Shown here piece after piece: positions 1 through 64,000 of a stretch of 64,000 bases of DNA (within the stretch, counting starts at the first letter, position 1; every line of letters begins with the position of its first letter). The notes under the pieces are model-generated. The model searched no databases. It had not been told where the DNA came from and was given only the letters and a program-made list of their open reading frames with translations. The stretch lies in assembly GCA_028030915.1 (NCBI GenBank), contig GCA_028030915.1_4867.1; one strand, 5' to 3'. This stretch comes from a phage. The translations under genes were made by a program, and so were the position numbers.

Positions 1-101
1 CTCCGAATACTGAACTGCATTCCCAACAGTACAATTGAGTTAGTAATTACTGCATTAAAGAATGCTTCTTTCGGTGTCTGGTAAACTAATTCGTTATACA
101 T
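1..101 (-). CDS. hypothetical protein, 5' fragment (gene runs off the window start)
   Basis: ATG at 101..99 preceded by aaagga; open frame MYNELVYQTPKEAFFNAVITNSIVLLGMQFSIR continues past position 1; shorter than the ORF-track cutoff. Confidence 0.3.
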   Translation of the reverse strand, partial: MYNELVYQTPKEAFFNAVITNSIVLLGMQFSIR

Positions 102-197
102 TTGGTATTTCCTTTAAAGTACACTAAAGTGACCAAAAACTGTTACTAAAGAACAGTTGGTGTTTAAGCGACTGTGGGTTTATACACAATGCTCACT

Positions 198-218
198 AAG
201 ATGACATCTATCTGTAAA
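198..218 (-). promoter_or_regulatory. conserved intergenic motif copy 1 (+ strand AACATCTATCTGAAA-like), putative phage promoter/regulatory site
   Basis: gacatctatctgtaaaa directly downstream of the 222..539 stop and about 100 nt upstream of the ATG at 101; same motif at three other - strand intergenic sites. Confidence 0.3.
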
Positions 219-221
219 AAC

Positions 222-539
222 TTAGTATACGACCAGCACGACGCAGTCATCGATAGCCAGATTCAGTAATGCGTAGTCGTTACTTAACCGCTGGTAACGC
301 ATCCCTTTTTCAAACTGACTTAATTGTTCAGTCGGCATGGCGTATACCGCGCTTTGCACTACTCCCGTAAACAGTTCGTCGTAGAACTGGTCTACTTCCC
401 CGACTTTGTAAAAGCGCATTCTTTGATTGTTAGCAAAGACGCTGTCTAGCTTCCCGTTACTGGCTTTCTGTAACGCAGTAAAGGCACTGTCTGCATCATT
501 ACGCTCTAATGCACTTTTAATGGTTTGAAATAAAGACAT
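222..539 (-). CDS. hypothetical protein (105 aa)
   Basis: ORF with ATG at 539 and gaggag Shine-Dalgarno 9 nt upstream; no recognisable motif. Confidence 0.55.
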   Translation of the reverse strand: MSLFQTIKSALERNDADSAFTALQKASNGKLDSVFANNQRMRFYKVGEVDQFYDELFTGVVQSAVYAMPTEQLSQFEKGMRYQRLSNDYALLNLAIDDCVVLVVY

Positions 540-725
540 GGTACTGCACTCCTCGTTAGGTTAGAAGTCAAGGTCAACTACAAAAACAAAAAGGATGTCG
601 GTATCCTACGGATACCTCCGTTTATGTTCGCATCCAATACATAAACCCCCTTACCCCCGTACACTCCTCGATTGTCAAACGATGAGATCGAAACGTAAAA
701 AAGTGTAGTATGAGAGGAGGGTGGT

Positions 726-1658
726 ATGAATAAATCTAAGTCAGGGTTGCACATCTTCTCGATAGGTATCGTCGCGGAAGATAAACCTCGTGGTGCCACT
801 CGAGTTAAAGTCATCCCTATCGAAGTTAACTTTATTAATCCTACAGCTGTCGATGCAACAGAGACACCTGTAGAGAAGCAACACAACAGTTTAAGTGGTA
901 CTGACAACCTTACTGTAAAGCAAGGTAATGCCATCACTGCAAAATGGATGAAGTCCAACAGCAACCGGGTTAACCCTCCGGATGTGAAAAAAGAAGACTA
1001 CGTAAGAATCTGGCGTATCGGTGAAACCGATATGTACTTCTGGGAAGATTTAAACAACAGTAACGTTAAGCGACTGGAAGATGGGGTATACGCCTGGTCT
1101 GCTGACCCAGTAAACCAGATGGCCGATGACCTCTCTAACGCCTACGTACTGAATATCTCCCCGATGGATGGTCACGTTACTTTACGCACCAGTATGACTA
1201 ACGGCGAGAAAAATGCGTATCTATTTCAATTGAACACGCGCGATGGGTTTTTCCAGTTAGTAGATGACGAAGGGCGTAAGTTCTACCTTAACTCCCCAGA
1301 GGATGACTTAGGGTTTGAAAACGCCTGCCGATCGAAGGTTAATATCAATAAAGAGGACGCTTTCATTTATGCTAAACGTTCTATTAATCTCGAGACAAAA
1401 ACGATTAACGAGAAGTGCGAAACTCGCAACTCTACAGCGTCGAAAAACATGGCATGGACGACTGAAGACTGGAAGACCACATGCCCAACGAATCTATTTA
1501 CCGGTAACCTGGAAGTAGGTAAGGATTTCCTCTATAATGGCAAGGGTGAAGGTAAGGGTACATTCACAGTTACCGAATCGGTTATCGGTGGCATCACCTT
1601 TAGTCTTCACTTGCATACTGGCCATGGTCCGGGCAACGACACCAGTACACCGCACTAA
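726..1658 (+). CDS. hypothetical protein (310 aa), possibly structural
   Basis: ATG at 726 preceded by aggagg; 310-aa ORF; no family recognised. Confidence 0.65.
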   Translation: MNKSKSGLHIFSIGIVAEDKPRGATRVKVIPIEVNFINPTAVDATETPVEKQHNSLSGTDNLTVKQGNAITAKWMKSNSNRVNPPDVKKEDYVRIWRIGETDMYFWEDLNNSNVKRLEDGVYAWSADPVNQMADDLSNAYVLNISPMDGHVTLRTSMTNGEKNAYLFQLNTRDGFFQLVDDEGRKFYLNSPEDDLGFENACRSKVNINKEDAFIYAKRSINLETKTINEKCETRNSTASKNMAWTTEDWKTTCPTNLFTGNLEVGKDFLYNGKGEGKGTFTVTESVIGGITFSLHLHTGHGPGNDTSTPH

Positions 1659-1865
1659 GTTATTTACGTGTGTGGGGTATAATGTGACAATAAACCCCTA
1701 ACTGTAACGATAACCCGAATCGCTTGTGCACAGTTAGCCACTTTTTTCGCACAAAAGCCGGTTTATTGTCAACTAATTTACGAGTCGGGGCAGTTAATAT
1801 GCCTCGAAGTACAAGTAGTTGAACATAGGGTTCTTCTGCTATCATTTGTTAATGGAGATAAGTAA

Positions 1866-2075
1866 ATGAGCATTCGTGAAATCACCGCAGGCAGCGACGT
1901 TTCTGGTCTGGTAGAAGCAGGCACCGTTCAGGTTTCTGGACTGAGCACCGTTACCGAAGTTACCGAAGCGCTGGCTAAGAAAGCCGAAGCTGAAGGCGGC
2001 GTAGCATTTAAAGTTACCGCTTGCGGCGGCAACAACAAAATGTTCGGCAACGCCATCTATTACGTAAACGCGTAA
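1866..2075 (+). CDS. DUF1471 (YdgH/BhsA/McbA-family)-like small protein without signal peptide
   Basis: 69 aa; ...EALAKKAEAEGGVAFKVTACGGNNKMFGNAIYYV resembles the DUF1471 fold signature of enterobacterial YjfY/BhsA proteins; in-frame TAA immediately upstream of the ATG rules out an N-terminal signal peptide; ggaga SD. Confidence 0.55.
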   Translation: MSIREITAGSDVSGLVEAGTVQVSGLSTVTEVTEALAKKAEAEGGVAFKVTACGGNNKMFGNAIYYVNA

Positions 2076-2092
2076 TCGGCCTGCGGGCAAAA

Positions 2093-2147
2093 AAGATATA
2101 GGTACCCTACTCCCGTTGGGAGTAGGGTTTACCTTTTATTTTTTTCG
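2093..2147. terminator. bidirectional rho-independent terminator
   Basis: hairpin ccctactcc-cgttg-ggagtaggg (2105..2127) flanked by an A-run upstream and a T-run downstream; lies between convergent genes 1866..2075 (+) and 2136..3398 (-). Confidence 0.55.
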
Positions 2148-3398
2148 TGCTTTGTAGCGATGCATTTCAACAAATGGCTTACCCCAAGCCCCGAAAGGCC
2201 CGACGATTGCCTGCACGTCGTTTACCAAATTCTGGTTATACCAACGCGCGTTCCCCAACAAAAAGTTTTCCCGGTCGAAGAATGTGGTATTAAAGACCCA
2301 CTCCCCTTCTTCCCAGGTCGGCCAGTACCCTACACATTTACCAACACGGTTAAAGATAGGACCTAGCGTCTTCTTCCCATCTGGGTCAGTCGGGTCTTTT
2401 AAATAGAACCGGCCCCAGATAGCGTTGTGGCTTATTCCGTGAATCTCTTTTTCGAGATACGGGTTGTCTATCGTAAAGATAAACGAGGATTCGTGCGTCA
2501 GCAACGCTTTTAACGTTTCTGAGTTACGAATACGTTGAACGGACGTAGGCGTACTTAAATCACCTACACCGATGGCGTCCCAATCGTAATAGCGACGGGT
2601 TTCCAATACAATCTTCGCCACGCTAAGGTTTGGCAGACTCAGCATAATCGCACGGTCGCTGAAATAGCCCTGCGGCGGCAACCAATGCAGAATACCTCCG
2701 ATGACGAACCCAACGGTTTTCCCTGTAATGGAATCGGGTAAGGTCAACATTAACGAAGAATAGTAATCTCGCGTAGTATCGAGTTTGTTCATCGTTAAAC
2801 CGGATATGGGGTAGGTCTTTACTTTACCGATATTTGCCATCACCAGACAGCCAATGTCTGGCGTATTGGCACGCCGCACGATATTACCAGCGCCGGTTAA
2901 GCGAACGCCCACTGGGTCAGATTGGTGAGGTACCCACTGGCCGTTGATGTTGTACAGCACCCCAGTACGGTATTTCTCTTTCCACTCATCGTCGCAGACT
3001 ACAACAACGTCGTGTGCATCATCAGGATTGAAGTCCTGAGTGTAGTGGTACCCAGGAGGGCACAGGTGCGTTTCCACGGGCACATCTGCATTAATAGACT
3101 GGTAATGTGCCTCAACGAATTCGAGCTTCGGTAGGCCCTTCCCAAGCGTTGGAATCGCGATTCCTGACTTGGTGTTTAACCAATCTTGCAACGTGTCCGT
3201 ACGGTTTTGTAAATCAGCCAGGTGATACTGGCTATAGAAGGTATATTCAGCACCTAGTGCTTCTAGTCCTACTTCGAAAAAGTGGTAGTTAGCACAAAGG
3301 GTATTTAAGGGCTGCGTGACATCGATGGTTCCCCAAGTTCGGGTGTCTCGAGAGAAGCCAAAAGCGCTGTCGGCCCGCACTTGATAAGCAGTAGTCAC
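2136..3398 (-). CDS. hypothetical protein (420 aa)
   Basis: long ORF, divergent from the tail-fibre operon; no family recognised. Confidence 0.6.
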   Translation of the reverse strand: MTTAYQVRADSAFGFSRDTRTWGTIDVTQPLNTLCANYHFFEVGLEALGAEYTFYSQYHLADLQNRTDTLQDWLNTKSGIAIPTLGKGLPKLEFVEAHYQSINADVPVETHLCPPGYHYTQDFNPDDAHDVVVVCDDEWKEKYRTGVLYNINGQWVPHQSDPVGVRLTGAGNIVRRANTPDIGCLVMANIGKVKTYPISGLTMNKLDTTRDYYSSLMLTLPDSITGKTVGFVIGGILHWLPPQGYFSDRAIMLSLPNLSVAKIVLETRRYYDWDAIGVGDLSTPTSVQRIRNSETLKALLTHESSFIFTIDNPYLEKEIHGISHNAIWGRFYLKDPTDPDGKKTLGPIFNRVGKCVGYWPTWEEGEWVFNTTFFDRENFLLGNARWYNQNLVNDVQAIVGPFGAWGKPFVEMHRYKARKK

Positions 3399-3465
3399 TG
3401 GCTGTTTCCTCTAAGGATTCGGGTCATAGTATGAACTCGACGCCCTCAGAGAAAAGGAGTGTAAA

Positions 3466-6400
3466 ATGGCTGTCGTCCCTGACCCGCACTATCAAGAACC
3501 GGGGAATATGCAGACCGGTGAAGCGGTAACGCCGATCGGTACTAAGTACCGGATGCTGTTCCCCGCACACGCCCCCTTTTATACCACATCCCTGGTGGTC
3601 AAGAGTGGCGGCAAGAAATTAACATTAGGTGATGATTACGTCATCACCCATGCGTACGTTACGGGCATGGCACGCACTGGCCATGTTTGTCATGGTGGTG
3701 TGTGGATTACCAACCCGAAATATCAGAGTGGCTTTACACTCGATTACCACGCAATTGGCATCGGTGAAGCCACCGCAGAAATGATCGCCGCAGAACGAGA
3801 AGCGAATAAAGATCGCTATCCCGTAGACTGCCAATGGGATAACGTTATTGGGGATTTATATTTCCCACCGGTCGATATTAAGTTCGATTGGGAAAACTGG
3901 CGTGGCGAATCCGAGTTGATGGAAGCCATTGTTGCGGTTGGTGCTAAGCTCGGTGAAGCGATCAGTCGTGTTGACCCGATTGCTCGTAACACGTTAGACC
4001 TTCAATATCGCGCCGGCGTCACGCTTATCACATCCGAGCAGTATGCGACGTACGACGGTACTGGCGGCTACACCTATAACGCGTCACGTCGTCGTTATTC
4101 GTTATCTTACCAGAACACGACATTCGATGCGTATTCGTTAGCGGCAAAATACCGTTTACCGAGCATTCCACCGGAAACAACGTTGAACCCAGGCGAGTTG
4201 ATCGATTGGATGCTCTGTTACGCAAACGGTGGGACAAGTATCCTGCGTCTTCAGTTGAAGCAACGCGCGATTTATCTTACCTTAACGACGGCGATTGGTT
4301 CTGGTTCGTCTAATTACAGCTATACGTTGACGACTGGCCTGACCGATACCGAGTTGGCGGGTGATATTGAGCTTAGCGTGGTCAGACGCGAAGGTAACGG
4401 CGTTTACGACATTACCGTTAAAACAAGCAAGCAAACCGTTAACTACAGCTTTAACGTTGACAACCCACCGAGCGAATTTGCACCAGGGTATCAGAAAACT
4501 GATGTCGCAAAATGGTTGAAGTTTAAATCGGGCGTCAACCTAAACTGGTGGGCAGGTGAGAACGATTACGTCCAGATTCGTTCATTACCAGGCGCACCGG
4601 CACCTGACGTTAACAACGACGTGTACCAGCTGCTGGTAAAATATCACCAGATTGTCGATAAGCTGTACCGTGATGCACCAGCACATACGCACGTGCCGCG
4701 CAAGGATAACCCACATCGCGATTCGTGGGGCGCAATCCGTGCTTTGGAGAATAACGGTATTGCTTCGGACGCGACACTGGTATACGGAAAAACGCAACCG
4801 CAGCTGACAGATTACGTTAACAATCTGTTGCCGAAACTGTCAACGCTGGCGAATAAGCTTTTACGTTTACCGGCGGCTGCACAGTCTATCAACGGCACTT
4901 TCGGTATGAAGCCTGGCCTGACTTCGATAACGTCAGCAGTGGGTACCGATGAGTCTGAAGGCGTGGGTGCACAATTCACGGTTGACCCGAGGGTTATCCG
5001 TTTTATTGGCCGCGATTCGCAAACCGTTAACGCCGGGAATAACCCGATTACATGGCAAGGTGGGGCTAACCAACTCATCCTTTATCCGGATTCCCGTGGA
5101 TTGGAGTTCAACGGTAAGAAACTATTGGACCCTACTACGGTCGGACCGTACCTGCCGGGTAACGAGTCAGGTGGTGATGGACTGTTTTACGGAACATCCA
5201 CAGCTACTGTAACCATTAACGGCAACGGTATTCAGTCTGTTCCGTTCATTTGTACTTTTGTTCCACCGGAGTCCGACGACCTTGGCCTGATGGCTGTCCG
5301 TTTGTTGGCTACTGAATTCGGTGATCGTGAGGACTTGGCCGCAACGCCGGCACTCATCAAGAAATTGGATCAGCAGTTTACGGGCAAGTTGGTTGCCGTT
5401 AAATCGTACATCAACGACATGCCACTGACGAGTTCTATTTACATCGATAAAACTAACTTCGGCTTATCGAACGTACAGAACATCCCAGATGTGCAATTGC
5501 CGATTTCCCCGCTCCAACGAGCTGAGCTGGACAAGTATGCAGTCGTCGGTCACACACACACTCCTGCTGCGCTCGGGATTAAGCGTGCAACAACGACGGA
5601 GTTCGGTTTAGTACAGTTCGGCACCGCGGTTGACGATGCCACGCTGGCATTAGACGGCGGTGAGGTCATCCGACAGGCGGACGCTATCACAGAGATAGAG
5701 AAGGTTGCGAAGACAGTCGACTCTGGTGCTTCAATCAACATTATTCGTTACGGTTTACCCGGCACGGATATCATTGAGAACGGCATCACTTACACCGACT
5801 GGATGGTTACTATTAAAGCGAACGATTATTTCGTTGGTCGCGAGTACAAAGTACCTCTCTCCACATTTAACTTGGCGGAGCTATTCCCAGCGACGCACGA
5901 AGATGCTGAGTTTGGCGTGTATGTTGACGCGGCGGGCGATGACGGCAAGTACATTATCTACGAAAATCCAAACACGGCAGAAACTGAGACGATGACCAAA
6001 ATAGGTTCCATCATCACCAGTGAAACCGGTGTGGTTTTTGTAGAAATCCGCAACGTGACGCGTTTAGGTGAGTTCCGTGAATTAGGCGAGCACATCGAGG
6101 ATGATAACGCCCATATTCGTCGGGGCATGACGCAAGCTGAATTCGGATTTACTTACGGTACGGGCGGGCCTGTGTGGTCCACGGGTGCACCGGGTACAAA
6201 ACGTATAGATGCCGATTGGCGTTACGCGCAGGCTAGCAGCTATACGCCTATGTTGAAAGCGGACTACGATCCGGCTGCTGATAAATGGACGTTTAAAACA
6301 ACCAGTTTATCTGTAACCGATTATCGTTTTGTCCACAACACATTCCCGATGTTCCAGAATAACGGCATTACCGCGACGTGGACACCTTTAACCGCAACAG

Positions 6401-7179
6401 CGGACAGTGTGCTAGAAACGGTAATTGGCTGTTGCCATCACTCGGCCACGTTCATGCACCGTATTTCTGTACTCGTCGCACGCACCGCAGGGCGTATTAC
6501 CACTCCAGGCGGCGTGAGCACGTATGCGGGAATCGCGGTTAACTACGGACGTGCTGCACAGGTTGTTATTGGCTTGAACGGCGTTACTGGTTCCGGCCAT
6601 GACTGGACGGCACTTAATCCATCGGTGCGTTTCAGCCACGCGCGAACAGCGGACGGTATTTCGTTCGTGGGAACGATTAACATCGATTCCAAAACGATTA
6701 ACTTTGAGCTGACGCTAACCGCGACAACAAAGACGCTGAAATACACCTTGCAGTCGACCGGCGAGTCGTGGACTGAGGATTTGTCTACCCGTCTCCGTCC
6801 TGACTATATCGACTTGACGAAACTGATTACCGATCCGAGTACGCCGATTTATCACGGCGTGGGTGGTTTGTTTAGTTCCGACACAGAAGCGCGTTTGACT
6901 TACGCTAACCTGAACACGATGCCGACAAAGAATCGTTATTACGCCACGTTCCTTGACTATGCGATTAACTATTCCGGCTTAAACCGCGCAAGATTCTTTA
7001 CTGGCGTGGTGGATGCAGGTTCAACGATTAATGAGATGAACAGCGCGATGTGCAACTATTCATACAGTTCGTTCCGACCAGTGGATACAGGTAAAATTCC
7101 ACCGGCGGCGCACCCATCCAAGATGATGACGTTCAATCCGAAAAACACGTCAGGTCGAACACTTATTATTCGTGATTAA
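3466..7179 (+). CDS. tail fibre protein (large, 1237 aa)
   Basis: aaggag SD; N-terminal region shared with the next three genes (PFY...DY...); tail-fibre-type repeat ATTTEFGLVQFGTAVDDATLA; HTHTPAALG His-x-His motif; Ser/Thr/Gly/Asn-rich fibrous composition. Confidence 0.7.
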   Translation: MAVVPDPHYQEPGNMQTGEAVTPIGTKYRMLFPAHAPFYTTSLVVKSGGKKLTLGDDYVITHAYVTGMARTGHVCHGGVWITNPKYQSGFTLDYHAIGIGEATAEMIAAEREANKDRYPVDCQWDNVIGDLYFPPVDIKFDWENWRGESELMEAIVAVGAKLGEAISRVDPIARNTLDLQYRAGVTLITSEQYATYDGTGGYTYNASRRRYSLSYQNTTFDAYSLAAKYRLPSIPPETTLNPGELIDWMLCYANGGTSILRLQLKQRAIYLTLTTAIGSGSSNYSYTLTTGLTDTELAGDIELSVVRREGNGVYDITVKTSKQTVNYSFNVDNPPSEFAPGYQKTDVAKWLKFKSGVNLNWWAGENDYVQIRSLPGAPAPDVNNDVYQLLVKYHQIVDKLYRDAPAHTHVPRKDNPHRDSWGAIRALENNGIASDATLVYGKTQPQLTDYVNNLLPKLSTLANKLLRLPAAAQSINGTFGMKPGLTSITSAVGTDESEGVGAQFTVDPRVIRFIGRDSQTVNAGNNPITWQGGANQLILYPDSRGLEFNGKKLLDPTTVGPYLPGNESGGDGLFYGTSTATVTINGNGIQSVPFICTFVPPESDDLGLMAVRLLATEFGDREDLAATPALIKKLDQQFTGKLVAVKSYINDMPLTSSIYIDKTNFGLSNVQNIPDVQLPISPLQRAELDKYAVVGHTHTPAALGIKRATTTEFGLVQFGTAVDDATLALDGGEVIRQADAITEIEKVAKTVDSGASINIIRYGLPGTDIIENGITYTDWMVTIKANDYFVGREYKVPLSTFNLAELFPATHEDAEFGVYVDAAGDDGKYIIYENPNTAETETMTKIGSIITSETGVVFVEIRNVTRLGEFRELGEHIEDDNAHIRRGMTQAEFGFTYGTGGPVWSTGAPGTKRIDADWRYAQASSYTPMLKADYDPAADKWTFKTTSLSVTDYRFVHNTFPMFQNNGITATWTPLTATADSVLETVIGCCHHSATFMHRISVLVARTAGRITTPGGVSTYAGIAVNYGRAAQVVIGLNGVTGSGHDWTALNPSVRFSHARTADGISFVGTINIDSKTINFELTLTATTKTLKYTLQSTGESWTEDLSTRLRPDYIDLTKLITDPSTPIYHGVGGLFSSDTEARLTYANLNTMPTKNRYYATFLDYAINYSGLNRARFFTGVVDAGSTINEMNSAMCNYSYSSFRPVDTGKIPPAAHPSKMMTFNPKNTSGRTLIIRD

Positions 7180-7191
7180 GGAGATTTTTGA

Positions 7192-10100
7192 ATGAAAACG
7201 TATCCTTACGATCCTCGGGGTGTAAATCCTGAGTGTCACTTCATCGAGGAACGTATCATCGACTCCGACAATCCTAACGATCGGGTGGTGATGCTAGATC
7301 ATCGCCCGTTTTTCGAAGGATTGGTGGTAAGGCTCGCCGGCTCGTCCATACCGCTTACCCGCGGGACGGACTATGAGCTGGAGTATGCTTTAACACCGTT
7401 GGACGACTCGGTGACGACCCCGGTGTTTTGCGGGGTGCATCTTATTAACCCTAAACTGCGTGGTGCGGTGGTCTTTGAAGGCCAGATGCTCGGGGGTACG
7501 TTTTACAGTGGTTTGATTGAGATGTTGGATGAGCTAATTAAGGCACTCAACAATCCAACGGCTGCAGATTGGCTGCTTTTAGGTAATCGACCTTCCCTGT
7601 ACCCAGCCACCCCTGCAGCGGTAGCTTGGTCAGACATGCTGAATAAAAAGTATGTTGCCTCTGCAGTGCATGATGTGGAGTTAGATGCCGGGGCGGCCAA
7701 CGAGCAGATTCGTGAAAAGCTTACTGAGCTGAAAGATGCGGTTTTGGGCTTAGGAACTGAAATCGCCACATTTAACTACCCCGGACACATTGCGTCGACT
7801 AACCCTCATGGGACTACCGCGGCGCAGGCCGGTGCGCATCCTGTCAACCTGAAAACGCCAGATACTTTCCTGGCGTATGGAAAGACGTTGCGTCAGTTAA
7901 CCAGCGAGGTCCGTGCACTGGGTCTGCAACAATCGGATATCGACAAGTACATTTCTAAATGGGTATCGAAAGAATCCAGAGGGGTGTTTAATGCGACGAT
8001 ATCCGGTACTCGTGCCCTGTTCCGTTCTCCTGCTGGTGAATCCGAAATTGTGTTCTCTGCTGAGGCATTCACTCTTAAATCTAATGGCTCTGTTGTGTTG
8101 GCGTGTGGGTATGCCGACACTACTGGAACCGTCCGGTTTATGGAGTGGAAAGCAGGCATCAATACATTACGTATTGAGTCGACTGGCAGTGCCTTGGGGA
8201 TGGATAAGCTGACGCTTAATGGTACGACGTTACTGACCACAACCGCTCTCATGGGCTATCAACAAGACCCTGGTACCGGCGGTGGTACCGTTGACCCGGA
8301 TGACAACAAACTGTACATTAGCGGGGTGAACGGCATTACTTTCACGGGTAAAGGGTCAAAAGCCGATCCTGTCACCGGGAAGGTCACAGCCAAACCCGCG
8401 ACGACCTCTGAACCAGGCGTTGTGACGCTGACTGATAAGCCGAGCGATGTAGTCAAAGGGCAAGCAGCCACCCCGTCGGCGCTTTTGCCGTATGAGGGCG
8501 ACCTGTCTTCGTACGTCAGGAAGACAACGCTGCTGAATAACCAGCCGATGAACACTGGTAGTCGAACGCTGACGAAAAAGGATTTGGGTTTAGACTTGGC
8601 TGATAACACAGCCGACGTCGATAAACCACTTTCTGACGCGTTGGCAGAAGCAGTTACCGGTCTTAGCGATAAAGGCCATCATCACAACTTCGCTGATTTA
8701 CAGATCCCAACGGCTTCTCAAACTGTGCCAGGCATCGCGCGATACTCTACCAACTTAAACGGCTTGGCGGATAATCGTGGCGTTACCCCGAACGTTCTGA
8801 ACGAATTGTCAAAACGTTTAGACGTGGTTGCAGCCGCGTTAGCAAACGCGAAAGAGGATTCCGTGGCCGACTTCGCCGCTGTGCGTGGTAAGACATGGAC
8901 TGTGGGGTCTACGCGTACTACCCTCGCTGTAACAGATTTGAACTATTTCTATCTGTTAAATGGTACACGTAAAGAGGGGACGGTATCCGGCTCGATAGAC
9001 CTGCAAACCACACCGATGTTCCAGTGGTTCTCTCCGGATAACCGTATGGAAAGAACGTGGCAAAACGCGGTAATTAATACCGGTGCCGGTATTGATTTTA
9101 GTGGGTTCGAGGTTGCTGTCCCGGAAACAAACTACGGTGCGCAGATTGGTTTAACGACAACCGGAATGGGTGATTTGTCAGTCGTTAACCTCTTGGCGAA
9201 AACGTGGGTTCGTTGCGACTCTGGTAAGCTGCGGATTTGGGTTCGTGGCGGTGGTGCTGTTTCTGTTTATCTGGACGGTGAAATTATCGGTGCGGGTATT
9301 ACAGAAGCGGGGTATCTGGAGGCGACTGTCAAAGAGGGGTGGAAGCAACACTGCTTAGCATTCCGTGCAGAATGTAACGATAGCGCTAAAGCAGCCGCAA
9401 TTCGTTTCACAATTTACGACGGTGACTTTGCGGTTGGGGCCTCGGATAAAAACACCAAAGTTGCCCGCCTGCAGGAGTTTGTTAAGACGCCGAACGGTTT
9501 AAGGCATTACCTCTATGTGAACATGATAACCGATGCGTTATATTCGCGCGCCGAACCTATTGTGGACACGGAAGGTATTAACTTGGAACGCGGCTATATC
9601 GGCCACATTGATGTCCCTGACGCGGGATTGGTTGCAGGCACGACTTACGAGTTTGAAACGACGTTTGATTTTGGCATGGCGTCCGAACTTAAACGGCACT
9701 TCGAAACACGTCTAGCACACGGGGTGAGTAACACCGACTGGTCGTTGACGGATAACCCGAAAATGCTGCCGTTGAATAAGGTTGATCCATTACCTAAACA
9801 ATGGCTGTATGCGTATCCAACTAACCCGTCTGTTTCTGGGGATAACCTCGTTCGTTTAGATCGTGGGTTATTTGATTATAAATTCGTAAGTGCCACCTCG
9901 CTCAGGATTCTTCTTGCGGCGGTTGTTTCCACTGAAAACGCGTCCCCGTATTGCTGGTTTACACCAAGCAACCCGAAAGAAAATGGAATGGCGACATTCG
10001 AGGGTTCGGTGGTAATCGACACTGATTATCCTGAAGTCCCAAAAACCTCGGACGTCGAAGTTTCATTAAACTTCATGGCCCCTTCTGCTGATGGGAAAGG

Positions 10101-11322
10101 TAAAACCAGAGTCCTGCGGTGGAGTAACTCCCGCACCAGTTTAAACTGCGGCTTTATTGCTGCGCCGTACGATAAACCAACCGGAAGAATTGCCACCACA
10201 CAATCCAGCGTTACTAATACGCTGGTTGATGCTCCTCGTGTAATCAAGAGCGTGGATGTTCAGTCGCCTGACTGTTTAGACTATCTCCCGGTTTCAATCG
10301 CTAGCGAGTTCGCAGCCATTGGTTCGCGCTGGCTTATTCGTTATCGCTATATTGTTGATACGCAGATACTGCGAATATCGTCGATTAGTAAGATAGGCGG
10401 CCAGGCTTCGGCGACTGTTCGTGAGATAGAGTACGACATTCCGTTTGACGCGATTGATTATTTTAAAGGCGGCGCTTTATCGATTAGTGTTACTGGCATC
10501 GAAACTGGTGAAGGCGTCACAATCAACCACGGTTTGATGGACCCTTCCACAACAGAAGTAGATTTAAATCGTTTCCATTATCTACGCTCGCTATTTGAGT
10601 CGTATATTGAGCGTTCTCCGGACAGCCAGTCTTCTGGGCATGAGGAGATGTCGATATCAACCGTCGCGTTCGCGAACTTTGGAGATAACGTCGATAACCC
10701 GGTTACGGAATACATCACGATGTCTGCTGCAAGTGAGGGTTATCCGGAACTTGCACCGAACGGTAAACTCCCCGCACCGTTTTACAAAGGGCTGCAGAAA
10801 CGTGGTGCTCCGCTACTTGAGTCGGCTCCTGCAGACTATACGTCTAACGGTGGTGAATGGAAGTACGGCTTTATGCGGGCTTATCGCCCAACTCAAAATG
10901 AGCGTTTTGTGTCGGTAAATGGGACAATGCTCTCTAACTACCCAGGATATATCATCGTGGGTAGTGAGAAAATTCCGGGTAATGTTATACCTTTCAGTGC
11001 ATCGACAACAGCTGTTCAGATATCTGGGACTCTTGCCCGCACGAAACCGATGCAGCCAATTCACATCGTGTTCGTGCCTCCGGAAGGTTCTGTGCCGCCG
11101 CTGCAAGCGAAGTTCACTATTAATGGCGTGGGCAGTAGTGGTAATCCGATGTTCGTGATTACTGAAACGACACCGGTGGAACTTCGCACTGGTGGCGAGA
11201 CGATTCTCATTGAGAAGCGTAATCCATTCCATATCCCCACCAGGACATGGGATTGGATTTTACAAACGTTGGATACTGAACGTAGAAACGAAGGCAACAA
11301 CTCGGGTGAGTGGGCCTCTTAG
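7192..11322 (+). CDS. tail fibre protein (large, 1376 aa)
   Basis: taaggag SD, 12 nt after the previous stop; N-terminal RGTDYELEYA region shared with the 16649 gene; fibre repeats KPATTSEPGVVTLTD and GIARYSTNLNGLADNRGVTPNVLNEL. Confidence 0.7.
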   Translation: MKTYPYDPRGVNPECHFIEERIIDSDNPNDRVVMLDHRPFFEGLVVRLAGSSIPLTRGTDYELEYALTPLDDSVTTPVFCGVHLINPKLRGAVVFEGQMLGGTFYSGLIEMLDELIKALNNPTAADWLLLGNRPSLYPATPAAVAWSDMLNKKYVASAVHDVELDAGAANEQIREKLTELKDAVLGLGTEIATFNYPGHIASTNPHGTTAAQAGAHPVNLKTPDTFLAYGKTLRQLTSEVRALGLQQSDIDKYISKWVSKESRGVFNATISGTRALFRSPAGESEIVFSAEAFTLKSNGSVVLACGYADTTGTVRFMEWKAGINTLRIESTGSALGMDKLTLNGTTLLTTTALMGYQQDPGTGGGTVDPDDNKLYISGVNGITFTGKGSKADPVTGKVTAKPATTSEPGVVTLTDKPSDVVKGQAATPSALLPYEGDLSSYVRKTTLLNNQPMNTGSRTLTKKDLGLDLADNTADVDKPLSDALAEAVTGLSDKGHHHNFADLQIPTASQTVPGIARYSTNLNGLADNRGVTPNVLNELSKRLDVVAAALANAKEDSVADFAAVRGKTWTVGSTRTTLAVTDLNYFYLLNGTRKEGTVSGSIDLQTTPMFQWFSPDNRMERTWQNAVINTGAGIDFSGFEVAVPETNYGAQIGLTTTGMGDLSVVNLLAKTWVRCDSGKLRIWVRGGGAVSVYLDGEIIGAGITEAGYLEATVKEGWKQHCLAFRAECNDSAKAAAIRFTIYDGDFAVGASDKNTKVARLQEFVKTPNGLRHYLYVNMITDALYSRAEPIVDTEGINLERGYIGHIDVPDAGLVAGTTYEFETTFDFGMASELKRHFETRLAHGVSNTDWSLTDNPKMLPLNKVDPLPKQWLYAYPTNPSVSGDNLVRLDRGLFDYKFVSATSLRILLAAVVSTENASPYCWFTPSNPKENGMATFEGSVVIDTDYPEVPKTSDVEVSLNFMAPSADGKGKTRVLRWSNSRTSLNCGFIAAPYDKPTGRIATTQSSVTNTLVDAPRVIKSVDVQSPDCLDYLPVSIASEFAAIGSRWLIRYRYIVDTQILRISSISKIGGQASATVREIEYDIPFDAIDYFKGGALSISVTGIETGEGVTINHGLMDPSTTEVDLNRFHYLRSLFESYIERSPDSQSSGHEEMSISTVAFANFGDNVDNPVTEYITMSAASEGYPELAPNGKLPAPFYKGLQKRGAPLLESAPADYTSNGGEWKYGFMRAYRPTQNERFVSVNGTMLSNYPGYIIVGSEKIPGNVIPFSASTTAVQISGTLARTKPMQPIHIVFVPPEGSVPPLQAKFTINGVGSSGNPMFVITETTPVELRTGGETILIEKRNPFHIPTRTWDWILQTLDTERRNEGNNSGEWAS

Positions 11323-11356
11323 GACGGACTGCCTACGGGCGGGTAGTCCGTAGGTA

Positions 11357-11397
11357 AACCGCCCTTCCGTTATTGGGAGGGCGGTCTCCGTTTTATT
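11357..11397 (+). terminator. hairpin with short T-run between fibre genes (attenuator or weak terminator)
   Basis: accgccct-loop-agggcggt stem followed by ctccgttttatt; a second GC-rich stem at 11324..11354. Confidence 0.35.
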
Positions 11398-11417
11398 ACA
11401 GATTAGGAGTGTTTGCA

Positions 11418-14400
11418 ATGCCGAGAGAAGATGCGGCGCAGTTTAACGGTACCCTCAGTACCGCTACTTACCCGAACCGTTATTCGACGGTCATTCCCGT
11501 CGAAGCACCGTTCTATCGCATCGGGTTAACGTTAACCGTTACCGATAAAGCAACCGGAACCAAACGCAAGTTAATAGAAGGTCTTGATTATTTCTTAGGA
11601 CATTACTTCCAGGAATTAGCCGAGGCTGAGAACGATGCAATATACGGCAGCATAATGCTGCTGAACGCCACAGAGGTAGAATACGAGTTGTTGTCGGTTG
11701 GTCGACAGTATCGCATCCCTGCTTCTGAAATCGGCAAGTATCTGGTTAAGACGGATATGAAAGACCCGCGCAACTGCGATTGGTCTGAGCTGATGAAATA
11801 TCCACCGATTATCTCGCCAATCGACCCGCCAAAAGATCTCGAAGAAGCGATTCTTCGCGATGAAATCGTAAAGGCGTTGGAAGATATCCGTCTGGGTATT
11901 TTAGAGCGCGCCCACGAACTGGATGAGGCATTTGCCGAAGTTACCGATTTGATTTATCAGAACGGTAAGCAGGTGTTTGATGACGAAATGTATCAACACC
12001 ACCTGATTAAAAATGCACATGGTTACACCTGCGGTGACATTGGCGCACTCCCTGTGCTCGGTAAGGCCGTAGATGCGACTAAGGCATTCGGACGTACCCT
12101 GGCAGAGCTAGTGACGTTAATGTCTACCAGTGGCATCCAACAGAAACACGTTGACCTGCTTCTGGATAATACCCTGGGTGATTTACTGGGCCGTATGCGT
12201 GTTCTGAATAACGACGCGATTACGTTCCAAACAACGTCTGGTCACGTTATCAGCATGAAAGGTGAGAAGTTCATCATCACCTCGACAAAACCGCTGGTAT
12301 TAAAAGCTGACCAGGATAACAACGAACCGGGTATCGCTACGGAGTTCAGTGCTGGTCTGAACACGCTTTGGGTTCACTCGGGTAAAGCAGGTGACAAGTG
12401 GGGCGCTTATGATGCAGGTGTGCTTGCACCTGTGTATAACAGCGTGTATCTCGTTACACCGGATATGGTTAAGATGTACTTGACCTCGGTGAAGATACTT
12501 CCAGCAAACGCCTACTTCAAGTCCAGCGACACGTTGAAGATTTACGGCTCTGGTAAAGAAACAAACAAAGTTTACATGAATGCGGAGCTGCCTGCAGCAA
12601 CCACAACTGTGCAGGGTTTGTTTGCGATTACTAACCTCTCGGCATCCGCTGCAGCGTCCACAGCGATTTCCCAAAAAGCTGTTACTGACTTGAAGAACAA
12701 ACTCGACGGATATGTGGACGACACGTATACGGTCAATGGTAAAGGGTTTGTATTAGATTCAAACGGGCAGATGCATCTGACCTTAACCGCGGCAGATTTC
12801 GGTATTGAGAAAATGGACAATACCGGACCGTTAGAAAAGCCTGTTACTAACGCATTGCGTACCGTGCTATCAGGCAAAGCGTTTACATCGCACACCCACA
12901 CCATTGCAGATCTCGATAACGTGCCGTACGCATCCACGTCTGTTACAGGTTTGGCTAAACTGTGGGATGCAATCGACACTACCTCGGATAAGATGGTCAC
13001 TTCGCGCCAAGGCTTCTTGCTTGAACAGAAGATTGACACGCTGAATGACAAGATTGGTACGTTATTACCGGCGTGGACTGTCGGCGGATCATCGTACGGC
13101 AACAATAACTTCTTGCCTATACCAGTCCAGGGGAACTACGAAGGGTATACCAAAAACCAAACCTGGCAGAAAGGTTTGGCGCGTTACGAGTCTGGTAAGG
13201 TTTACTCGCTCCGTAATGGTTCTAACGGGAATCCACCTGGTGACTGGGCTATCTATTACGCTTACGCAGATGTAGCCGCGGATAACACGCTGACGAACAT
13301 GCAGCAGACGTCCGTACGTTACCGCCCCGCTGGAATGTCGGCGTATCCTGGGGTGAATCTGGTTGCTATTGTGATTACCGGTACAGATGCAATGATCTGC
13401 TTAGGCAGTGACGGTGCGTATTACCTGGTCATCTTTGACGGCACCATTGACCATGCAAAACATCATCGTGTTGTTAAAGTTCAGTTGGGCGATTACCGAA
13501 ATGGTAACGCGGCCGGTGTGATTACAACCGCTCCATGGGTTGCCGATCCATCAACAAACGATTTGATCGTTTGCAACGAGCGGGTTTATCTGCTCCGTAC
13601 TGTCCTTACCTCCGGTGACTATTTCGTGAGTATGCGTAGCATCGCACTTGACGAACTTAATCTGGGTGGTAGCAACACGTTTGTGGCGGATGTGTTAACA
13701 GGCGGGATGTTAACGTCGGGAGATAATATCTATTTGCGTCAGGGTCAGAAACGTTCTGATACAGATGTGTTGGTAGCGCCAGTAACACAAATCTACGCAG
13801 ACGCATCGGCGAAGTGGAATAGTGCGCGAAATTTCGTCCATGGTCCGGAATGTAATCACGCGATTGGTGTGGATGGGCTGAACTTTCGTGTTGGTTTAAC
13901 TCCAACGGTTTGGTTTGCTTCTACTACAGGGCAAACTATTAACTTTAAACAATGGGTGTCAAGCTTTGTTGTTGATTGTAGTTCAATGACGATAACGCTG
14001 GAAGGTGCTGATCGATTCCCTATTGTGGCCGATCTTACCACGGTTCGTTATAACGGTGGTGCTGAGATTGGGATTCCGAGCCGGAAATGGGGCGAAGGTC
14101 AAGCTAATAACCGAACCTTTGCAACATCGCAAGACAAGTATATCGTTTCGCAAGGACATGCAGGCGATCGCGACCTGATGCCTTACGTCACGATTACCAC
14201 GTTAGATGACGGTGTGAGTTGGTACGAGTACCTGTCGTGCGACTACAACTTCACTGCCAGAAGTTTTAGTGCGGTAATGTTAAACCAAGGTCGTGGTTCT
14301 ATCTACGAGCTGGGTATGGCGTATCCGCTGACTCTGGGAGCGAATTCCAGACTTATCTGGTTGTCACAGCCGCGTACCCGTTTGGCAATTGAAGTTGAGT

Positions 14401-16601
14401 TTGATCCGAACACCACTTACTCAGGTAAGGCGGGGTACGGCCCAACTAACAATCGTCGTGTGGTGGATTCTACCACGTACGAGAATCTGTCGCAGATGTG
14501 CCACATTGTTACACCGGCGTCGCCTGGTACAGAGTTAAACGGCTGGTATTGCACAGGACCAGAAACATTCCCTTACCACAACGTTTCTGGCACTTTCACG
14601 ATTCATGCCGATCGGTTGACGCTGTCACAAGCTGAATGGGATAAGATGAAGCAGATGATCATCGACGGAGCACCGGCAGGCGCTGCGAATGGTTATGCTT
14701 CGGAATTTATCCTTGCCGCAAATAACGCAGGAAAGGCATTGTTCTCCGTTTGGTTCATCGGCATTGGTACGGCCACACCGCTCACGTTAGCACAAGTAGC
14801 ATGTACGCGTACTGTGAACAACGTTAACGTGTTGGATATCTACTACTTTACACTGAAACCAACAATCAGCAACGGGCAGGTAACATTCCCGGCAGCGATA
14901 TTGGCATTGTTTGACTTCTATAACAACCTCGACTATGGCTTGAACTATGCTACGTTGGGTGAGATAACGGGAGGAAAAACACGCCGGCCGGGACAACCTA
15001 CACTGGTGTCAGTAGATGGTACTCAGTTCGGGTTGTATCTTCCACACACGTTAACCTTGCGCCAAATTGGCGACTTGGGTGCGCTTAACTACGGCGTTGG
15101 TCTTACGCTGTCTAATGGTACCTGGACGCGTTCTTCTGCTCCACACGGCATTGGACGCATGGCACCATCACACACTCCAGTCAGCCCAGCTTATCTGGCT
15201 CATCGTGATCAGGTGATGCTACACAACTCATCTCTCGACTACGTCTATTGTGGTGGTATCGCAATGTCGTCGAGTGATTTTGTCGCGGCTCCTAATTTTA
15301 GTGGCCCGACTGAATCGGTCGTCATTGCTGGTGTGGAAACAGCCGAAGGTTGGCTGGTATATGTGACTGAGGAAGTTGACCTGCGTTTCGGCTCGAGCAC
15401 TTATAAACTGCCTACGTGGTATATTGACCTCAGCGCAGCATTTCCAACAAACCATCAGAACCGGACATTCTACCTGCACGCCAAGGTAGAAAATGGTACA
15501 CCGAAGTACGTAATGGACGTGATTCAACATCCAGACACTGAAACGGAACTCTATATCGGGTATGTTAAAACGGGCTCGTCGCGAGTCGTCGAGACTAACG
15601 TCGAACATGCTAAGCGATTAGGGGCGGTGAAACAACTGTTGGAACATGCGGCGGTTGAGAATAAGCATGATGTGGAGGTGGGAAGGGATGCAGCAACGGG
15701 CAGACTGGCACCATTGCGTAAAGAAGCGATGGGTCCTTTGTCGATCGATGCTACGAAAGGCTATCTGGATAGTCAGTTGCTTTATACCGTATCTGACGCA
15801 CAGCGTCGCGGTAAAGCGATGGTCTCCAAACGTTTCGAAGGCTTGAAAACTTTGCCGGCGTTTACTCAGGCAAACAAGTCGGGGGCGTTTTGGAAACATC
15901 CTACAACAATTGCGACGGTAACGGCCGATGAGAACGGTGAAGCGGCATCGTTGGGAATGGAGTGGGTAGGTATTCCAACGCCCGCTTTCTCACCGACCTC
16001 AACGAACTTGATGGTGGTGGTGCAAAGTAAATTCGTCGTCCCAGGTACACCGGGAGTAGAAACGACCTTTAATGTCCACGTTGCCCCATGGGAGGCGGTG
16101 GATGGCTTTTTCTACAACGTCGAGGCGGAAGGTACGGATGTTAACATTGACGAAAATCCAGAAGTGTTATTGCCGTCACCACATACCGTGCACCACAAAC
16201 AGCACTCTCTGCCAGCAGGCGTGCCGTGCACCTTTACATTTGTCGCGGCGGTAAGTTCTTCAGCGCTCGAAACAGCCAACCAGCATATTTGCTCTTGGCT
16301 TTTCACGGAAGCGGGGGGACTACCAATCACCACCGATCTTTCGGATAGTAAGATTCAAATCTTACCACAGCCGGGAGAAACCTATGGCACTCCAGTTGTT
16401 CTGAACAGTCGTAGCTATACGTTTACGAATGTGGCAGGTGCAATCCCGGTTGTTACCACGGGCGCTCAGGGTTTATTCCCACCACCGATCGTGGCGTGGG
16501 ATGGCGATGATCTTACGTTAACGATTGCGCACGATTGGGTGAACGAGAGAGGACGTCAGCAGCCTGATATTATCCAGGTCAATCTTATGTTCCGTACCTA
16601 A
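11418..16601 (+). CDS. tail fibre protein (large, about 1727 aa from refined start)
   Basis: start refined to ATG 11418 (taggag SD) because the listed upstream start lies inside the hairpin; fibre repeats ATTTVQGLFAITNLSASAAAS and SVTGLAKLWDAIDTTSDKMVTSRQGF; HTHTIADLD motif. Confidence 0.7.
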   Translation: MPREDAAQFNGTLSTATYPNRYSTVIPVEAPFYRIGLTLTVTDKATGTKRKLIEGLDYFLGHYFQELAEAENDAIYGSIMLLNATEVEYELLSVGRQYRIPASEIGKYLVKTDMKDPRNCDWSELMKYPPIISPIDPPKDLEEAILRDEIVKALEDIRLGILERAHELDEAFAEVTDLIYQNGKQVFDDEMYQHHLIKNAHGYTCGDIGALPVLGKAVDATKAFGRTLAELVTLMSTSGIQQKHVDLLLDNTLGDLLGRMRVLNNDAITFQTTSGHVISMKGEKFIITSTKPLVLKADQDNNEPGIATEFSAGLNTLWVHSGKAGDKWGAYDAGVLAPVYNSVYLVTPDMVKMYLTSVKILPANAYFKSSDTLKIYGSGKETNKVYMNAELPAATTTVQGLFAITNLSASAAASTAISQKAVTDLKNKLDGYVDDTYTVNGKGFVLDSNGQMHLTLTAADFGIEKMDNTGPLEKPVTNALRTVLSGKAFTSHTHTIADLDNVPYASTSVTGLAKLWDAIDTTSDKMVTSRQGFLLEQKIDTLNDKIGTLLPAWTVGGSSYGNNNFLPIPVQGNYEGYTKNQTWQKGLARYESGKVYSLRNGSNGNPPGDWAIYYAYADVAADNTLTNMQQTSVRYRPAGMSAYPGVNLVAIVITGTDAMICLGSDGAYYLVIFDGTIDHAKHHRVVKVQLGDYRNGNAAGVITTAPWVADPSTNDLIVCNERVYLLRTVLTSGDYFVSMRSIALDELNLGGSNTFVADVLTGGMLTSGDNIYLRQGQKRSDTDVLVAPVTQIYADASAKWNSARNFVHGPECNHAIGVDGLNFRVGLTPTVWFASTTGQTINFKQWVSSFVVDCSSMTITLEGADRFPIVADLTTVRYNGGAEIGIPSRKWGEGQANNRTFATSQDKYIVSQGHAGDRDLMPYVTITTLDDGVSWYEYLSCDYNFTARSFSAVMLNQGRGSIYELGMAYPLTLGANSRLIWLSQPRTRLAIEVEFDPNTTYSGKAGYGPTNNRRVVDSTTYENLSQMCHIVTPASPGTELNGWYCTGPETFPYHNVSGTFTIHADRLTLSQAEWDKMKQMIIDGAPAGAANGYASEFILAANNAGKALFSVWFIGIGTATPLTLAQVACTRTVNNVNVLDIYYFTLKPTISNGQVTFPAAILALFDFYNNLDYGLNYATLGEITGGKTRRPGQPTLVSVDGTQFGLYLPHTLTLRQIGDLGALNYGVGLTLSNGTWTRSSAPHGIGRMAPSHTPVSPAYLAHRDQVMLHNSSLDYVYCGGIAMSSSDFVAAPNFSGPTESVVIAGVETAEGWLVYVTEEVDLRFGSSTYKLPTWYIDLSAAFPTNHQNRTFYLHAKVENGTPKYVMDVIQHPDTETELYIGYVKTGSSRVVETNVEHAKRLGAVKQLLEHAAVENKHDVEVGRDAATGRLAPLRKEAMGPLSIDATKGYLDSQLLYTVSDAQRRGKAMVSKRFEGLKTLPAFTQANKSGAFWKHPTTIATVTADENGEAASLGMEWVGIPTPAFSPTSTNLMVVVQSKFVVPGTPGVETTFNVHVAPWEAVDGFFYNVEAEGTDVNIDENPEVLLPSPHTVHHKQHSLPAGVPCTFTFVAAVSSSALETANQHICSWLFTEAGGLPITTDLSDSKIQILPQPGETYGTPVVLNSRSYTFTNVAGAIPVVTTGAQGLFPPPIVAWDGDDLTLTIAHDWVNERGRQQPDIIQVNLMFRT

Positions 16602-16648
16602 CAGATAGCGCTATGGGGCAAGGAAGCCCCAATCAAAGGAGTTTGGCA

Positions 16649-17851
16649 ATGGCCGAAATCATTCATCAGTACCCGCTCGACCTTACCGGGACATTAACGT
16701 CGAACGCCGTTACACGGCGTATTACGTTAGGTTCTGGTAAAGTTAACCGGGCTTTTGCATTTCCTGACGGAGCTTTCTACGCGGATACCTTCCGCTTGGC
16801 AGCTGCGAATAAACCAGGTGTCTACCCGTACAAACGCGGCACAGACTACGAACTGATTTTTGCACATACTGCATATCAGAAAATGACCAAGAACCGCGAA
16901 GTGGTCATGGGTGTGGTGGTAACTAACTCGGCCATTCCTACTGATATCGAGGTCTCTGCGCAAGTCGTTGGTGGTTTTCAGTCTGCGAACGTCGAAGGCA
17001 TCCGACAAGCGATTGCGTCGTTGAAAATTGAAGACCGCGTGGTGGACTTCAAGGATCTTCGAAACGTACCCGATACGTTCCCGTCCGCCCCGACGTATAA
17101 AGACCTTGGCGATATCTACGGTTTTGAGTATATCATTACCGTACTCGCGGGGATTAAAGATGCGATTAACTCCGGCTCTGCAGTACAGCTGGAAGAAATT
17201 AAAGGTATTCTGGATGGTCTGAAAAACGACTTCCTCGACGCCTTAAATACCCACATCAACGCCGAAGGTAACGTACACAATCTCGACATTCATCAGGTTA
17301 ATGGCCTGACGGAGACGGAGATTCGTGCCCTGATTCAAAGTGTACAGACTGCCATTGACGCCACTATCAGAGATATCGGCGACTTAAGAGCAGCAGACAC
17401 GGCATTGGGGCAACGCATCGATGCAATTGTGGCTTCGTTAGCCGCGTGGAACGACCAGCTTAACGTGGTTGCTCAAAATTACCAGAAAATGTCGTTAGCA
17501 TTAGCTAACCTTAATTCTCTGGTGTTGCAATTACAGAAGATGGTTAACGATCTTCAGTCTGCACTGAATGAAACAAATCAGCGTGTCACGGATCTTGAGA
17601 ATCAGGGCAAAGACTTCCAACAGCAAATTGATAACCTGCAAGGACAAATCAACAGTCTTAAAACTCAGGTTGTAAACAACACCAACGCAATTTCGCAGGC
17701 AAACCAGAATCTGGCGAACCATGCGGCTGCGGATAACCCACACCCGAATTACCTCCATAAACAGTATGGCGGTGTTGTGCAGGCTGCTGTTCACGTCAAC
17801 AACAACCTCACCTCGCGCGACGATGTTCAAGCTGAAGCGGGTACTAAGTAA
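16649..17851 (+). CDS. tail fibre-associated coiled-coil protein (about 400 aa)
   Basis: start refined to ATG 16649 (aaggag SD); N-terminal KRGTDYELIFAHTAY region shared with the fibre genes; long heptad-like segment LQLQKMVNDLQSALNETNQRVTDLENQGKDFQQQIDNLQGQINSLKTQ. Confidence 0.6.
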   Translation: MAEIIHQYPLDLTGTLTSNAVTRRITLGSGKVNRAFAFPDGAFYADTFRLAAANKPGVYPYKRGTDYELIFAHTAYQKMTKNREVVMGVVVTNSAIPTDIEVSAQVVGGFQSANVEGIRQAIASLKIEDRVVDFKDLRNVPDTFPSAPTYKDLGDIYGFEYIITVLAGIKDAINSGSAVQLEEIKGILDGLKNDFLDALNTHINAEGNVHNLDIHQVNGLTETEIRALIQSVQTAIDATIRDIGDLRAADTALGQRIDAIVASLAAWNDQLNVVAQNYQKMSLALANLNSLVLQLQKMVNDLQSALNETNQRVTDLENQGKDFQQQIDNLQGQINSLKTQVVNNTNAISQANQNLANHAAADNPHPNYLHKQYGGVVQAAVHVNNNLTSRDDVQAEAGTK

Positions 17852-17860
17852 CTTGTTTAC

Positions 17861-17906
17861 GAGCCGGACTATGTTTATGGACATAGTCCGCTCGTTCTAC
17901 TTTTTA
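17861..17906 (+). terminator. hairpin plus T-run after the fibre operon (terminator/attenuator)
   Basis: gagccggactatgt-ttatgg-acatagtccgctc (14-bp stem, one bulge) followed by gttctactttttaagg, just before the first Cys-rich gene. Confidence 0.45.
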
Positions 17907-17916
17907 AGGAAGCGTA

Positions 17917-18309
17917 ATGGCGATATCTATTAAAGACGTCAGAAACCGCGTCCAGATAGTCGAAGCTAACATGGCGACAGGCCCCCGCATCGAGGCGCAA
18001 GTGGCCTCTAAAGCCCATAATGCGGCAGACCGATTTGGGGGTTGGACGAAAGCACAGCTAGATTGCGGCGGGACATGTTCTTGGACATGCTCTAACGGTT
18101 GCTCGCACGGCTGTTCGAGCTGTTCAGGAAGCTGTTCTGCTTCTTGTATCGGTAGCTGTTCTTCGACGTGTGGCGGTAACTGTTCTGGTTGCTCTGGTTG
18201 TTCTGGTGGTTGCAGTAGTAGCTGTACCGGTAACTGCACAGGTGGTTGCGGTGGCTCATGTTCTTCCAGTTGTTCCGGGGCCTGCTCCGGCGGCTGTTCA
18301 GGTCGCTAA
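17917..18309 (+). CDS. Cys/Ser/Gly-rich peptide 1, putative radical-SAM substrate (RiPP-precursor-like), 130 aa
   Basis: aaggaag SD; about 49-aa leader-like N-terminus (MAISIKDVRNRVQIVEAN...) then a core with 21 Cys at mostly CxxxC spacing; paralog of the next two ORFs. Confidence 0.7.
   Translation: MAISIKDVRNRVQIVEANMATGPRIEAQVASKAHNAADRFGGWTKAQLDCGGTCSWTCSNGCSHGCSSCSGSCSASCIGSCSSTCGGNCSGCSGCSGGCSSSCTGNCTGGCGGSCSSSCSGACSGGCSGR
18064..18306 (+). repeat. low-complexity coding repeat (about 12-nt period, TGY-TCN-GGN pattern) in the peptide-1 core
   Basis: reiterated ggttgctctggt / agctgttct units visible in the sequence; generates spurious overlapping ORFs on both strands. Confidence 0.6.
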
Positions 18310-18319
18310 GGGGGATTAA

Positions 18320-18724
18320 ATGGCAATTGGATTAAAAGAACTGAATAACCGATTAAACACGATCGATGCAAACGCTCTAAAGAATACCACGAATGTGCAA
18401 AACTACATTCGCAATAAAGCTACGAATAACGCTGACTTGTTCGCAGGTCAAGGTCGTTCGCACTACGACTGTGGTGGTACGTGTTCTTTTAGCTGCTCAA
18501 GTTGCTCTGGCGGCTGCACAGGATCTGCGACAGGTGGTTGTGGGTCGACTTGTTCGGCAAACTGTGTATCAGGCTGTAGCAGCAGCTGCACGGGCTGTAG
18601 CTCTTCGTGCTCTGGTGGTTGTAGCGGCACGTGCACAGGCAGCTGTTCTGGGGGTTGTGGTAAATCCTGCTCCGCAAACTGCTCAGGTGCGTGCTCTGGT
18701 GGTTGTTCAGGTCCTAACTCCTAA
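18320..18724 (+). CDS. Cys/Ser/Gly-rich peptide 2, putative radical-SAM substrate, 134 aa
   Basis: 10 nt after peptide 1, aggggga SD; leader MAIGLKELNNRLNTIDAN...HYDCGG; core with 20 Cys. Confidence 0.7.
   Translation: MAIGLKELNNRLNTIDANALKNTTNVQNYIRNKATNNADLFAGQGRSHYDCGGTCSFSCSSCSGGCTGSATGGCGSTCSANCVSGCSSSCTGCSSSCSGGCSGTCTGSCSGGCGKSCSANCSGACSGGCSGPNS
18470..18721 (+). repeat. low-complexity coding repeat (about 12-nt period) in the peptide-2 core
   Basis: same TGY-TCN-GGN periodicity as the peptide-1 core. Confidence 0.6.
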
Positions 18725-18739
18725 CTGACGGAGGCTTAT

Positions 18740-18946
18740 GTGATCAGTCTCAAGACTATTCGAAACCGTCTCGTTACGGCAGAAGGTTACATTACAACCG
18801 CACAGGCAAACAACTATATCGCTAACCAGGGCACCGTGTCGACCACAAATAACCTGGCTGGCTTACCGCTTTCTCACTATAACTGTAATGGTGGGTGTAG
18901 CTGGTCCTGCAGCGGAAGCTGTAGCCGTGGAGCGGGGAATCGATAA
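18740..18946 (+). CDS. Cys-rich peptide 3 (short-core paralog), 68 aa
   Basis: GTG start with gacggagg SD; leader MISLKTIRNRLVTAEGY...SHYNCNGG matches peptides 1 and 2; core only CSWSCSGSCS (4 Cys). Confidence 0.5.
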   Translation: MISLKTIRNRLVTAEGYITTAQANNYIANQGTVSTTNNLAGLPLSHYNCNGGCSWSCSGSCSRGAGNR

Positions 18947-18968
18947 CAGAAAACGTTCGGAGTATTAA

Positions 18969-19856
18969 ATGAAAAACGATTTGCATCTTGCGTATAAAAC
19001 CACATTCAACCACCCGCTGCATCTATCTTCCCCAGATTCAGTGCGTGCACACCTTGCTGACAAAGTCAGACTGATTGCACAGATTCCTGGTGAGTGGCCA
19101 AAGGTTCGTGGTCGCTTCTTGACCGACAAGAAGAACTACACCGTAGAAAATACGTTTAAGATCCGTGATATGGTTGCAGAGGCCATCGTTATCTTTAACG
19201 GCGATGGTAACTCTCGTGGCGTGTTAGTCGACGGTAAGTATTTCTTCAGTGAAGGGATTTTGAACAACAGCGTCGATTTAGAACTGATGTTTACACCGTT
19301 TGACGAACTTGAAGCAAAACCGATGGCGCGCCGTTGGTGGAGTCCGGACTATCTGGGCTCGTTCCCTTACTACTTTGTACTGGTACCTGCCGATACGGAA
19401 ACGTATTTCGACACCGAACCATACATCGATATCGAGGGGTATAAAGAACTCGGCATCACCCGTTTAGCGGACATGATGGCGTATAGCTATAAGTTCGTGT
19501 GGGATAAAAAGCGTTCTGTCTGGTATGCACTGACTGACGATTTCGAAATCACCAAACGTATTCGTAAACCGTGGATGCAACATCTGGTTCAAACCCGATA
19601 TGGGGATTATCCGGCGACGGAAGCGGATTTGAGTAAGCTGGTAAGTTTCCTCTTAACGAAGGTGGATTTAACGAAAGAAGAAGCAGAAGCTGTTTCTGAG
19701 ATTCGTGGTCGTTCGGTAACGTTGGCCGATTTGAAACGCCTGAACGAAAGACACGCCGACCTGAACAAAATTTTAGCTGCCTATCACGACCCGATGTTAC
19801 TGGTGCCCGGCGCTAATGTAGACGAAGATCCTTTATTCGCCATTGATTATATTTAA
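18969..19856 (+). CDS. hypothetical protein (295 aa) between the Cys-rich peptides and the radical-SAM genes
   Basis: ATG at 18969 with ggag SD, 22 nt after peptide 3; no recognisable motif; position suggests a role in the cluster. Confidence 0.6.
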   Translation: MKNDLHLAYKTTFNHPLHLSSPDSVRAHLADKVRLIAQIPGEWPKVRGRFLTDKKNYTVENTFKIRDMVAEAIVIFNGDGNSRGVLVDGKYFFSEGILNNSVDLELMFTPFDELEAKPMARRWWSPDYLGSFPYYFVLVPADTETYFDTEPYIDIEGYKELGITRLADMMAYSYKFVWDKKRSVWYALTDDFEITKRIRKPWMQHLVQTRYGDYPATEADLSKLVSFLLTKVDLTKEEAEAVSEIRGRSVTLADLKRLNERHADLNKILAAYHDPMLLVPGANVDEDPLFAIDYI

Positions 19857-19878
19857 AAATATACTGGAGCAACCTGCA

Positions 19879-20793
19879 ATGACAGATCAAGTAGAATCCA
19901 GGATCTCGTCTGAACTGTACGACAAACCGTCAATTCTGTCGGTTGTCGCAACTTCTAAGTGTAACTTAGACTGTAGCTTCTGTGGAGGGGCTTATTACAT
20001 GGATAGAGAAGATACTTCTCGTGAGTTTCAACGTGAAGAGATTCTCTCGATTTTAGAGAAGAATCCGGATATCGGTGAGATTCATTGGACGGGCGGTGAG
20101 CCGCTGTTAGCGCAGCGCAAGATTGAAGACTTCGTGAACGAGTTGAAGGAGTCTCATCCGAACCTCCGTCATCACATGTACACCAACGGTTTAAAGATGC
20201 GTAAATCACATCTGCCGTTGCTGAAACAGTTCGACCTTATCTTTGTGTCCATTGACGGCTACAAGAAGTCGGAACGTCCGTTTATGAACTTTGTAAACGG
20301 TGGTAATCATGAAGCGCTGGAAGTGCTGTACGAGCTGGACAACTATTACACCTGGGGTGTGATGACGCGTGACCAGTTAGGTGATAAACGCTGGTACGAA
20401 GATTTCATCGAGCTGCACCGAGCAATCTATCATTACCGTCCAGGTGGGATGTCGTTGCTGTTTGATGCGATGATGCCGAAACCGTTATCGCCAGACCACG
20501 TCATGAACTTCATGTACGGGTATTGGAAAATACTCGACAATATCGAACGCCTTAACATGCAGAACGATTCTGAATGTGGGCTTGCGATCAGTAAAATGTT
20601 CGATACCGAGTGCAACACGTGCAGTGAAGTTCTGTGGCTTAACGCCGACGGTACGCAGGAGCAAATTCAGAACGCCCCAGAGATATTGGAAGTCGGCTGT
20701 AATCGCCTGGCGCGTTCTATCGGCGTTGATGCGTATAACTACATCAACCGTGTAATTTCTGCTAAGCGTAAACGGGCGGCGAACAATGAGTAA
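19879..20793 (+). CDS. radical SAM enzyme (about 304 aa)
   Basis: start refined to ATG 19879 (ctggag SD; the listed start is TTG at 19843); canonical CNLDCSFC (CxxxCxxC) cluster motif; GGEPLL motif; C-terminal Cys group ECNTCSEV...VGCNRL. Confidence 0.75.
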   Translation: MTDQVESRISSELYDKPSILSVVATSKCNLDCSFCGGAYYMDREDTSREFQREEILSILEKNPDIGEIHWTGGEPLLAQRKIEDFVNELKESHPNLRHHMYTNGLKMRKSHLPLLKQFDLIFVSIDGYKKSERPFMNFVNGGNHEALEVLYELDNYYTWGVMTRDQLGDKRWYEDFIELHRAIYHYRPGGMSLLFDAMMPKPLSPDHVMNFMYGYWKILDNIERLNMQNDSECGLAISKMFDTECNTCSEVLWLNADGTQEQIQNAPEILEVGCNRLARSIGVDAYNYINRVISAKRKRAANNE

Positions 20794-22114
20794 CAGCGAA
20801 CAGCAAATCCAGTACACACCACGCACATATCAGGTCGTGACTAACTTGTCATGTAACCTGGACTGCGAATACTGCTACGAGCGTAAATACCCACGCAACA
20901 ACAAAGTAGCTGACGTGATTGATTTTATCCACGCTTGCTTCGAGCGTGATAAAGATATCCCGAACGTTGAAGTCATCATCGATATCATCGGTGGTGAGCC
21001 GTTCATGCAGCCTAAACTTCTTTTGGCGGCCTTTGAAACCGCAGAGAAGTTATGTGCAGAACACAATCGCCCGTATATGTTCAGTATCTCCACGAACGGT
21101 ACGCTTCTGGACCGTCCGCTGAACAAAGAAATTATCGAGCGCTGGAAAGACAAACTGTCTATTGGGGTCTCCATCGATGGTTTACCTGAAATCCATGACA
21201 AATATCGTATCTTTACCACGACGCGTGAAGGGTCGTACGAAGCTGCGGTACGCGGTTACAATTACCTGAAGAGTGTTGGCATCGCTGAGCTGGGCGTAAA
21301 GGCGACGTTTACGATCGATACATTGCCGCACTATGCCGCCAGCATGAAATCGTTAATTGACATGTCCGGCGGTGGTACCATTTCTGGTAACGTAACGTAC
21401 GAAGATATCCTGCCGCGCCATATGGCGTTGGATATCGCGAACCAGATGATGGACGTGATGGACTACTGGATTGAGAAGGGTCTGCACACCAACCCGCGTA
21501 ACACGATTACGCACATCATCCCGGATGGCCTGAACTTTATGGCAACTTGGGACCCGGATTGGCGTGACAAACTCTTACATGACGACTCTGTTCGTCTCGA
21601 CCCAGAACGCCTGAAACCGTACTGCGGTACGTTGACGCACATGACCTGTCTCGGCTTTGATCGCAAGATTTACGGTTGTAACCGTTTCATGTCCACGGTA
21701 ACTTCCCGTTCTGCTGTAGCAGAACTGGTCGGTCGTGAGTTTGTGAGCCTGGACGGTGGTAAGCTGTTAGAAGAGATTCAAACGCAGTACACCAACTACC
21801 CAGAAACCTGTTTAGGGTGTCCGATGAAACACAGCTGCGGTAGCTGCGCAGCAGCATCGTACGAAAACGGTGAAGGTACACTGGAAGACCGTAAAGCGTA
21901 TCACGCCGAGCGTCGTCAGTGTGGTTGGACTACTGCGAAGCTGATGGCGGCGGAATATTGGTATCAGAAAACTGGTACGACCCGCGCATCAGATTTGCAC
22001 GATAAATCCATGTGCTATTGTTCACGTTGTGTACGCCAACGTGCTGAAGCAGAAAAATTACAAAACGGAGCCCAGAATGAAGTCAATACTGATTCACAAT
22101 TTTACGAAGCGTAA
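20786..22114 (+). CDS. radical SAM enzyme with SPASM-like Cys-rich C-terminal domain (442 aa)
   Basis: start overlaps the upstream stop (ATGAGTAA, translational coupling); CNLDCEYC motif; GGEPFM; C-terminal Cys cluster YCGTLTHMTC...GCNRF...CLGCPMKHSCGSCAAA...RQCGW...CYCSRC. Confidence 0.8.
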   Translation: MSNSEQQIQYTPRTYQVVTNLSCNLDCEYCYERKYPRNNKVADVIDFIHACFERDKDIPNVEVIIDIIGGEPFMQPKLLLAAFETAEKLCAEHNRPYMFSISTNGTLLDRPLNKEIIERWKDKLSIGVSIDGLPEIHDKYRIFTTTREGSYEAAVRGYNYLKSVGIAELGVKATFTIDTLPHYAASMKSLIDMSGGGTISGNVTYEDILPRHMALDIANQMMDVMDYWIEKGLHTNPRNTITHIIPDGLNFMATWDPDWRDKLLHDDSVRLDPERLKPYCGTLTHMTCLGFDRKIYGCNRFMSTVTSRSAVAELVGREFVSLDGGKLLEEIQTQYTNYPETCLGCPMKHSCGSCAAASYENGEGTLEDRKAYHAERRQCGWTTAKLMAAEYWYQKTGTTRASDLHDKSMCYCSRCVRQRAEAEKLQNGAQNEVNTDSQFYEA

Positions 22115-22643
22115 ACTGCACTTGGTCGATCGCTTCCTGCGCAAAAGCAAGCTGTACAATGTGCACGCAATTGTGGCAGGGGAAGACTTCACTGATGAAA
22201 TCCAAAGCCTGTTGATTAAATACGGGCTGAATGTGATGATCCCGGTCTACTGCGTTGAGAAAGGACACGAGTCTGTCGCGGAAATCGAAAAGCGCAACCC
22301 TGGCTTTGAGAAGCGACTGCTTGCATACCCACGCCACAAAATCGAACTGCTACGACACTCTATTGATGAAGCCAGTCCTGAAAGTTTAGTGGCATTGGGC
22401 TTGTCTTTCCCGCGGATGCGTATTCGTAACTTACGCTCCAATAACCCGGTTGACGCTTATTACACAGAGCGTCAAATCTTCGAAGAACACCTGCTCCCGC
22501 AGTTGGAAGAAGAAGAGCAACACAACATTTCTCTGTTGTGGGCCGGTAACCTCGATCAGGACTTCCAGATGCTGGACTTCGGTTTGTTGTTAGAACTTGG
22601 CCTGATTGAGGAGGACGAATGTCTGTTACTGACAAAAGCTTAA
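22077..22643 (+). CDS. hypothetical protein (188 aa from refined start)
   Basis: ATG 22077 with acggag SD; overlaps the radical-SAM 3' end by 38 nt in another frame; no motif recognised. Confidence 0.5.
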   Translation: MKSILIHNFTKRKLHLVDRFLRKSKLYNVHAIVAGEDFTDEIQSLLIKYGLNVMIPVYCVEKGHESVAEIEKRNPGFEKRLLAYPRHKIELLRHSIDEASPESLVALGLSFPRMRIRNLRSNNPVDAYYTERQIFEEHLLPQLEEEEQHNISLLWAGNLDQDFQMLDFGLLLELGLIEEDECLLLTKA

Positions 22644-23290
22644 CGAACGAAGAGATCCGCGCCCGTTATTTCCAGCGTGATTTGCCGATTGATCGTCACG
22701 GTAATTTCATGGAACGAATCGGTGCGCAGGATCAGGGCCGTACCGGATTTTGTGCATTACTCCATTACCATCTCATCGAAGGGATGTCTGATAAAGAAGC
22801 CCTGGCACGCATGAAGCTGTATGAGATGTCGGAGATTGAAGCTAACTTCACATTGAAACGCACGAAAGAGTTTATTGCTAATGTGCTGGAGATTGACCTC
22901 GACGAAATTCGCGGGAATCTGAAATCTACCGCACGTTACATTTACGAAGACGTGCAGAAGATGCTGTTGGAACTCGACCACCGCTACGAAGATGAGCGCC
23001 ATGGTTATATCGAGTTTGAAGGTAGTCACTTTCAAGCCGATGAATCGTCGCGTACCATCCTCGGTCAATACATTCAGGCAGATACCGCACCAGAATACTG
23101 GCTCGATACGCTGAATACTAAGCACAGTCCGTTTACAGTAGCCCAATGTAAAGCGTTGCTGGCCGCTATTGTTGCACGTGACCAAGTGTTGCACTCAGCA
23201 ATGGCAGATAACAAACGCCAAATCCGTGAGTTAGCTGAAAAGCGCGATTACACTGGATTAAAAACATTGTCCGAGTCACTCGGCATGTAA
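22619..23290 (+). CDS. hypothetical protein (223 aa), last gene of the + operon
   Basis: ATG 22619 with gaggagg SD, overlapping the upstream gene end; followed by a terminator. Confidence 0.6.
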   Translation: MSVTDKSLTNEEIRARYFQRDLPIDRHGNFMERIGAQDQGRTGFCALLHYHLIEGMSDKEALARMKLYEMSEIEANFTLKRTKEFIANVLEIDLDEIRGNLKSTARYIYEDVQKMLLELDHRYEDERHGYIEFEGSHFQADESSRTILGQYIQADTAPEYWLDTLNTKHSPFTVAQCKALLAAIVARDQVLHSAMADNKRQIRELAEKRDYTGLKTLSESLGM

Positions 23291-23348
23291 GCAAAGAAAA
23301 TAAAGGCCCTACCTCCCCGAAGGGAGGTAGGTACCTTTTATTTATTTC
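23291..23348. terminator. bidirectional rho-independent terminator at the convergence point of the + and - modules
   Basis: hairpin cctacctccc-cgaa-gggaggtagg (23308..23331) flanked by A-rich and T-rich runs; between the 23290 (+) stop and the 23372 (-) stop. Confidence 0.6.
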
Positions 23349-23371
23349 TTAGAAACTACTAAGTTGTTTTG

Positions 23372-23899
23372 TTAAACGAATCCGTCCAGTTCACCGTTGG
23401 TGGTGCTCAGGTCAGTTTTAACGATTGGCTGCGTTACAGTATAAACTGCAAGGCTGGCAGGTTGGTATTTAATGTGGCCTTCTTTCACCATAACAGTGAT
23501 GATTTTCTCACCACTGTCGCCGTCCTCGCGTGAAATGGTGAGTTCAGACAATGCAAACGCATCTTCCGTTTTACCGGCGGCAATTAGATCTGCGTTGACA
23601 AAAGCAAGCACTTCTTCATCGGTATCCCATTCTGCCTGGTCAGCGGTAACTGCTTTCGCACCGATGATGTTCAATGAATCGAGGCGGGTGTAATGCAGCT
23701 CTTTCTCGCCAGTAAAGTTAGCGGATTCCGCGGTGGCAGTGATGGTGAGTTTGGAGTTGCGAGTGTCTCCAGAATCTGCTGGTGAATAGTCAGCAACAGC
23801 GCCGAATGTAACGTCAGCAGTAGTTAACGGACTAGACAGTCCGCTGTTTGCAGCATTAAACAGCGCGACGAGTTGGTCTTTTGCAGAGATGACTGCCAT
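23372..23899 (-). CDS. paralog-family protein, short member with C-terminal NGELDGF tag (175 aa)
   Basis: N-terminus MAVISAKDQLVALFNAANSG resembles the family N-terminus; C-terminus TDLSTTNGELDGFV matches the tag of the A-type proteins. Confidence 0.6.
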   Translation of the reverse strand: MAVISAKDQLVALFNAANSGLSSPLTTADVTFGAVADYSPADSGDTRNSKLTITATAESANFTGEKELHYTRLDSLNIIGAKAVTADQAEWDTDEEVLAFVNADLIAAGKTEDAFALSELTISREDGDSGEKIITVMVKEGHIKYQPASLAVYTVTQPIVKTDLSTTNGELDGFV

Positions 23900-24022
23900 G
23901 GTTGTTTCCTTATAGTAGGTTTGTGGTGCATACTAAATCGTTCTAAAAACAACATAGTGGGCTTAATATGACAGTAAAGTTGGCTGTTAAACGAGAAAGT
24001 TTTTACCACTGAAAGGTACTCT

Positions 24023-24514
24023 ATGAAACGTCTATTTATCGTATTCGCGATTATAAACCTGTTGGCCGGTTGTGTTCAGTCGCCAAGCAACATAGGACAA
24101 TTTAGCGCCACACCAGTAAAGAATCACGACTTGGTGATTTATACATGCACAGGGACGCAGGAGAAGTTTGTAGACTACCGTCCGGTACTGGACAACCTAC
24201 AAATGATGCCGCGGTCAGTAACAGTAATGGATGTGGGTGCAAACTGGGTAGCAGCGTGGGACGGTGGCAAACTAGAGTCACCGATGATGTTTAAAGATAC
24301 AATTGGCAAAATCGACGGGAATGTTAATACCACCACAGGTGAGCGTTATTACCGTATTAATAAAACCGTAAACGATAGCCCCACTTACTCTTTTTCGGAT
24401 GTGAACCCGTATACCGGCGAAGGTAAAGGGATGACATTCTTTCGCTGCAGCAGCGGGTTTATCGGTGAAGTTCCTACTCCGATTACGATTGTTCCGTTAG
24501 AAGAAAATAAATAA
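24023..24514 (+). CDS. putative lipoprotein (163 aa)
   Basis: N-terminal signal peptide with lipobox MKRLFIVFAIINLLAGC; followed by a terminator. Confidence 0.65.
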   Translation: MKRLFIVFAIINLLAGCVQSPSNIGQFSATPVKNHDLVIYTCTGTQEKFVDYRPVLDNLQMMPRSVTVMDVGANWVAAWDGGKLESPMMFKDTIGKIDGNVNTTTGERYYRINKTVNDSPTYSFSDVNPYTGEGKGMTFFRCSSGFIGEVPTPITIVPLEENK

Positions 24515-24516
24515 TG

Positions 24517-24560
24517 CTTACCCACTCCCGTAAGGGGAGTGGGTAAGGGCTTTATTTACC
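24517..24560 (+). terminator. rho-independent terminator
   Basis: 13-bp stem cttacccactccc / ggggagtgggtaag followed by ggctttattta. Confidence 0.6.
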
Positions 24561-24639
24561 CTCTAAAACGCTCTGTAACGCTCTCTAAGCGCATTAAACG
24601 TATCAAATGATAAATGATATTACTTTTGATTAAAGTGGA

Positions 24640-25155
24640 TTAGATTTTAACTAGCTTGCTCCAATCGATGGGTTGTTGCTTAACCACTTTAACGGTACCA
24701 CGTGTCGGTGACCAGAAGGTGATATCAGGCTGGTTGCGTACGTCAACATGCAGCCAGGTAATATCGCACTCGATAAAGTGAATAAACGGAAACTCGTTAG
24801 GGTTCGCGGCAATATAGTCGTGTACTTTCTGCAACGGAGTATCAAGCATTGTTGCATCAAACGCATTACCGAATTTATGCATACTGCCTGATTCGGCGTA
24901 CAGTTTGTTTGCACGAGTTTGCCAATCGCCACCCTTTGGTTTCTCTTGATTAATAAAGAACTGCAGGGTACGCAGACTACGCTGTTGCTGGGAACTGGTT
25001 AAAATCACCATCCGCCCAAAACGATTACGAATCTGTTGGAGCGAGATTAGCAGTAACGGATTAAGGAAACGAATAGCACCTTCACCGTATTTCGCGATGT
25101 ACTCCTGCGGCATCAACTCTTTTAACGCGAAGTTGGCAGGATTCGGATGAAACAT
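24640..25155 (-). CDS. peptidase M15-family (L-alanyl-D-glutamate or D-Ala-D-Ala peptidase-like) cell-wall hydrolase
   Basis: zinc-ligand motifs SMHKFGNAFD (S-x-H-x-x-G-x-A-x-D) and WLHVD; aaggagag SD; 171 aa. Confidence 0.65.
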   Translation of the reverse strand: MFHPNPANFALKELMPQEYIAKYGEGAIRFLNPLLLISLQQIRNRFGRMVILTSSQQQRSLRTLQFFINQEKPKGGDWQTRANKLYAESGSMHKFGNAFDATMLDTPLQKVHDYIAANPNEFPFIHFIECDITWLHVDVRNQPDITFWSPTRGTVKVVKQQPIDWSKLVKI

Positions 25156-25164
25156 TTTCTCTCC

Positions 25165-25806
25165 TTAAGGGGTAGTCAGGAACGCACGTTTGATATTCAA
25201 ATACTGCACGTTTACCGGTTGCCCATTAGTAATGTCAACACGTTCGTGTTCAGGAATCGCTAACGTACGCGACGTTCTAAAGAACAGGTAGTTGCGATTA
25301 TAGGACAACGTCTTTTCTACCGGCCGGCTATAAACCACCTTAGAGTTATCGTCTACATAGGACGGCCAACCAAACTCGTGAACGGCATGGTAGAAGGACT
25401 TACGAATAAAGGTGTCAACGCCTAATGCCTCCATGATACGTAAGAACATCAGGTCAGCGAAAGTTTTGTCACATGCACGAGATAGATTACCTTCGACAGT
25501 GTCAGGGTAAAAGCCTACAGATGAACGTTTCTGGTAAAACAAATCATGCACACAAGCGGCAGCAGCCCAAGGCCCATCCGGATGCAGGATAGGACGTAAC
25601 GCTTCTGGAATGCTTGCCAGGTCCGTCACAAATCCTTTCGGTACCGTTACCCATAACGGGGTATCCGGATGCACACCTGCTAATGCTACCATCGCATCCA
25701 TTCCGGTCTGTTCACGATAGAGGCTGCGCAACGTAAACTCGAAATGGAAATCATCCGTGAGGATAAACCACGGCTTCTCTAACAACTTATACTTAAGTGC
25801 TTCCAT
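25165..25806 (-). CDS. DUF1353-family protein (213 aa)
   Basis: VTDLASIP and CVHDLFY motifs typical of DUF1353; lies between the muramidase and the M15 peptidase. Confidence 0.55.
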   Translation of the reverse strand: MEALKYKLLEKPWFILTDDFHFEFTLRSLYREQTGMDAMVALAGVHPDTPLWVTVPKGFVTDLASIPEALRPILHPDGPWAAAACVHDLFYQKRSSVGFYPDTVEGNLSRACDKTFADLMFLRIMEALGVDTFIRKSFYHAVHEFGWPSYVDDNSKVVYSRPVEKTLSYNRNYLFFRTSRTLAIPEHERVDITNGQPVNVQYLNIKRAFLTTP

Positions 25807-25813
25807 ACTGACC

Positions 25814-25906
25814 TCACGTCATATAACGCACGACCATCGTGAGGACCATTAATCCCAGTAAAATGGGCATTAAGCCTTTCGGCCAGTCGTCGTTGTCGTA
25901 TTGCAT
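25814..25906 (-). CDS. small hydrophobic peptide (30 aa), possible lysis-associated membrane peptide
   Basis: hand-found: ATG 25906 with ggaggg SD; MQYDNDDWPKGLMPILLGLMVLTMVVRYMT; stop 8 nt before the DUF1353 start; below the ORF-track cutoff. Confidence 0.3.
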   Translation of the reverse strand: MQYDNDDWPKGLMPILLGLMVLTMVVRYMT

Positions 25907-26094
25907 GGCTTTACCCTCCGACAGAAGATCGCACGTAATAGTTTGAAGAACCCAGAATCGTAATACGTTTCCGGAACGGTTTGTACTTCGGGGAACTTAG
26001 GCGGAGTTGGACGGTGGGTCATTACGTTTTCTCCTTGCGGCAAAAACAAGGGCGCGCCAGATAGCTTTCATTAAGGCAGCAAACCAATTCTGTT

Positions 26095-26712
26095 TCATTT
26101 GCACATCCCCAACTTAGCCACGTAGTCTGGCATTTCCTGATAGACGCGGCCATACCAGCCGTAAGTAAACTCTTCGTTATCCTCACGCCCTTCACTGATT
26201 TCCGTGTAGTACGCAACCTGATGACAGGTTAAAGCGAACATCAGTCGATTCAGGCCCTCTTCCCCACGGGCTTTGATGAAGCCTTCTAACGCTGTTAACG
26301 TACGTGGCCCGATACCACCATCGGCATCGATATCATCGTATAGTTTACCCTGACGGTTTAATACGTTCAGAATACGTTGCAGGGACTTGATACAGTTACC
26401 GCGTCCTGCGTTAATGCCGAAATCAAACATTCGGTCAGCTAGCAGGACATTCATTTTCATAATCTGGTCTAAACGCATCCGTTGCCACCAGAGTTTGTTG
26501 TAGATGTCTAACGCGGTTTCTAGGCTCAGGTCACGCATATCCCCTTTATAGCCATATTCACGCGCAGTGAGTTCAGTGACACCACGGTTCGTTGCTTTAC
26601 CCAAATCTTTCGGGTTATTAACGTAACCGGCTTCGATGTTTACTTTGGCACGAATAATGCCCTCTTTACTCCAACGATCGACCACGATAACCTCCTGCGT
26701 TGATAGGGTCAT
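26095..26712 (-). CDS. glycoside hydrolase family 108-like muramidase (lysozyme) with probable peptidoglycan-binding C-terminus
   Basis: IEAGYVNNPKDLGKATNRGVTELT resembles the GH108 EGGYVNDPxDPGGxTxxGIT signature; start refined to ATG 26712 because the listed start 26748 is encoded by the upstream terminator hairpin. Confidence 0.65.
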   Translation of the reverse strand: MTLSTQEVIVVDRWSKEGIIRAKVNIEAGYVNNPKDLGKATNRGVTELTAREYGYKGDMRDLSLETALDIYNKLWWQRMRLDQIMKMNVLLADRMFDFGINAGRGNCIKSLQRILNVLNRQGKLYDDIDADGGIGPRTLTALEGFIKARGEEGLNRLMFALTCHQVAYYTEISEGREDNEEFTYGWYGRVYQEMPDYVAKLGMCK

Positions 26713-26747
26713 AAAAAGAAAGCCTCTTCCCCGTGGGGAAGAGGGCA
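26713..26747 (-). terminator. rho-independent terminator (- strand) abutting the muramidase start
   Basis: - strand cctcttcccc-ac-ggggaagagg followed by ctttcttttt. Confidence 0.5.
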
Positions 26748-26790
26748 TGGGTTATTCTCAGGCTTTAACCCCGTCAAGTTCCTCGTTAAA

Positions 26791-28968
26791 TTATGATAAC
26801 GATTTCTTTGGCCGCTCCCACGGTTTAGGGGCGGATTTGGTATACGGATTACATTCCATCATCTTGCCGAGATACGCATCGTAATACACGAAGCGATCGA
26901 CATAGAACTTCTCCACCGGTGCACTACTGGTAGCCGATTTCACCCGGTTGCGTTCCACAGCGAGGTTAATCGTCCCGGTAGGCGCGGGTTTTAGCGTGAA
27001 CATCACCGCACGGTTGTAACGCCAAGTGTCGTGCACAATATCAAACTCCGATACACTGTGTGCCATGATACCAAACAATGTGGTGCTCGGTAAATTGGCT
27101 ACAGCATCACCGTATGGTGTTCCCACCAAACCGCCGGGTATGTTTTGCTTTTTGAACAGCGTACCTGAAATAATCGTACCTAAGAACTCCACAACTACAG
27201 GCTTGGTTGGGTCGGTGACTTTATCTATCCCATCCGCACTGGCCAGTCGATTGGCATCTAAAACTGCGAGGTAGTCGAGGAACTCTTGGTACTCGTCGGT
27301 AACATTCGGTTTCACCGTTCCGACGGATACCCAGTTGACGATACTTTTATTCCCACCGACAGCTTCGCCTGCCATCCCAGGGCGAGTCCATGACATCCCG
27401 TCTTCACGACCGTAGACATAGACTGGCGAGCCGGTAGCCGGGGTGTTCCATTGCTCGAACGCTGTATATCGTCCCGGCTGGCCCCAATCCCCACCCGGAC
27501 CGCCATAGTAGCGACTCTGGTAGCCGGTAAATTGCGCGACGACTAACTGGGTAGCACCGCCTTTGTCACGGGACCCAGCTAAGCCGTTACGGTTATTGGT
27601 GCCGCTGGGCACCGCCGCGCCTGGCCCGAGAGGCGCACCACCAGCTCCACCGATCTTGGTGGTGCTAAACGCATAGTAGTCGCCCCCACCCCCACCTCCG
27701 GCGATGGTGCCGTAGTTTTCGATGGTGACTTTGCCACGGAAGGCATCGGTAATGTGGATTGCGTCAGCTCCGTCTGCTGATGTGTTCGCAGGCAGAGAAT
27801 AGACCATACCCGAACCACCACGACCAAGAATGGTTCCCCGGTTAACGAAGTTCCAAACCACCTCGCCAATTTGCGGCAATTCGTCGATAACGAACGTCGG
27901 TTTCAGGTTGCTGTCGCGATAAACGAAAGCCCCTGCATCCACGGTCACGTTAACAAACAAACGCCCGCACGCCGCATGGTTGGTCAACGTCGTGGCCCAG
28001 TAGCTGTCCGAAACTTGCGACGTAGTTGTGTAGTTCAGGTTAAGGGTTTGCTCGTTATCTTGATAGCGTGCCACATTCAACGTGGCACTGCCCATGACTT
28101 TGTACGAACCCTCCACGGGTGCCAATTGCACTTGTCTTGGCCACTCGCCTGCCAAGTTCTCTACAGGAGCAATTTCGTTTACATCAAAAACACTCCGAAT
28201 GCCGAGTGTCTCGATGGCCAGAGCATCGTGCAGGCTACCGGTGAAATCATCCGGGACGTATGTGGTTTTGCCTGCATATGTCTCGAGTTTGTTACGTGAA
28301 AAGAACACATACTTCGTTCCAAACATCCCGCTCCCCGGTCTAGCGGTCAAAGCCACGACGCTGTTATACGCAGAGGTTTGGCCTATATCCTCCGGGGACA
28401 TCGGGGCGCTGACATCGACTTTATCAAGATCCACGATCCGTTTGGCTGCATTAGAGTAGAAGTTAATCCACTGCTGTTTATTCGCAGCCTTTAACGTGAG
28501 AATGATATTGGTAACAGTGTAGACGGTGTTGATATCCACGTCGCCGTTTATCACATCTAGCGTTTGGCTGCCGTACCAGACAAGACTTGTCTGTTTCGCC
28601 TGGAACGTGATGCGCGCAGCATTGTTTGTCCAAGTGATAGGCAGGTCTTCAAAGTCGTCGGTTAAAAAGGTAATCCCCAGTAAAGTGTCTAAATGCGGCA
28701 ACAGTTCGTGAATGGATGCACAAGTGGGAATGGCATCCAACTTAACCTTAGCGAAATAATCAGCAATATTTTGCTTCGTGACTTGGGCCGTAATTTGACC
28801 GTAATTTGAATACCCCGGACCCCCTGTCAGTGTGACGTCTAGGGTTTTTTCGTCACGATGCGCCACGGACACCAGGCGTACGTTAGCGGGGTCTACTGCT
28901 TTGGCGACCGCGTTTTTACGGTTGAGCGACCGAATCACGGTCGCCACTAAATCAGGAGTGTAGGACAT
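26791..28968 (-). CDS. Gly-rich fibre-like structural protein (725 aa) with C-terminal PYTKSAPKPW tag
   Basis: Gly-rich tracts (TIAGGGGGGDYY, GGAGGAPLGPGAA); C-terminal NPYTKSAPKPWERPKK resembles the C-terminus of the upstream 439-aa protein. Confidence 0.6.
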   Translation of the reverse strand: MSYTPDLVATVIRSLNRKNAVAKAVDPANVRLVSVAHRDEKTLDVTLTGGPGYSNYGQITAQVTKQNIADYFAKVKLDAIPTCASIHELLPHLDTLLGITFLTDDFEDLPITWTNNAARITFQAKQTSLVWYGSQTLDVINGDVDINTVYTVTNIILTLKAANKQQWINFYSNAAKRIVDLDKVDVSAPMSPEDIGQTSAYNSVVALTARPGSGMFGTKYVFFSRNKLETYAGKTTYVPDDFTGSLHDALAIETLGIRSVFDVNEIAPVENLAGEWPRQVQLAPVEGSYKVMGSATLNVARYQDNEQTLNLNYTTTSQVSDSYWATTLTNHAACGRLFVNVTVDAGAFVYRDSNLKPTFVIDELPQIGEVVWNFVNRGTILGRGGSGMVYSLPANTSADGADAIHITDAFRGKVTIENYGTIAGGGGGGDYYAFSTTKIGGAGGAPLGPGAAVPSGTNNRNGLAGSRDKGGATQLVVAQFTGYQSRYYGGPGGDWGQPGRYTAFEQWNTPATGSPVYVYGREDGMSWTRPGMAGEAVGGNKSIVNWVSVGTVKPNVTDEYQEFLDYLAVLDANRLASADGIDKVTDPTKPVVVEFLGTIISGTLFKKQNIPGGLVGTPYGDAVANLPSTTLFGIMAHSVSEFDIVHDTWRYNRAVMFTLKPAPTGTINLAVERNRVKSATSSAPVEKFYVDRFVYYDAYLGKMMECNPYTKSAPKPWERPKKSLS

Positions 28969-28982
28969 GGTGACACCTTAGT

Positions 28983-30302
28983 CTATAGCGGTGGATACCA
29001 AGGGACCGGGGCGGTTTTGCTATATGGACTGTAGACCATATAGCCGCCTTTGCTTGGGTCGTAATAGATGAAATAGTTACAGTAATTCGAGTAGAGGCTC
29101 GTCAATTGTTTGGATTGGTATCCGTTACGGTATAGTCCCTGGTAAGTAATAGCCGATGTCGTGGTGGTGTAAGCAGTGTGGTACAGTACCCGACGCCGGT
29201 TAGCAATACTTTCTTGGAACATCTCTTCGGTCGGAAACGCGTGTTGCATCAGCCGTCGAATACTCCCGGTACAGTATCGAGTGCCATACGGGGAACCCGT
29301 TAAATCATCCATTGTTTCAGGCGCTTCCGCCCGAGTCAACACGTACTCGTTTTGATACAACGTGACGCTCATCGAATTTGAGCTGGTTTCCCGGAACCTC
29401 ATGTAACGCGCATAACGTTCGACGTCCTCTTCCTGCGCCAAATAGGCCACGTTATTTTTCGGACCAAAGTGCAAGAAGAACGGACGGCGGAGATTACCCA
29501 TATCCTCAGGTGGCGTCAACTTCACGCAGTAATTGTACTCCCCACGCATATCAGGGTCTAAGCCTGGGTTGTTATTGCGTGTAGCGACATACCCATAGAG
29601 GTCATACGGGTTATCGGTAGCAGCATTACTGATGGTGAACGGGATGCCAGACCATGCCGACAGCGCCGCGATAAACTGGGTCATGTACGAGTTACTGTTT
29701 AGTCGCAGCGGGGTACCCATTGGAATATTGATTATCTGTTGGGTGTACATGCTCCAGTCGAGTCGATAGACCGTGCTGTAAACATCCATGGGTTCCCAAG
29801 CCCCGGTTTCGGTGGTGTGGTACAAGTCGGCAAAGCTGGGCTCTTCACGAATAAAGCTAATAGGAATGTGACCCGTGAATGCGGGGTTATCCGATTTAAT
29901 CGCCACCGTCCGATCGCCCGTTGCCACAGTGATCATTGCAAACTGGCTGTCGGGATACGTTAAATCGTCAGCAGTAAGCACCAACCCACATGCTGCGGAA
30001 ATCCGGTCGATGATGTCGCGGTAGACCGTCGCCCGATAAGGTACTTTAACCGGTACGCTGACGCCTTTAAAATACTGCGAAAGGTTTAAGCGGTCGTAGT
30101 AGATGTCCATCTTACCGCTGTAACCGCCACCCTGTAATCCGTTTACCACTATACGGCTGTTGCGGCCATCGCGCAAGGCATTGGTTAAAGGACCTTGTAA
30201 TAACGCCACGTTGGTTGCGTTGAGTGGTTTCTTGAGCTGCGGGTTATCACGATTAATCTGATCCCAAACCAGCTGCATGACAGGTTTGTTATAGTTGATC
30301 AT
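28983..30302 (-). CDS. paralog-family protein, A-type variant (439 aa) with C-terminal SPYSKTAPVPW tag
   Basis: family N-terminus (...INRDNPQL...MDIYYDRLNLSQYF); C-terminus SPYSKTAPVPWYPPL instead of NGELDGF. Confidence 0.6.
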   Translation of the reverse strand: MINYNKPVMQLVWDQINRDNPQLKKPLNATNVALLQGPLTNALRDGRNSRIVVNGLQGGGYSGKMDIYYDRLNLSQYFKGVSVPVKVPYRATVYRDIIDRISAACGLVLTADDLTYPDSQFAMITVATGDRTVAIKSDNPAFTGHIPISFIREEPSFADLYHTTETGAWEPMDVYSTVYRLDWSMYTQQIINIPMGTPLRLNSNSYMTQFIAALSAWSGIPFTISNAATDNPYDLYGYVATRNNNPGLDPDMRGEYNYCVKLTPPEDMGNLRRPFFLHFGPKNNVAYLAQEEDVERYARYMRFRETSSNSMSVTLYQNEYVLTRAEAPETMDDLTGSPYGTRYCTGSIRRLMQHAFPTEEMFQESIANRRRVLYHTAYTTTTSAITYQGLYRNGYQSKQLTSLYSNYCNYFIYYDPSKGGYMVYSPYSKTAPVPWYPPL

Positions 30303-30310
30303 TGCAACGT

Positions 30311-30350
30311 CCTAAAAAAAGAAAATAGGCCCTGAAGGGCCTATTTTTAG
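30311..30350. terminator. rho-independent terminator
   Basis: hairpin aggccctgaagggcct with T-runs on both strands; between the A-gene remnant and 28983..30302. Confidence 0.55.
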
Positions 30351-30376
30351 CTGCTATGGTGAAGTACGCTATCCCT

Positions 30377-30469
30377 TTAACTCCAGCTGATTCGACCTGC
30401 GTGTTGGGGATTATCCCGCTGAATGAGCCGACACAACAGCTCAAGTGCAGTGGATGAGTAAAACCCCAT
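30377..30469 (-). pseudogene. 30-codon remnant of an A-type paralog N-terminus
   Basis: ATG 30469 with caggag SD; translates MGFYSSTALELLCRLIQRDNPQHAGRISWS then TAA; compare A3 MGLYSAPELELLCQQVVRDNPELAGRISADS; sits where a fourth A gene would follow C3. Confidence 0.5.
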
Positions 30470-30480
30470 ATTAGCTCCTG

Positions 30481-31383
30481 TTAGCTAAGAACCAATTCGA
30501 TAACGTGGACTACCGACGCGCTATCGGTCGAATAGGTATACGATGGTGAGTCTGGTGAGTTGCTGCGATAGTACCAGGCGTTGTAGATGTCACGACCGTT
30601 GGCAAACAATGTTGCGCTTGAATCGGTTGGACTACCGCCGGAGCGCATCGGTAAGTCGCCAAAACGTCTTACGACGCCCGCGTACCGGAACAAGCTTGCG
30701 AACGTGTTGTGCCACTCGCCGTCTTGAAAATAACCACCGCTGCTTAGGTAGGTGCTGTGCCCATAACTGTAGTCTCCGAGTCGAGGCAAGCGTACCACAT
30801 ACTCGTAACCGTCTTTATTAAATGTCCGACGCTGGTTAGTGGTAGTGACGCCCCCTGGCGGGAAACCGTAGTCATCTGTTCCCCAGGCCAGACCTTGCCG
30901 GTATTGTTCTTCCCACGTCGTCCCTAAACGGGTCACCGTGTCAGGAATGAACAGAATGCGTCCTTTGAAAACGAATTTATGGAACAATGTTGGAGCTTGG
31001 TTCCAGGCATTAAAGCCAATTAAACCATTCAGCTCGGCATGGTTAAGAATAAATTCTTCGTTTGTCAGTGTGCCAAAGTAGCCACGATGCCAATCGCCAC
31101 GAATAAGTTCCTGTGGGCCGGGCCCTGTCATTGGAAAGTCGCCCTGTACAATCGGCAGCCCCATAACCTTTTCAGTGCCCTTTACCGCCACGATGCGATA
31201 TTGATACGTTTTATACGCCTCGGTGGTCGTGTCCTCGTACGTCGTTGTGTTACCTGGTAGTGTTACAATAGGTTCCCCCGGTGCCACTGGGTTAACACTT
31301 TGTCTAGGGTTGTCGTAACGATAGATTTCAATGGAATCTAAAGTCTGACCTGGCTGTTGTTTCCAGTTTAAGATAATCGACAT
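30481..31383 (-). CDS. module protein C3 (FN3-like N-terminus plus shared GPGP/GYFG domain), 300 aa
   Basis: MSIILNWKQ...IEIYR...YQYRIVAVKG beta-sandwich-like N-terminus; TGPGPQELIRGDWHRGYFGTLTNEEF; paralog of C1 and C2. Confidence 0.65.
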   Translation of the reverse strand: MSIILNWKQQPGQTLDSIEIYRYDNPRQSVNPVAPGEPIVTLPGNTTTYEDTTTEAYKTYQYRIVAVKGTEKVMGLPIVQGDFPMTGPGPQELIRGDWHRGYFGTLTNEEFILNHAELNGLIGFNAWNQAPTLFHKFVFKGRILFIPDTVTRLGTTWEEQYRQGLAWGTDDYGFPPGGVTTTNQRRTFNKDGYEYVVRLPRLGDYSYGHSTYLSSGGYFQDGEWHNTFASLFRYAGVVRRFGDLPMRSGGSPTDSSATLFANGRDIYNAWYYRSNSPDSPSYTYSTDSASVVHVIELVLS

Positions 31384-31386
31384 GTT

Positions 31387-32385
31387 TTACTCCACTAACT
31401 CGATAACGAATGCGTACAAACCGACCTTCTCAGCACTATCAACTAACGTAACTTGGGAGAGGTTACGTTTCGACGTATTGGTTATGCTTGAATCGATAGG
31501 CGCAGACCCGCGAACCAGAACTAATCCCGATTCAGGATCACGTTCTTGGCACAAGAAACCTTTGCCTTGGTAAGCGCTACCGCTCCCATAAATGGACGCT
31601 GGACTAATATTAGTCCAGTTAGGGAGCATTTGTTTGTTAGGGATACATTCTCCGAACGGATAAACAAAATCGTTATATTCGCAGCGACCATATTCCAAGT
31701 CATCATGGTCTGCGTTTCGCAACGATTCATCCAATGTCATTACTGTCGGTTCGTCCCCGTCGGTTAAACCGCGCAGCAATCGCATCCGATAGGTGTCGCC
31801 TTGCCATTCAAACAACCCACTCTGGTCAACACCTGCCAAATCCCCACGTCCGTTATCAGGACCAAATCCATCAACACCGTACACAAGCCCCGCGTTATAA
31901 ATGTCATTCCACGAGTAAAGTGTAGAGTTAAATCGTCCGCCGCTGTTCATCATGTAGTAAACTTTACCATGACGATAAAACTTGTTCATGATTAGCGTGC
32001 CCGTGCCCGATATCCCTGTTAATGCACGAAAGCCTGCAGGCAACGCGTCATAGGTCATCTGTTCTTCGAACGGCAACTGCCCCAGAAACGCCAAGTCGTC
32101 AGTATCGGAATAGTTAATCTGGTCGACGCCACCCACACCACGACGGTTTTTAATGACAATGGATTTTTGTGGACTACCTACGGTACGACCGTTAACAGTT
32201 ACTGTTAAAAGATACCAGTAACGGGTGTTAAGAATAACGGTTTCGTCCGTCCATTCCGTTTCGCCATTACTTAAAGTTGCAATAGGGGCTGGTAATGCGG
32301 CTGTATTTATTTTAGCCGTGCCCCGATAAATGTTAACAATTGAACCTGCCGGATTTTCATTTTTCCAGCGTAGTGTGAAAGCCAT
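31387..32385 (-). CDS. module protein B3 (FN3-like N-terminus plus shared domain), 332 aa
   Basis: MAFTLRWKN...VNIYRG...YWYLLTVTVNG; paralog of B1 and B2. Confidence 0.65.
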   Translation of the reverse strand: MAFTLRWKNENPAGSIVNIYRGTAKINTAALPAPIATLSNGETEWTDETVILNTRYWYLLTVTVNGRTVGSPQKSIVIKNRRGVGGVDQINYSDTDDLAFLGQLPFEEQMTYDALPAGFRALTGISGTGTLIMNKFYRHGKVYYMMNSGGRFNSTLYSWNDIYNAGLVYGVDGFGPDNGRGDLAGVDQSGLFEWQGDTYRMRLLRGLTDGDEPTVMTLDESLRNADHDDLEYGRCEYNDFVYPFGECIPNKQMLPNWTNISPASIYGSGSAYQGKGFLCQERDPESGLVLVRGSAPIDSSITNTSKRNLSQVTLVDSAEKVGLYAFVIELVE

Positions 32386-32395
32386 CTGTTACTCC

Positions 32396-33838
32396 TTAGA
32401 AGCCGTTCAACTCACCGTTCGCGGTTGCTAAATCTGTTTTAAGTGGAGGTTCTGCCTGAGTAGGCGGTAGTGGACGCGGTGCGTCGACGTGTGGTTCAAG
32501 TACAACCATCGGCCTAACTGTACCTACGCTCTTCGACACTGTCGATAACGGCAGCGCAGTATCGACGTTTGGTTCACCCACCACAATCGGGCTGATAGGT
32601 TCTTCCACCTGTTCCGCAGTTGTTGCTAGAGGTCTCGGCGCATCTGTTGTCGCAACCTCGACTGCAAGAGGGCGAATGCTATCAGGTTGTGGTGATGGTA
32701 CATTAGGAATAACCCTAACGCGCCACACAACATCCCCTTCCACATCAGCTAAAGGTAAGACGATGTCGTCCTTATTGATTTCCTCTAAAACAGGCCACCA
32801 GTAAGTGGTATCTGCAAGGGTTACCCATTCAACTGAGCCACCGCGCATATTGCAACGTTGTACTTTAACAGGGTTACCCCCGGTTAACAGTTGTTGCGTG
32901 AAGAAGACGGTGGTTCTGGTTAACGTGGTGTCATTTGCCCAGTCGCCACCCGTAGAACCGTCACCGAGTTGTGAAATAAGCCACAACGGCGTGGCCTTTG
33001 ATAAATCAGGGCTAACCGGAACGGAGACGCGGTAATAATGCGTCTTGTTATTCTCAGTTTTCGTGACAATCAAAGCCTGGTCAACAGGTTCGATACCGTC
33101 TGGATACGGACCAGCGTCACCTGTACCGAAAATGGCACCCGCTTGATAAAGGGCCGTCCAGGTTGCTGTTAACGTTCCGGTAGTCGGTAGATAAACAATC
33201 TTACCATCCTTGAAAAATTTCAACCACTCGAAAGTCATTTTCGTTGGGGCAATATCAGGACGAATTAGGTTGTTTAGTTCAGCAAAGGTAAATAACTCTT
33301 GCTGAGAAACGTGGCCGAAGTATCCGTTTGTGCTGTCCCCTGCCAACAGATATTTATTGCCTGGCCCAGAATCTGGATAGTACCTTACGGCTTCATTCAA
33401 ATAATCGACCGGGATATAGCCGCGATAGCATACGCTATTATACGCGGTTAAATTAATACGTGTTGGCGTTGCCAGCGATTTGATAGGCGCGTCTACCGAC
33501 TGTACACTGCTATCAGATAACCAAACACCGTATAAATCGCGTAGAGCTGGGAGAAGATCCCGCACGGTCTTGGCCGTTTGTGGTACGTAGACGCGCGGAG
33601 CTATTTTAAATAGATCTGATAATGTTAAACGGTCGTAATAGACCGTTATTTCCCCAGAGAATCCTTTACCGGGTTTACCTACCAACGTAATCACCGTGTT
33701 ACGACCATTCTTAGTGGTCTCGGCAGGAATACCCCTCACCCCAATCGAATCAGCACTGATTCGACCTGCGAGTTCAGGGTTATCCCTTACAACCTGTTGG
33801 CAGAGCAGTTCCAGTTCGGGTGCGCTATACAATCCCAT
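32396..33838 (-). CDS. module protein A3 (family N-terminal domain, central GPG/GYFG domain, C-terminal xPRPL repeats plus NGELNGF tag), 480 aa
   Basis: N-terminus nearly identical to A2 (MGLYSAPELELLCQQVVRDNPELAGRIS...ITVYYDRLTLSDLF); ends ...ATANGELNGF. Confidence 0.65.
   Translation of the reverse strand: MGLYSAPELELLCQQVVRDNPELAGRISADSIGVRGIPAETTKNGRNTVITLVGKPGKGFSGEITVYYDRLTLSDLFKIAPRVYVPQTAKTVRDLLPALRDLYGVWLSDSSVQSVDAPIKSLATPTRINLTAYNSVCYRGYIPVDYLNEAVRYYPDSGPGNKYLLAGDSTNGYFGHVSQQELFTFAELNNLIRPDIAPTKMTFEWLKFFKDGKIVYLPTTGTLTATWTALYQAGAIFGTGDAGPYPDGIEPVDQALIVTKTENNKTHYYRVSVPVSPDLSKATPLWLISQLGDGSTGGDWANDTTLTRTTVFFTQQLLTGGNPVKVQRCNMRGGSVEWVTLADTTYWWPVLEEINKDDIVLPLADVEGDVVWRVRVIPNVPSPQPDSIRPLAVEVATTDAPRPLATTAEQVEEPISPIVVGEPNVDTALPLSTVSKSVGTVRPMVVLEPHVDAPRPLPPTQAEPPLKTDLATANGELNGF
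33605..33838. repeat. nucleotide-level repeat (A3 5' region) shared with A2
   Basis: about 230 nt visibly near-identical to 37015..37247 (ggtcgtaata..ccgttatttccccag..tcctttaccgggtt..cctaccaacgtaatc..ttggcagagcagttcca..). Confidence 0.6.
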
Positions 33839-33849
33839 GAAGTCTCCTG

Positions 33850-34749
33850 TTAAGGCAGAACGAGTTCAAGTACCGCAATAGAGCGTATTGTAGCGGTACC
33901 GTAGTTACCCCATAACGGCGACTCTGGGTAGGGTGGACGGTTGTACCACTGAGCGGACAAGTTAACCATAGCCGCAAAGAATGCAGATTGTTGGGCAGTA
34001 ACCGAATCGATTGAACCGACCGGAAGGTCGTCAAAGCGCGGAAACTGCCCACTGTAGTTGTACAGGCGCGCGAAGGTGTTAAACCACTCACCGTCGAGAT
34101 ACAACTCGGTGTTACCGCTTCCAACGAAAGACGTCCAGTATTTGTAGTCGAACAAATACGGCAAGCGCACCACGTATTCGTAACCGTTTTTCGTCACCGT
34201 GCGGCGTTGGTTACGTGCACTAGCCCAGCTCGGCACATATCCGTTGCCATCCTGGCCGTACATCAGCCCCTGGTTATAAATGAACTGCGGGCTAGCGTAT
34301 ATTATCGAGTTATCGGACATAAACAGAATACGGTTTTTGTAAATGAACTTATGCCAGGCACCAACGGCGGAACTGAACATATTCACCACGAGGCTGTTCA
34401 GTTCCGCGTTAGTGAATAACTCTGCTGGCGTTACTGTTCCAAAGTATCCGGCGTGCCAGTCGCCGTATAACAGTTTCTGGGGGCCAGGCCCGGTGTCTAA
34501 AAAGAACCCTTGGGCGGTAGGGGTGTTGAAGACACGCTCACCGTCTTTAACCGCAGCTATCCAATAACGGTAAGTGGTGTTGTTTTCCACAGCGTTGTCT
34601 TCGTACGATGTAGCGTCACCCGGAAGGGTTGCCAGAGGCGTTCCCGGTGCATTAACATCAATGGTGGCGTTGCCCGGCGTCTTGCGATAGATTTCAATGT
34701 TATCGAGCGCCTGTGGCTTCCGTTGTGCAAAGTTTAATGTAATAGGCAT
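33850..34749 (-). CDS. module protein C2, about 299 aa
   Basis: start refined to ATG 34749 (gagga SD; listed start is TTG 34785); MPITLNFAQ...IEIYRK...YRYWIAAVKD; TGPGPQKLLYGDWHAGYFGTVTPAELF. Confidence 0.65.
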   Translation of the reverse strand: MPITLNFAQRKPQALDNIEIYRKTPGNATIDVNAPGTPLATLPGDATSYEDNAVENNTTYRYWIAAVKDGERVFNTPTAQGFFLDTGPGPQKLLYGDWHAGYFGTVTPAELFTNAELNSLVVNMFSSAVGAWHKFIYKNRILFMSDNSIIYASPQFIYNQGLMYGQDGNGYVPSWASARNQRRTVTKNGYEYVVRLPYLFDYKYWTSFVGSGNTELYLDGEWFNTFARLYNYSGQFPRFDDLPVGSIDSVTAQQSAFFAAMVNLSAQWYNRPPYPESPLWGNYGTATIRSIAVLELVLP

Positions 34750-34751
34750 GA

Positions 34752-35738
34752 TTAATCCTCGATAAGCTCGATTACTGGAATCCAAATACCGCCGGTCGCA
34801 CCAGGGACATGTTGTATACGCTGGAGGTTATCCACAGTATCAGTGGAATCCGCCGCCGCCCATCCGCGCGTCAGCCCCAACTTACTGTCTGGGTCAAACT
34901 CCTGACAATGCGCCCCACGGCCTGCCACCAGCGATCCACTTCCGAATATGCTGGTGTTCGACCACTTTATCAGGGACATCACTTTTTTCTTTTCTGGGAA
35001 CCAGCTACTTATCCCATAGATGAGTCGGTTGTATTCGCTATCGGCAGTATACGGCGACTCGTCATGGAGTTTACCGTTCCACTGTGCGTCGAGTGTCATG
35101 ACCGGGCTTTCACTGTCGAGCGTTAACCCGCGCAGCAGGCGCATCCGATAGCGGTCACCCAACCACGTAAACTCCCCAGCCTGGTCAACGTCAGGTAAAT
35201 CACCATGACCGCCTTCCGGACCAGGTCCCGCCACACCGTACAGCAAACCCGCGTTATAAATCGCATCACGGCTATACAGCGTGTTGCCGTTCACACGAAG
35301 ACCACTAAACAGATACAGAATTTTACCGTCTAGCTGGAACTTCATCAAGCCCGGCTTAACAGTTGGGTCGTATCCAGAAAGGGCCACAAACCCTGGCGGA
35401 TAATCACCCGCGCTAGGTAATTCACCGTACGCCACGTACCCGTAATACGCAAAGCGGTCATCACCGTACTGTGGAGCCACGATGCCGATACCGCGACGGT
35501 TCTGAATCAGAATTGATTTCTGCGGACTGAACAGTGTCCGACTTCCCACTGTCACGGTGGTCATGTAGTAATACGTTGTCCCCAGTATCGCTGTTCGGTC
35601 AGTATACTCAGTTTCCCCGTTAGTGAACGTTGCCAGGGGTTCAGGTAATGCCGTACGCACCAGAGGTTTGGTGTCGCGGTACAGCTTCACGGTCGAAGCC
35701 CCAGAGTTATTGTTCGTCCAACGAATTGTAAAAGCCAT
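34752..35738 (-). CDS. module protein B2, 328 aa
   Basis: MAFTIRWTNNNSGASTVKLYRD...YYYMTTVTVGS. Confidence 0.65.
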   Translation of the reverse strand: MAFTIRWTNNNSGASTVKLYRDTKPLVRTALPEPLATFTNGETEYTDRTAILGTTYYYMTTVTVGSRTLFSPQKSILIQNRRGIGIVAPQYGDDRFAYYGYVAYGELPSAGDYPPGFVALSGYDPTVKPGLMKFQLDGKILYLFSGLRVNGNTLYSRDAIYNAGLLYGVAGPGPEGGHGDLPDVDQAGEFTWLGDRYRMRLLRGLTLDSESPVMTLDAQWNGKLHDESPYTADSEYNRLIYGISSWFPEKKKVMSLIKWSNTSIFGSGSLVAGRGAHCQEFDPDSKLGLTRGWAAADSTDTVDNLQRIQHVPGATGGIWIPVIELIED

Positions 35739-35750
35739 TGTCGTTACCTC

Positions 35751-37247
35751 TTATTGGAATCCATCCAACTCACCGTTAGTATCGCCCAGAGTAATTTTTG
35801 AAGGTTGGGCGATTTGGTCAGTCGTGAGAATAATCGGTCTAATCTTAACGCTAGCCATGCCTGTTACCGCGACGGAATATGCACGTTCATCATTGTCCGT
35901 CGTGGCAAGCAGAGGACGTGGTGAGTCTGATGACGCTTCCCGTACCCAGGCAGGGGTGGCAGTTTCGGTGTTGTCGGTGTTGAAAACTAACGGACGTGGA
36001 TTCGCTGCGGCGGAGGTTTCCGTAATAGGCACCACACGAAGAGATTCATTTTGGTCGATGTCCGTCAGAGTAACCACGGACGGTGCCCATGTTAATTCTG
36101 CACCTTCGTCAATCAACGGCACAGGTTCATTGGCAACATCAAACATCTCCAAGATTGGCCAAAAGCCAGAAGAGGTGTAGATGTAGGTGTATGAACGATA
36201 GCTCCCACTGATAGACTGGTAATACGCTTGGTCGGCACCGAACTGGTGTCGTAACCACACGTAATCCAGGAAGTTAGCATCAGTCGTGCTAAGAGTTCCC
36301 CACTCCCCATATACGTTCACCGACCCCAATTTGCTGGTCAGTGACAGGATAGAGGTGATTGACGGCGGTTTACTCCAATCAGGCGCGGCGGCGTTCTCGG
36401 TGTAATACGGGATAGACATTCTGAAATAATGCGTTCCTTCATCATCCCGTTTTACCATGTATTTCAACTGTTCAACATCGACAGGTGTGTAAGTCGACTT
36501 CGGGCGAGGTCCTGCGTCTCCGGAATCAAATATTGCACCCTTGTTGTACAGGTCTGCCCAGGTAACGTTGCAAATCGCACGGGTCGGAACAAACACTACC
36601 GCCCCATTCAGAAAGAATTTGAGCCACTTGATAGCGTAGCGGTTAGGCCAGTTGGTGCCGTTATAGAGGGCATACACCATTTCATCAGATGTGAATAACT
36701 CTTCCGCGCTTACCAGCCCAAAGAATCCGTATAACTCATTACCGGCCATTAATCCTTTTGGCCCAGGGCCCGACTTCGGATACATCGCAATCGGTTCGTA
36801 AACATAGGTCATCTTGCATGACCCGGTATAACACAAGGAGTTAGCGTGCGCCGTCAGAGTTACAGTTTCCGGCGTAGCGTATTTCATTAATGCAACGTTT
36901 GGACTGGTGATGTCACTCGCGGTTAAGTTCAACCCGTTCAATTCATTGAACGCCGGTAACGCTTCCGCATGGGTTTGTGCGCTACGTGGAATACTCACCA
37001 TATTCGGGCCAGACTTAAATAGACTGGCCAGATTCAACCGGTCGTAATATACCGTTATTTCCCCAGCAAATCCTTTACCGGGTTTTCCTACCAACGTAAT
37101 CTGAGTGTTTCGTCCGTTAACGTTTTTCGCAACAGGAACACCCCTGACCCCAATGGAGTCAGGGGTGATTTTTCCTGCTAAACCGGGATTGTCACGCACA
37201 ATTTGTTGGCAGAGCAGTTCCATTGAAGGTTCTGTATACAACCCCAT
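35751..37247 (-). CDS. module protein A2, 498 aa, C-terminal NGELDGF tag
   Basis: MGLYTEPSMELLCQQIVRDNPGLAGKIT...ITVYYDRLNLASLF; xPRPL repeats; ends ...GDTNGELDGFQ. Confidence 0.65.
   Translation of the reverse strand: MGLYTEPSMELLCQQIVRDNPGLAGKITPDSIGVRGVPVAKNVNGRNTQITLVGKPGKGFAGEITVYYDRLNLASLFKSGPNMVSIPRSAQTHAEALPAFNELNGLNLTASDITSPNVALMKYATPETVTLTAHANSLCYTGSCKMTYVYEPIAMYPKSGPGPKGLMAGNELYGFFGLVSAEELFTSDEMVYALYNGTNWPNRYAIKWLKFFLNGAVVFVPTRAICNVTWADLYNKGAIFDSGDAGPRPKSTYTPVDVEQLKYMVKRDDEGTHYFRMSIPYYTENAAAPDWSKPPSITSILSLTSKLGSVNVYGEWGTLSTTDANFLDYVWLRHQFGADQAYYQSISGSYRSYTYIYTSSGFWPILEMFDVANEPVPLIDEGAELTWAPSVVTLTDIDQNESLRVVPITETSAAANPRPLVFNTDNTETATPAWVREASSDSPRPLLATTDNDERAYSVAVTGMASVKIRPIILTTDQIAQPSKITLGDTNGELDGFQ
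37015..37247. repeat. nucleotide-level repeat (A2 5' region) shared with A3
   Basis: see 33605..33838. Confidence 0.6.
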
Positions 37248-37260
37248 GGTATTTACTCCA

Positions 37261-38184
37261 TTACGGTAAGACTAATTCAAAAGCAAAGAATATCGTGGCC
37301 GAGTTCCCGACACCTGCGGTGTTACTAATCCCCATAGGCACGGTGCCATACGCATAAGCGAATATGTTGTTGCTCCACAAAGGAGCTAATACAGCGGCAC
37401 CTGACTCATTCGGCTGCGCAGTCGCGCCTTGTCTTTCAAGTGAGTCAATCGCACCAAGACCGAGGGCTGCGTACTGTGCACCGACAGGATACAAACGGCC
37501 CATTGTGTTTCGCCATTCACCGTTGTTGTAATCCTGTCCTGAGAGTGCCGCGTCGTACGGGACTGCGTAAGGTAATCGGATACGGTACGTACGACCATCC
37601 TTCGTGACCTTACAATCTTGTTTAGTCGCCGTGGCTCCCTGCGGAACAATACTTCCGACATCATCGGTCCCGTACATCATGCCGTACTGATACGCCATTT
37701 GTACCGAGTTGCTTTTCGAATGCATCGTCGCTGGGAAGAAGACAATTCGCCCACGGAAAATAAACTTGTGCCATTCCTGAGGGTCGTAAGTAAACATGTT
37801 TCCCTGCTGCGCGGTTAACATGAGTTTTAACTCGGCAGTATTAAAGAACTCGGTATTAGATACCGTACCGAAATAGCCTGACGCCCAATCGCCACGCAAA
37901 ATAGTTTGTGGCCCCGGTCCAGTGTCCGGATAGAACCCTTGCGTAATCGGATTGCCGATAAGTCGTTCATTATCTTTCACAGCAGCTACCCAGTAACGAT
38001 AAGTTGTATTCTTCGTCAGGGTATCGATATTATCTACGAACTCTACCGCGCTACCGGATAAGGTGGCGTGGGGTGTGCCTGGGTTGTAAACGTCGATTGT
38101 TGCGTTCCATCCTTCCTTGCGGTAGATTTCAATCGCGGTAAGACCTTTGCTGGCTTGGGACGGCCAGCTTAACCGTATAGTCAT
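37261..38184 (-). CDS. module protein C1, 307 aa
   Basis: MTIRLSWPSQ...IEIYRKEG...YRYWVAAVKD; TGPGPQTILRGDWASGYFGTVSNTEFF. Confidence 0.65.
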   Translation of the reverse strand: MTIRLSWPSQASKGLTAIEIYRKEGWNATIDVYNPGTPHATLSGSAVEFVDNIDTLTKNTTYRYWVAAVKDNERLIGNPITQGFYPDTGPGPQTILRGDWASGYFGTVSNTEFFNTAELKLMLTAQQGNMFTYDPQEWHKFIFRGRIVFFPATMHSKSNSVQMAYQYGMMYGTDDVGSIVPQGATATKQDCKVTKDGRTYRIRLPYAVPYDAALSGQDYNNGEWRNTMGRLYPVGAQYAALGLGAIDSLERQGATAQPNESGAAVLAPLWSNNIFAYAYGTVPMGISNTAGVGNSATIFFAFELVLP

Positions 38185-38193
38185 GACTGCCCC

Positions 38194-39192
38194 TTACTCG
38201 ACCAGTTCAAAGATAGGGTAGTAGCGCCCTTTCGTGGTGGGTGATAAATAGTTTATACGCTGAATCGTGGATACGGGTGTTCCACCGGCATTGTTAAAAA
38301 TACCACGATGGAGCACACGGTCTTCCGCGGTGTCGTGTTCCATACAGAGAACACCACCGCCGAAATACTGTGCCAAGGTTCCCAAAGTACCCTGCCCCAG
38401 AAAAGTATAACTGTTCGTTGCCCAGTTAGCCCAACGCTGTTTCCACGGCACCTCGTTAACCATCGTGTAAAGTAAATCGTTATACTCACACGGGTTGGTT
38501 AGAGAAGCGATTTCATCGTGGGTTTTCCCATTGTAGTCAGCTACGAAAGGATACGCAGGAGACTCGCTAGACGTCGTCAGGCCGCGAGGAAGACGCATAA
38601 TGTACGTATCCCCTTTGTGGACTATCTTAGCGTCTTGTGGAGTGGCTGGTAGCGTTCCATGGCCGTTCTCTGGGCCAGCATCGCCTGTACCATAGACTAA
38701 ACCAGCTTGATAGAGGGAAGCCCAGTCCACAGGCGTATTCGGGAACTGCGACGTGCTAGATAGCATGTAATAGATCTTCCCGTTTCGGGTAAATTTATAC
38801 AACGCCACACGATCGGTTAGTAGGTTAGGGAACATCGCCAAAAATGCAGGTGGCATTTGCGACGGAAGCCACTGTTCGTCGTAAGGAACCGCACCCATAA
38901 ACCCTAAACGGTCGTCACCGTTTAGAATAGTCATTGGACCGATCCCACGCTTTATCTCAATGGTGTATTTCTGGCTAGACGATGCCACTGTTTTACCGTT
39001 GGCGGTTACCGTCAGAAGGTAATAATAGGTTGCGCCTGGTGTGGCGGTGGTATCACGCCATTCTGTCTCGCCATTTGAGAGCGTTGCAATCGGTTCAGGC
39101 AAAGCGCTTGGTGTGATATCTTTAACATCACGGTAGATTTTTACTACCGTAGGGATTACGTTTGGATTTTTCCAACGCAAAGTAAAAGACAT
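38194..39192 (-). CDS. module protein B1, 332 aa
   Basis: MSFTLRWKNPNVIPTVVKIYRD...YYYLLTVTANG. Confidence 0.65.
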   Translation of the reverse strand: MSFTLRWKNPNVIPTVVKIYRDVKDITPSALPEPIATLSNGETEWRDTTATPGATYYYLLTVTANGKTVASSSQKYTIEIKRGIGPMTILNGDDRLGFMGAVPYDEQWLPSQMPPAFLAMFPNLLTDRVALYKFTRNGKIYYMLSSTSQFPNTPVDWASLYQAGLVYGTGDAGPENGHGTLPATPQDAKIVHKGDTYIMRLPRGLTTSSESPAYPFVADYNGKTHDEIASLTNPCEYNDLLYTMVNEVPWKQRWANWATNSYTFLGQGTLGTLAQYFGGGVLCMEHDTAEDRVLHRGIFNNAGGTPVSTIQRINYLSPTTKGRYYPIFELVE

Positions 39193-39203
39193 AGATGATA
39201 CCT

Positions 39204-40616
39204 CTACTTAAAGCCGTCCAGTTCACCGTTAAGAGACGTTAACGTTGTCTTGTCAGGGGGCGTATACATTTCAGCGGCGGCTGCAATAGGTTGGAAGTCG
39301 ACTGTCTTCGGCAGCATTAAAGCAGGCGGATGCAGTGCGAAACTGTTTTCTGAAGTAACAACTACCGGTTCGAAATCGGTAGTATCCGGATTACCGAGCA
39401 CTAACGGCTTGAGACTAAATGTGTTTTCTGCGGACACGCTGCACGGTTGGAGACTGTAATCTACCGCACCATGGATATCTTCTAAACCCAAGGTAACTGT
39501 GGACTTATCCACCAACTCCAGCACCGGGAACCAGTAGTAGTTGCCCGCACTCGATGATTTTTCTAAGTTTGTCCAACTGGCTCCAGACAACGTCGCCATG
39601 CGATGATTGGCGACGTTGGTGTTCAGTGTATCTTTCAATAAACAGAACAGCGACCAGTAACTGTTAATCGGTTTGTCCCACGTTCCATTATACAGAAAGT
39701 TGAACATCTCAAACTCACTACCTGCTAACTCAGCGGCAGTTGGGGTGCCGCTGACATATGGGTCCTTCCCAGCACTAGGTAGACGAACGCGGAAGTAAAA
39801 CCTTTTATTGTCTGCGCCTGTAAAGCTAATGATGCGTCCCTGGTTAACGGGCGTCGCCGCAGGGTATTTACCATTATCGTCTGTTCCGTAAACGAGTCCG
39901 TTTGTATATAACGTATTCCAGGAGATGGAGCCAGCGACAGGACTGATCGGGAGGTAAATAACCCTACCCTGGTAAAAGAACTTGTACCAACCTTCGGCAC
40001 CAGAATGTACCGGTGGTAACGCACCGGCCGATATAGTGGCATTAAGAAGTTGAGAGTGTGTAAACAACTCTGCAGTTCTGGTTGTTCCGAAATAACCCGC
40101 GATAGTGTTACCTTGCAGCAACGTTTTAGGGCCAGGTCCAGAATCGGGGTAAATTGCACCACTCGGGACGGTATAACGTATCGTTAAGCTGCCTGTAAAC
40201 GCAGGGCAATTGCCTGAGATATTTAATTTCAACGTCTGCGGCGAAACGCTCGGTTTAGGTAAACTTGCGTCAGGTGACTGCAAATCAGAAGCAACTAATG
40301 TAAGCCCCAATGCGTCGTTTATTGCAGGTAGCGCGTCTCGTACCGTTAAGACTGTATCTTTGATAGCCACAGTCGGCACAAAATTAAATAAAGTGGCCAG
40401 GTTAATCCGGTCGTAGTACACGGTAACATTACCTTGTACACCTGTCCCTGGATACCCGGTGAAAACAGCTTTGGTGTTACGTTGGTTTAACGTAACTGAG
40501 GTTGGGCCACCGGTTAAAGCAGCGATAGCCGGCGTCAACTTAACAACTAAATCAGGGTTATCCCGATTGACTTGGTCGTATACAAGCAGTGCCGACTCCT
40601 TCGAGTAAAATAGCAT
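39204..40616 (-). CDS. module protein A1, 470 aa, C-terminal NGELDGF tag
   Basis: MLFYSKESALLVYDQVNRDNPDL...NVTVYYDRINLATLF; YPDSGPGPKTLLQGNTIAGYFGTTRTAELF; ends ...TSLNGELDGFK. Confidence 0.65.
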   Translation of the reverse strand: MLFYSKESALLVYDQVNRDNPDLVVKLTPAIAALTGGPTSVTLNQRNTKAVFTGYPGTGVQGNVTVYYDRINLATLFNFVPTVAIKDTVLTVRDALPAINDALGLTLVASDLQSPDASLPKPSVSPQTLKLNISGNCPAFTGSLTIRYTVPSGAIYPDSGPGPKTLLQGNTIAGYFGTTRTAELFTHSQLLNATISAGALPPVHSGAEGWYKFFYQGRVIYLPISPVAGSISWNTLYTNGLVYGTDDNGKYPAATPVNQGRIISFTGADNKRFYFRVRLPSAGKDPYVSGTPTAAELAGSEFEMFNFLYNGTWDKPINSYWSLFCLLKDTLNTNVANHRMATLSGASWTNLEKSSSAGNYYWFPVLELVDKSTVTLGLEDIHGAVDYSLQPCSVSAENTFSLKPLVLGNPDTTDFEPVVVTSENSFALHPPALMLPKTVDFQPIAAAAEMYTPPDKTTLTSLNGELDGFK

Positions 40617-40630
40617 AGGGACTCCGCATC

Positions 40631-40660
40631 GCCAAAAGATGGGGCTCCGAAGAGCCCCTA
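40631..40660 (-). terminator. hairpin with short T-run (weak terminator)
   Basis: - strand ggggctcttcggagcccc followed by atctttt; between 40664..41494 and A1. Confidence 0.4.
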
Positions 40661-40663
40661 CAC

Positions 40664-41494
40664 TTAGCTGTTATAGTGGTAGTACGCCACACCTTTCACG
40701 CCGTCTTCATCAATACCCGTTTGGATAACCACACGGTCGTACGATTTGTTAGCGAACTGAGCGGTGGATGTCGGCACATCCTGAACGGTGTTACTGTTCA
40801 GTGGCCCCGCGTAGTTCGGAATACCCAGGTCATCCAACACCTTACGCAAACCAGCCCACTGCGGTAGGCCAGAAGCATCTACTGCCAGTAGGTTTTTATA
40901 CGCGGTAAAGTCAATACCGTACGTCAACAGGTCGATGCACTTCTTACCGAGAGACGGTGAAATAGGCTCTTGAATCGCATTCAAGACATCCGATTTCACC
41001 GAAGTGTCTAGTACCGGTAAACCACGGTTATAACGCAACGTCGCAGAACCGATATAAGCCGGAGATGTCGATAGCGCTGCAATGGTCTGTGTATTGGTGT
41101 AATTTGGGGTATTGGCACCAAACAGTGAGTAGTTTTGGATATCGATTGCGGAGAAGTTTACTCCGTAGGTATCCAAGAGCACCGAAAAGGCTGAGTGGAG
41201 GTTGGGTGCGTCAAACGTGACGAACTGCGCCTGGACGGAAGGCCCCCACGGCAATAACCGCGCTAAGTTCACACGGTCGTAGTAAACGGTGATTGCGTCT
41301 CGAAATCCAGAACCCTGAATACCGCGCAAGCGTGCCGACGTATTGCGGTTGTTGGAAGCTGCATTAACGGGAACCTGTGTCACTTTCTCCACGTAGCAGT
41401 TTGCCGGCGACGCTTTAATAGGCAGGTTTGGGTTATCCCGGTTAATGAGGTCAAAGACCAACTCGTTTGACGGCTTAGCATAGTTGATCATCAA
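40664..41494 (-). CDS. paralog-family protein (about 280-aa class), 276 aa
   Basis: N-terminal family domain (...LINRDNPNL...ITVYYDRVNLARLL); C-terminus ...AYYHYNS. Confidence 0.6.
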   Translation of the reverse strand: MMINYAKPSNELVFDLINRDNPNLPIKASPANCYVEKVTQVPVNAASNNRNTSARLRGIQGSGFRDAITVYYDRVNLARLLPWGPSVQAQFVTFDAPNLHSAFSVLLDTYGVNFSAIDIQNYSLFGANTPNYTNTQTIAALSTSPAYIGSATLRYNRGLPVLDTSVKSDVLNAIQEPISPSLGKKCIDLLTYGIDFTAYKNLLAVDASGLPQWAGLRKVLDDLGIPNYAGPLNSNTVQDVPTSTAQFANKSYDRVVIQTGIDEDGVKGVAYYHYNS

Positions 41495-42382
41495 TTATAC
41501 CTCGCTTGGATCGTCCAGATCGTTGAACTGGAGATACAACGTTCCGACGATGGTGGTACAGGTAACAGGCAGTTTCAACACCAGCGCATACTTGTACTTC
41601 GCGTTTGTCGGCATTGCAACAGGGTCATTCAGACCAACGCTGATAACCTCCGCGCCCGCCAAACCGTAGGAAGCGGAGGTGGTCGCTACCCATGCAGTAC
41701 CCGTAATATCTTTCAGCAGGTTAACCATATCCGTCAACGGCTGTCCGGACAGAATACCCGGCTTGTATGCCAGCAACTCATCACGGTATTTGGTGAAGTT
41801 GTACGGGTAGGAATAAACCTCTGCAATGACCGCAGTAACATTTTCGGAACCCATCTGACCGTTCGGGTATTTCAGACCGGTCAGGACGTTAGTGGTGACT
41901 GCAGAGACTAACGACTCATCGCCTTTCACGACTTTAAATGTCGCCTGTCCAACCCAACCGATAGACTCAGGATGTGCAACAACACGCACAGTTCCTTCAG
42001 TCTTATCACCGTTCCATTCGATATCTGCGTCCTGCAGGTCAGCTTCTTCCAGAACAAAACCGTAACGTTGGTTCAGTCCAGGAATGGCCGCATACAAGGT
42101 TTCGTTGGATGGGCCGATCGCCAACGTGTCACCAATCAGCACTAACAAGTCTTCGACTTTCATGCGGTTGTAGAAGACATTTTTCTTACCCGACCAGGTA
42201 GAGCCCGTTACTCCATCTGCCGTAATTTTAATTTGCGTGTTACGGTTAGTCAGCGTTTCCTTCTCCGTACCACGAATGTCCTTTGGCGTGGACCAGATGA
42301 TATCAGTCATCTTAACAGCAAGCGAGTTCTGTGCGTTCACTGCTGCCAACAGGACGTCTTTAGAAGGTTGATAAATAGCCAT
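41495..42382 (-). CDS. paralog-family protein, 295 aa
   Basis: MAIYQPSKDVLLAAVNAQNS...NVFYNRMKVEDLL; C-terminus ...LYLQFNDLDDPSEV. Confidence 0.6.
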   Translation of the reverse strand: MAIYQPSKDVLLAAVNAQNSLAVKMTDIIWSTPKDIRGTEKETLTNRNTQIKITADGVTGSTWSGKKNVFYNRMKVEDLLVLIGDTLAIGPSNETLYAAIPGLNQRYGFVLEEADLQDADIEWNGDKTEGTVRVVAHPESIGWVGQATFKVVKGDESLVSAVTTNVLTGLKYPNGQMGSENVTAVIAEVYSYPYNFTKYRDELLAYKPGILSGQPLTDMVNLLKDITGTAWVATTSASYGLAGAEVISVGLNDPVAMPTNAKYKYALVLKLPVTCTTIVGTLYLQFNDLDDPSEV

Positions 42383-42392
42383 TCGCTAATTC

Positions 42393-43232
42393 CTAGTTGT
42401 TGTAGTGCAACATACACTCGCCGATTACTTTCGGGTCGTTCTGAATGCCGGTAATCAGCAATACGTTATCGTACGCTTTATTGGCGGTCGCCAACTCACT
42501 CGTTTTGTAGCGGGTAATTGTGCAGTTCGTCGGATCAAACGACGGTACCCCACGTGCGACCAATGTGGCCATCAGATTGGACGTGTAACCCAAATCAAAG
42601 TTACTTCCTACGTCCATTCGCCCGTTCTTAAACGAGGCCATAACCTGCACTTCATCAGTAAAGTCTTCCCCGTACGTCAAGAAGCCCATGTATTTCTTAC
42701 CAGTGCTTGCTGCTGCAGGGTGGTTCAAAGCCGACAAGATGTCGTTTACCACGAGGTCTTCGAGGCTATTCTTACCCCGGATAGACATAAAGGTGATGCT
42801 GCCAGTGTATTGGATACAGCTAGCGTTAATGCGCATCGTGTTGTTTACGTTCAGATAAACGTATTGTTCTGGGATATCATCTGCGACCAGGTTTAACCCA
42901 TAACGACCGTTCAGGTTCTGCGCAAACGCAGTACGTTTCGACTCCACGTTCAACCAACCGTAGGCATTCGGTGCAGTTACCTGAGGTGTCATGTTCTTAA
43001 ATAAGTCGTTCAGCGACAAGCGCTTATAACGGAACGTCTGAGGACCGATATAGCCACGACCTTGACGACCACGAATGATAATCTCAGTATTGGCACCGCT
43101 TGCTGTCGGTGTGATTGCTTTCGGCGTACCGATGATAGCATTGTCTAAACCCATCGGTAGAACAGCATCCGGGTTTTCGGCATTAATCGCATCGTACAGA
43201 TATTGTCGCTGAGACAGACTATATAAAGCCAT
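42393..43232 (-). CDS. paralog-family protein, about 279 aa
   Basis: start refined to ATG 43232 (gaggagg SD; listed start is TTG 43250); ...DAINAENPDA...TFRYKRLSLNDLF; C-terminus ...MLHYNN. Confidence 0.6.
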   Translation of the reverse strand: MALYSLSQRQYLYDAINAENPDAVLPMGLDNAIIGTPKAITPTASGANTEIIIRGRQGRGYIGPQTFRYKRLSLNDLFKNMTPQVTAPNAYGWLNVESKRTAFAQNLNGRYGLNLVADDIPEQYVYLNVNNTMRINASCIQYTGSITFMSIRGKNSLEDLVVNDILSALNHPAAASTGKKYMGFLTYGEDFTDEVQVMASFKNGRMDVGSNFDLGYTSNLMATLVARGVPSFDPTNCTITRYKTSELATANKAYDNVLLITGIQNDPKVIGECMLHYNN

Positions 43233-43251
43233 AATAGCCTCCTCGGCCAAA

Positions 43252-43290
43252 AAAGAAAGGAGTAGCCAGGAGGAGGATTTCCTCCTCCCA
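43252..43290 (-). terminator. hairpin-type terminator between paralogs
   Basis: - strand ggaggagga-aat-cctcctcc followed by T-rich ctcctttcttttttgg. Confidence 0.45.
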
Positions 43291-43301
43291 GCGAGGCCTA
43301 A

Positions 43302-44213
43302 TTAGGCATTAAAATGCAGGTACATGACGCCCTGGAAGTTGGTGCACAGAGTGTCATCCAGCTGCAGCAGCAGAACCTGGTTGTAAGCAGTGTTTGCACC
43401 TTCAACCGGTTTCTTAGGATCGTCGCCTGAAGCAGTGCCATCGTCAGTAGTAGAACCAACGTACAACACGTTAGCACCTTTCAGGTTATAATCCGCAGGC
43501 TCATCAGATGCAACCCACAGTTCCGGCACAACTTTATTCAGCTCAACCGGGAATGCAGAGTCGCCAGCGATAACACCTTTCGCCTGTACTTTCAGGAATG
43601 CTGCGATTGCTGTGCAGTCTACACCGTAAGAGTAGATGTAGCCCTGACCCTTCGCTTCGCTTGGACCATCTGGGTAAACCAGGCCGTCGAGCTTGGTTTG
43701 TGTTACCACCAGACTCAGACGTTCACCAACCTGAGGCTTAGCACCGATTTTAACCGGGATGCTGCCCAGATATGCGTAGCAGTCTTCTTTGAAGGTAATG
43801 ACATGGTCAACCGGTGCTGGGTCCGGATCGTTCGGGTTAGTCAGCGGCGGGTTGGTATTTTCCGGAATAGCCGCCGGAACGATATCGTCTTCGGTCAGCT
43901 TCAATCCGTATTGGTTGTTCAGGGTCGTCAGCAGGTCTGTGGTGGTTTTCGGCAGTTTAACGTCGAGGTATGCTGTTACGTTACGGAACAGCGCACCGCC
44001 TTCCAGGCGATTATAAGTCACGTCCTGAGTACCGATGTACCCGGAGTTCTTTTTCGCAGTCAGGGTCATGCTGGTATTGCGATCGGCACCTTCGTCGACA
44101 ATAGGGGTCGGTGTGCCGAGCGTTATTTTAGAAAGTTCCAGTTCTGCGTCTGGGTTTTTCTCATTAATAAAATCCAGAACCAGCTGATCGGACGTTTTGT
44201 TTAAAGGTTTCAT
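43302..44213 (-). CDS. paralog-family protein, 303 aa
   Basis: ...LDFINEKNPDAEL...DVTYNRLEGGALF; C-terminus ...MYLHFNA. Confidence 0.6.
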   Translation of the reverse strand: MKPLNKTSDQLVLDFINEKNPDAELELSKITLGTPTPIVDEGADRNTSMTLTAKKNSGYIGTQDVTYNRLEGGALFRNVTAYLDVKLPKTTTDLLTTLNNQYGLKLTEDDIVPAAIPENTNPPLTNPNDPDPAPVDHVITFKEDCYAYLGSIPVKIGAKPQVGERLSLVVTQTKLDGLVYPDGPSEAKGQGYIYSYGVDCTAIAAFLKVQAKGVIAGDSAFPVELNKVVPELWVASDEPADYNLKGANVLYVGSTTDDGTASGDDPKKPVEGANTAYNQVLLLQLDDTLCTNFQGVMYLHFNA

Positions 44214-44234
44214 TCTTACTTCCTTTACTCAGGA

Positions 44235-45080
44235 TTAATCAGGGTCGTTGTAGTGCAAATACAAACGCCCGCCAAAATTCAGACAGTACAACGACAGCTC
44301 CACAATCAGCACGTTGTCGACTGCTGGGTTGGTTGGTAATTCCGCTTTGTTACGCCCGTTATAGACGACGACGGCTTCACGAAGGTTAAAGTCGATTGGG
44401 TTACGGTACGTTGTCCAGTTATCACCGGTGACCGTTTTGAGAATCTGTGCCAGACGTTCTGCGGTTATCGCAGCACCTAGTCGTTGAAATTCCTCCGCGA
44501 AATTATCAAAGCGCCAGGGATACGAATAAACTGCACCTTGACCGACCTTGATGTTAAAATACGGATACTCGTAAGGTGTTACTGTTAAGGGTTCGAAGTT
44601 TGCAGGAAGCAACGCATCGCCTGGTAACAGCTGTACCTGTTGTTGCCCTATCCAACCTAAAGAAGTGGGCGTGGCAATCAGATCCACACGCCATGTCTTC
44701 CTGTCGATTTCGGTATTCACCACATCTGCGGGTTTAAGGCTGAGACCGTAATACTGGTTAATTAACCCGACCACGTCATGCATCTGGTAAACAGCATCGA
44801 GACGTGCAGGAACACGTAAAGGTTGAATCCCGTCTGGGTCGGTAAACATGTCTGCGAAGTCAACACGATCGTAATACACGGTAGTGGCACCGATAGCATT
44901 AGCGGTGGCCAATGCCTGAATGCGCACCATCGCGTTATGACCATTGGCTTTTGCCAGGTCTTCGTCAGACGTCGGAATCGCAGGGACACCGAAAACCACA
45001 TCTTCGACTTTTAAATCGAGATTGTTTTCGACGTTAACCTCCGCGATAATAATCTTTTCAGCAGTGGCTAAAAGTGGCAT
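44235..45080 (-). CDS. paralog-family protein, 281 aa
   Basis: ...TTVYYDRVDFADMF; C-terminus ...LYLHYNDPD. Confidence 0.6.
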   Translation of the reverse strand: MPLLATAEKIIIAEVNVENNLDLKVEDVVFGVPAIPTSDEDLAKANGHNAMVRIQALATANAIGATTVYYDRVDFADMFTDPDGIQPLRVPARLDAVYQMHDVVGLINQYYGLSLKPADVVNTEIDRKTWRVDLIATPTSLGWIGQQQVQLLPGDALLPANFEPLTVTPYEYPYFNIKVGQGAVYSYPWRFDNFAEEFQRLGAAITAERLAQILKTVTGDNWTTYRNPIDFNLREAVVVYNGRNKAELPTNPAVDNVLIVELSLYCLNFGGRLYLHYNDPD

Positions 45081-45090
45081 GTCAAAATCC

Positions 45091-45933
45091 TTATATCGGG
45101 AGATAGTGAAGGATGAGATTACCGGCGTAGTTGCTGTCCGCAGCTAGCTTGATAATCGCCACACGCTGATAATCGGGGTTGTAACTATCGTTCGGTGTGA
45201 CTGAAGTTATCCCCATATATCGTGCACCTTGAAGCGCAATTTGTTCAGGTTGGGCAGTCGCCCCCGTCACATATGCAAACTTTAATGGCACCACTTCGTT
45301 AAGCAATTCAACATCCGCCGCGGTGATTGCGCGGTTGTAAGCCCAATCGGTAGTGAACTGTTTTTGCAGTTCAGTCCAATCGTAACCATACGCCACATAC
45401 TCAGCCTGTGGTTTACTAGCAACCACGAACGGCGCGATAATTGCGCTGAGGTCAACATCCGTCACCACGTCCGCCAAGTTCGGGAAGAACTTCGCAAAGC
45501 GTAAACGGAAACCACCTTGCCAGGCCAAGCAACCAGGCTTAATAGTCACATCGATTAACCAGCTTTCTCCCAAATCTTTTACTGACTGGTCAACGATATC
45601 GTCGGCAACTAAAGACAAGCCGTATTTCGCATTCAGAAACGGCAACAACTCAGAGAGTTTATTTACCGGGTCGGCAACGACTACCGGTATTACGTTCCTG
45701 AACAGAATTTCCATTTCGATACGGTCGTATTCGAGCGTAACGTTGCCTTTGTAGCCCTTGCCGTTCAACCCGTATAAGAGCACACGCGTATTCCGGTCAG
45801 CGCCAGGCGTTTGGACAGACTCAGGGAAGCCAGTTGCAACCTGCTCCCATGTGAGTGGATTGGCCGTTAATCCGTTCTGTCGGTTAATAGCATCTAACAA
45901 CATCTCTTTCGAGGGCTTATCGTAAATAGACAC
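45091..45933 (-). CDS. paralog-family protein, 280 aa
   Basis: ...LLDAINRQNGL...NVTLEYDRIEMEILF; C-terminus ...LILHYLPI. Confidence 0.6.
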   Translation of the reverse strand: MSIYDKPSKEMLLDAINRQNGLTANPLTWEQVATGFPESVQTPGADRNTRVLLYGLNGKGYKGNVTLEYDRIEMEILFRNVIPVVVADPVNKLSELLPFLNAKYGLSLVADDIVDQSVKDLGESWLIDVTIKPGCLAWQGGFRLRFAKFFPNLADVVTDVDLSAIIAPFVVASKPQAEYVAYGYDWTELQKQFTTDWAYNRAITAADVELLNEVVPLKFAYVTGATAQPEQIALQGARYMGITSVTPNDSYNPDYQRVAIIKLAADSNYAGNLILHYLPI

Positions 45934-45943
45934 CTATACCCTC

Positions 45944-46741
45944 CTAGTTGTTAAAGTGTAGGTTGAGGCTGCCCTGGAAGTTCGTACATTTATCGGTCAG
46001 TTGCACTGACACGACTTTCGCGAACGCCGTATTTGCTCCCGGCAAGTCTGCAGGTACGCCGTCGAATACGACAGTGGCACCACGCAGGTTATACGGGGAT
46101 GGGGTATCTTCAGCTACCCAAATCTCAGGAACACATTTGTTGAGTTCGATTGCCAACGCCGTGTCATCTACCTCGATACCGACCGCTAAGAGGCTCAGGA
46201 AACGAGAGATGTGGCTACAATCGATGTCACGCGAATAGATATACGCCTGACCCAACTGGATGTCCTGGTGATCCGGGTACAGAAGACCGCTCAACTCTGT
46301 ATTGGTTACTACTTCTGCCAGAGGTGTAGCAGGTTTCAGCTCGATGACCGCTTGACTTCGCCACTCGTGGGAAGTTTCAACAGCAACGACTGTGTGCGTC
46401 TGTCCATCAATGGGGTTATCTTCGATATCCTCAGGTAAGATAGACAGATTAAAACGCTCGTTAATCGCCGCGAGTAAGTCGTGCGTGGTTTGCACGTCCT
46501 CGTCTCCAAAGGCAACATCGCCTTTAAGGTAGTCCTCTAATGGACGACGATGGTAGTCCACAATCACTTGCGTACCTTCATCACCGCGCATCTTCGAGGT
46601 AAGGACTACCTCCGAATCACGACCGTCTACTGACACAACCTCCGGCAGTCCGATATCAACATCGTCAAAGGTAAGCGGTGGGCTTATCTTATTCTCTTCG
46701 TTGATGAGTTTTAGCAGATTCTGTTTTGAAGTAAAAGACAT
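45944..46741 (-). CDS. paralog-family protein, 265 aa (first gene of the array)
   Basis: ...LLKLINEENKIS...VIVDYHRRPLEDYL; C-terminus ...LNLHFNN. Confidence 0.6.
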   Translation of the reverse strand: MSFTSKQNLLKLINEENKISPPLTFDDVDIGLPEVVSVDGRDSEVVLTSKMRGDEGTQVIVDYHRRPLEDYLKGDVAFGDEDVQTTHDLLAAINERFNLSILPEDIEDNPIDGQTHTVVAVETSHEWRSQAVIELKPATPLAEVVTNTELSGLLYPDHQDIQLGQAYIYSRDIDCSHISRFLSLLAVGIEVDDTALAIELNKCVPEIWVAEDTPSPYNLRGATVVFDGVPADLPGANTAFAKVVSVQLTDKCTNFQGSLNLHFNN

Positions 46742-46839
46742 CGCGTTAACTCGAGTTAAGGGATTATTGAGGTCGTAAGATTTTTAGACCCCCTGCCAGC
46801 ATATTAAAAGCGTAGTGCGTACCAGAATCCGAACAAGAG

Positions 46840-46892
46840 CAAACAAAAAAAGAAAAGGAAACAAAAAAGAAGGGGAGCCGAAGCTCCCTTTT
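46840..46892 (-). terminator. rho-independent terminator
   Basis: - strand aagggagcttcggctcccctt followed by cttttttgtttccttttcttttttt. Confidence 0.55.
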
Positions 46893-46894
46893 CT

Positions 46895-47326
46895 TCACGA
46901 CTTCGGCAGTTCCCATTCAGGATAGACGAAGCTTCCATTGTGTTCTTTGTAGTGTTTGTAGAGTTCCTGGACAAGATCAGAAATCTTATCCCCGCACTCT
47001 TGAAACCAACTATCCCAGCAAAAGTGCGGGAAGTCGTTCCACGAATAAGATACCTTGTCATTGAAAGCTTCCCAACTGACATACCACCAATACCCCTTCT
47101 GCAGTTCATAGGCATCCCAGAACATATACCCACTAGACGTTTCGTATACCACGATAATCCATTTGACATCGTTCGTCCCTTCGTCGCAGATACCGAATGC
47201 GTGGTCAGTGGTGTCGAACGTGTAGTCCGTCTTATAGGGTTTGTTTTTGTTGTTTATCCGAATACGTGCACCCTTCGGCATCAGAGCATGGAAAGTATCG
47301 CCGTTCAGCTTTTTGATTACGTTCAC
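46895..47326 (-). CDS. hypothetical protein (143 aa, Trp/Tyr-rich)
   Basis: ORF with terminator downstream; overlapping alternative ORFs judged spurious. Confidence 0.5.
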   Translation of the reverse strand: MNVIKKLNGDTFHALMPKGARIRINNKNKPYKTDYTFDTTDHAFGICDEGTNDVKWIIVVYETSSGYMFWDAYELQKGYWWYVSWEAFNDKVSYSWNDFPHFCWDSWFQECGDKISDLVQELYKHYKEHNGSFVYPEWELPKS

Positions 47327-47347
47327 GACTTTATCCTCAATCGTCGA

Positions 47348-47566
47348 TTAACAGACCCACACGAGGCCGTTATTCTTTGGGCGGTCTTTAACACCGTAGG
47401 TTACTTCAACATTGTCAATCATTTTATCGCCGTCTTTCATTGTTTTCATGAAAGCTTTGGCTTCTGCTGCAGACATTTTCAGCAGCAGGTCAATCATGTC
47501 AGGCTTACGTTTGGCGGTGGTTTCAACAACAGGTTTGATTTCAGATTTGGAGAAGAGGTTGCGCAT
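47348..47566 (-). CDS. hypothetical small protein (72 aa)
   Basis: compact ORF in the gene string. Confidence 0.4.
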   Translation of the reverse strand: MRNLFSKSEIKPVVETTAKRKPDMIDLLLKMSAAEAKAFMKTMKDGDKMIDNVEVTYGVKDRPKNNGLVWVC

Positions 47567-47627
47567 GGGATATTCCTTTTTTGTAGATTGCAGGTTGATT
47601 GGCGGGACTTTGCCCGCCGGGTTATTG

Positions 47628-48074
47628 TTAGTGTACTTCTTTTTCTAAACGCAGGCGATGCGTCGCTAAGGCGATTGCACGGTTTTCGAATTCAAGACTG
47701 AATGGGCTGATTTGTGCCATGTATTTCTTTACGATATCGTCAGAGACAACTTGACGACGATAATCACGAATCATTTCAGCAAAGCTGCTAGTAGGAAGTT
47801 CATCGTATTCGATTTCCATACCACGTTTATTGATGTAGTACGAAGCAATCATGTCGTTAAACATTACATCGCCGGCTTCACCTAGAGGGAACTCGTCGCG
47901 AGTAGGTTCTGTGGTCTGGAACGTGGCTTCTTTGGCGTTGGCGATAATCTCTTCGAAGTCCTCAGTAGTGAATTCGCTAGGGTCTTGTTTGTTGGCCGCC
48001 ATCACGATTAGGAAAGAAATCATAATCGGGTTTTTGCTAGCGTACTTAGTAAGTTCGTTATTCAGAATGTACAT
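47628..48074 (-). CDS. hypothetical protein (148 aa)
   Basis: ATG 48074 with aaggag SD; conserved intergenic motif about 63 nt upstream. Confidence 0.55.
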   Translation of the reverse strand: MYILNNELTKYASKNPIMISFLIVMAANKQDPSEFTTEDFEEIIANAKEATFQTTEPTRDEFPLGEAGDVMFNDMIASYYINKRGMEIEYDELPTSSFAEMIRDYRRQVVSDDIVKKYMAQISPFSLEFENRAIALATHRLRLEKEVH

Positions 48075-48129
48075 GTTAAAACTCCTTAAGATAATGGTCG
48101 ATTAGATAAGAGTTAATGGTTAACTCTCA

Positions 48130-48155
48130 CCTAAGTAATATATATCTGAAAATAA
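48130..48155 (-). promoter_or_regulatory. conserved intergenic motif copy 2 (variant atatatatctgaaaa)
   Basis: between the terminator at 48171..48209 and the ATG at 48074. Confidence 0.3.
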
Positions 48156-48170
48156 TTGTAATCGGACTAG

Positions 48171-48209
48171 GCAAAAAAAGAAGAAGCCCTACTCCCGAAG
48201 GAGTAGGGT
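48171..48209 (-). terminator. rho-independent terminator
   Basis: ccctactcc-cgaa-ggagtaggg hairpin with - strand T-run cttcttcttttttt. Confidence 0.6.
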
Positions 48210-48245
48210 ACTGCTTTATTCGCTACCCTTGGTATAAGCGTCATC

Positions 48246-48674
48246 CTAGTTGATGTGGAGTAGAGTGTCCTTCAACGCCTTCTGCTTTTCGTACGACTGA
48301 CGACACAAGGAAGTCAGCGTCGAATACGCCGTGCCGGTACGCACCGGTAATTCGCCACCCGCTTCGGTGGGTTCTGTACGAACAAAAGACCCTTCTTCAA
48401 ACGGCGGCGCTGCGTGTGGGAAGTTCTTTTTCATGTATCGCTTATACCAGCCGGCCACAACACGGATAACTTTTGGCATCTGAGATCGTCGGTCACGTAC
48501 TTTCTTCCCGTGCATCTGATTCATCTCGGAAGACATGCATAGCGAGGTGTACTGACTGAATCCGTCACTGACCCACTTACCGTCCTGGACCAGTAATTTC
48601 TTACCAACTGCTACAGCGATTCTCGGAGAGAAAATGACCGCACCATCTCTACGTTTCTTAGGCTTAAGCATCAT
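48246..48674 (-). CDS. hypothetical basic protein (142 aa)
   Basis: ORF; Lys/Arg-rich; N-terminus MMLKPKKRR resembles the start of the upstream gene (MLKPRKQKR). Confidence 0.5.
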   Translation of the reverse strand: MMLKPKKRRDGAVIFSPRIAVAVGKKLLVQDGKWVSDGFSQYTSLCMSSEMNQMHGKKVRDRRSQMPKVIRVVAGWYKRYMKKNFPHAAPPFEEGSFVRTEPTEAGGELPVRTGTAYSTLTSLCRQSYEKQKALKDTLLHIN

Positions 48675-49467
48675 TATCGTCCTTGTATAGGGAGTCGTAA
48701 GGGCTGTTAGTGTTCATGTTAAATTCTTGTTCTACTTCAGGATGTTGTGAAAGGGAATCCAGAAAGATCGGTTGATATCCACCCTCTGTACGTTTCTTTA
48801 TCATTTCAAGGAACGACTTTCCATCAGGAACATCAGGTGTTGATACTAACACCGTGTCAGAGACTGTCGGTAAACGCGTGCAGCCTTCAGTGTTCAGCTG
48901 TAGTACCGCGTCTGGTGCGATGTGTCTGATGTTAGGAAACTTCAACGCGATCTCTTCCATCTTCGCTTTCAATGCATCACCGTTTAGCAGCGGTACAGTC
49001 GGCGTCATATAAGCGAACTCAACATCTCGATCGGCCACATAATCGCGTAAGTGTTTTCGGGCTGCTACTGTAGCAGAAACTTGCTCTTTATTAGCGTTTA
49101 TGCCGATGTCATTAAAGCGTTTTAGTTTGTCTAAGAAAACGCTAATGTTTTCCTTCGGCATAGGGCGTGGGAACTTACGCAGAAAATAAAGTTGTTCGCG
49201 GCCAGGCACCCAGCTGAGTACCCAGCACGCTTTTAGTGTACGGAAGATATCACGATAGGGTTTCTTCTCTTGAAAGAAATCCCCTTTTAACTGGCAACGG
49301 TCTTCAACCATTGCCTGGAGTTGGGTGGCTACGTTGGCCATTGCCGACCAGGTGATAAGACGACTACGGTGTTTACCCACGTAGAGACGTCCACCTGTAA
49401 CACGACGGGACTGTGGATGTACTATTTTGACAAACTGTAATCTTTTCTGTTTGCGTGGCTTTAACAT
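48664..49467 (-). CDS. hypothetical protein (about 267 aa)
   Basis: start refined to ATG 49467 (aaggag SD 7 nt upstream); the listed longer ORF would begin without an SD. Confidence 0.5.
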   Translation of the reverse strand: MLKPRKQKRLQFVKIVHPQSRRVTGGRLYVGKHRSRLITWSAMANVATQLQAMVEDRCQLKGDFFQEKKPYRDIFRTLKACWVLSWVPGREQLYFLRKFPRPMPKENISVFLDKLKRFNDIGINANKEQVSATVAARKHLRDYVADRDVEFAYMTPTVPLLNGDALKAKMEEIALKFPNIRHIAPDAVLQLNTEGCTRLPTVSDTVLVSTPDVPDGKSFLEMIKKRTEGGYQPIFLDSLSQHPEVEQEFNMNTNSPYDSLYKDDNDA

Positions 49468-49544
49468 TTTAATACTCCTTATGGTCGTAACTAATTTGAA
49501 ACTGTTGCTTTTAAGGATTAACGAACAGCCTGCCAACCTCTAAT

Positions 49545-49961
49545 TTACTCATCTTTTACCTCGAAACCGTGACTACGGAAATACTCGATGGCCGCAGAAC
49601 GTTTACCTACACAGGAGAGTTTTTCATAGAGCAACTCAAGGAGTGTTTTTGGTTCCCAACGTTGCTCTATGAAATAGATTAGGGCACCCAGGTTCCGTCC
49701 TAACATCTTGTCACGCAGATCCGCATCTCGTCGGGCATCCCGTAGCTCGTCTTCGAGTTTCCGGTTCTTAGACTGTTCCTCAGAAAGTAGTCGTGTAAGC
49801 TTACGGCGTTCTTCGAAAGATTCATCAAGATTTCTCTTCCACGCTTCTTTCGAAATTTCCAACTCAGTCTTTGATAGGCTGAGTTCCAATTCCAGTATTT
49901 CTAATTGGCGGCGCAACTGTTTTTTCTCCTGAAACAGGCCGAACATGTTTTCTCCTTGCAA
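49545..49961 (-). CDS. hypothetical coiled-coil protein (138 aa)
   Basis: charged heptad-like sequence LRRQLEILELELSLSKTELEISKEAWKRNLDESFEERRKL. Confidence 0.5.
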   Translation of the reverse strand: MQGENMFGLFQEKKQLRRQLEILELELSLSKTELEISKEAWKRNLDESFEERRKLTRLLSEEQSKNRKLEDELRDARRDADLRDKMLGRNLGALIYFIEQRWEPKTLLELLYEKLSCVGKRSAAIEYFRSHGFEVKDE

Positions 49962-50011
49962 TAGCCCTGTCGATTCTGTTACGAATTTCTGCTAACGTTA
50001 ACGGTTCCCAC

Positions 50012-50317
50012 TTAAAATCCATTGTGACCTCCCTGTGCGATGTATAACGCACATTTCGCATTGAGTGCTTCGATATTAGCGATAAGTATCATCACCCCGC
50101 CGAGTGTTCGTGGTACGCGAACTGCTTCGTACTCGCGACCTTGTGTACGGACACAATATTCATCGCCCAGGAACGCGATTTCGTAATACTCAGCACGTAA
50201 CGGTACAAATGACTGTAGCAACATATCTGCGGTTTGATAGTCGTCAGTCAGTTTCCCGCCCTCGAGTAAATATTTCTGAATCTCGTGAATAGTCAGTCCC
50301 CGTAATGAAATAGACAC
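50012..50317 (-). CDS. hypothetical protein (101 aa)
   Basis: GTG start with aaggag SD; overlaps the upstream gene by about 74 nt in another frame. Confidence 0.45.
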   Translation of the reverse strand: MSISLRGLTIHEIQKYLLEGGKLTDDYQTADMLLQSFVPLRAEYYEIAFLGDEYCVRTQGREYEAVRVPRTLGGVMILIANIEALNAKCALYIAQGGHNGF

Positions 50318-50669
50318 CGGCTTCTCCTTCGTGGTCGATTAATAACAGTTCAGGTGGCACGTCATAGTCGATGGGTGCGGACTCCTCCATCGCGCTATAC
50401 AATCGCTGACAGAACTCTCTGGAAGTTTCCAGGTGCCCTCTTGACACATGTCTGACATGTGGTATGTTAGGATGATAAAACTCGCCGTAGGTTATCGCTA
50501 ACTCAACAAACCATAGACATAGTTCTCTTGGCCCGTACCGGTTATAAAACTTTATCACCCCAACATCAAACATCTTGTTGTAATGCGGTAAATCGCGATA
50601 ACGAAGTTTTAGTGTACCTACACCGATGCGTTGAAGCTCGATAGAGATAGCTACGTCTATGGTTACCAT
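50244..50669 (-). CDS. hypothetical protein (141 aa)
   Basis: ORF in the gene string. Confidence 0.5.
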   Translation of the reverse strand: MVTIDVAISIELQRIGVGTLKLRYRDLPHYNKMFDVGVIKFYNRYGPRELCLWFVELAITYGEFYHPNIPHVRHVSRGHLETSREFCQRLYSAMEESAPIDYDVPPELLLIDHEGEAGVYFITGTDYSRDSEIFTRGRETD

Positions 50670-50692
50670 TCACAATCACCCTTATCTACCGA

Positions 50693-51076
50693 TCAGTTAA
50701 ATCCGGTATATTCGTTGATGCTACCGTCCTTGATATACACGCCTGGCGTCAGTGCAACTTTACGTGGATCGTTATCAGCACGCTCACTGTTACACTGAAC
50801 GTTCCACTCGTTGACTAAGCGCTCCATTTCGCGCGATGCATATAGGCGCACGTCTGTAACCAGCTCGCTGGCCTCACCCAGATGCGTTGCGTGAAGCACG
50901 CTGTTCTCCAGGCTGTAGAGTTTAGCGAGCAGGATTTTGTTAAGTTCTAACGCTGCTTTTGCAACGAGTGCATACCCTTGACGTTGTCCGTCTGTGCTTG
51001 CATTCAGTAACGTCAGCTGATGGTTTTTCATGTGTTCGATTGCCAGTGCTAAGTCGGTGTTCATTGGCATTTCCAT
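50693..51076 (-). CDS. hypothetical protein (127 aa)
   Basis: ORF; start overlaps the upstream stop. Confidence 0.5.
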   Translation of the reverse strand: MEMPMNTDLALAIEHMKNHQLTLLNASTDGQRQGYALVAKAALELNKILLAKLYSLENSVLHATHLGEASELVTDVRLYASREMERLVNEWNVQCNSERADNDPRKVALTPGVYIKDGSINEYTGFN

Positions 51077-51396
51077 TAGTATTTATCCTCACGGTTGCTA
51101 AACTCTTCTAACATCTCGTCGTACACACTCCTGGTATCTTTTAATCCCTGGACGGCCGCGTCATAGACACGACGCGCAGGGGACGTAAGATGGTAGTGCC
51201 CAATACGTTCGATAATGTCGTGACAGCGACTTATGTGCGTGCAGAGCCTACTCGCATTAACGCCCAGTTCCGCGAGGTCGTGTCTTAACTGCAAGTTATC
51301 GGCCTGTACACGACGGTTAGCGGCAGCTAATTCTCGGTTTTCTTCGTACAGTTGTTTTTGTCGCTTGTTAATCAGCGCCAGTAACCAGTTCAACAT
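51076..51396 (-). CDS. hypothetical protein (106 aa)
   Basis: ORF in the gene string. Confidence 0.5.
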   Translation of the reverse strand: MLNWLLALINKRQKQLYEENRELAAANRRVQADNLQLRHDLAELGVNASRLCTHISRCHDIIERIGHYHLTSPARRVYDAAVQGLKDTRSVYDEMLEEFSNREDKY

Positions 51397-51406
51397 CCTG
51401 TCCCCC

Positions 51407-51925
51407 TTAACGCTTCAGATAGATAACGTTATGGTTTTCGTACTTCGCGTCTACCCAGGAAAATTCCCAGTAATGTCTCGGACGATCGGCGATTTTCATG
51501 TCCAGTTCCAGTATACCGTCTAAAGGTACCTGTCTGAGCACCTCTACGATGCTCTGCAGCTCGTTACGAGGCCGGTCGTGGATTAGCTCCAGATAACGCT
51601 CCAAACGCGCAGGCGTCGCTACAGTGCGAATATGAGTACGTTTATCATCGTCGTGCAGGTAAAGGAAGTTTGGTGTGCGTGGAACGTACCAGTGCCAGGT
51701 ACCGATATACGGACCAGGCTGATAATCAGACAGTTGCTTGATTGCATTTAATACCGACGAACAACGGAAATACCAGATGTCCCATTCATCACGAGGGAAC
51801 AGTTCCGCGACTTTCACTTTCAATGGGTCGATACTAATATCCCCCGCAGCCAATACTTCCGGGGCAACGCCCGATTCTAAAACGTTACGTTCCCGTTTGG
51901 TATACAGGTTCATGATAATATTCAC
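51407..51925 (-). CDS. hypothetical protein (172 aa)
   Basis: ORF in the gene string. Confidence 0.5.
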   Translation of the reverse strand: MNIIMNLYTKRERNVLESGVAPEVLAAGDISIDPLKVKVAELFPRDEWDIWYFRCSSVLNAIKQLSDYQPGPYIGTWHWYVPRTPNFLYLHDDDKRTHIRTVATPARLERYLELIHDRPRNELQSIVEVLRQVPLDGILELDMKIADRPRHYWEFSWVDAKYENHNVIYLKR

Positions 51926-51952
51926 TTAATGCTCCTTAGGATTTAAAATAGC

Positions 51953-52306
51953 TTACTGTTTAGCCCAGTATTCGGCTAACGTTTGGTCACCTTTACCGAT
52001 GCGAGCATGAATGCCCATTTTACGCAGCCGGTACAGTTCAAGGGACATGGTGTTTAGTTTGATAAGATTTACGTCCGTTGGACTCTTAAGGCAATCGTCT
52101 AATACATTAACGAATTTATCCAGCGCCTCTTGCGGAACTTTACCTTCTGGGTAGTCGTACAGTGTTATCACTTTAAAGGTGTAACCGTCGATATTCGACA
52201 ACTGTTTTACAGCTTCACCGATATCACGATTTATCATCGGTGTCCTATTGAGACGCATTGGTCTGGCAACACCGATTACTCTACTCATTGACCACCCCCA
52301 AACCAC
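51953..52306 (-). CDS. hypothetical protein (117 aa)
   Basis: ORF; overlaps the upstream gene by 26 nt. Confidence 0.5.
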   Translation of the reverse strand: MVWGWSMSRVIGVARPMRLNRTPMINRDIGEAVKQLSNIDGYTFKVITLYDYPEGKVPQEALDKFVNVLDDCLKSPTDVNLIKLNTMSLELYRLRKMGIHARIGKGDQTLAEYWAKQ

Positions 52307-52613
52307 TTACAGTGGATGCTGCGGGGACATCCAGGTTATTCATCCATAGCGACAGCTTGTTCATCTTCGCTGCGGTCTCTGGGCTAGGGTTATTGCGCAA
52401 TTCACTTAAAGCCATCGCATACTGGGTTGCCAGTATTTGACTGCCGTAGAAAGCACCACGGCTTACAGGCAGCGCCTCGAAGCGTGCATCGAAATTGTTT
52501 GCTTGGTTAAGTTCTTTAACAGTGCTCAGAATGGCTTCTTGCATTCGAAGTTCACCGTCGCCTTCAAGGTCAGTTGCCTGACGCAATACCGCAATGTGAT
52601 AGACTTTGGACAT
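52281..52613 (-). CDS. hypothetical protein (110 aa)
   Basis: ATG 52613 with aaggag SD; conserved intergenic motif about 68 nt upstream. Confidence 0.55.
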   Translation of the reverse strand: MSKVYHIAVLRQATDLEGDGELRMQEAILSTVKELNQANNFDARFEALPVSRGAFYGSQILATQYAMALSELRNNPSPETAAKMNKLSLWMNNLDVPAASTVSGLGVVNE

Positions 52614-52675
52614 TTTAATTGCTCCTTAATACATGACATAAGCTCTGATTGAAACGTAAATTTCAGAGGTTCACT

Positions 52676-52700
52676 GAGATAACATCTATCTGAAATAAAA
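52676..52700 (-). promoter_or_regulatory. conserved intergenic motif copy 3 (aacatctatctgaaa)
   Basis: between the terminator hairpin of the 1005-aa gene and the start at 52613. Confidence 0.3.
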
Positions 52701-52736
52701 TAAAGCGTACCAGCCACCCCGAAGGATAGCTGGTAT
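52696..52736 (-). terminator. hairpin plus T-run (terminator of the 1005-aa gene)
   Basis: taccagc...gctggta stem with - strand T-rich gctttattttat. Confidence 0.4.
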
Positions 52737-52740
52737 ACAC

Positions 52741-55700
52741 TTAATTAGTTTCGAGCGGATCGTCTGGGATAGTAAACGTTATATCGAGTGAAGCTGTTGT
52801 GTGGTCGGGTATTGCCAAGTCACGATAAATATCATGTCCTGGGCCATGTTCTTTATAGAGGAGATACAACCCGATTGCACGCATCGCTTCTCCAGTATAA
52901 AACCCAAAAGCCTGACCGTTATCCGTGGTAGGATTTGCCCACGGAGACCAGGCACCGTTAATGGCTTTTCCTGGAATGTCGGTGACGGTGAAGTTGTCAC
53001 CCATCTCCTTCATCCCCATATCCATAATACGGCTCAACCCTTCCACTGTACAGCCAGCCATTGCCGCATAAGCGCTGCCTGCTATCCAGAGCGCACACAT
53101 ATGTGCTGTGAAATCATTCTCTACCCATACCGGTTTATTTGGTGCCGTAGGGAATTCATTCGGCGTGTGGTTGTCAAAGCGGTCTAAGAACCCTACGAGC
53201 CACTTAGCCCAATTTTCAACGTACTCTACTAGCTCTGGTGGAACCTCTTTACCACGCACAACTAATTCGTACCAACAACGCGCAGCGGCGTTATACGCGC
53301 GTGGCTGATAACCTGCCCACGGATGTCCATCTCCCCAATGGAACGTTGTCCACGTATCTGCCGGTCCGTAAGTGTAGTTATCCCAACGGTTCCAAATATA
53401 CGCCGCACAACCTGGACCTAACTCACCTAGCTGCGCCTGGTAGTTGGTTTGTGAATCGTGCATAAACCGAATCTGATTTAAGAGCCAGACTTTGTAGCGA
53501 TCATCGGTGTGTATGGTGTACATAAACGGATACTGATAGCCAGGATACGGCATCCCGTGCCATGCACCTAGCTGATACGTTCCTTCCGAATAAATGTTCG
53601 AGAACGGTATCGTTCCTGGACAATACGCGAGCGAGTCAAGACGGTAATCTTTTATCGTACAATCGCCCACTTTACCCGTAAATGCAGAACCTCCCCGAAT
53701 CGCGATGCGAAACGTTAATGTCCAGCCATCATCTGCATTAAACAGTGGCGGAACATCGTTTACGCAATACCAGCTAAAGTGCGCATTCTCCACAGCCGAA
53801 TCGGGCAGTATGGTTACCTGATCGATAGTTGTGTAGTTTGGCGCAGACGGTTTTGTTTCGACATCAGTATCGTGGTCAGGTTGATAGCCCGAGAGTGTTG
53901 CGTCTTCAGGGCGAATAATAACCTGTTTCCATTCCCCGTTAGTCGCGGGCAACATCCACCACCAACGCCACTTGTTGGTATCTTCGAAACGGAAGTTGAA
54001 ATCGGCATCAGCACGATAGACAATTGACTGTGGGGGCGCAACTCCAGCATCGGTTAACCAGAAACCGATAATGAAGCCCGCATCGTCGTTCGGGAATAAC
54101 GCTTCTACGATTGTGCCTGAACGACCATCGTAGATGTTGCTCTCAAACTTCTCCTGCCACGTACACCCACCGTAATCTGAACATGCTCGCGCATCGGCAA
54201 TGATGTAATCTTCGCCGTTGGCCGGATTAGTCATTCTGGCCAGATGCCCTAAACCGATGTCATGCTGTTTTACTTCCATCGATGTTGATCCTGGAAGCGT
54301 ACAGCCGTACCAGTTTACTTCTTCAGTATCCGCTTTGACGGGGTTAATATCCACCATCACTTTACACGCAAGTGCATCACCGTTGTCGCAAACACCGCCA
54401 TATGTCACACGTAACTTCGATTGACTGTTTATCCTGAAACGCACGGCTTGCTGTTCCATAAAGTTCTGCACAGCTTCCTCAGAACGGAACACAATATCAC
54501 CATTTTCATCACGACTGTAAGCGACCTCAACGGTGCTGGGGTATTTATAGTCGTACGAGATACCATCTGTAAATGGTGTTTCGGCTAGCTTAGAACGACG
54601 GAAAAACTTGTCCTTCGCATCGATATACGTGTACTCGTGCGCTGTATAGAACACGGAGTCTAATGCGGCTTTATAGCGCGGTTCACCTGTGATACGCCAG
54701 AGCAGATAACAGGCATCAATAAACCACACCTCAGCATCTGCCGCGTTACCCATCTGGTTGACAGAGCCTTTTAACGGGGTATGAACCGGACGGTTGTGCC
54801 ACGGCTCATTGCGGTCAAACAAATATCCGCCGTGCTCTACAGGTACCTGGGAAGCGTAGTTAATCAAATATACACCGTTAATACTGGTGTCCTTTAATTG
54901 TACGGTTCCTTTCTGGGCATCAGGTAAACCGGATTCGATGACTTCGCCGTCTTGAACCTTCTCACCCGTCCACACAACAAACCAGTCAGGTTCGTACCGC
55001 GGACCTTTCGAGGTAGAACCACCCCATATTGGGGTATATCCGGTTGGGTCGTTTAACATCCTGTTCCAGTCCACCCACGCTTTTACATCGTAAGGTTTCT
55101 CTGGATTGGTGATTAAGTAATCAGGGACTTTAGACCAGTCAATTAACCCGTCTTCCGATTCCTTAATTTTCTGTACGTCAGCATTAACCGCTCCCCAGGT
55201 AGGATGGCCACGATGTGCAGAAAAGAAATTGTTCAGATATTCACCAAAGAACGGTGCGCCTTGGGGTATCTGACAACGCCCGTTCGTAAACGTTACCGGT
55301 ACACACTTGTAACCACCGTGGGTTGGCTCGGTCGGATGCACCGGATAGTCTGACAGCACCGGTTCTTTACCGTTAACTAGCCAGTTACAAATCCAACGTT
55401 GCGGTGACTCAGGAATGGCCTGACCTGCGTAATAGTAGGTAGCGTACGCTTCCCATGCATGAATCGCCGCATCTAACCACATCTGGTTTTTGGTAGCAAT
55501 GTACATGTGACAGTAGCCAATAATCAGCAACGATTGACCTTCTGTGGTGGCGTCACCATTAGGTTGATACACTGCCATGGAGTCAGCAATGAAATGCCGG
55601 TTATTAGATAGCACCCCTTCTGGGTTAATCAGATAATGGTCATTGTGGGCGTCGTTAGTTAAGCCGGTGTTTCGACGAACAAAGTCCTGATGTCCGTAAG

Positions 55701-55758
55701 CCAGCGACAGTGCGTAGTTCAGCGCATGTCGTTTAGCAGAGATTTTAAATTTGCGCAT
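52741..55758 (-). CDS. large hypothetical protein (1005 aa), Trp/Tyr-rich, possibly a virion-associated glycan-processing enzyme
   Basis: uninterrupted 1005-aa ORF; aromatic-rich composition (WRWWWM, many W/Y/G/D/N); the enzyme guess is inference only. Confidence 0.55.
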   Translation of the reverse strand: MRKFKISAKRHALNYALSLAYGHQDFVRRNTGLTNDAHNDHYLINPEGVLSNNRHFIADSMAVYQPNGDATTEGQSLLIIGYCHMYIATKNQMWLDAAIHAWEAYATYYYAGQAIPESPQRWICNWLVNGKEPVLSDYPVHPTEPTHGGYKCVPVTFTNGRCQIPQGAPFFGEYLNNFFSAHRGHPTWGAVNADVQKIKESEDGLIDWSKVPDYLITNPEKPYDVKAWVDWNRMLNDPTGYTPIWGGSTSKGPRYEPDWFVVWTGEKVQDGEVIESGLPDAQKGTVQLKDTSINGVYLINYASQVPVEHGGYLFDRNEPWHNRPVHTPLKGSVNQMGNAADAEVWFIDACYLLWRITGEPRYKAALDSVFYTAHEYTYIDAKDKFFRRSKLAETPFTDGISYDYKYPSTVEVAYSRDENGDIVFRSEEAVQNFMEQQAVRFRINSQSKLRVTYGGVCDNGDALACKVMVDINPVKADTEEVNWYGCTLPGSTSMEVKQHDIGLGHLARMTNPANGEDYIIADARACSDYGGCTWQEKFESNIYDGRSGTIVEALFPNDDAGFIIGFWLTDAGVAPPQSIVYRADADFNFRFEDTNKWRWWWMLPATNGEWKQVIIRPEDATLSGYQPDHDTDVETKPSAPNYTTIDQVTILPDSAVENAHFSWYCVNDVPPLFNADDGWTLTFRIAIRGGSAFTGKVGDCTIKDYRLDSLAYCPGTIPFSNIYSEGTYQLGAWHGMPYPGYQYPFMYTIHTDDRYKVWLLNQIRFMHDSQTNYQAQLGELGPGCAAYIWNRWDNYTYGPADTWTTFHWGDGHPWAGYQPRAYNAAARCWYELVVRGKEVPPELVEYVENWAKWLVGFLDRFDNHTPNEFPTAPNKPVWVENDFTAHMCALWIAGSAYAAMAGCTVEGLSRIMDMGMKEMGDNFTVTDIPGKAINGAWSPWANPTTDNGQAFGFYTGEAMRAIGLYLLYKEHGPGHDIYRDLAIPDHTTASLDITFTIPDDPLETN

Positions 55759-55761
55759 GGC

Positions 55762-56232
55762 TTAGTATCCTGTTCCGCAAATGGCCCCTTTCCAGGTTGT
55801 GCCGCCATCCGTAGATGACAAAGACAACACATCCTCGGCGTCTAGCGTGTACGATAACGGAGGTTCTGCACCGTTAGGCCATTTAACCGAAGCCGGCCAG
55901 GTGATTTTGTTTGCACCGGTACCCTGACGTAGCGTCAGTAATAACTCATATCGCGTACCCGGAACCGGGTCGGTAATAGGTGTGATAGAAAGCGCAGTGG
56001 TGGGGTCACCTAAACGGATAATGAAGTCGTCCGCAATATTGGGATCTATTTCAACGATACCGTCAGCACCGGATAAGTTTTGGATAGGGTTTGCATCTGC
56101 CCCGCCGCCGATTTCACTGAGAGGAAGTTTGTACTCCTTTTCATCAACGCTAATAAGCGCTACTGCGCTCGACTTATCACCGTCGTAAGAATCGAGTTCA
56201 TGCAAACGTTTCTTTTTGACTACAGTTGCCAT
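55762..56232 (-). CDS. hypothetical protein (156 aa)
   Basis: ORF directly upstream of the 1005-aa gene. Confidence 0.5.
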   Translation of the reverse strand: MATVVKKKRLHELDSYDGDKSSAVALISVDEKEYKLPLSEIGGGADANPIQNLSGADGIVEIDPNIADDFIIRLGDPTTALSITPITDPVPGTRYELLLTLRQGTGANKITWPASVKWPNGAEPPLSYTLDAEDVLSLSSTDGGTTWKGAICGTGY

Positions 56233-56765
56233 TATGCATCGTCTCCGTAGGTTAACACTGCATCATCACCGATGCATAAAACAGTTTCTTCATCCAGACT
56301 TGCCACAGCTTCTTTTTCATTAAACGCCGTGAATGTAAAGGTAGCCGTCCAAGCCGGTGAATCGTCACTCATCGCTGCAATCAACGGCTCGTTTGTTGGT
56401 GTAATAACCCCTGTCGAGATGTCTTCACGTGACAAGTTTAAACCGCATAACTGGTTTACAACTGTCGCTAAATCAGCATAGGTGTCGCCGGGAGCTACAG
56501 TAACCAGTATCGGTCCTTGCGGGTCGATAATCTTATTAGCGACTAGACGGTCGTAATAGACGGTAACCTTCTTGCCGTTAGGTTTACGTGCTTTCGCAAT
56601 GTACGCTTGCGAGGTACGGGCACTTTCAACACCTAAGTCGATTGGCCCTACTCCGCTTATCACAATCTCGTCAGGCGATAATGACAAGCCGTTATCGTGA
56701 TTAATCAACGCCACGACAAGCGCTTTCGACGAGAGTGTTAGGTCGGGCTGATAGCGGTCTGCCAT
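56232..56765 (-). CDS. paralog-family protein (outlying member), about 177 aa
   Basis: start refined to ATG 56765 (ggagg SD) because the listed N-terminal extension is encoded by the upstream terminator; ...ALINHDNGL...KVTVYYDRLVANKI. Confidence 0.55.
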   Translation of the reverse strand: MADRYQPDLTLSSKALVVALINHDNGLSLSPDEIVISGVGPIDLGVESARTSQAYIAKARKPNGKKVTVYYDRLVANKIIDPQGPILVTVAPGDTYADLATVVNQLCGLNLSREDISTGVITPTNEPLIAAMSDDSPAWTATFTFTAFNEKEAVASLDEETVLCIGDDAVLTYGDDA

Positions 56766-56775
56766 TAACGCCTCC

Positions 56776-56820
56776 AGAAACAAAAAAAATAAGCTACCAC
56801 ACATATGATCGTGTGGTAGC
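56776..56820 (-). terminator. rho-independent terminator
   Basis: gctaccacac-atatgatc-gtgtggtagc hairpin with - strand T-run ttattttttttg. Confidence 0.55.
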
Positions 56821-56834
56821 CTACTCGTACGCCG

Positions 56835-57230
56835 TTAGTGTAGTGTAGCGCTGTGCACCACAGTTAACCCGCGACGTTTGATCTCATCCGCGATGGATTG
56901 CAACAGCTTATCGTAACCCACCTTTACAAATTCAGGTAAGCCGCGGTCAACCATCTCCATCTCGGTGATTTCTTCACGGAAAACTTGACAACAGCCTTCT
57001 AAATAACGTTTAGCTTCTGTCACGTCATCGACATACCGCGCATAACTCAGGGCGATCGCGTAACCTTCTGCAATAAACGCATACTTCATGAAGACTTCAG
57101 GGTCGAGTTCTTCAACTGCTACGTCTAGACGTGAAGCGGTCTGACGTACAGAGTTACGTAATGATTCAGAAAACAGTGTAGTCGTAACCATATCCTGATT
57201 AGGAACGGTTTTAGGCATAATCAATTTCAC
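56835..57230 (-). CDS. hypothetical protein (131 aa)
   Basis: ORF in the gene string. Confidence 0.5.
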   Translation of the reverse strand: MKLIMPKTVPNQDMVTTTLFSESLRNSVRQTASRLDVAVEELDPEVFMKYAFIAEGYAIALSYARYVDDVTEAKRYLEGCCQVFREEITEMEMVDRGLPEFVKVGYDKLLQSIADEIKRRGLTVVHSATLH

Positions 57231-57241
57231 GAGGACTCTCC

Positions 57242-57625
57242 TTACGATAACTCGCCCATGTAAATTACTTCATAACCGAACCACTCACCGATTTCAATAA
57301 GGTAAGAAACTAGCAAGTGGCGATGACAGAATTTCCCCGGTGGGCAATAGCACATTAGTACGACCTCGCCCTGGCGGAGAATCTCTATCAACTTATCAGT
57401 GTCTTCATCAAACAACCGACTAAGTTTCTGCAGGTAGCGTTTGGTATACGCAGCTTCTGCGTCGGGGCCTTTGTCAGACTTCTTGTAGTCCATCAGAAAG
57501 TCCCAGTCGGGTGCCAAATATTTCAGCCCCGACTTAACTGTTATATCCAGCTTTGGCAAATTCCGTTTTTCAGCTATCCGCCACTTCGCCAGTTGGAGCG
57601 TCCACAGCTTTACTTGCTTTGGCAT
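57242..57625 (-). CDS. DUF488-like protein, about 127 aa
   Basis: C-terminal VVLMCYCPPGKFCHRHLLVSYL resembles the DUF488 signature (..TLLCxCxxPxxCHRHLLAE..); start refined to ATG 57625 to reduce overlap with the upstream gene. Confidence 0.45.
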   Translation of the reverse strand: MPKQVKLWTLQLAKWRIAEKRNLPKLDITVKSGLKYLAPDWDFLMDYKKSDKGPDAEAAYTKRYLQKLSRLFDEDTDKLIEILRQGEVVLMCYCPPGKFCHRHLLVSYLIEIGEWFGYEVIYMGELS

Positions 57626-58577
57626 TTTTCGCTCTCTCTTTTTCTTTCTCCTGAAGCGCTTTAAAATGTGGCGCATACGCGCACCACTCTTCCGCGGTAA
57701 ACGATGTGATACATAACCGGTCAGTATCTTCACTTACCGTAAAGGTCGTGTGGTTTCTTTCCGTGTCCTTAAAGTTAGCAAAAGCCGGCACGTCCAAACC
57801 CATAGCAGAAATAGCACTACCAAGAGCAGAACACCATACCCGTCTGTAAGCATCGTTGATTTTAATCTCCCATCCCACTGACGGTGTAATACCAAGACTA
57901 CGATAATTCTGCGACTTTGCTGACGGATTGGCATAAACGATGAGCACGTTATTCTCACGGTCTATCGCGAATTCGTAGTTGTTGTAGTTACTGACCTGTA
58001 CCAACCTACGAATATCTTCCGGCAACTCCTGCCACATTTCCAGTTTCTCTTTATCCCACGCAGGTGTTAGAAGCGGTGGAACGCGACCGGCATGATCTTG
58101 GAAATACATCAATTCGCTATAGAGGTTCTTTAAGCGAGCGTACTCGTCTAATGTCCAATCTCCCAGCTCTAGACTATTCTCCAACGCATCTAGCTTATTC
58201 CAACCAACAACTGCATAGGCGTGGTGCTGTTTGCGCGTAATACCACACATCAGTTTAGCGAGACCGTTAACAACATTGCCCTGTTGAACCAGAGGCGACC
58301 AGCCGTTAGCGTAGCCGGCGCTAACGACAGGCGGGAAGTTCTCTTCCCCGAGCACCGCCCATGTAACATGATCGGTTTGTGCATGGTGTCTATCCATCAA
58401 CCGTTCAACAATGGCCACGCTACAAAGAATTTCCATGAAGTTCGCGTTACCTCCATTCCACATGGAGAAATACGCAGGACGGACATGTCGTGCTTCATTG
58501 GCCGGTGCTTTGCATAGCAGCTGATACATTATCCAGGTGGAATCCAACCCTGCTGAAAACGAAACGAGCTTCGCCAT
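57570..58577 (-). CDS. PP-loop (SGGxDS-type) ATP pyrophosphatase-family protein, 335 aa
   Basis: N-terminal LVSFSAGLDSTWIMYQL matches the PP-loop nucleotide-binding motif; specific subfamily not assignable by eye. Confidence 0.45.
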   Translation of the reverse strand: MAKLVSFSAGLDSTWIMYQLLCKAPANEARHVRPAYFSMWNGGNANFMEILCSVAIVERLMDRHHAQTDHVTWAVLGEENFPPVVSAGYANGWSPLVQQGNVVNGLAKLMCGITRKQHHAYAVVGWNKLDALENSLELGDWTLDEYARLKNLYSELMYFQDHAGRVPPLLTPAWDKEKLEMWQELPEDIRRLVQVSNYNNYEFAIDRENNVLIVYANPSAKSQNYRSLGITPSVGWEIKINDAYRRVWCSALGSAISAMGLDVPAFANFKDTERNHTTFTVSEDTDRLCITSFTAEEWCAYAPHFKALQEKEKERAKNAKASKAVDAPTGEVADS

Positions 58578-58585
58578 CCTTTACC

Positions 58586-58813
58586 TCACTTTTGTTTCTG
58601 TTTTTCTTCACGCATCAACGCCGTTTTACCCGTGCCTCTTGGCCCTTCTATTAAAAGGTTCTGTTTGTGGACCGTATGTCGGTCCACTACGTTAAGTTTA
58701 TTGGCACGGTATCGATTACGTAGCGCAATCGCCAGCATTTTCTTTGCTTGCGTTTGTCCATATACGTAACGGTCGAATGGCGACACTATCTCAATCGGTG
58801 TGAGGTTTTCCAT
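58586..58813 (-). CDS. HslU N-terminal domain fragment-like protein (75 aa, Walker A only)
   Basis: MENLTPIEIVSPFDRYVYGQTQAKKMLAIALRNRYRANKLNVVDRHTVHKQNLLIEGPRGTGKT aligns by eye to the E. coli HslU N-terminus through the P-loop; ORF stops 12 residues later; start overlaps the upstream stop (TAATG). Confidence 0.55.
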   Translation of the reverse strand: MENLTPIEIVSPFDRYVYGQTQAKKMLAIALRNRYRANKLNVVDRHTVHKQNLLIEGPRGTGKTALMREEKQKQK

Positions 58814-59022
58814 TAATTTTCCTCTTTCAATATCTCAGCAACTGCTTTACGGCACGCATTCACCGCGTCAGGATAAGTGGTACTGTTCGGGTCTACGCGG
58901 TCAATGCACATTCTGAACGTACTGGTTGCGGTCTCGCGACGTTCTGCAGTGCGGGTACTGGTGCTGATGGCGATATAGATACAAAACAACACAGCAGCCA
59001 CGATCGGCCAACATAGATTCAT
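58813..59022 (-). CDS. small membrane or secreted protein (69 aa)
   Basis: hydrophobic N-terminus MNLCWPIVAAVLFCIYIAIST; translationally coupled to the HslU-fragment gene. Confidence 0.5.
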   Translation of the reverse strand: MNLCWPIVAAVLFCIYIAISTSTRTAERRETATSTFRMCIDRVDPNSTTYPDAVNACRKAVAEILKEEN

Positions 59023-59720
59023 CAGTAGTCCCCCGTTGCCCCTATCGCAGTCGCTACTTTACTGACAACCTCGTCAACCGGAAGCACCACCTCGTCTTTC
59101 TTGCTCACAATCTCTGGTACTTCTTTGACATGTTCAACGGTCACGTCAAACTTCCGAGTATAACCAACGAGCAGGTTGGCCATTTCTGCACGACTAACGA
59201 ACTGTTGTTCTTCCGACAGATGTAACGACGTATCAAGTAGTCCAGAATGCATGAAGTTTTCAATGAGCTGGTCTTCTTCCGCTTTGAAGTCGTACCGCTC
59301 GTTCGGGGCGGCCACAAACGCATAACCGAAATATTTCCCTTCTTCCTGTTCAGGACGTAGCGATTTAACTAACTTCTCAGCGTGTTCACAGAAGTCCGCC
59401 AAAGTATAATCGTCAAGTGTGGCAACTGCGGTTTCTGTTGCAATTTCACCGGTGTCGAGTTCAGTGAGGTGCATCACCCAAAGATGCCATGGTCGCGGTT
59501 GGTCGAACAGCCCACCGACTAACATATCTGTGGCGATAGCACGAATACGTGGGCTTGCTGTAAAGTGAAAACCACGGCCCGCGTACGGCCCGAGGCGACG
59601 AATCGAACTACCGATAAACGTGATACGATTCAGAGCGTTTTCAGCGACGGTGTGTGCCGTACGTTCTGTGGCAACTTTCGGGTTATACTTTTTGTTACGG
59701 GGTTTCTTTTGCTTAGCCAT
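59022..59720 (-). CDS. hypothetical protein (232 aa)
   Basis: ORF; start overlaps the upstream stop. Confidence 0.5.
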   Translation of the reverse strand: MAKQKKPRNKKYNPKVATERTAHTVAENALNRITFIGSSIRRLGPYAGRGFHFTASPRIRAIATDMLVGGLFDQPRPWHLWVMHLTELDTGEIATETAVATLDDYTLADFCEHAEKLVKSLRPEQEEGKYFGYAFVAAPNERYDFKAEEDQLIENFMHSGLLDTSLHLSEEQQFVSRAEMANLLVGYTRKFDVTVEHVKEVPEIVSKKDEVVLPVDEVVSKVATAIGATGDY

Positions 59721-60100
59721 TAGTTAAAAACCTTTTTGCAAACTGTGTGGAATACTTTACGAATTTCACGAAGGGATTGTTCGGTGTGCAGATAACGATA
59801 CGTTATCTTCCACGCGTTATACGTGTTTTTCAGGGTGATTTCGCTGAGGTCATAAACGAAATCATCATCAGGGTACATGAGTCTCGCCATGGATAAATCC
59901 CACAACGGTGGAATATCCGCTTTCATTAACTCAGCAACTAGCTCATGCGCTTTGTGCTCAAAGCCAACACCAAGAACAAACACTACATGGAACTCCCCTG
60001 GCGAGTTCTTTTTAGAATATGGTCCGTGTCCATGACATGACCACATTGTCGTCGAGCGTGGGGTAACGGCAAATAACTTCACACGCATCCCGTACCCCAC
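59720..60100 (-). CDS. hypothetical protein, possibly the C-terminal part of a frameshifted gene
   Basis: GTG-start ORF without SD; overlaps the better-supported small ORF 60012..60191 in another frame. Confidence 0.35.
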   Translation of the reverse strand: MGYGMRVKLFAVTPRSTTMWSCHGHGPYSKKNSPGEFHVVFVLGVGFEHKAHELVAELMKADIPPLWDLSMARLMYPDDDFVYDLSEITLKNTYNAWKITYRYLHTEQSLREIRKVFHTVCKKVFN

Positions 60101-60191
60101 GCTCGACCCAACCGTTTACGAGCGCTTCGGATGCCCGTAGTTTAAACCGATCCAAAACTTTCAGATCCACACCACCGTATAAAACTGGCAT
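60012..60191 (-). CDS. small ORF (59 aa) with strong SD, possibly the N-terminal part of a frameshifted gene
   Basis: hand-found: ATG 60191 with aaggag SD 8 nt upstream; MPVLYGGVDLKVLDRFKLRASEALVNGWVERGVRDACEVICRYPTLDDNVVMSWTRTIF. Confidence 0.35.
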   Translation of the reverse strand: MPVLYGGVDLKVLDRFKLRASEALVNGWVERGVRDACEVICRYPTLDDNVVMSWTRTIF

Positions 60192-60219
60192 CTTTAATTC
60201 TCCTTAAGGGTGTCTTCAT

Positions 60220-60672
60220 TTAATGGTTGTGTTCTGTAAAAATTGCGAGTGCGAGCCAGTGCTCCATCACTCTTTCCATCACATCTGGGTCAGGTCGATA
60301 GTTGAGTCTAAACGTCCAGCTTGGATAACAGAGATTCGCGTTGCCTTCTTGACGCAGCCAAGTAAAGTTTAACTGAAAACGTTTCCCGTATTCGTGCGGC
60401 TGCCATCCTTCTAATAAATGATTAATGTCTTTAAGACCCGCCTCGGTTGCCACAAATGTTAAGCTGTGGTGTCTACGTGTACGAAGCTTGTCTCCGTCTT
60501 TGCGAACTTCTCCCGTGAATGCCCAAACGGTTGCGATATTCGGCCATTCGCTAAATGCCCTAATGATTGCACGCGTTTTAACATCGACTGGTTTTTCAGC
60601 ATCCAGCGCCCGGATTGTGCGCTGCTTGTACACGGCCAATTCCGCATCATTGACGACTGAACATTGAAACAT
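60220..60672 (-). CDS. hypothetical protein (150 aa)
   Basis: ATG at 60672; ORF in the gene string. Confidence 0.5.
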   Translation of the reverse strand: MFQCSVVNDAELAVYKQRTIRALDAEKPVDVKTRAIIRAFSEWPNIATVWAFTGEVRKDGDKLRTRRHHSLTFVATEAGLKDINHLLEGWQPHEYGKRFQLNFTWLRQEGNANLCYPSWTFRLNYRPDPDVMERVMEHWLALAIFTEHNH

Positions 60673-60690
60673 GGTATATCCCCCAGAGGG

Positions 60691-60732
60691 TTAAAAATAA
60701 AAAGAGCCCTACCTAACCGAAGTTAGGTAGGG
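60691..60732 (-). terminator. rho-independent terminator
   Basis: ccctacctaac-cgaa-gttaggtaggg hairpin with - strand T-run ctctttttatttttaa. Confidence 0.6.
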
Positions 60733-60738
60733 GACTAC

Positions 60739-61044
60739 TTAAGCGACAGCGCGTTTGCGTTTATCGACGACTTTCTTGGTTGCTTTCGCTGCCTTCTTAG
60801 TGGCAGGGATAGTATCAACCGGGGTGTCGGCTACCAAGGCACGCTCTACACCGTCTGCACGTACGACGCGCAGATTCTTCGCCTGTGGTAAGCCTTTGAA
60901 AGTGATGGTCAAACCCGCGCGGAGACCTTGATACAGAAACCCTTGCAGGTTCAGTTTCTTGGCGGTTGCAGTGTTCTCACAACCTTTCTCCACGTACAGC
61001 AGAGTCGTACCTGCGCGTTTAACAATTGTGTATTGTTTAGCCAT
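60739..61044 (-). CDS. hypothetical protein with Lys-rich C-terminal tail (101 aa), possibly nucleic-acid binding
   Basis: aagga SD; C-terminus TKKAAKATKKVVDKRKRAVA; conserved intergenic motif about 39 nt upstream. Confidence 0.5.
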   Translation of the reverse strand: MAKQYTIVKRAGTTLLYVEKGCENTATAKKLNLQGFLYQGLRAGLTITFKGLPQAKNLRVVRADGVERALVADTPVDTIPATKKAAKATKKVVDKRKRAVA

Positions 61045-61077
61045 CTACTTTTTCCTTTCTTTACAGTTAGGTTCAGT

Positions 61078-61100
61078 AAAATAACATCTATCTGAAAAGT
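61078..61100 (-). promoter_or_regulatory. conserved intergenic motif copy 4 (aacatctatctgaaaa)
   Basis: between the stop at 61107 and the ATG at 61044. Confidence 0.3.
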
Positions 61101-61106
61101 CGTGCG

Positions 61107-61439
61107 TTAGACCATCATCTCTAAGCGCACATACTCTTTACGGCTAGGATGTACCTGCGCCATAATCCGATGATGTACACGGTCGATGAGCAGCGTTTCG
61201 TTTACGCGCGGAATAAACCGAAATACGTTTAACGGTAACGTGAACTCAACACCCGTCACAATATTAGACAGTGTCATTAGTTCTTCGCCGATACCTTTAA
61301 CTTCTGCAACCACGGAACGATCGTGTACCTCACCACCTAACGGGGGTGTGAACGCCCGAATAAAACGGACATGCAGTTCCTGGTGCGTCAGTGTGGGCTC
61401 AATGGGGTTTAGGTTCGACATGAAGCTGTCCTGGGGCAT
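61107..61439 (-). CDS. hypothetical protein (about 110 aa; start uncertain)
   Basis: the listed 183-aa ORF overlaps the upstream gene heavily; an internal ATG (61439 or 61421) is the more plausible start. Confidence 0.4.
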   Translation of the reverse strand: MPQDSFMSNLNPIEPTLTHQELHVRFIRAFTPPLGGEVHDRSVVAEVKGIGEELMTLSNIVTGVEFTLPLNVFRFIPRVNETLLIDRVHHRIMAQVHPSRKEYVRLEMMV

Positions 61440-61716
61440 ACGCGGTACCTTTTTCATTGGTTGTGTTAGCAACGCACCACATCCACTGTTTAGTTTCTTT
61501 GTCTTGCCAAGAAAACAAGATAGAACCCTCGCGGATTTCAGACGCATCAACTTCGGGATGGAATAACATGAATTCGTTTTCATCGTTGTCCACCACGACA
61601 TACTGCCCTTCCTCCATACGGTCGAAGTTAGCGACACCAACGGTAATCGGTTCCGCATCGACAGAAAGGGTCACTTCACGTTTTGGCAGGTCACGATGAA
61701 TAGCACTTAACCACAT
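61399..61716 (-). CDS. hypothetical protein (105 aa)
   Basis: ATG 61716 with agagga SD. Confidence 0.5.
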   Translation of the reverse strand: MWLSAIHRDLPKREVTLSVDAEPITVGVANFDRMEEGQYVVVDNDENEFMLFHPEVDASEIREGSILFSWQDKETKQWMWCVANTTNEKGTAYAPGQLHVEPKPH

Positions 61717-61765
61717 TCTCTTAATTCCTCTTTACGTGGGTTGTTTCACATAAGTTAGTGGACTG

Positions 61766-61812
61766 ATGTAAATAAAAAGGGACCTCCTCACCCGTGGGCA
61801 AGGAGGCGGGCC
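61766..61812 (-). terminator. rho-independent terminator
   Basis: GC-rich hairpin cctcctcacccgtgggcaaggagg with - strand T-run cccttttttattt. Confidence 0.5.
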
Positions 61813-62307
61813 TTACAGTTGGTTTTCTTCACGGTCGTCTGTCAGGACGGCTGCGCAGATAAAGCGCGCGAGTTTCAATTTCGCAGCTGCAGTCTCCTCT
61901 GCAGACGGATTCGGGTCAACCGGCGCAGCCAAATCGACATCTGCCAGCTCTTCCGCGTATTTCTCAGCAGCTTCATCGAAGCCTGCACGGATACCTGCCA
62001 GAAGGTCTTGTACTTCATCGCTTGGCACAGGACCATCGATAAGAATCTTCTGAGCGTCAGACGGCTCTACATCGGCAAAGTTCATTTCGTTCAACATGCC
62101 AATGCGTTCTGCGTTAGAGGTGATGAGTTGTGCCAACAGTTTTTCAAAACGGTTGATGTGTTCATCGTCCAACGGTTGACCGGTCAGTAGCTCGTAGTAG
62201 CGGGCCATTAGTGTGTTCGCGTCGGCCCCTTCCTCATGACGCACGCCTAAATCGAAATCGTGCTGAGGGAGCTGACCTAATTCGATCATATCCATAGTTA
62301 ACCTCAA
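61813..62307 (-). CDS. hypothetical acidic protein (164 aa)
   Basis: ORF; Asp/Glu-rich. Confidence 0.5.
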   Translation of the reverse strand: MRLTMDMIELGQLPQHDFDLGVRHEEGADANTLMARYYELLTGQPLDDEHINRFEKLLAQLITSNAERIGMLNEMNFADVEPSDAQKILIDGPVPSDEVQDLLAGIRAGFDEAAEKYAEELADVDLAAPVDPNPSAEETAAAKLKLARFICAAVLTDDREENQL

Positions 62308-62335
62308 CGGTGTTTAAGGGTCATACAATGGCGAA

Positions 62336-62626
62336 TTACGCCGTTACCGGAACAGGGGTGATTAACAGCTCCCCTTCCACCTCACGTAACTGATAACCGT
62401 ACATAACGTTGTAGGATTTAATGCCGTCGCGTTGTTTGGCTTTCGCGACGAGCTTTTCCAACACGCGACTATGTGCACGAGTCATCTCTTCTTTCGAATA
62501 AACAACTTGGAGTACGTGCTGTTCGTCAATAACGGCACGGAACTGCATTACGTCGCCGTCCTCAACGTTGTAAACGACTTCTTTAGACTTCGACACTGTA
62601 CGATTAATTTGCATTATTTTCTCCAT
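62336..62626 (-). CDS. hypothetical protein (96 aa)
   Basis: ORF; start overlaps the upstream gene end. Confidence 0.45.
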   Translation of the reverse strand: MEKIMQINRTVSKSKEVVYNVEDGDVMQFRAVIDEQHVLQVVYSKEEMTRAHSRVLEKLVAKAKQRDGIKSYNVMYGYQLREVEGELLITPVPVTA

Positions 62627-63416
62627 TAGTAGTTTTCAGGGCACGTCCGTACACATAACTTTCGGGTAGCCAACCGTTTTCTAATAACCACATTGCGGCT
62701 GGACCCCCAGTATATTGGTGGTAAGTGTAAACTAATTCATCCCCCACCGGTAATTCGGATTGGATACAATGCATCAACAGTCCGAACTCCTCACGGCTTA
62801 GGGCAACCACCCCTTCTGCGGTAAACCATCCACCAATAACCCAGCGTTGTCCACGATGTGAGAGCACTGTCAACTTGTAGCTATCGGCGTTCCGCCACGA
62901 CATCAGCCTCCCACCCATAACGAGCGTTGAGTAGATAGAGCTTGTACCGTAAAGCATTCTAACCCAATCCAAGAACGCTTTCTTACTATCGAACAACGAA
63001 CTGACATCCCCACAGAAATCCTCATCGTGGCTAGGCACCGATGTATTAATTTTGCGGTAGTTTATCGTTTCGCAACAAAAGCCCATGCGAGCATATTCGT
63101 CCCCTTCCGAACGAGTAAAATGCATCGCGTAGTTACACCCCGCTGAGCGGAGTAAAGCATCCGCAAGCGAGGTTAACTGGGCGTCTAAAGCACGAACCAT
63201 GTTGATAACTTCTAACATGTATCCGTGGTCCAGACAGAGCACAATCGCATCAGGCGCAACTGTGTCCCGACTGAACACTTCAAAGATTCGGTAGTAAAGA
63301 CGACGTTCATCTTGTAACGTGGAAGGATCGATATCATTTAACAACGATAACGCTTTACGGTCTTCCAACCACGTTCGGTCCAGAATCCTCTCCGTGCGTT
63401 CGATAACTCTCAGCAT
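62604..63416 (-). CDS. hypothetical protein (270 aa)
   Basis: ORF in the gene string. Confidence 0.5.
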   Translation of the reverse strand: MLRVIERTERILDRTWLEDRKALSLLNDIDPSTLQDERRLYYRIFEVFSRDTVAPDAIVLCLDHGYMLEVINMVRALDAQLTSLADALLRSAGCNYAMHFTRSEGDEYARMGFCCETINYRKINTSVPSHDEDFCGDVSSLFDSKKAFLDWVRMLYGTSSIYSTLVMGGRLMSWRNADSYKLTVLSHRGQRWVIGGWFTAEGVVALSREEFGLLMHCIQSELPVGDELVYTYHQYTGGPAAMWLLENGWLPESYVYGRALKTTNGENNAN

Positions 63417-63425
63417 ATTCTCTCC

Positions 63426-63953
63426 TTACGCAAGGGTGTAGTGATGCGTGATTACACGATACTCTAACCCTTCGATAGAAGGAAACTCGTGCTCTATCGC
63501 AACGCCCATGTTGACCTTCTTACCTTTCTGTCCCGCCAAATGCAAAATGGCGTGGTAGTGTTTTAGAAACTCTACCGAGTAAGCAACCGGGTCAAAAGTT
63601 TGGCAGCAGAATTGCTCAGTAATGATGCTCTTCGGGAACTCCTTATAAAGCATTAATGAAAACGGTTTCTGGCCGTGCAGCCCCACGAACGCAGAGACAA
63701 AACCATTTGCTAATTCACCCAACATCTCACGCGTTCCTGCGTCTTTTAGCGTAGGTCGCATTAGATAGCAAACATCTTGGGTTTGTTCTAATGACAATGT
63801 CTCCAACGGGACAACCGATGGGTCTGACGTAAAACCGTATTTCGGACTGACAGTAATCTCCACACGCTTCGTTACAGCTTCGAACCCCAGACGTTGGTAC
63901 AATGCCGCATGTTCGGTGTCATGCGGAAAACAGGTGATATCAAGCATCTGCAC
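63426..63953 (-). CDS. hypothetical protein (about 173 aa; start GTG 63953 or ATG 63947)
   Basis: ORF near the window end. Confidence 0.45.
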   Translation of the reverse strand: MQMLDITCFPHDTEHAALYQRLGFEAVTKRVEITVSPKYGFTSDPSVVPLETLSLEQTQDVCYLMRPTLKDAGTREMLGELANGFVSAFVGLHGQKPFSLMLYKEFPKSIITEQFCCQTFDPVAYSVEFLKHYHAILHLAGQKGKKVNMGVAIEHEFPSIEGLEYRVITHHYTLA

Positions 63954-64000
63954 TTCCAGGAGTCGCGTTAAACGCTTCCACTCGTGGAACAGGGGCTCGG

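Follow-up and report, generated by a model that had tools for sequence, protein, structure and literature searches.

Three paralogous Cys-rich genes in an SPN3US-like jumbo phage

The 64-kb window, by which we mean the whole stretch of DNA that was analysed, belongs to a jumbo phage similar to the giant Salmonella phage SPN3US and carries three small genes in tandem on the plus strand, termed A, B and C here. Gene A (17917-18309, + strand) has an ATG start and encodes 130 aa with 21 Cys residues; gene B (18320-18724, +), also starting with ATG, encodes 134 aa with 20 Cys; and gene C (18740-18946, +) begins with GTG and encodes 68 aa with 4 Cys. Shine-Dalgarno-like sites (AAGGAAG, AAGGGGG and GGAGG, respectively) lie 5' of the three starts. 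An earlier sequence-only reading of the window had placed the three open reading frames at exactly these coordinates and had described them as paralogs with a common N-terminal part and a Cys-periodic core, and the pairwise identities of 52% between A and B and 33% between A and C agree with this description. Both long peptides match phrog_6085 (E 1e-40 for A and 3e-41 for B). In SPN3US, A is without annotation, and B is overlain by an annotated ORF that is out of frame with it, gp166 (18393-18728). In dozens of jumbo-phage records, the two long genes are either absent or called in a wrong frame, or antisense ORFs are annotated in their place. Besides A, B and C, no CXXX runs were found in any frame of the window.

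In peptide A, an N-terminal part of 49 aa leads into the junction C-G-G-T-C-S-W-T-C, which is followed by the Cys ladder. The Cys residues of the cores are spaced by four residues, now and then by three, and the repeat unit has the consensus C-[S/T]-G-[S/G/T], with Ser or Thr at position +1 in 78-89% of the units and Gly at position +2 in ~60%. Cys accounts for ~25% of the core and is set in a Gly/Ser matrix, and the composition of the A and B cores includes 0 Asp and 0 Glu, with Lys and Arg nearly lacking. In peptide B, Ala replaces Cys in one of the 21 repeat slots. Peptide C has the N-terminal part and junction motif of A and B and ends in GAGNR, while its marine relatives are 61 aa long and have two junction Cys. 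An AF2 prediction for peptide A was uninformative, with a pLDDT of 47 and an unstructured core, and only a helix spanning residues 5-20 reached ~70.

Purifying selection and a fixed number of Cys residues

A, B and C have orthologs in phages of the genera Seoulvirus, Erskinevirus, Machinavirus and Derbicusvirus as well as in metagenomes. In comparisons with unsaturated dS, dN/dS ranged from 0.03 to 0.13 for the whole genes and for the N-terminal parts (leaders) and from 0.00 to 0.21 for the cores; A, B and C are real genes under purifying selection. This includes the third copy, which is short, starts with GTG and has 4 Cys, as previously described, and is conserved in all relatives with a dN/dS of 0.05.

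The proposal of a conserved leader followed by a variable core is contradicted by the close pairs, in which core dN does not exceed leader dN (0.022 and 0.221, respectively, for A compared with STsAS, and 0.054 and 0.140 for another close pair), and by the fixed number of Cys residues. In distant comparisons, core and leader change about equally. The best-conserved element of A, B and C is the junction C-x-G-x-C-S-W. A Pfam scan of the leaders with E values of up to 10 returned nothing meaningful. The N-terminus had also been seen as weakly resembling that of the large paralogous virion-protein family encoded in the window at 30481-46741 on the minus strand; by profile comparison with hhalign (probability 0.1%, E 0.46, 4 aligned columns), this resemblance is absent.

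Another question is whether the array expands and contracts at the DNA level. Nucleotide identity at a lag of 12 was 0.45-0.52 versus 0.31-0.41 at lags of 3, 6, 9, 15, 18 and 21, and it was likewise raised at multiples of 12 nt. The suggested ~12-nt periodic repeat therefore stands as far as the raised lag-12 identity is concerned, but the DNA is degenerate and forms no high-identity tandem array: the longest exact direct repeat is 10 nt in A and 17 nt in B, and TRF detected short fragments only (1.9-2.8 copies). The periodicity is borne mainly by codon positions 1 and 2, and all six Ser codons are used in the cores; together with the shortness of the repeats, these features indicate that the periodicity is a protein-level pattern. 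The Cys count of A is 21 in all nine GenBank relatives tabulated, in all 11 jumbo loci from IMG/VR and in the marine phage L013, while that of B is 20-23 in the relatives, with lengths differing by a few residues. Because the Cys number is fixed, the array does not grow or shrink, and the slippage-driven variation in core length that had been envisaged is ruled out by the constant Cys counts and the degenerate DNA repeats.

Neighbouring genes and RNA elements

In every jumbo relative, the gene directly 5' of the peptide genes encodes gp167 (16649..17851, +), a virion structural protein with coiled-coil matches and a match to phrog_2163 'virion structural protein'. It is homologous to phiKZ ORF134, which is listed as 'STR.' (PMC5105663, supplement); gp167 and gp168 are documented virion/tail proteins of SPN3US, and gp168 and gp171 have been assigned to the tail (PMC5105663). 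Peptides A, B and C were undetectable in SPN3US proteomics because they were missing from the annotation used there. The interval from the stop codon of gp167 to the Shine-Dalgarno site of A contains a stable RNA hairpin (17859..17895, +) followed by a U-rich stretch. Its minimum free energy is -23.7 kcal/mol (z -4.6), and none of 200 shuffles folds as well; the hairpin may act as a partial terminator or contribute to mRNA stability.

On the 3' side, beyond the enzyme genes described below, gp162 (22077..22643, +; ~188 aa, phrog_7988) co-travels with the module to which they belong in the jumbo clade, as seen from synteny. The following gene, gp161 (22619..23290, +; 223 aa), encodes a DUF4376 domain (PF14301, E 1.4e-9), matches phrog_8169 and, weakly, phrog_2837 'tail protein', and is the last gene of the plus-strand block, which is closed by a terminator-like GC-rich hairpin of 10 pairs (23308..23331, both strands). 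The locus is flanked by the virion/tail proteins gp167-171 and by the DUF4376 protein, and its three peptides are products of a late operon in this SPN3US-type jumbo phage. Searches of Pfam, NCBIfam and PHROGs revealed no peptidase or transporter families in the region 16613-23290.

The adjoining radical-SAM module

The peptides are part of a conserved four-part module consisting of a CXXX protein, a gp165-like protein, a small radical-SAM (rSAM) enzyme and an rSAM/SPASM enzyme. The gp165-like protein (18969..19856, +; 295 aa), for which no recognisable fold was found, is homologous to the gene product encoded 3' of the CXXX protein in unrelated phages (hhalign 97-98%) and is perhaps a substrate-docking or assembly partner. 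The small rSAM enzyme, corresponding to SPN3US gp164 (19879..20793, +; ~304 aa), has the motif CNLDCSFC and matches PF04055 at E 1e-15, its other matches being generic rSAM ones; the mechanical ORF runs from a TTG at 19843, and the likely start is the ATG at 19879, which has GGAG upstream. A small rSAM enzyme is located beside the SPASM enzyme in loci L013, L016, L017, L018, L020 and L021, and in P0105/P0111 the two form a single fusion protein.

The rSAM/SPASM enzyme, SPN3US gp163 (20786..22114, +; 442 aa, motif CNLDCEYC), has the CX3CX2C motif and a full SPASM domain, whose residues C280, C298, C342, C345, C351, C354 and C379 are invariant in 28 sequences. Its best NCBIfam match is TIGR04115 (CXXX-repeat maturase) at 125.5 bits, under the cutoff of 350, and it scores 113.8 bits against the PapB model, under the cutoff of 340. 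That gp163 falls far below both curated cutoffs is a point against the explanation favoured below. Ten relatives, one of the jumbo type and nine with 30-36% identity, score 125-195 bits on TIGR04115. TIGR03906 is among the matches of gp163 and its relatives, gp163 also matches phrog_1802, and PADLOC returned only generic viperin-type rSAM similarity. The closest solved structure is CteB (PDB 5WGG, E 1.5e-46), to which the gp163 profile aligns only from chain residue 103 onwards; the phage enzyme begins ~20 residues before the rSAM motif, and by this alignment an N-terminal RRE (leader-recognition) domain is absent.

The sole family match common to all three peptides is TIGR04114, the CXXX-repeat target model, on which A, B and C score 19.6, 17.1 and 13.7 bits, all below the cutoff of 20, with A being borderline. 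The fused homolog from locus L017 described below reaches 20.7 bits.

CXXX ladders as C-terminal domains of fibre-like proteins in other phages

Relatives of the enzyme are present in at least 424 stretches of IMG/VR, and among the best 80 of these loci, 76 have a same-strand CXXX run within 6 kb of it. The link to radical-SAM enzymes drawn in the sequence-only reading thus holds in these 76 of 80 viral loci and in every relative examined. Seven further genomic contexts of enzyme relatives were examined, and each is situated among virion/tail genes of a phage or prophage: in L016 and L018 the neighbours are GpJ-like tail proteins, L019 and L020 have T7-tail-fibre-like genes nearby, and L017 has a T4 gp13-like gene. 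In L053, genes for a minor tail protein and a virion structural protein precede the CXXX run. Stand-alone small CXXX ORFs are found in L019 and L020.

Four of the seven contexts encode a larger protein that has the CXXX ladder as its C-terminal domain. Fibre-like repeat sequence and the junction known from A, B and C are present in the fused proteins of L016 (302 aa, 28 repeat Cys), L017 (568 aa, 28 repeat Cys), which also carries PF27846, and L018 (258 aa, 13 repeat Cys), whereas the L021 protein (271 aa, 11 repeat Cys) has its C-terminal ladder behind a different junction. The common junction can be written as A-x-L-x-G...Y-x-C-x-x-C-S-W, and among the L016, L017 and L018 proteins it reads '...KATNADQLGGQAGSYYRCSDCSWTC...', compared with '...KATNNADLFAGQGRSHYDCGGTCSFSC...' in SPN3US B. 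When 685 ORFs were searched with a Cys-free profile of the leader, the top rank went to the L016 protein (E 0.006) and the third to the L018 protein (E 0.32). The similarity between leader and fibre extends over a short stretch, ~18 residues in addition to the junction, and taken alone it is weak in statistical terms. The last ~18 residues of the leader, together with the junction, recur before CXXX repeats in full-length fibre-like proteins of other phages. Leader-dependent recognition by the enzymes, as previously assumed, finds no support here: the segment bears no sign of a RiPP leader, it precedes ladders in fibre-like proteins, and the enzyme is without an RRE domain.

We also asked whether gp167 could correspond to the shaft of the fused fibre proteins in detached form and rejected this, as no significant similarity between gp167 and these proteins was found (E > 0.3). 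For the same reason, the idea of a split fibre rests on gene order.

Discussion

A, B and C look like enzyme-modified parts of a tail fibre rather than a secreted antibiotic peptide. The explanation that we favour and consider reasonably probable is that they are rSAM-modified, probably thioether-stapled subunits of the tail-fibre tip, which is split here into three chains. Each chain comprises an N-terminal segment of ~48 residues with a predicted helix, the junction motif A-x-L/F-x-G-x4-5-Y-x-C-x-G-x-C-S-W-S/T-C and a rigidly counted ladder of C-[S/T]-G-x units, which has 21 slots in each of the two long chains, while C has 4 Cys. The chains would be the substrates of the four-part module. 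By analogy with its closest characterised relatives, CteB and PapB, we propose that the SPASM enzyme most likely uses the Cys thiols to form numerous thioether bridges within a chain (or between chains) along the ladder, the likely acceptor being the near-invariant Ser/Thr after each Cys. The second rSAM enzyme would add or prepare a further modification, and gp165 probably provides substrate docking, since the SPASM enzyme has no RRE domain. Neither cleaved nor exported, the product would remain as the distal domain of a tail or baseplate fibre, stapled covalently and independent of redox conditions. Other phages have this domain at the C-terminus of the fibre protein, and in the SPN3US clade it would have become three separate small chains. 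Once incorporated into the virion, A, B and C may possibly form one heterotrimeric tip that docks on the gp167/gp168-170 fibre apparatus.

Could the locus instead encode a classical RiPP, in which the leader guides the rSAM enzymes and the modified Cys core is cut off and freed when the cell lyses, to serve as a bacteriocin-like peptide, as a signal or as a weapon against competitors? A leader with a Cys-rich core adjoining rSAM/SPASM enzymes of the peptide-maturase type, the three paralogous precursors typical of RiPP clusters and the small stand-alone ORFs of L019 and L020 would all suit such a pathway, but the cluster has neither a peptidase nor a transporter, the enzyme has no RRE domain, and the core is conserved as much as the leader or more and is fixed in length. 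Moreover, the locus forms part of a late operon of virion/tail genes, and the same domain is found at the C-terminus of fibre-like proteins of 258-568 aa in other phages, so we consider this possibility unlikely. Peptide C is nearly without a core, which also argues against a RiPP precursor; its short chain is a point that the tail-fibre reading leaves unexplained as well.

A metallothionein- or keratin-like function, with the ladder chelating Zn, Cu or Fe or forming disulfides extracellularly and the rSAM enzymes serving another purpose, seems quite improbable. Phage fibre tips do bind metal ions, for example, in T4 gp37/gp12, and a content of ~25% Cys in a Gly/Ser matrix would be suitable for this purpose. 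However, the strict co-occurrence with two rSAM enzymes would be left unexplained, as would the pairing of CXXX run and rSAM/SPASM enzyme, seen in 76 of the 80 viral loci as well as in every context examined; the near-invariant Ser/Thr at +1 is not needed for chelation, Lys is scarce, and the only family matches are rSAM target repeats. Metallothionein motifs are Cys-x-Cys and Cys-Cys, clusters that are absent from the phage pattern of C-x3-C and C-x2-C with Ser/Thr at +1. It is highly doubtful that modified A, B and C are fibre chaperones, scaffolds or sacrificial/regulatory substrates absent from the virion: small genes that follow fibre genes often code for chaperones of the fibre, and the DUF4376 protein with its weak PHROG 'tail protein' match and the gp165-like protein are neighbours, but the domain belongs to the fibre polypeptide in other phages and would need to be removed from it, and no protease is evident.

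The tail-fibre reading can be compared with several known systems. The CXXX-repeat rSAM target system (TIGR04114 tSAM_targ_Cxxx / TIGR04117, with maturase TIGR04115 and PF27846) likewise has tandem Cys-X-X-X units beside an rSAM/SPASM enzyme. The phage form differs in scoring under the curated cutoffs (125 versus 350 and 19.6 versus 20), in the additional second rSAM enzyme and gp165-like protein, and in its tail-fibre junction motif, fixed 21-slot ladder and location in the tail module. The CXXX-repeat target and maturase families were reportedly defined by Haft and Basu in 2011; to our knowledge, their chemistry and biology are uncharacterised, and we know of no chemistry for any CXXX-repeat system. 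CteB (SCIFF) and PapB (freyrasin, ranthipeptides) resemble gp163 in combining an rSAM core with a seven-Cys SPASM domain, and they act on Cys-rich repeats to form several small thioether rings. Unlike CteB, the phage enzyme has no N-terminal RRE domain, and the long phage peptides have 20-21 Cys instead of the 6 of the CteB and PapB substrates and show no sign of leader removal. PapB uses C-x3-D/E, whereas the phage substrate has no Asp/Glu acceptors, and this absence from the cores speaks against a thioether reading by analogy with PapB.

A modified protein that is retained as a structural subunit has a parallel in QhpC, into which the rSAM/SPASM enzyme QhpD introduces Cys thioether cross-links, although QhpC is an enzyme subunit with three cross-links to Asp/Glu and not a viral repeat protein. 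Among virion parts, collagen-like Gly-X-Y tail fibres and the isopeptide chainmail of the HK97 capsid are built from repeats or covalently stabilised. With the former, the ladder shares a short-period Gly-rich repeat in a fibre protein, although the period is 4 with Cys rather than 3; with the latter, it would share covalent virion hardening in the reducing cytoplasm, although by enzyme-installed radical chemistry, as proposed here, and not autocatalytically. In the literature on SPN3US, CXXX repeats, ranthipeptides and RiPPs in phages, and tail-fibre radical SAM, we found no description of this system.

A broader interpretation, which we hold to be possible and put forward tentatively, is that rSAM enzymes staple the Cys-[S/T]-Gly-x ladders of phage fibre tips as an unrecognised virion modification that is widespread in unrelated tailed phages, with the CXXX-target family being largely a tail-fibre family and SPN3US A, B and C a three-chain tip. 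Its range would take in jumbo myophages as well as prophages whose tail genes are lambda-J-like or T7-fibre-like. If true, it would introduce a new principle into phage structural biology, namely enzyme-installed radical chemistry on virion proteins, with cross-links that are independent of oxidising conditions and are formed in the cytoplasm, where disulfides cannot form. An orphan rSAM/peptide family would gain a biological role and a tractable model in SPN3US, for which amber mutants and an established proteomics pipeline exist, and the annotation of dozens of jumbo-phage genomes would be corrected. If the ladder is the receptor-binding tip, the finding would also bear on the host range and stability of therapeutic Salmonella and Erwinia phages.

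Peptide genes and the stability of the CXXX ladder

Three tandem plus-strand ORFs encode the Cys-repeat peptides A (17917-18309; 130 aa, 21 Cys), B (18320-18724; 134 aa, 20 Cys) and C (18740-18946; 68 aa, 4 Cys, GTG start), exactly as the sequence-only reading had delimited them. A Shine-Dalgarno-like site lies upstream of each, and the three are paralogs, with B and C showing 52% and 33% identity to A, respectively. In the CXXX ladders (repeat cores) of A and B, Cys spacing is four residues and now and then three; one position in B is occupied by Ala instead of Cys, which gives A and B 21 slots each. Units follow the pattern C-[S/T]-G-[S/G/T]: 78-89% of them have Ser/Thr directly after Cys, and about 60% have Gly at +2. 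No further CXXX run was found elsewhere in the window in any frame.

In phage SPN3US, A and C have no gene calls and gp166 (RefSeq gp100; 18393-18728, +) is an out-of-frame ORF over B, while in GenBank relatives (L001, L002, L004, L009 and L010) 'hypothetical proteins' are called over A and B in antisense or out of frame. PHROGs already includes the family (phrog_6085, function unknown), and the SPN3US literature and its supplement do not mention the peptides (PMC5105663). Genomes of Seoulvirus, Erskinevirus, Machinavirus and Derbicusvirus contain all three, with nucleotide identity falling to about 63%, and so do metagenomic relatives. For pairs with unsaturated dS, pairwise dN/dS was 0.03-0.13 across whole genes and leaders (the N-terminal parts) of A, B and C, in leader as well as core. 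A, B and C are genuine genes.

The sequence-only reading had proposed that the array expands and contracts by slippage. This is refuted: A has exactly 21 Cys in nine tabulated GenBank relatives, 11 jumbo-type IMG/VR loci and one marine relative; the count in B is 20-23, and the proteins vary in total length by only a few residues. The proposed 12-nt DNA periodicity does give a signal at lag 12 (identity 0.45-0.52), but it is weak and stems mostly from codon positions 1-2; the longest exact DNA repeats in the A and B arrays are 10-17 nt. The ladder is thus a counted protein architecture rather than an unstable array. Cys counts are strikingly fixed, with 21 in A everywhere, 28 in the repeat runs of the fused proteins of L016 (4490-5398) and L017 (2370-4076), and 11, 13 or 17 at other loci; 21 and 28 might reflect a structural unit of seven.

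The notion of a conserved leader with a variable core is refuted as well: substitution rates in the core do not exceed those in the leader and, in close pairs, are several-fold lower. Also refuted is the suspected resemblance of the leader to the N-terminus of a virion paralog family, which was undetectable (hhalign probability 0.1%). That family, unrelated to the peptides, occupies 30481-46741 on the minus strand as three tandem cassettes, each with a set of three paralogs measuring about 300, 330 and 480 aa (30481-33838, 33850-37247 and 37261-40616), followed by about eight more paralogs of 265-303 aa.

Genomic neighbourhood

The 16600-22000 region shows 98-99% identity to Salmonella phage SPN3US and close relatives (Seoulvirus). 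In SPN3US numbering, the gene order is gp170, gp169, gp168, gp167, [A, B, C], gp165, gp164 (the small rSAM enzyme), gp163 (the rSAM/SPASM enzyme), gp162 and gp161. According to the SPN3US literature, gp168 and gp171 belong to the tail; in its supplement, gp167 appears as a homolog of the phiKZ structural protein ORF134 and gp163-165 as common to PhiEaH2 and CR5, with no phiKZ counterpart given for gp163-165 (PMC5105663).

Downstream of the gp167 stop codon, and before the ribosome-binding site of A, lies a stable RNA hairpin (17859-17895; -23.7 kcal/mol, z -4.6) with a U-rich stretch behind it; it might act as a partial terminator, or set the gp167-to-peptide ratio through mRNA stability or processing. 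A GC-rich hairpin with a 10-bp stem (23308-23331), directly after the DUF4376 gene and with T-rich tails on both strands, is probably the terminator of the plus-strand fibre/rSAM block and of the converging minus-strand gene.

Enzymes and gp165

The gp163 enzyme (20786-22114, +) carries CNLDCEYC and seven invariant, SPASM-typical C-terminal Cys. Among protein families it scores best against TIGR04115, the CXXX-repeat peptide maturase, at 125.5 bits and against PapB at 113.8 bits, values that fall far short of the curated cutoffs; matches of A, B and C to TIGR04114, the target-repeat model paired with TIGR04115, were sub-threshold or borderline. The nearest solved structure is CteB, a thioether-forming SCIFF maturase (E 1.5e-46); the alignment begins at CteB residue 103, so that gp163 is without the RRE leader-recognition domain.

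The smaller, generic rSAM enzyme gp164 (+) probably starts at ATG 19879, preceded by GGAG; the 264-aa version annotated in SPN3US begins 3' of the CNLDCSFC cluster motif and therefore leaves out the catalytic Cys triad (start region 19843-19999). The gp164 ORF runs over the last part of gp165 and is itself overlapped at its end by gp163 (20786-20793); these overlaps suggest translational coupling. For gp165 (18969-19856, +), the predicted model is confident (pLDDT 90), and no match to a known fold was found. In two proteins from related CXXX modules (P0105 and P0111; 634-668 aa), a small rSAM domain and a SPASM maturase are naturally fused, which argues that the two enzymes in the window act together.

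Distribution of the module and its fusion to fibre-like proteins

Relatives of gp163 gathered by an exhaustive HMMER search form a clade with identities of 30-42%, and all seven contexts examined lay among phage or prophage virion or tail genes. The module follows a lambda-J-like tail protein in L016 (a Deferribacter prophage) and L018, a T4 gp13-like gene in L017, and a T7-tail-fibre-like gene in L019 and L020 (prophage-like regions of bacterial genome assemblies); in L021 and the P0105 contig it lies amid large uncharacterised proteins and phage-type genes. A gp165 homolog directly follows the CXXX gene in L016 and L018 (hhalign 97-98%), and in L021 a gp165-type C-terminal pattern is recognisable by eye. 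The small rSAM stands beside the SPASM enzyme in six loci. In IMG/VR, at least 424 stretches encode a gp163 relative, and 76 of the best 80 loci have a CXXX run on the same strand within 6 kb, which confirms and generalises the link to rSAM genes that had been noted for the peptides; in one (L053), the genes before the run encode a minor tail protein and a virion structural protein. These data show that a four-part module (CXXX protein, gp165-like protein, small rSAM and rSAM/SPASM) is widespread in phages and lies among virion or tail genes in every context examined.

Remoter CXXX proteins from IMG/VR (L036-L101), a second sub-type of the same enzyme-substrate pairing, have up to about 50 Cys per run, are richer in Asp, Glu and Gln, and carry a different junction (the motif before the ladder), '...SSSCRGACSGLC...', after an N-terminal domain of 100-150 aa; some loci have two consecutive CXXX genes.

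Four loci encode a larger protein with the ladder as its C-terminal domain: 302 aa with 28 repeat Cys in L016, 568 aa with 28 Cys and Pfam PF27846 in L017, 258 aa in L018 and 271 aa in L021. The first three contain fibre-like repeat sequence, and in these the ladder is preceded by the SPN3US-peptide junction ("KATNADQLGGQAGSYYRCSDCSWTCSSSC" in L016 vs "KATNNADLFAGQGRSHYDCGGTCSFSCSSC" in peptide B). A leader profile from which every Cys column had been removed was used to rank 685 ORFs; E was 0.006 for the top-ranked L016 protein and 0.32 for that of L018, ranked third, and the alignment, weak in similarity, fell exactly on the residues before the ladder. The substrate domain is thus shown to be physically part of a larger fibre-like protein in several lineages. 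Comparison of gp167 with the fused proteins gave no significant similarity.

Uncalled ORFs of 76-79 aa in L019 (5021-5251) and L020 (5017-5256) have 17 Cys in CXXX spacing and an N-terminus of just 13 aa, and overlap the stop codon of the T7-tail-fibre-like gene. Here too, and independently, the ladder is encoded by a mini-gene of its own immediately behind a fibre gene, which makes this the second such case.

Discussion

We consider it reasonably probable that A, B, C and their enzymes form an rSAM-modified tail-fibre-tip module. The SPN3US peptides would correspond to the fibre-tip domain of the fused proteins, here split off into three short chains, and the 'leader' would be the last shaft segment plus junction rather than a disposable RiPP leader. 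Since the chains are three paralogs where a fibre would have a single homotrimeric C-terminus, they may form a heterotrimer. An AF2 model of A was uninformative. By analogy with CteB and PapB, the SPASM enzyme may cross-link the Cys ladder; thioethers are the likeliest linkage, and the conserved Ser/Thr at +1 would be the acceptor. In the reducing cytoplasm at virion assembly, where disulfides do not form, such thioethers would be permanent staples for an exposed, protease-challenged tip. The role of the missing RRE may be taken by gp165.

A classical, released RiPP would suit the maturase-like enzyme, and is unlikely given the slowly evolving core and the ladders built into fibre-like proteins. 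It is still less probable that the peptides bind metal unmodified, a role to which Cys-rich chains could lend themselves, since CXXX runs so regularly accompany the enzyme. A non-virion assembly factor could likewise be encoded among tail genes, and is equally improbable beside the fused fibre-like proteins.

A, B and C with their enzymes are a variant of the CXXX-repeat rSAM target system, which is already in databases and uncharacterised. The searchable open-access literature yielded no description of rSAM modification of tail fibres or of CXXX-repeat family biology. If this modification of tail fibres is real, it would be of high interest.

Follow-up and report, generated by a model that had tools for sequence, protein, structure and literature searches.

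The virion proteins of SPN3US that were grouped as paralog family B were defined by PSI-BLAST, with no function given (Ali et al. 2017, PMC5694885; Scheuch et al. 2023, PMC10052503). This family, DUF7941 in Pfam, accounts for about 20 of the approximately 86 SPN3US virion proteins, and its role has been a question since 2016-2017. A linker-docking mechanism was first proposed in 2026 for a related phage, Goslar, in an unreviewed preprint whose model combines AlphaFold prediction with low-resolution EM: AlphaFold3 gives head-to-tail dimers in which the linker is docked on the next N-terminal domain (NTD), purified gp22 forms filaments seen in negative stain, and a phiKZ gp126-gp127 dimer fits an unexplained baseplate density (10.64898/2026.04.21.720040).

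We analyzed a window of 64,000 nucleotides of phage DNA (contig GCA_028030915.1_4867.1 of NCBI GenBank assembly GCA_028030915.1), in which four minus-strand open reading frames share a C-terminal tag. At 96-98% identity they are the same genes as SPN3US gp145 (A1), gp148 (A2), gp151 (A3) and gp160, and so belong to paralog family B, virion proteins left uncleaved by the prohead protease gp245 (PMC5694885; PMC10052503). The same Pfam family holds Goslar gp22 and gp23. Like gp160, Goslar gp23 consists only of NTD and linker (about 175-181 amino acids) and is among the most abundant virion proteins of its phage; it ends ...NVADGFVKPTVSVVG, with a motif core ...ADGF in place of the ...ELDGF of the tag. 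Cargo-bearing members carry carbohydrate-binding-type domains in both types of phage, but in Goslar gp86 the donor motif directly follows the NTD, the cargo comes after it and there is no C-terminal tag, whereas the SPN3US-type A proteins have both the cargo and a spacer of ~13-residue repeats between NTD and motif. The tag of the SPN3US clade, KTDLSTTNGELDGF, is a distinct and more conserved sub-variant. The phiKZ pair gp127-gp126 lies at the outer periphery of the baseplate (PDB 9XQD); its linker DISLLTKVNSFP scarcely resembles the tag, gp126 is an NTD only, so that the phiKZ chain is two units long, and the lectin-bearing A-B-C triplets are absent. We saw the C-terminal motif mentioned in neither SPN3US study (PMC5694885; PMC10052503), and the string NGELDGF appears in no paper of the literature searched.

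An earlier note on this DNA had pointed to this heptapeptide, within 0 to 1 residue of the stop codon, on four proteins. A six-frame translation of the whole window bears this out, with exactly four occurrences of NGEL[DN]GF, all on the minus strand and each with the stop codon 0 or 1 residue beyond it, against an expectation from amino-acid composition of about 1e-4 occurrences (0 in 200 shuffles). The heptapeptide is real, but the conserved block is longer, about 14 residues (K-T-D-L-S-T-T-N-G-E-L-D-G-F) and up to 17 when written as P-x-K-T-[DT]-L-x-x-x-N-G-E-L-[DN]-G-F. On the minus strand it occupies 39210..39251 in A1 (residues 456-469, KTTLTSLNGELDGF, then K and the stop; core heptapeptide 39210-39230), 35757..35798 in A2 (residues 484-497, KITLGDTNGELDGF, then Q and the stop; core 35757-35777), 32399..32440 in A3 (residues 467-480, KTDLATANGELNGF, with the stop directly after; core 32399-32419) and 23378..23419 in gp160 (residues 161-174, KTDLSTTNGELDGF, then V and the stop; core 23378-23398). 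The four 48-nt coding segments are only 56-65% identical and use different codons at about half of the identical residues, which argues against a shared ending that reflects nothing but recent duplication.

The premise that the four proteins are otherwise variable was wrong, and 'divergent' does not fully describe the sequence upstream of the tag, because they are paralogues with a common NTD: Pfam places DUF7941 (PF25613) at the N-terminus of all four, at 109.2 bits in A1, 105.4 in A2, 81.2 in A3 and 43.5 in gp160 (gathering score 27 bits). The 175-residue gp160 (23372..23899, minus strand; Pfam E-value 3.5e-11) is a minimal protomer of NTD and tag without the C-terminal domain. In A1 (470 amino acids), also on the minus strand, the NTD (40167..40616, residues 1-150), the presumed acceptor of a tag or linker, is followed by a central domain with a C-type-lectin-like fold, also present in the B and C proteins and a putative ligand-binding cargo (39492..40166, residues 151-375), and by a spacer of five ~13-residue repeats with a conserved proline that is predicted to be disordered (39252..39491, residues 376-455). 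The same order of NTD, lectin-like domain, repeat spacer and tag is found on the minus strand in A2 (35751..37247, 498 amino acids; NPRPL and DSPRPL in the spacer) and A3 (32396..33838, 480 amino acids; six ~13-residue repeats, DAPRPL twice). Pro-rich xPRPL repeats had been described ahead of the tag in all A proteins; they are present in A2 (residues 417 and 443) and A3 (residues 401 and 454) but not in A1, and what the three spacers share is a repeat of ~13 residues, D-[FL]-x-P-[IV]-x-[FL], present five or six times. Within the A family P404, P417 and P443 of the A1 spacer are at least 90% conserved. We rejected the idea that the tag is the last copy of this repeat, as the column profiles of the two differ. 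Nor do the tagged proteins match the Peptidase_S74 C-terminal chaperone domain (PF13884) in Pfam, a domain of roughly 100 or more amino acids against the 14 residues of the tag, and the suggested sorting and chaperone-recognition roles are without support.

The tag is under purifying selection in at least five genera of SPN3US-like jumbo phages. Among 57 gp160 homologues of 47-95% identity no other 14-residue window of the protein is as conserved (mean majority-residue fraction 0.88). The check that the earlier note proposed, a search in other phages, thus has a positive answer: the motif is kept on A-family homologues down to 27% identity, next to a spacer that ranks with the most variable segments of these proteins, and the exceptions are the A1 orthologues of Machinavirus, which have cleanly lost it, with B1 and C1 retained. 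The description 'strictly C-terminal' fits the four proteins of the window but not their relatives, in which 0-18 variable residues extend beyond the motif; the signal thus does not include a free C-terminus. Further out, 63 of 82 short representatives found with the gp160 profile and clustered at no more than 50% identity have [LM]xG[FLYWIM] within their last 25 residues, compared with 0.016 per 25 residues elsewhere in the same proteins, and in distant members of the family the core motif is about 50-fold enriched at the C-terminus. A search with an alignment of 40-residue tails gave nothing useful (no more than 103 candidates and a single fragment of 42 amino acids), and an exact-motif scan of IMG/VR gave an unrelated family with an internal DENGELDGFREFAH and short chance ORFs, which we discarded.

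By position and sequence the tag appears equivalent to the linker that follows the NTD in DUF7941 proteins, where a motif ending [ED]-L-x-G-[FL] comes after the NTD and, in full-length members, is followed by the C-terminal domain. In both local and global mode hhalign matches residues 1-175 of the gp160 family to the full-length family, at positions 2-175 of its 276, which brings the tag into register with the linker motif (as in NELDGLLYP, TKLDGLVYP and KELDGLKF of Goslar gp34). The order of NTD and linker is collinear in gp160; A1-A3 also have the motif, but there some 300-335 inserted residues, including about 80-115 of disordered repeats, have shifted it to the C-terminus. In its first half (DLSTTNG) the tag departs from the full-length linker (L...V....) in hydrophobic pattern and spacing, and position and the ELDG[FL] core therefore carry most of the case for equivalence. 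In natural proteins with two or three tandem DUF7941 NTDs the linker is found 10-20 residues before the next NTD. SPN3US gp83 and gp237 are two more mini-proteins built of NTD and motif. Immediately beside A1, seven full-length paralogues, gp144 to gp138 (40664..46741, minus strand), have the linker motif L..L...V....L.G[LF].YP directly after each NTD; the first two are assigned by Pfam, and all seven were aligned with their orthologues and with Goslar gp22, gp31, gp33 and gp34.

We think it probable, though far from certain, that the ~14-residue motif is a DUF7941 donor element that docks on the NTD of another protomer and so builds head-to-tail chains. Docking was one of the roles offered by the earlier note, and it gains indirect backing from the match of tag to linker and from the place of the linker upstream of the next NTD in tandem fusions. 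In the proposed mechanism the motif would bind non-covalently and in trans to the NTD of another protomer, giving flexible, heteropolymeric head-to-tail chains and in this way fibres, with the abundant gp160 making up their bulk and the A proteins, together with B and C, adding lectin-like binding modules on long tethers. A C-type-lectin-like domain and disordered repeats would have been inserted between NTD and motif in A1-A3, so that the motif came to lie at the extreme C-terminus. The lectin-like partners are encoded by the three A-B-C triplets, whose B and C genes span 30481..39192 on the minus strand, a stretch that also holds A2 and A3: B1 38194-39192 and C1 37261-38184, B2 34752-35738 and C2 33850-34785, B3 31387-32385 and C3 30481-31383. 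Each B or C protein has a short N-terminal domain and a lectin-like domain, and neither DUF7941 nor the tag. Chaperone-usher pili offer an analogy of mechanism, not homology: in their donor-strand exchange an N-terminal donor completes an Ig fold as a beta-strand, a short terminal peptide thus occupying a site in the next subunit to give a polar non-covalent polymer. If the tag is such a connector, it would be the variant of the Goslar mechanism used in SPN3US-like giant phages, it would supply a simple rule for chain membership and polarity, the abundance of gp160 would be explained, and an NTD plus the 14-mer could serve as a handle for placing foreign binding domains on jumbo-phage fibres.

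Structure models bear on whether the tag acts in trans or in cis. The NTD of the A1 model (pLDDT 80-90) has the same fold as residues 1-150 of phiKZ gp127, at the baseplate periphery in PDB 9XQD. In the A1 monomer residues 382-470 are disordered (pLDDT below 50, about 36 in the tag), and the tag is not docked on its own NTD although the spacer could reach, which is uninformative on docking. The AF2 monomer model of gp160, built on a 57-sequence alignment, has the tag ordered against its own NTD at pLDDT 80-89 as a coil with one turn, which could indicate a cis rather than a trans role, with the tag packing on the NTD of its own chain to stabilize or self-cap it instead of connecting subunits. 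We regard this as improbable. A monomer model may place intermolecular co-variation contacts within one chain; the A1 NTD is predicted with good confidence while its tag is disordered; the NTD of phiKZ gp127 stands alone in 9xqd and gp126 is an NTD-only protein; Machinavirus A1 does without the tag; and a long repeat spacer ahead of a purely cis element is hard to explain. The monomer models neither confirm nor refute docking. Foldseek found no significant match of the gp160 model in the PDB, and PDB sequence searches with A1, gp144 and the gp160 profile found nothing.

There is a similarly small chance that the partner is not a DUF7941 protein. It could then be B or C, a chaperone of assembly such as gp157, a protein of the neck or baseplate, or the capsid shell itself. 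Virion location is one point in favor. In SPN3US gp160 is a high-abundance virion protein assigned 'Head'; by MS gp138-155 and gp160 were at least as abundant in tailless particles and were scored as Head, with only gp237 scored Tail (PMC5694885; PMC10052503), and a capsid attachment site is therefore conceivable. Another is that the 'tail assembly chaperone' gp157 (phrog_1158) keeps synteny with gp160 in every relative examined, but by SPN3US MS it is a non-virion protein at trace level. B and C are poor candidates, since gp160 is tagged without a B or C partner and B1 and C1 of Machinavirus stand beside a tagless A1, and the position of the motif is that of a linker predicted to bind DUF7941 NTDs. 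The head assignment conflicts with the baseplate placement of the Goslar model: the A1 NTD has the fold of baseplate-bound phiKZ gp127 and the Goslar proteins are proposed to lie on the baseplate, whereas SPN3US MS places the tagged proteins with heads. A connector role for the tag would sharpen this conflict between a 'baseplate fibre cloud' and a 'head protein'.

A processing or head-targeting signal, the Glu being cut by the prohead protease or the tag loading the prohead, is very unlikely. The T4 capsid targeting sequence, the model for such loading, is N-terminal and cleaved after L/I-x-E. Like it and like prohead-protease propeptides, the tag is a short terminal signal on head-found proteins; it has an invariant Glu, and gp245 of SPN3US cuts after Glu. 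The tag differs in being C-terminal, and it has N-G-E where gp245 needs A-x-E. Published semi-tryptic searches gave 14 cleavage sites in nine proteins, none in family B, with gp145, gp148, gp151 and gp160 listed as 'unlikely cleaved' (PMC10052503, Table S6), and we accordingly rejected cleavage at NGE and, with it, the processing role suggested by the earlier note. Published gp160 coverage is 81-92%, numbers that several peptide combinations fit with or without the C-terminal tryptic peptide (TDLSTTNGELDGFV when intact; a Glu-cleaved semi-tryptic form would end ...TTNGE). Moreover, most head-assigned family B proteins (gp138-144, 146, 147, 149, 150, 152, 153) have no terminal tag, and the C-type-lectin-like fold and a GP38-like adhesin domain suggest an external location. 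That the tag is a functionless remnant of the ancestry that the four paralogues do share is effectively refuted, and its chance close to nil, given its place as the most conserved gp160 window, its survival on A proteins at 27-30% identity beside a highly variable spacer, the diverged synonymous sites of its copies and its enrichment at the C-termini of distant members.

A broader form of the docking mechanism, which we consider speculative and on balance unlikely, would make the tag a portable plug that clips any cargo to a polar non-covalent DUF7941 chain. The virion site of such fibres would be the capsid or neck, not the baseplate, because the MS of tailless particles points there, giving a head-borne cloud of host-binding fibres composed of gp160, the lectin-bearing A-B-C modules and the seven paralogues of full length. 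Covalent tandem arrays of domain plus plug also occur in surface proteins of Mollicutes, and phage fibres and bacterial adhesins would then have exchanged this unit. Two further DUF7941 genes of the window, gp155 and gp154 (26791..30302, minus strand), lack the tag, gp155 having an NTD and the GP38-like adhesin domain and gp154 being a full-length member with an extra C-terminal module. We dropped the notion that they are donor-less chain caps, as the match of gp154 to the DUF7941 profile is complete and takes in the linker, and a stretch resembling the linker is present in gp155; phiKZ gp126 alone is clearly limited to an NTD. The tag also behaves as a module, which, with its loss from Machinavirus A1, counts in favor of the main docking reading: in related contigs one full-length DUF7941 protein carries it behind an intact C-terminal domain, and a gp155 homologue in a 237-kb contig ends ...PKLLSALNGELDGFIS.

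Six-frame translation of the window recovers four copies of NGEL[DN]GF, the core of the C-terminal tag, all on the minus strand; composition predicts about 1e-4 copies, and 200 shuffles gave none. The ending that the earlier note described on the three A proteins (A1, A2 and A3, one from each of the A-B-C gene triplets) and on an isolated 175-residue protein is real, the stop codon following after 0–1 residue in all four cases. The heptapeptide holds as a core, but the conserved block is longer than noted, P-x-K-T-[DT]-L-x-x-x-N-G-E-L-[DN]-G-F. Recent duplication as the source of the shared ending can be set aside: the four tag-coding segments share only 56–65% DNA identity and use differing codons at about half of the identical residues, so that the peptide is under selection and has not been recently copied.

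Over 11 kb the region shares 97–98% identity with Salmonella phage SPN3US and close relatives, all of the genus Seoulvirus. In the original SPN3US numbering A1, B1 and C1 correspond to gp145, gp146 and gp147, the second triplet to gp148, gp149 and gp150, the third to gp151, gp152 and gp153, and the 175-residue protein to gp160. All four tagged proteins begin with the Pfam domain DUF7941, and on sequence grounds the four are paralogues; the domain also starts gp138–144, gp154 and gp155, likewise encoded in the window. This DUF7941 family is the SPN3US 'paralog family B', about 20 members that are all virion proteins, with high abundance for gp160 and gp141 (PMC5694885). Between gp160 and lysis-type genes (gp158, 24640–25155; endolysin gp156, 26095–26748), on the strand opposite to gp160, lies a gene for a predicted 163-residue lipoprotein (24023–24514, plus strand) whose signal peptide ends in LAGC, a layout kept in related contigs L012, L029 and L073.

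Gp160 has 69 homologues, and in a 57-sequence alignment (47–95% identity) its most conserved 14-residue window is KTDLSTTNGELDGF, where the majority-residue fraction averages 0.88. The tag is retained in A-type proteins down to 27% identity, and the search of other phages proposed in the earlier note finds it on orthologous genes of the Erwinia phage genera Wellingtonvirus, Derbicusvirus and Machinavirus, some of which carry a second small tagged paralogue. The exception is A1 of Machinavirus, whose orthologues (L007 9241–10611, Erwinia phage Caitlin gp154; also P0073–P0076 and P0083) end in ...YTPPES precisely at the expected tag start, with B1 beginning 12 nt further on and no tag in any frame. 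The loss is clean; the other two A proteins and two small paralogues of the same genome keep the tag. Since 0–9 variable residues follow the motif in the gp160 family, it does not need a free carboxyl end. When IMG/VR was scanned for exact in-frame NGELDGF no more than 4 residues from the stop in ORFs of at least 165 residues, matches came only from contigs of 107–245 kb, every copy being preceded by D/N-L or a similar leucine motif, and one of them lying on a gp155 homologue; one of these contigs also encodes a full-length DUF7941 protein in which a tag-like stretch, ...KIELAKTNSVLPGF, has been added after the C-terminal domain.

Erwinia phage pEa_SNUABM_11 (L004 19965–30817) has D or N in place of the Glu of other phages in all four of its tags (NGDLDGF, NGDLTGF, NGNLGEF and NGDLDDF), a parallel replacement among paralogues of one genome that, in what is a small sample, would be compatible with a common binding partner or with gene conversion. 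In several SPFM Salmonella phage records gp160 and gp145 are scrambled, with shuffled segments and tblastn matches in 3–4 pieces (P0060, P0062, P0064, P0066, P0069, P0094–P0097, P0099 and P0103), which looks like assembly or consensus error, not biology.

Directly after the N-terminal domain (NTD) of full-length DUF7941 proteins, an alignment of 34 sequences shows a conserved linker motif, L..L...V....L.G[LF].YP, exemplified by NELDGLLYP, TKLDGLVYP and KELDGLKF of Goslar gp34. Profile comparison with hhalign places residues 1–175 of the gp160 family on positions 2–175 of 276 in this alignment with 98–99% probability in both global and local mode, the tag falling on the linker motif. Mini-proteins consisting of the NTD and the motif have these endings: Goslar gp23 (181 residues) in ...NVADGFVKPTVSVVG, SPN3US gp83 in ...RALDGFRPGEFLNG and SPN3US gp237 in ...TELNGLVYDVSDMAQA. 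Searching 1.84 billion representatives with a profile gave 171 relatives, 82 of them short, and [LM]xG[FLYWIM] occurs within the last 25 residues of 63 of these 82, against 0.016 per 25 residues elsewhere in the same proteins. We therefore take the tag to be the form that a motif common to the whole family has in the SPN3US clade, with a clade-specific first half, DLSTTNG. A literature search turned up no earlier account of the motif.

A preprint on phage Goslar (10.64898/2026.04.21.720040), which describes DUF7941 as chimallivirus-specific, reports AlphaFold3 models of head-to-tail oligomers in which a 'disordered linker', with or without a C-terminal domain, docks on the NTD of the next protomer; purified Goslar gp22 forms filaments, and a gp126–gp127 dimer fits unexplained phiKZ baseplate density. 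Judged by where it lies and by its sequence, the tag is this linker, and the tag of one protomer would dock on the NTD of the next, donor(i) to acceptor(i+1). Gp160 is a minimal protomer of the Goslar gp23 type; the A proteins place cargo and a repeat spacer between acceptor domain and donor motif, unlike Goslar gp86, where the donor adjoins the domain and the cargo comes after. Natural tandem proteins with two or three DUF7941 domains (P0136, P0138, P0139, P0141 and P0147) carry the motif 10–20 residues ahead of the next domain, the order expected if the contact were of this kind; extra beta-rich domains end some of them. Among the functions suggested in the earlier note, docking is the best supported; the mechanism is inferred by homology from the Goslar model, which is recent and has been tested only in part. 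Processing finds no support; in virion mass spectra, TDLSTTNGELDGFV would mean a retained tag and a semi-tryptic ...TTNGE a cleaved one.

In a model of A1 built from 35 sequences, residues 1–150 and the central 151–375 are confident domains, and the tail, 382–470, tag included, is disordered. The tag is ordered in the gp160 monomer model (pLDDT 80–89), which may reflect a contact in cis, or else co-variation between molecules that the model accommodates in a single chain. The xPRPL repeats said to precede the tag hold in part: PRPL occurs twice each in A2 and A3 and not in A1. All three spacers (A1, 39252–39491; A2, about 35799–36150; A3, about 32441–32785) are built from a unit of about 13 residues, D-[FL]-x-P-[IV]-x-[FL], present in five or six copies, and three of their prolines are kept by 90% or more of A-family members. 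The spacers are predicted to be disordered in the monomer. They may do more than tether passively, for instance by offering extra weak docking sites or by taking up a structure only on assembly.

The Goslar preprint assigns DUF7941 fibres to the baseplate (10.64898/2026.04.21.720040). This conflicts with SPN3US mass spectrometry, where tailless 255(am107) particles contain gp138–155 and gp160 at equal or higher normalised levels, gp237 alone behaving as a tail protein (PMC5694885, PMC10052503). Either the chains attach to the head or neck in the SPN3US clade, or self-assembled filaments co-purify; the lectin-like and GP38-like domains speak for proteins on the outside of the particle, not for internal, ejected ones. 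The genes for gp237 (L091 2365–2916) and gp83 (L090 2419–2946) lie beyond the window, that for gp237 being two genes away from the one for the tape measure; because of this proximity and its being the only family member scored Tail, gp237 is a candidate baseplate anchor.

Gp155, although scored as a head protein, joins a DUF7941 NTD to a GP38-like adhesin domain that is rich in Gly (Pfam E 5.7e-18). It shares with gp154 a different C-terminal module, phrog_6409, ending ..YYD...G.M...P....P.PW..P (loci 26791–28968 for gp155 and 28983–30302 for gp154; related contig L029 176–7181), and one related contig has four paralogues of this type in a row, one with an added NGELDGF tag. InterPro lists DUF7941 in Spiroplasma (PMC13375240), contrary to the preprint's 'exclusively chimalliviruses'. 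Mollicutes-type surface proteins (P0132, P0145, P0148 and P0151), which carry DUF285 and Spiralin domains and, in P0132, a C-terminal membrane anchor, contain 10–21 tandem repeats of about 75 residues, which match the gp160 profile over its second half at only 10–13 bits per repeat and with high composition bias; their repeat junctions, ...TINFTIKTDISTLDLNRNAGAFNS..., align to ...YTVTQPIVKTDLSTTNGELDGF (compare gp160, 23372–23899).

Follow-up and report, generated by a model that had tools for sequence, protein, structure and literature searches.

On the minus strand between positions 24,517 and 26,744, the window (the whole 64,000-nucleotide stretch of phage DNA analysed here) appears to encode, as a self-contained unit, the lysis operon of a giant Salmonella phage of SPN3US type, for which late transcription is probable. 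We consider it reasonably probable, on balance, that in this late lysis operon small membrane-active peptides and a phospholipase A2 take the place of spanins. The window belongs to Seoulvirus and its SPN3US-like jumbo phages (96–99% nucleotide identity), and the locus corresponds to SPN3US gp155–gp160, where gp156 is a muramidase with GH108 and PG_binding_3 domains, gp157 a DUF1353 protein and gp158 a divergent M15/LAS peptidase. The following features were recognised:

26723–26744, minus strand: terminator-like hairpin that closes off the head-protein gene upstream (gp155 homologue), with a 9-bp stem, a 4-nt loop and the tail CTTTCTTTTT
26710–26713, minus strand: TATG motif (within a conserved TATGAC), by analogy a candidate late promoter of the phiKZ type; the presumed transcription start is G26710
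26691–26696, minus strand: Shine-Dalgarno (SD) sequence AGGAGG, 5 nt upstream of GTG 26685 (from sequence and lineage comparison)
26095–26685, minus strand: endolysin of 196 aa from GTG 26685, GH108 muramidase with PG_binding_3 (SPN3US gp156 homologue; from Pfam, PDB and PHROGs)
25997–26098, minus strand: ORF A, 33 aa, MKQNWFAALMKAIWRALVFAARRKRNDPPSNSA (from conservation; phrog_25143, 3.4e-12)
25870–26022, minus strand: ORF B, 50 aa, with the conserved core DSGFFKLLRAIFCRRV, a cationic amphipathic helix; AAGGAG 8 nt upstream of its ATG
25814–25906, minus strand: ORF C, 30 aa, MQYDNDDWPKGLMPILLGLMVLTMVVRYMT, whose N-terminus is acidic and leads into a single transmembrane helix; GGAGGG 7 nt upstream of its ATG
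25165–25806, minus strand: DUF1353 protein, 213 aa (SPN3US gp157 homologue), probable TtaP-type phospholipase A2 (Pfam, 1.2e-17)
24640–25155, minus strand: divergent M15/LAS-type metallopeptidase, 171 aa (SPN3US gp158 homologue; from motifs, relatives and folds)
24517–24547, no single strand: 13-bp hairpin, terminator-like on both strands (z-scores −4.7 and −4.5)

The six genes are tightly packed and are linked by ATGA overlaps or by SD sequences that lie in, or run over, the end of the gene before; the operon would read GH108 muramidase, ORF A, ORF B, ORF C, DUF1353 phospholipase A2 and divergent M15/LAS peptidase. The original prediction, in which a GH108/PG_binding_3 gene was followed on the minus strand by a 50-aa ORF, a 30-aa ORF, DUF1353 and a 171-aa ORF, had the order right; the 33-aa ORF A (26098..25997) is a third conserved small ORF absent from that description.

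Terminator-like hairpins bound the unit at both ends. At the muramidase-upstream site a hairpin with a T-run was found in all lineages compared, and the hairpin at 24517–24547 closes both the operon and a convergent lipoprotein gene. All 10 of the lineages compared conserve TATGA(C/A) 24–36 nt 5′ of the codon at which the muramidase starts, and the motif [TG]TATGA[CA] was enriched within the intergenic DNA of the window. In phage phiKZ the late promoter is 5′-TATG-3′, with the G as the transcription start (PMC4666361), and by analogy the TATG at 26710–26713 is a candidate late promoter of the operon, whose transcript would start there, just past the terminator of the head-protein gene, and end at the hairpin 24517–24547. 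Matches to sigma-70 promoters were fewer than in shuffled sequence (2 vs 5.3), a scarcity that fits the expectation for a phage with its own RNA polymerases.

The TATG motif also contains the ATG at 26712, the codon chosen as the gp156 start in the SPN3US annotation too. A muramidase start codon abutting a terminator hairpin and lacking an SD had originally been described, with reinitiation or an unusual start suggested as the explanation. The hairpin (26744..26723) does directly precede ATG 26712, but an SD exists, namely AGGAGG at 26696..26691 ahead of GTG 26685. All 10 lineages compared keep the muramidase start at the position of this GTG, and a stop codon interrupts the upstream ATG frame in Erwinia phage pEa_SNUABM_29. 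Because an ordinary SD and GTG start are present, neither reinitiation nor an unusual start is needed, and the ‘start codon without SD’ at ATG 26712 is an annotation artefact.

Both domains of the muramidase scored above the curated Pfam thresholds, as the earlier GH108 and PG_binding_3 assignment had anticipated (GH108, E = 2e-18, PF05838 at 66.9 bits vs 21.2; PG_binding_3, E = 6e-19, PF09374 at 68.4 bits vs 24.6). Searches of PDB sequences returned Sen1395 (6v3z, 9.5e-42) and 6v40 (3e-39), identity to the solved TtsA-type muramidases was 44–45%, and the protein also matched the endolysin family phrog_315. The glutamate of the E-[GA]-G-Y motif (E18, in EAGYV) was invariant in an alignment with two solved TtsA-type structures, and the Glu of this N-terminal E-G-G-Y motif is the catalytic residue. 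Neither a signal peptide nor a signal-anchor-release (SAR) sequence was found in the muramidase. Judged by its sequence, the gp156 homologue is a cytoplasmic muramidase of the TtsA/Sen1395 type, with predicted muralytic activity.

The gene at the other end of the operon, with an SD that shares bases with the stop codon of DUF1353 (TAAGGAG), encodes a more divergent enzyme. The earlier M15 assignment of this 171-aa protein does not stand on its own Pfam score, which fell under the threshold (16.8 vs 23.2 bits), and is upheld by relatives, motifs and weak fold matches. Of 19 close relatives, 14 matched M15_3 at E ≤ 1 (best E = 6.8e-8), and the metal-binding motifs H-x6-D and H-x-[HD] are present as the invariant H93...D100 and H136-V-D138. 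The protein matched the endolysin family phrog_894 (2.8e-26), and no significant hit was obtained against PDB sequences. Its AF2 model had a pLDDT of 94.5, and the top six Foldseek hits in the PDB were all LAS enzymes (LysECD7, VldE, 1lbu, VanXYc, LdcB and the RB49 peptidase), albeit weak ones (E 0.07–0.6, TM 0.31–0.53). When the family profile was compared by hhalign with two peptidases annotated as M15, one from a Helicobacter prophage and the other from a Fusobacterium phage, the motif S-x-H-x2-G-x-A-x-D lined up over H-x6-D, at negligible probability. Together, the Pfam-matching relatives, the invariant metal-binding motifs and the weak fold matches point to a probable M15 enzyme.

Between the endolysin and DUF1353 lie the three micro-ORFs. 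The ATG of ORF A overlaps the muramidase stop codon (ATGA); the peptide is predicted to form a cationic (+6) amphipathic helix with a hydrophobic moment of 0.53 (about 0.5–0.6), and is kept in Seoulvirus and Erskinevirus as well as in jumbo phages from metagenomes. ORF B has a net charge of +6 and ends in a 17-codon extension, specific to its lineage, that arose via loss of an ancestral TGA stop. Translation of ORF C is coupled to that of DUF1353; in phages SPLA1a and SPAsTU its product is listed as a hypothetical protein. ORFs A and B were intact in five of five lineages compared, and ORF C in three Seoulvirus-type lineages. Differences between lineages were concentrated at third codon positions (by codon position, for example, 2, 1 and 9, or 4, 0 and 11, in ORF B), with dN of 0.09–0.38 and dS saturated in cross-clade pairs. 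The 50-aa and 30-aa ORFs, previously put forward as unannotated small ORFs, are accordingly real genes under purifying selection, their SD sequences were found as described, and the 30-aa product was likewise rightly taken for a small transmembrane peptide, with a single helix and a Kyte-Doolittle hydropathy peak of 2.6 in a 15-residue window. A programmed frameshift, by which either ORF A would be joined to the endolysin or ORFs B and C to each other, was considered and rejected, no slippery site being present; since in relatives the end of ORF B overlaps the start of ORF C as ATGA, ordinary translational coupling explains the layout of the two ORFs.

The set of peptides encoded between endolysin and DUF1353 differs by lineage (A and B, C only, A only, or none), with DUF1353 itself constant. 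Erwinia phage pEa_SNUABM_6 lacks small ORFs at this place, and the small ORFs are therefore dispensable or encoded elsewhere. No holin family match was obtained for ORFs A, B and C in Pfam or PHROGs. The holin trait of at least one transmembrane helix within the lysis cassette was found in ORF C, ORFs A and B being amphipathic and not membrane-spanning. Both ORF A (33 aa, +6) and ORF B (50 aa, +6) have the traits by which disruptins were sought in a published ad-hoc screen (<80 aa, net charge of at least +4), and both are predicted to be amphipathic and stand after the endolysin. As to spanin traits (an inner-membrane protein with an N-terminal transmembrane helix and a periplasmic coiled coil, and/or an outer-membrane lipoprotein with a lipobox Cys), all three products are only 30–50 aa long and none has a lipobox, and no spanins were found in the cassette. 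The original idea of an endolysin with holin or spanin-like accessories therefore holds in part: a lysis-type cassette with small membrane peptides is supported by the TtsA-type endolysin, the conserved small ORFs and the hairpin boundaries, and spanins, sought by lipobox and size, are missing from it.

The DUF1353 protein had been left uninterpreted, and reading it as a phospholipase A2 probably alters the picture of how the cassette works. It scored 63.8 bits against PF07087 (cut-off 22.5). TtaP of Salmonella Typhi, which belongs to the same Pfam family as gp157, is a demonstrated phospholipase A2, and from this kinship the gp157 homologue is probably one as well. Residues H87, D88 and D118 are invariant in 33 diverse relatives and sit on helices of a confident predicted model; they resemble the catalytic H70, D71 and D85 of TtaP as a His-Asp...Asp pattern, not as residues aligned one by one. 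Some bacterial DUF1353 homologues (P0097, P0098) carry lipoprotein-type signal peptides, which points to an envelope site of action.

DUF1353 adjoins four different endolysin types in unrelated phages. A lysozyme precedes DUF1353 in Pseudomonas phage Bjorn, where the pair lies just 5′ of the terminase gene, after a small-terminase-subunit-like gene and away from tail genes; DUF1353 is followed by an endolysin in Cygsa01 and by an M15 gene in a Helicobacter prophage; and a lysozyme in phage NrS-3 and an M15 peptidase in Fusobacterium phage JD-Fnp3 are each two genes away from it. In about 10 metagenomic lineages the order is endolysin, one unknown gene, DUF1353 and then holin. Among 162 phage records with a DUF1353 homologue, every named host genus has an outer membrane. 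In CP81, TDDLMA, FLC6 and Lu11 no annotated lysis gene adjoins DUF1353, and its neighbours include tail-fibre or nucleotide-metabolism genes. A general GH108-DUF1353 phage or prophage module was rejected, as none of the best 80 GH108 loci in species-representative bacterial genomes had DUF1353 within 6 kb (HMM and motif searches), even at E = 50; the link of DUF1353 is with endolysins of several families and not with GH108 specifically.

In the proposed lysis operon, the small peptides would damage the inner membrane in the manner of holins, the outer membrane in the manner of disruptins, or both. The cell wall would be cut in its glycan strands by the muramidase and in its peptide stems by the peptidase, and the phospholipase, by converting phospholipids of the envelope to lysolipids, would take over from spanins in breaking the outer membrane.

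Canonical cassettes of holin, endolysin and spanins in enterobacterial prophages, where the endolysin is GH108 of the Sen1395/TtsA type, share with this locus the endolysin family (44–45% identity), the next gene at an ATGA overlap and the tight packing. In a Salmonella prophage (L105) the GH108 endolysin is followed by Rz/Rz1-like spanin genes that begin at an ATGA overlap with its stop, exactly where ORF A begins here; in other prophages with the same endolysin type, its gene is preceded by holin-like ORFs (L099, L098) or followed by membrane ORFs (L096). The present locus differs in having a terminator and a putative promoter instead of an upstream holin, and three 30–50-aa peptides, DUF1353 and an M15-like peptidase in place of the Rz/Rz1-like spanins. 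In the typhoid-toxin islet of Salmonella Typhi the families of TtsA (GH108) and TtaP (DUF1353 phospholipase A2) again meet in one locus. TtsA needs a separate perturbation of the outer membrane for toxin release, which the authors of the TtaP study propose that TtaP could supply. Unlike the genes described here, ttsA and ttaP belong to separate transcription units, are split by toxin genes and serve secretion, not lysis, and TtaP has 125 aa as opposed to 213 aa in the phage protein with its N- and C-terminal extensions.

The disruptin gp28 of phage phiKT is cationic and amphipathic, stands in for spanins, and is reported to lack homologues other than one nearly identical protein. ORFs A and B are likened to it by properties rather than sequence, being small, strongly positive, predicted to form an amphipathic helix and placed directly after the endolysin. 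Here, by contrast, two such candidate peptides are joined by a transmembrane peptide and a probable lipase. LysB of mycobacteriophages, a mycolyl-arabinogalactan esterase which opens the outer lipid layer once the endolysin has acted, is likewise a lipid-cleaving enzyme in a lysis cassette, but has a cutinase-like serine esterase fold as against a His/Asp phospholipase A2, and acts on another substrate and envelope type. The ChiWXYZ secretion system of Serratia includes spanin-like genes and is not known to include a phospholipase. A module of phage origin that opens the envelope, it likewise has a zinc LAS-type peptidoglycan endopeptidase, and differs in having a recognisable holin (PMC4259817).

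The original alternative of virion-associated wall-degrading enzymes can be extended to the whole set, with muramidase, peptidase and phospholipase carried in the virion and opening the envelope at infection for ejection of DNA and protein, as tail lysins of other phages do. We regard this as improbable. The cassette is surrounded by virion-protein genes, DUF1353 often lies downstream of tail-fibre or DUF4376 genes, and gp158 was seen in some SPN3US virion preparations, absent from tailless heads; that signal was at trace level, however, and was judged probably non-specific in a later SPN3US study. The virion mass-spectrometry table of SPN3US lists the flanking gp155 and gp160 but neither gp156 nor gp157, on which nothing relevant was found in the literature. 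Hairpins insulate the unit from structural genes on both sides, the same muramidase type is the soluble endolysin of the inspected prophage cassette with Rz/Rz1-like spanin genes, and the lysozyme-DUF1353 pair of Bjorn lies away from tail genes. The assignment of DUF1353 to the category ‘tail’ in PHROGs, where phrog_1158 is named ‘tail assembly chaperone’, would suit a virion role, and would also suit a non-enzymatic chaperone for tail or tail-fibre assembly, leaving an endolysin with unrelated neighbours. We think the latter very unlikely: although the label recurs in databases, copied in many GenBank records, and DUF1353 is often found near tail-fibre genes, no experimental basis for it was found in the literature searched, nor any structural link to tail assembly, the family founder is a demonstrated phospholipase A2, a His-Asp...Asp pattern invariant in 33 members is unexpected for a chaperone, and DUF1353 stands beside endolysins or holins in unrelated phages.

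A further reading, unlikely in our view though less so than these two, leaves the membrane step to the small peptides alone, as holin plus disruptin, with the phospholipase acting elsewhere, for example in remodelling of host membrane or early vesicles, lipid scavenging or superinfection exclusion. The disruptin-like properties of ORFs A and B, placed directly after the endolysin like phiKT gp28, and the transmembrane helix of ORF C speak for it, as do two observations on DUF1353: no envelope or secretion phenotype was detected on deletion of TtaP in S. Typhi, and DUF1353 lies away from lysis genes in some phages. Against this, DUF1353 is constant across lineages and the peptides variable, ORF C is coupled in translation to DUF1353, and the association of DUF1353 with endolysins recurs in unrelated phages. 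An operon in which peptides and phospholipase together replace spanins remains our preferred reading. Beyond it, we suggest only tentatively, and with some doubt, that DUF1353 proteins join spanins and disruptins as a third class of phage proteins that disrupt the outer membrane, this one enzymatic, with a phospholipase A2 released alongside the endolysin to dissolve envelope lipids in bacteria that have an outer membrane, and that TtaP would be a domesticated copy acting as the membrane-perturbing partner of TtsA.

Several annotations call for correction, namely the codon at which the endolysin starts, the naming of DUF1353 as a ‘tail assembly chaperone’ and the three micro-genes, which are unannotated or inconsistently annotated. 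Candidate parts for antibacterial use are the two cationic peptides and the muramidase paired with the peptidase. Lysis by nucleus-forming jumbo phages is essentially undescribed, and the words holin and spanin are absent from a 2026 review of jumbo-phage biology; the locus would offer a concrete lysis operon for the SPN3US genetic model. If DUF1353 works as proposed, enzymatic destruction of the outer membrane would be added to the two known ways, which would provide a rationale for TtaP and would help account for some of the phages of Gram-negative bacteria, about 15%, that are without spanins.

Among Seoulvirus, the SPN3US-like jumbo phages that infect Salmonella, E. coli and Proteus, 34 genomes matched region 24400-27000 at 95–99% identity; every match covered at least 80% of the region, and nearly all spanned it completely. 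More distant Erwinia jumbo phages showed ~70% identity. The original prediction of a lysis-type cassette was correct in its gene order, coordinates and ribosome-binding sites; it named two small ORFs (B and C) and overlooked a third (A). Its GH108 and PG_binding_3 assignments were borne out by Pfam, well above threshold, the M15_3 match of the 171-aa gene was sub-threshold, and DUF1353 in the gp157 homologue scored well over threshold.

Layout of the lysis unit and its flanks, mapped onto SPN3US
26791-28968, - strand: gp155 counterpart
26744-26723, - strand: terminator-like hairpin, one end of the lysis unit
26095..26685, - strand: muramidase, gp156 counterpart
26098..25997, - strand: ORF A, 33 aa, its start overlapping the endolysin stop codon as ATGA
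25870..26022, - strand: ORF B, 50 aa, with its SD inside the 3' end of ORF A and a different frame
25814..25906, - strand: ORF C, 30 aa, starting close to the end of ORF B
25165..25806, - strand: DUF1353 gene, gp157 counterpart
24640..25155, - strand: 171-aa gene, gp158 counterpart
24517-24547: bidirectional 13-bp terminator-like hairpin, other end of the lysis unit
24023-24514, + strand: gp159 counterpart
23372-23899: gp160 counterpart

The mass-spectrometry table of SPN3US lists gp155 and gp160, both also in tailless heads. Neither gp156 nor gp157 appears in that table; gp158, found at a low level in some preparations and absent from tailless heads, was considered probably non-specific in later work. 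A lysis role for gp156–gp158 is thereby favoured over one as virion enzymes.

Upstream, the 725-aa protein (26791-28968) carries a DUF7941 domain (head-paralogue family) at its N-terminus and also a glycine-rich GP38 tail-fibre-adhesin domain (E 5.7e-18), and it looks like a head-associated protein bearing an adhesin-like domain, since spectral counts of gp155 were similar in complete virions and tailless heads. Converging on the operon and sharing its bidirectional terminator is the gene (24023-24514, + strand) of a 163-aa protein with a lipoprotein signal and lipobox (MKRLFIVFAIINLLAGC; phrog_9559, unknown function). It is kept in related jumbo phages, lies apart from the lysis module in Machinavirus, and might encode a superinfection-exclusion or envelope protein. 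A DUF4376 gene (22619-23290, + strand) adjoins the cassette, accompanied in relatives by a radical-SAM gene pair.

The best solved relatives of the muramidase were 6v3z (Sen1395, E 9.5e-42) and 6v40 (E 3e-39), at 44–45% identity, with the Glu of the E-[GA]-G-Y motif invariant. We take both to be the TtsA-family muramidase structures of the eLife 2020 study cited in the paper on TtaP. The muramidase has no N-terminal hydrophobic segment, and a membrane lesion is therefore required for its access to the cell wall. Among the inspected bacterial loci with the same endolysin type, holin-like membrane ORFs lay directly 5' of the endolysin in two (L099, L098) and membrane ORFs 3' of it in another (L096). 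In a Salmonella locus (L105), Rz/Rz1-like spanin ORFs lie downstream, and the first overlaps the endolysin stop codon through ATGA; in the window the same overlap opens ORF A instead.

Although the 171-aa protein missed the M15_3 threshold, and with it formal Pfam membership, the M15 claim draws support from other evidence. H93-x6-D100 and H136-x-D138, a LAS-type metal-binding signature, are invariant in the family alignment; 14 of 19 relatives matched M15_3 at E <= 1 (best 6.8e-8); and PHROGs placed the protein in an endolysin family (2.8e-26). The six best Foldseek matches to its confident model (pLDDT 94.5) were all LAS peptidases, phage endolysins among them, with weak scores. We therefore regard it as a divergent, probably active M15/LAS peptidase.

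PHROGs and many GenBank records label DUF1353 a 'tail assembly chaperone', a label for which we found no experimental basis in the literature searched. The family's only functional study describes TtaP, of the typhoid-toxin islet, as a phospholipase A2 (PLA2) and a distant relative of the group XIV PLA2s, with a His/Asp dyad and an adjacent Asp (PMC11525133). In the window protein (AlphaFold pLDDT 92.4, a confident model), H87, D88 and D118 are invariant in an alignment with 33 relatives reaching down to 25% identity. Two aligned bacterial homologues (P0097, P0098) carry lipoprotein-like N-terminal signals (...ALAVSAC..., ...GLTAC...), which suggests the envelope as the site of action of the family's cellular members; both are chromosomal, from Caulobacterales-type bacteria. 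Every host genus named in 162 phage records with a DUF1353 homologue has an outer membrane.

By its neighbouring genes, DUF1353 often appears to be a lysis gene, and within the jumbo-phage clade it is the gene that the module always contains.

Gene neighbourhoods of DUF1353 (the first three entries belong to the jumbo-phage clade, the others lie outside it)
Erskinevirus, Machinavirus: GH108 + DUF1353
Seoulvirus: GH108 + DUF1353 + M15
CR5/Phobos-type phages (L023, L095): DUF1353 + M15, without GH108 at the site
Pseudomonas phage Bjorn: lysozyme then DUF1353, immediately 5' of a terminase gene
Pseudomonas phage Cygsa01: DUF1353 then endolysin, genes overlapping
Helicobacter pullorum prophage: DUF4376 ... 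DUF1353 then M15 peptidase
Nitratiruptor phage NrS-3: lysozyme two genes 3' of DUF1353
Fusobacterium phage JD-Fnp3: M15 endolysin two genes 5' of DUF1353
About 10 distinct metagenomic viral lineages: endolysin, one unknown gene, DUF1353, holin

No annotated lysis neighbour of DUF1353 was seen in four further phages sampled (CP81, TDDLMA, FLC6, Lu11). The Machinavirus module has another place and orientation among its neighbouring genes: the endolysin–peptide–DUF1353 block moves as a unit, lying 3' of radical-SAM/DUF4376 genes on the same strand (L009, L008, L011) and not 3' of head-paralogue genes. DUF4376 is also found 5' of DUF1353 in the CR5/Phobos-type phages and the Helicobacter prophage. 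The Bjorn pair (L094, 1985-4816) sits between a small-terminase-like protein (Gp4) and the large terminase, an odd site for lysis genes that suggests a mobile two-gene module. The GH108 and DUF1353 families are paired in the typhoid-toxin islet as in the window; this pairing is not a general prophage module, since across the 80 best bacterial GH108 loci no DUF1353 gene lay within 6 kb.

Differences between lineages fell mainly on third codon positions in ORF A ([7,0,13]), ORF B ([2,1,9] to [4,0,11]) and ORF C ([12,4,18]), and dN was 0.09–0.38 with dS saturated in cross-clade pairs. On this pattern we judge all three, including the two originally predicted, to be real genes that encode proteins and evolve under purifying selection. 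Seoulvirus and Erskinevirus (~70% nucleotide identity) both keep ORFs A and B intact, and ORF C was found in the three Seoulvirus-type lineages compared (window/SPN3US, SPAsTU, pEa_SNUABM_29). In relatives, ORF B terminates ...RRVAP-TGA and overlaps the ORF C start through ATGA; SPN3US-type phages have TGC in place of this ancestral TGA, giving a 17-codon tail that enters ORF C in another frame (25870-25921). ORFs A and B each carry a net charge of +6; for ORF A, whose PHROG match has no assigned function, the hydrophobic moment is 0.5–0.6, typical of surface-active helices, and ORF C has an acidic N-terminus followed by a clear predicted transmembrane segment.

Content of the endolysin–DUF1353 slot
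Seoulvirus: A + B + C
Erskinevirus: A + B
220-225-kb metagenomic group: A-like only
Machinavirus and a metagenomic group including a 240-kb genome (L016): C-like only
237-kb metagenomic phage (L015, 4855-5013): one 52-aa ORF with a B-like N-terminus (PPxFPEVQ...) joined to a C-like DDDPP + transmembrane segment
pEa_SNUABM_6 (L010): no ORF, endolysin–DUF1353 gap of 9 nt

The slot thus nearly always holds a small, predicted membrane-active peptide, and its differing content among lineages indicates that the peptide type is interchangeable. The ORF B stop loss and the joined B–C ORF of L015 are cases of gene fission or fusion. Annotation is inconsistent: none of the micro-ORFs in SPN3US, C only in SPLA1a, B and C in SPAsTU, A only in phiEaH2 and Asesino.

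The muramidase start had been placed abutting the terminator without an SD; comparison of ten lineages corrects this. The N-terminus V-V-D/E-R-W-S-K-E-G is always led by a strong SD and by a start codon, GTG or ATG, at constant position; in the window these are AGGAGG, a 5-nt spacer and GTG 26685, and this start is directly supported. The upstream ATG cannot be the start, because its frame is interrupted by a stop codon in Erwinia phage pEa_SNUABM_29. Database entries for SPN3US gp156 homologues, for example L001 (NC_027402, 7696-8313) and L002, begin the protein at the upstream ATG, giving 205 aa; the SD-led GTG gives 196 aa.

That 'ATG' belongs to a TATGA(C/A) motif directly 3' of the hairpin and T-run, kept in 10/10 lineages 24–36 nt 5' of the true start. 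Late promoters of phiKZ, used by the non-virion RNA polymerase, are 5'-TATG-3' with G as the transcription start (PMC4666361), and intergenic TATGA is in excess in the window (9 observed, 2.6 expected). By analogy with phiKZ, the presumed start site would be a putative late promoter, with the SD-led GTG 25 nt downstream.

Intergenic copies of [TG]TATGA[CA]
26708-26714, - strand: 19–45 nt 5' of the SD-led muramidase start
3429, + strand: 19–45 nt 5' of an SD-led start
57275, - strand: 19–45 nt 5' of an SD-led start
62326, - strand: 19–45 nt 5' of an SD-led start
724, + strand: overlapping a start codon

Taken as a whole, we infer that the operon, probably transcribed late, would have all six products co-translated. 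Soluble muramidase, peptidase and putative PLA2 would build up in the cytoplasm until at least one small peptide permeabilised the inner membrane; the two hydrolases would then cleave the glycan and peptide bonds of the wall, and PLA2, possibly assisted by the cationic peptides, would destroy the outer membrane, standing in for spanins. No spanin candidate was found in the cassette. TtaP hydrolyses PE/PG lipids yet is harmless until some trigger, which fits this mechanism, and disruptin gp28 of phiKT, cationic and encoded directly after the endolysin, is a precedent for the cationic peptides 3' of the window's endolysin.

The cassette genes are already in GenBank, the endolysin annotated as such. 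In the literature searched, the operon structure, the three conserved micro-genes, the interpretation of DUF1353 as a lysis-associated phospholipase at the usual place of spanins, and the corrected start codon with its putative promoter appear undescribed. The [TG]TATGA[CA] copies are candidate phiKZ-type late promoters and could be used to map Seoulvirus transcription units.
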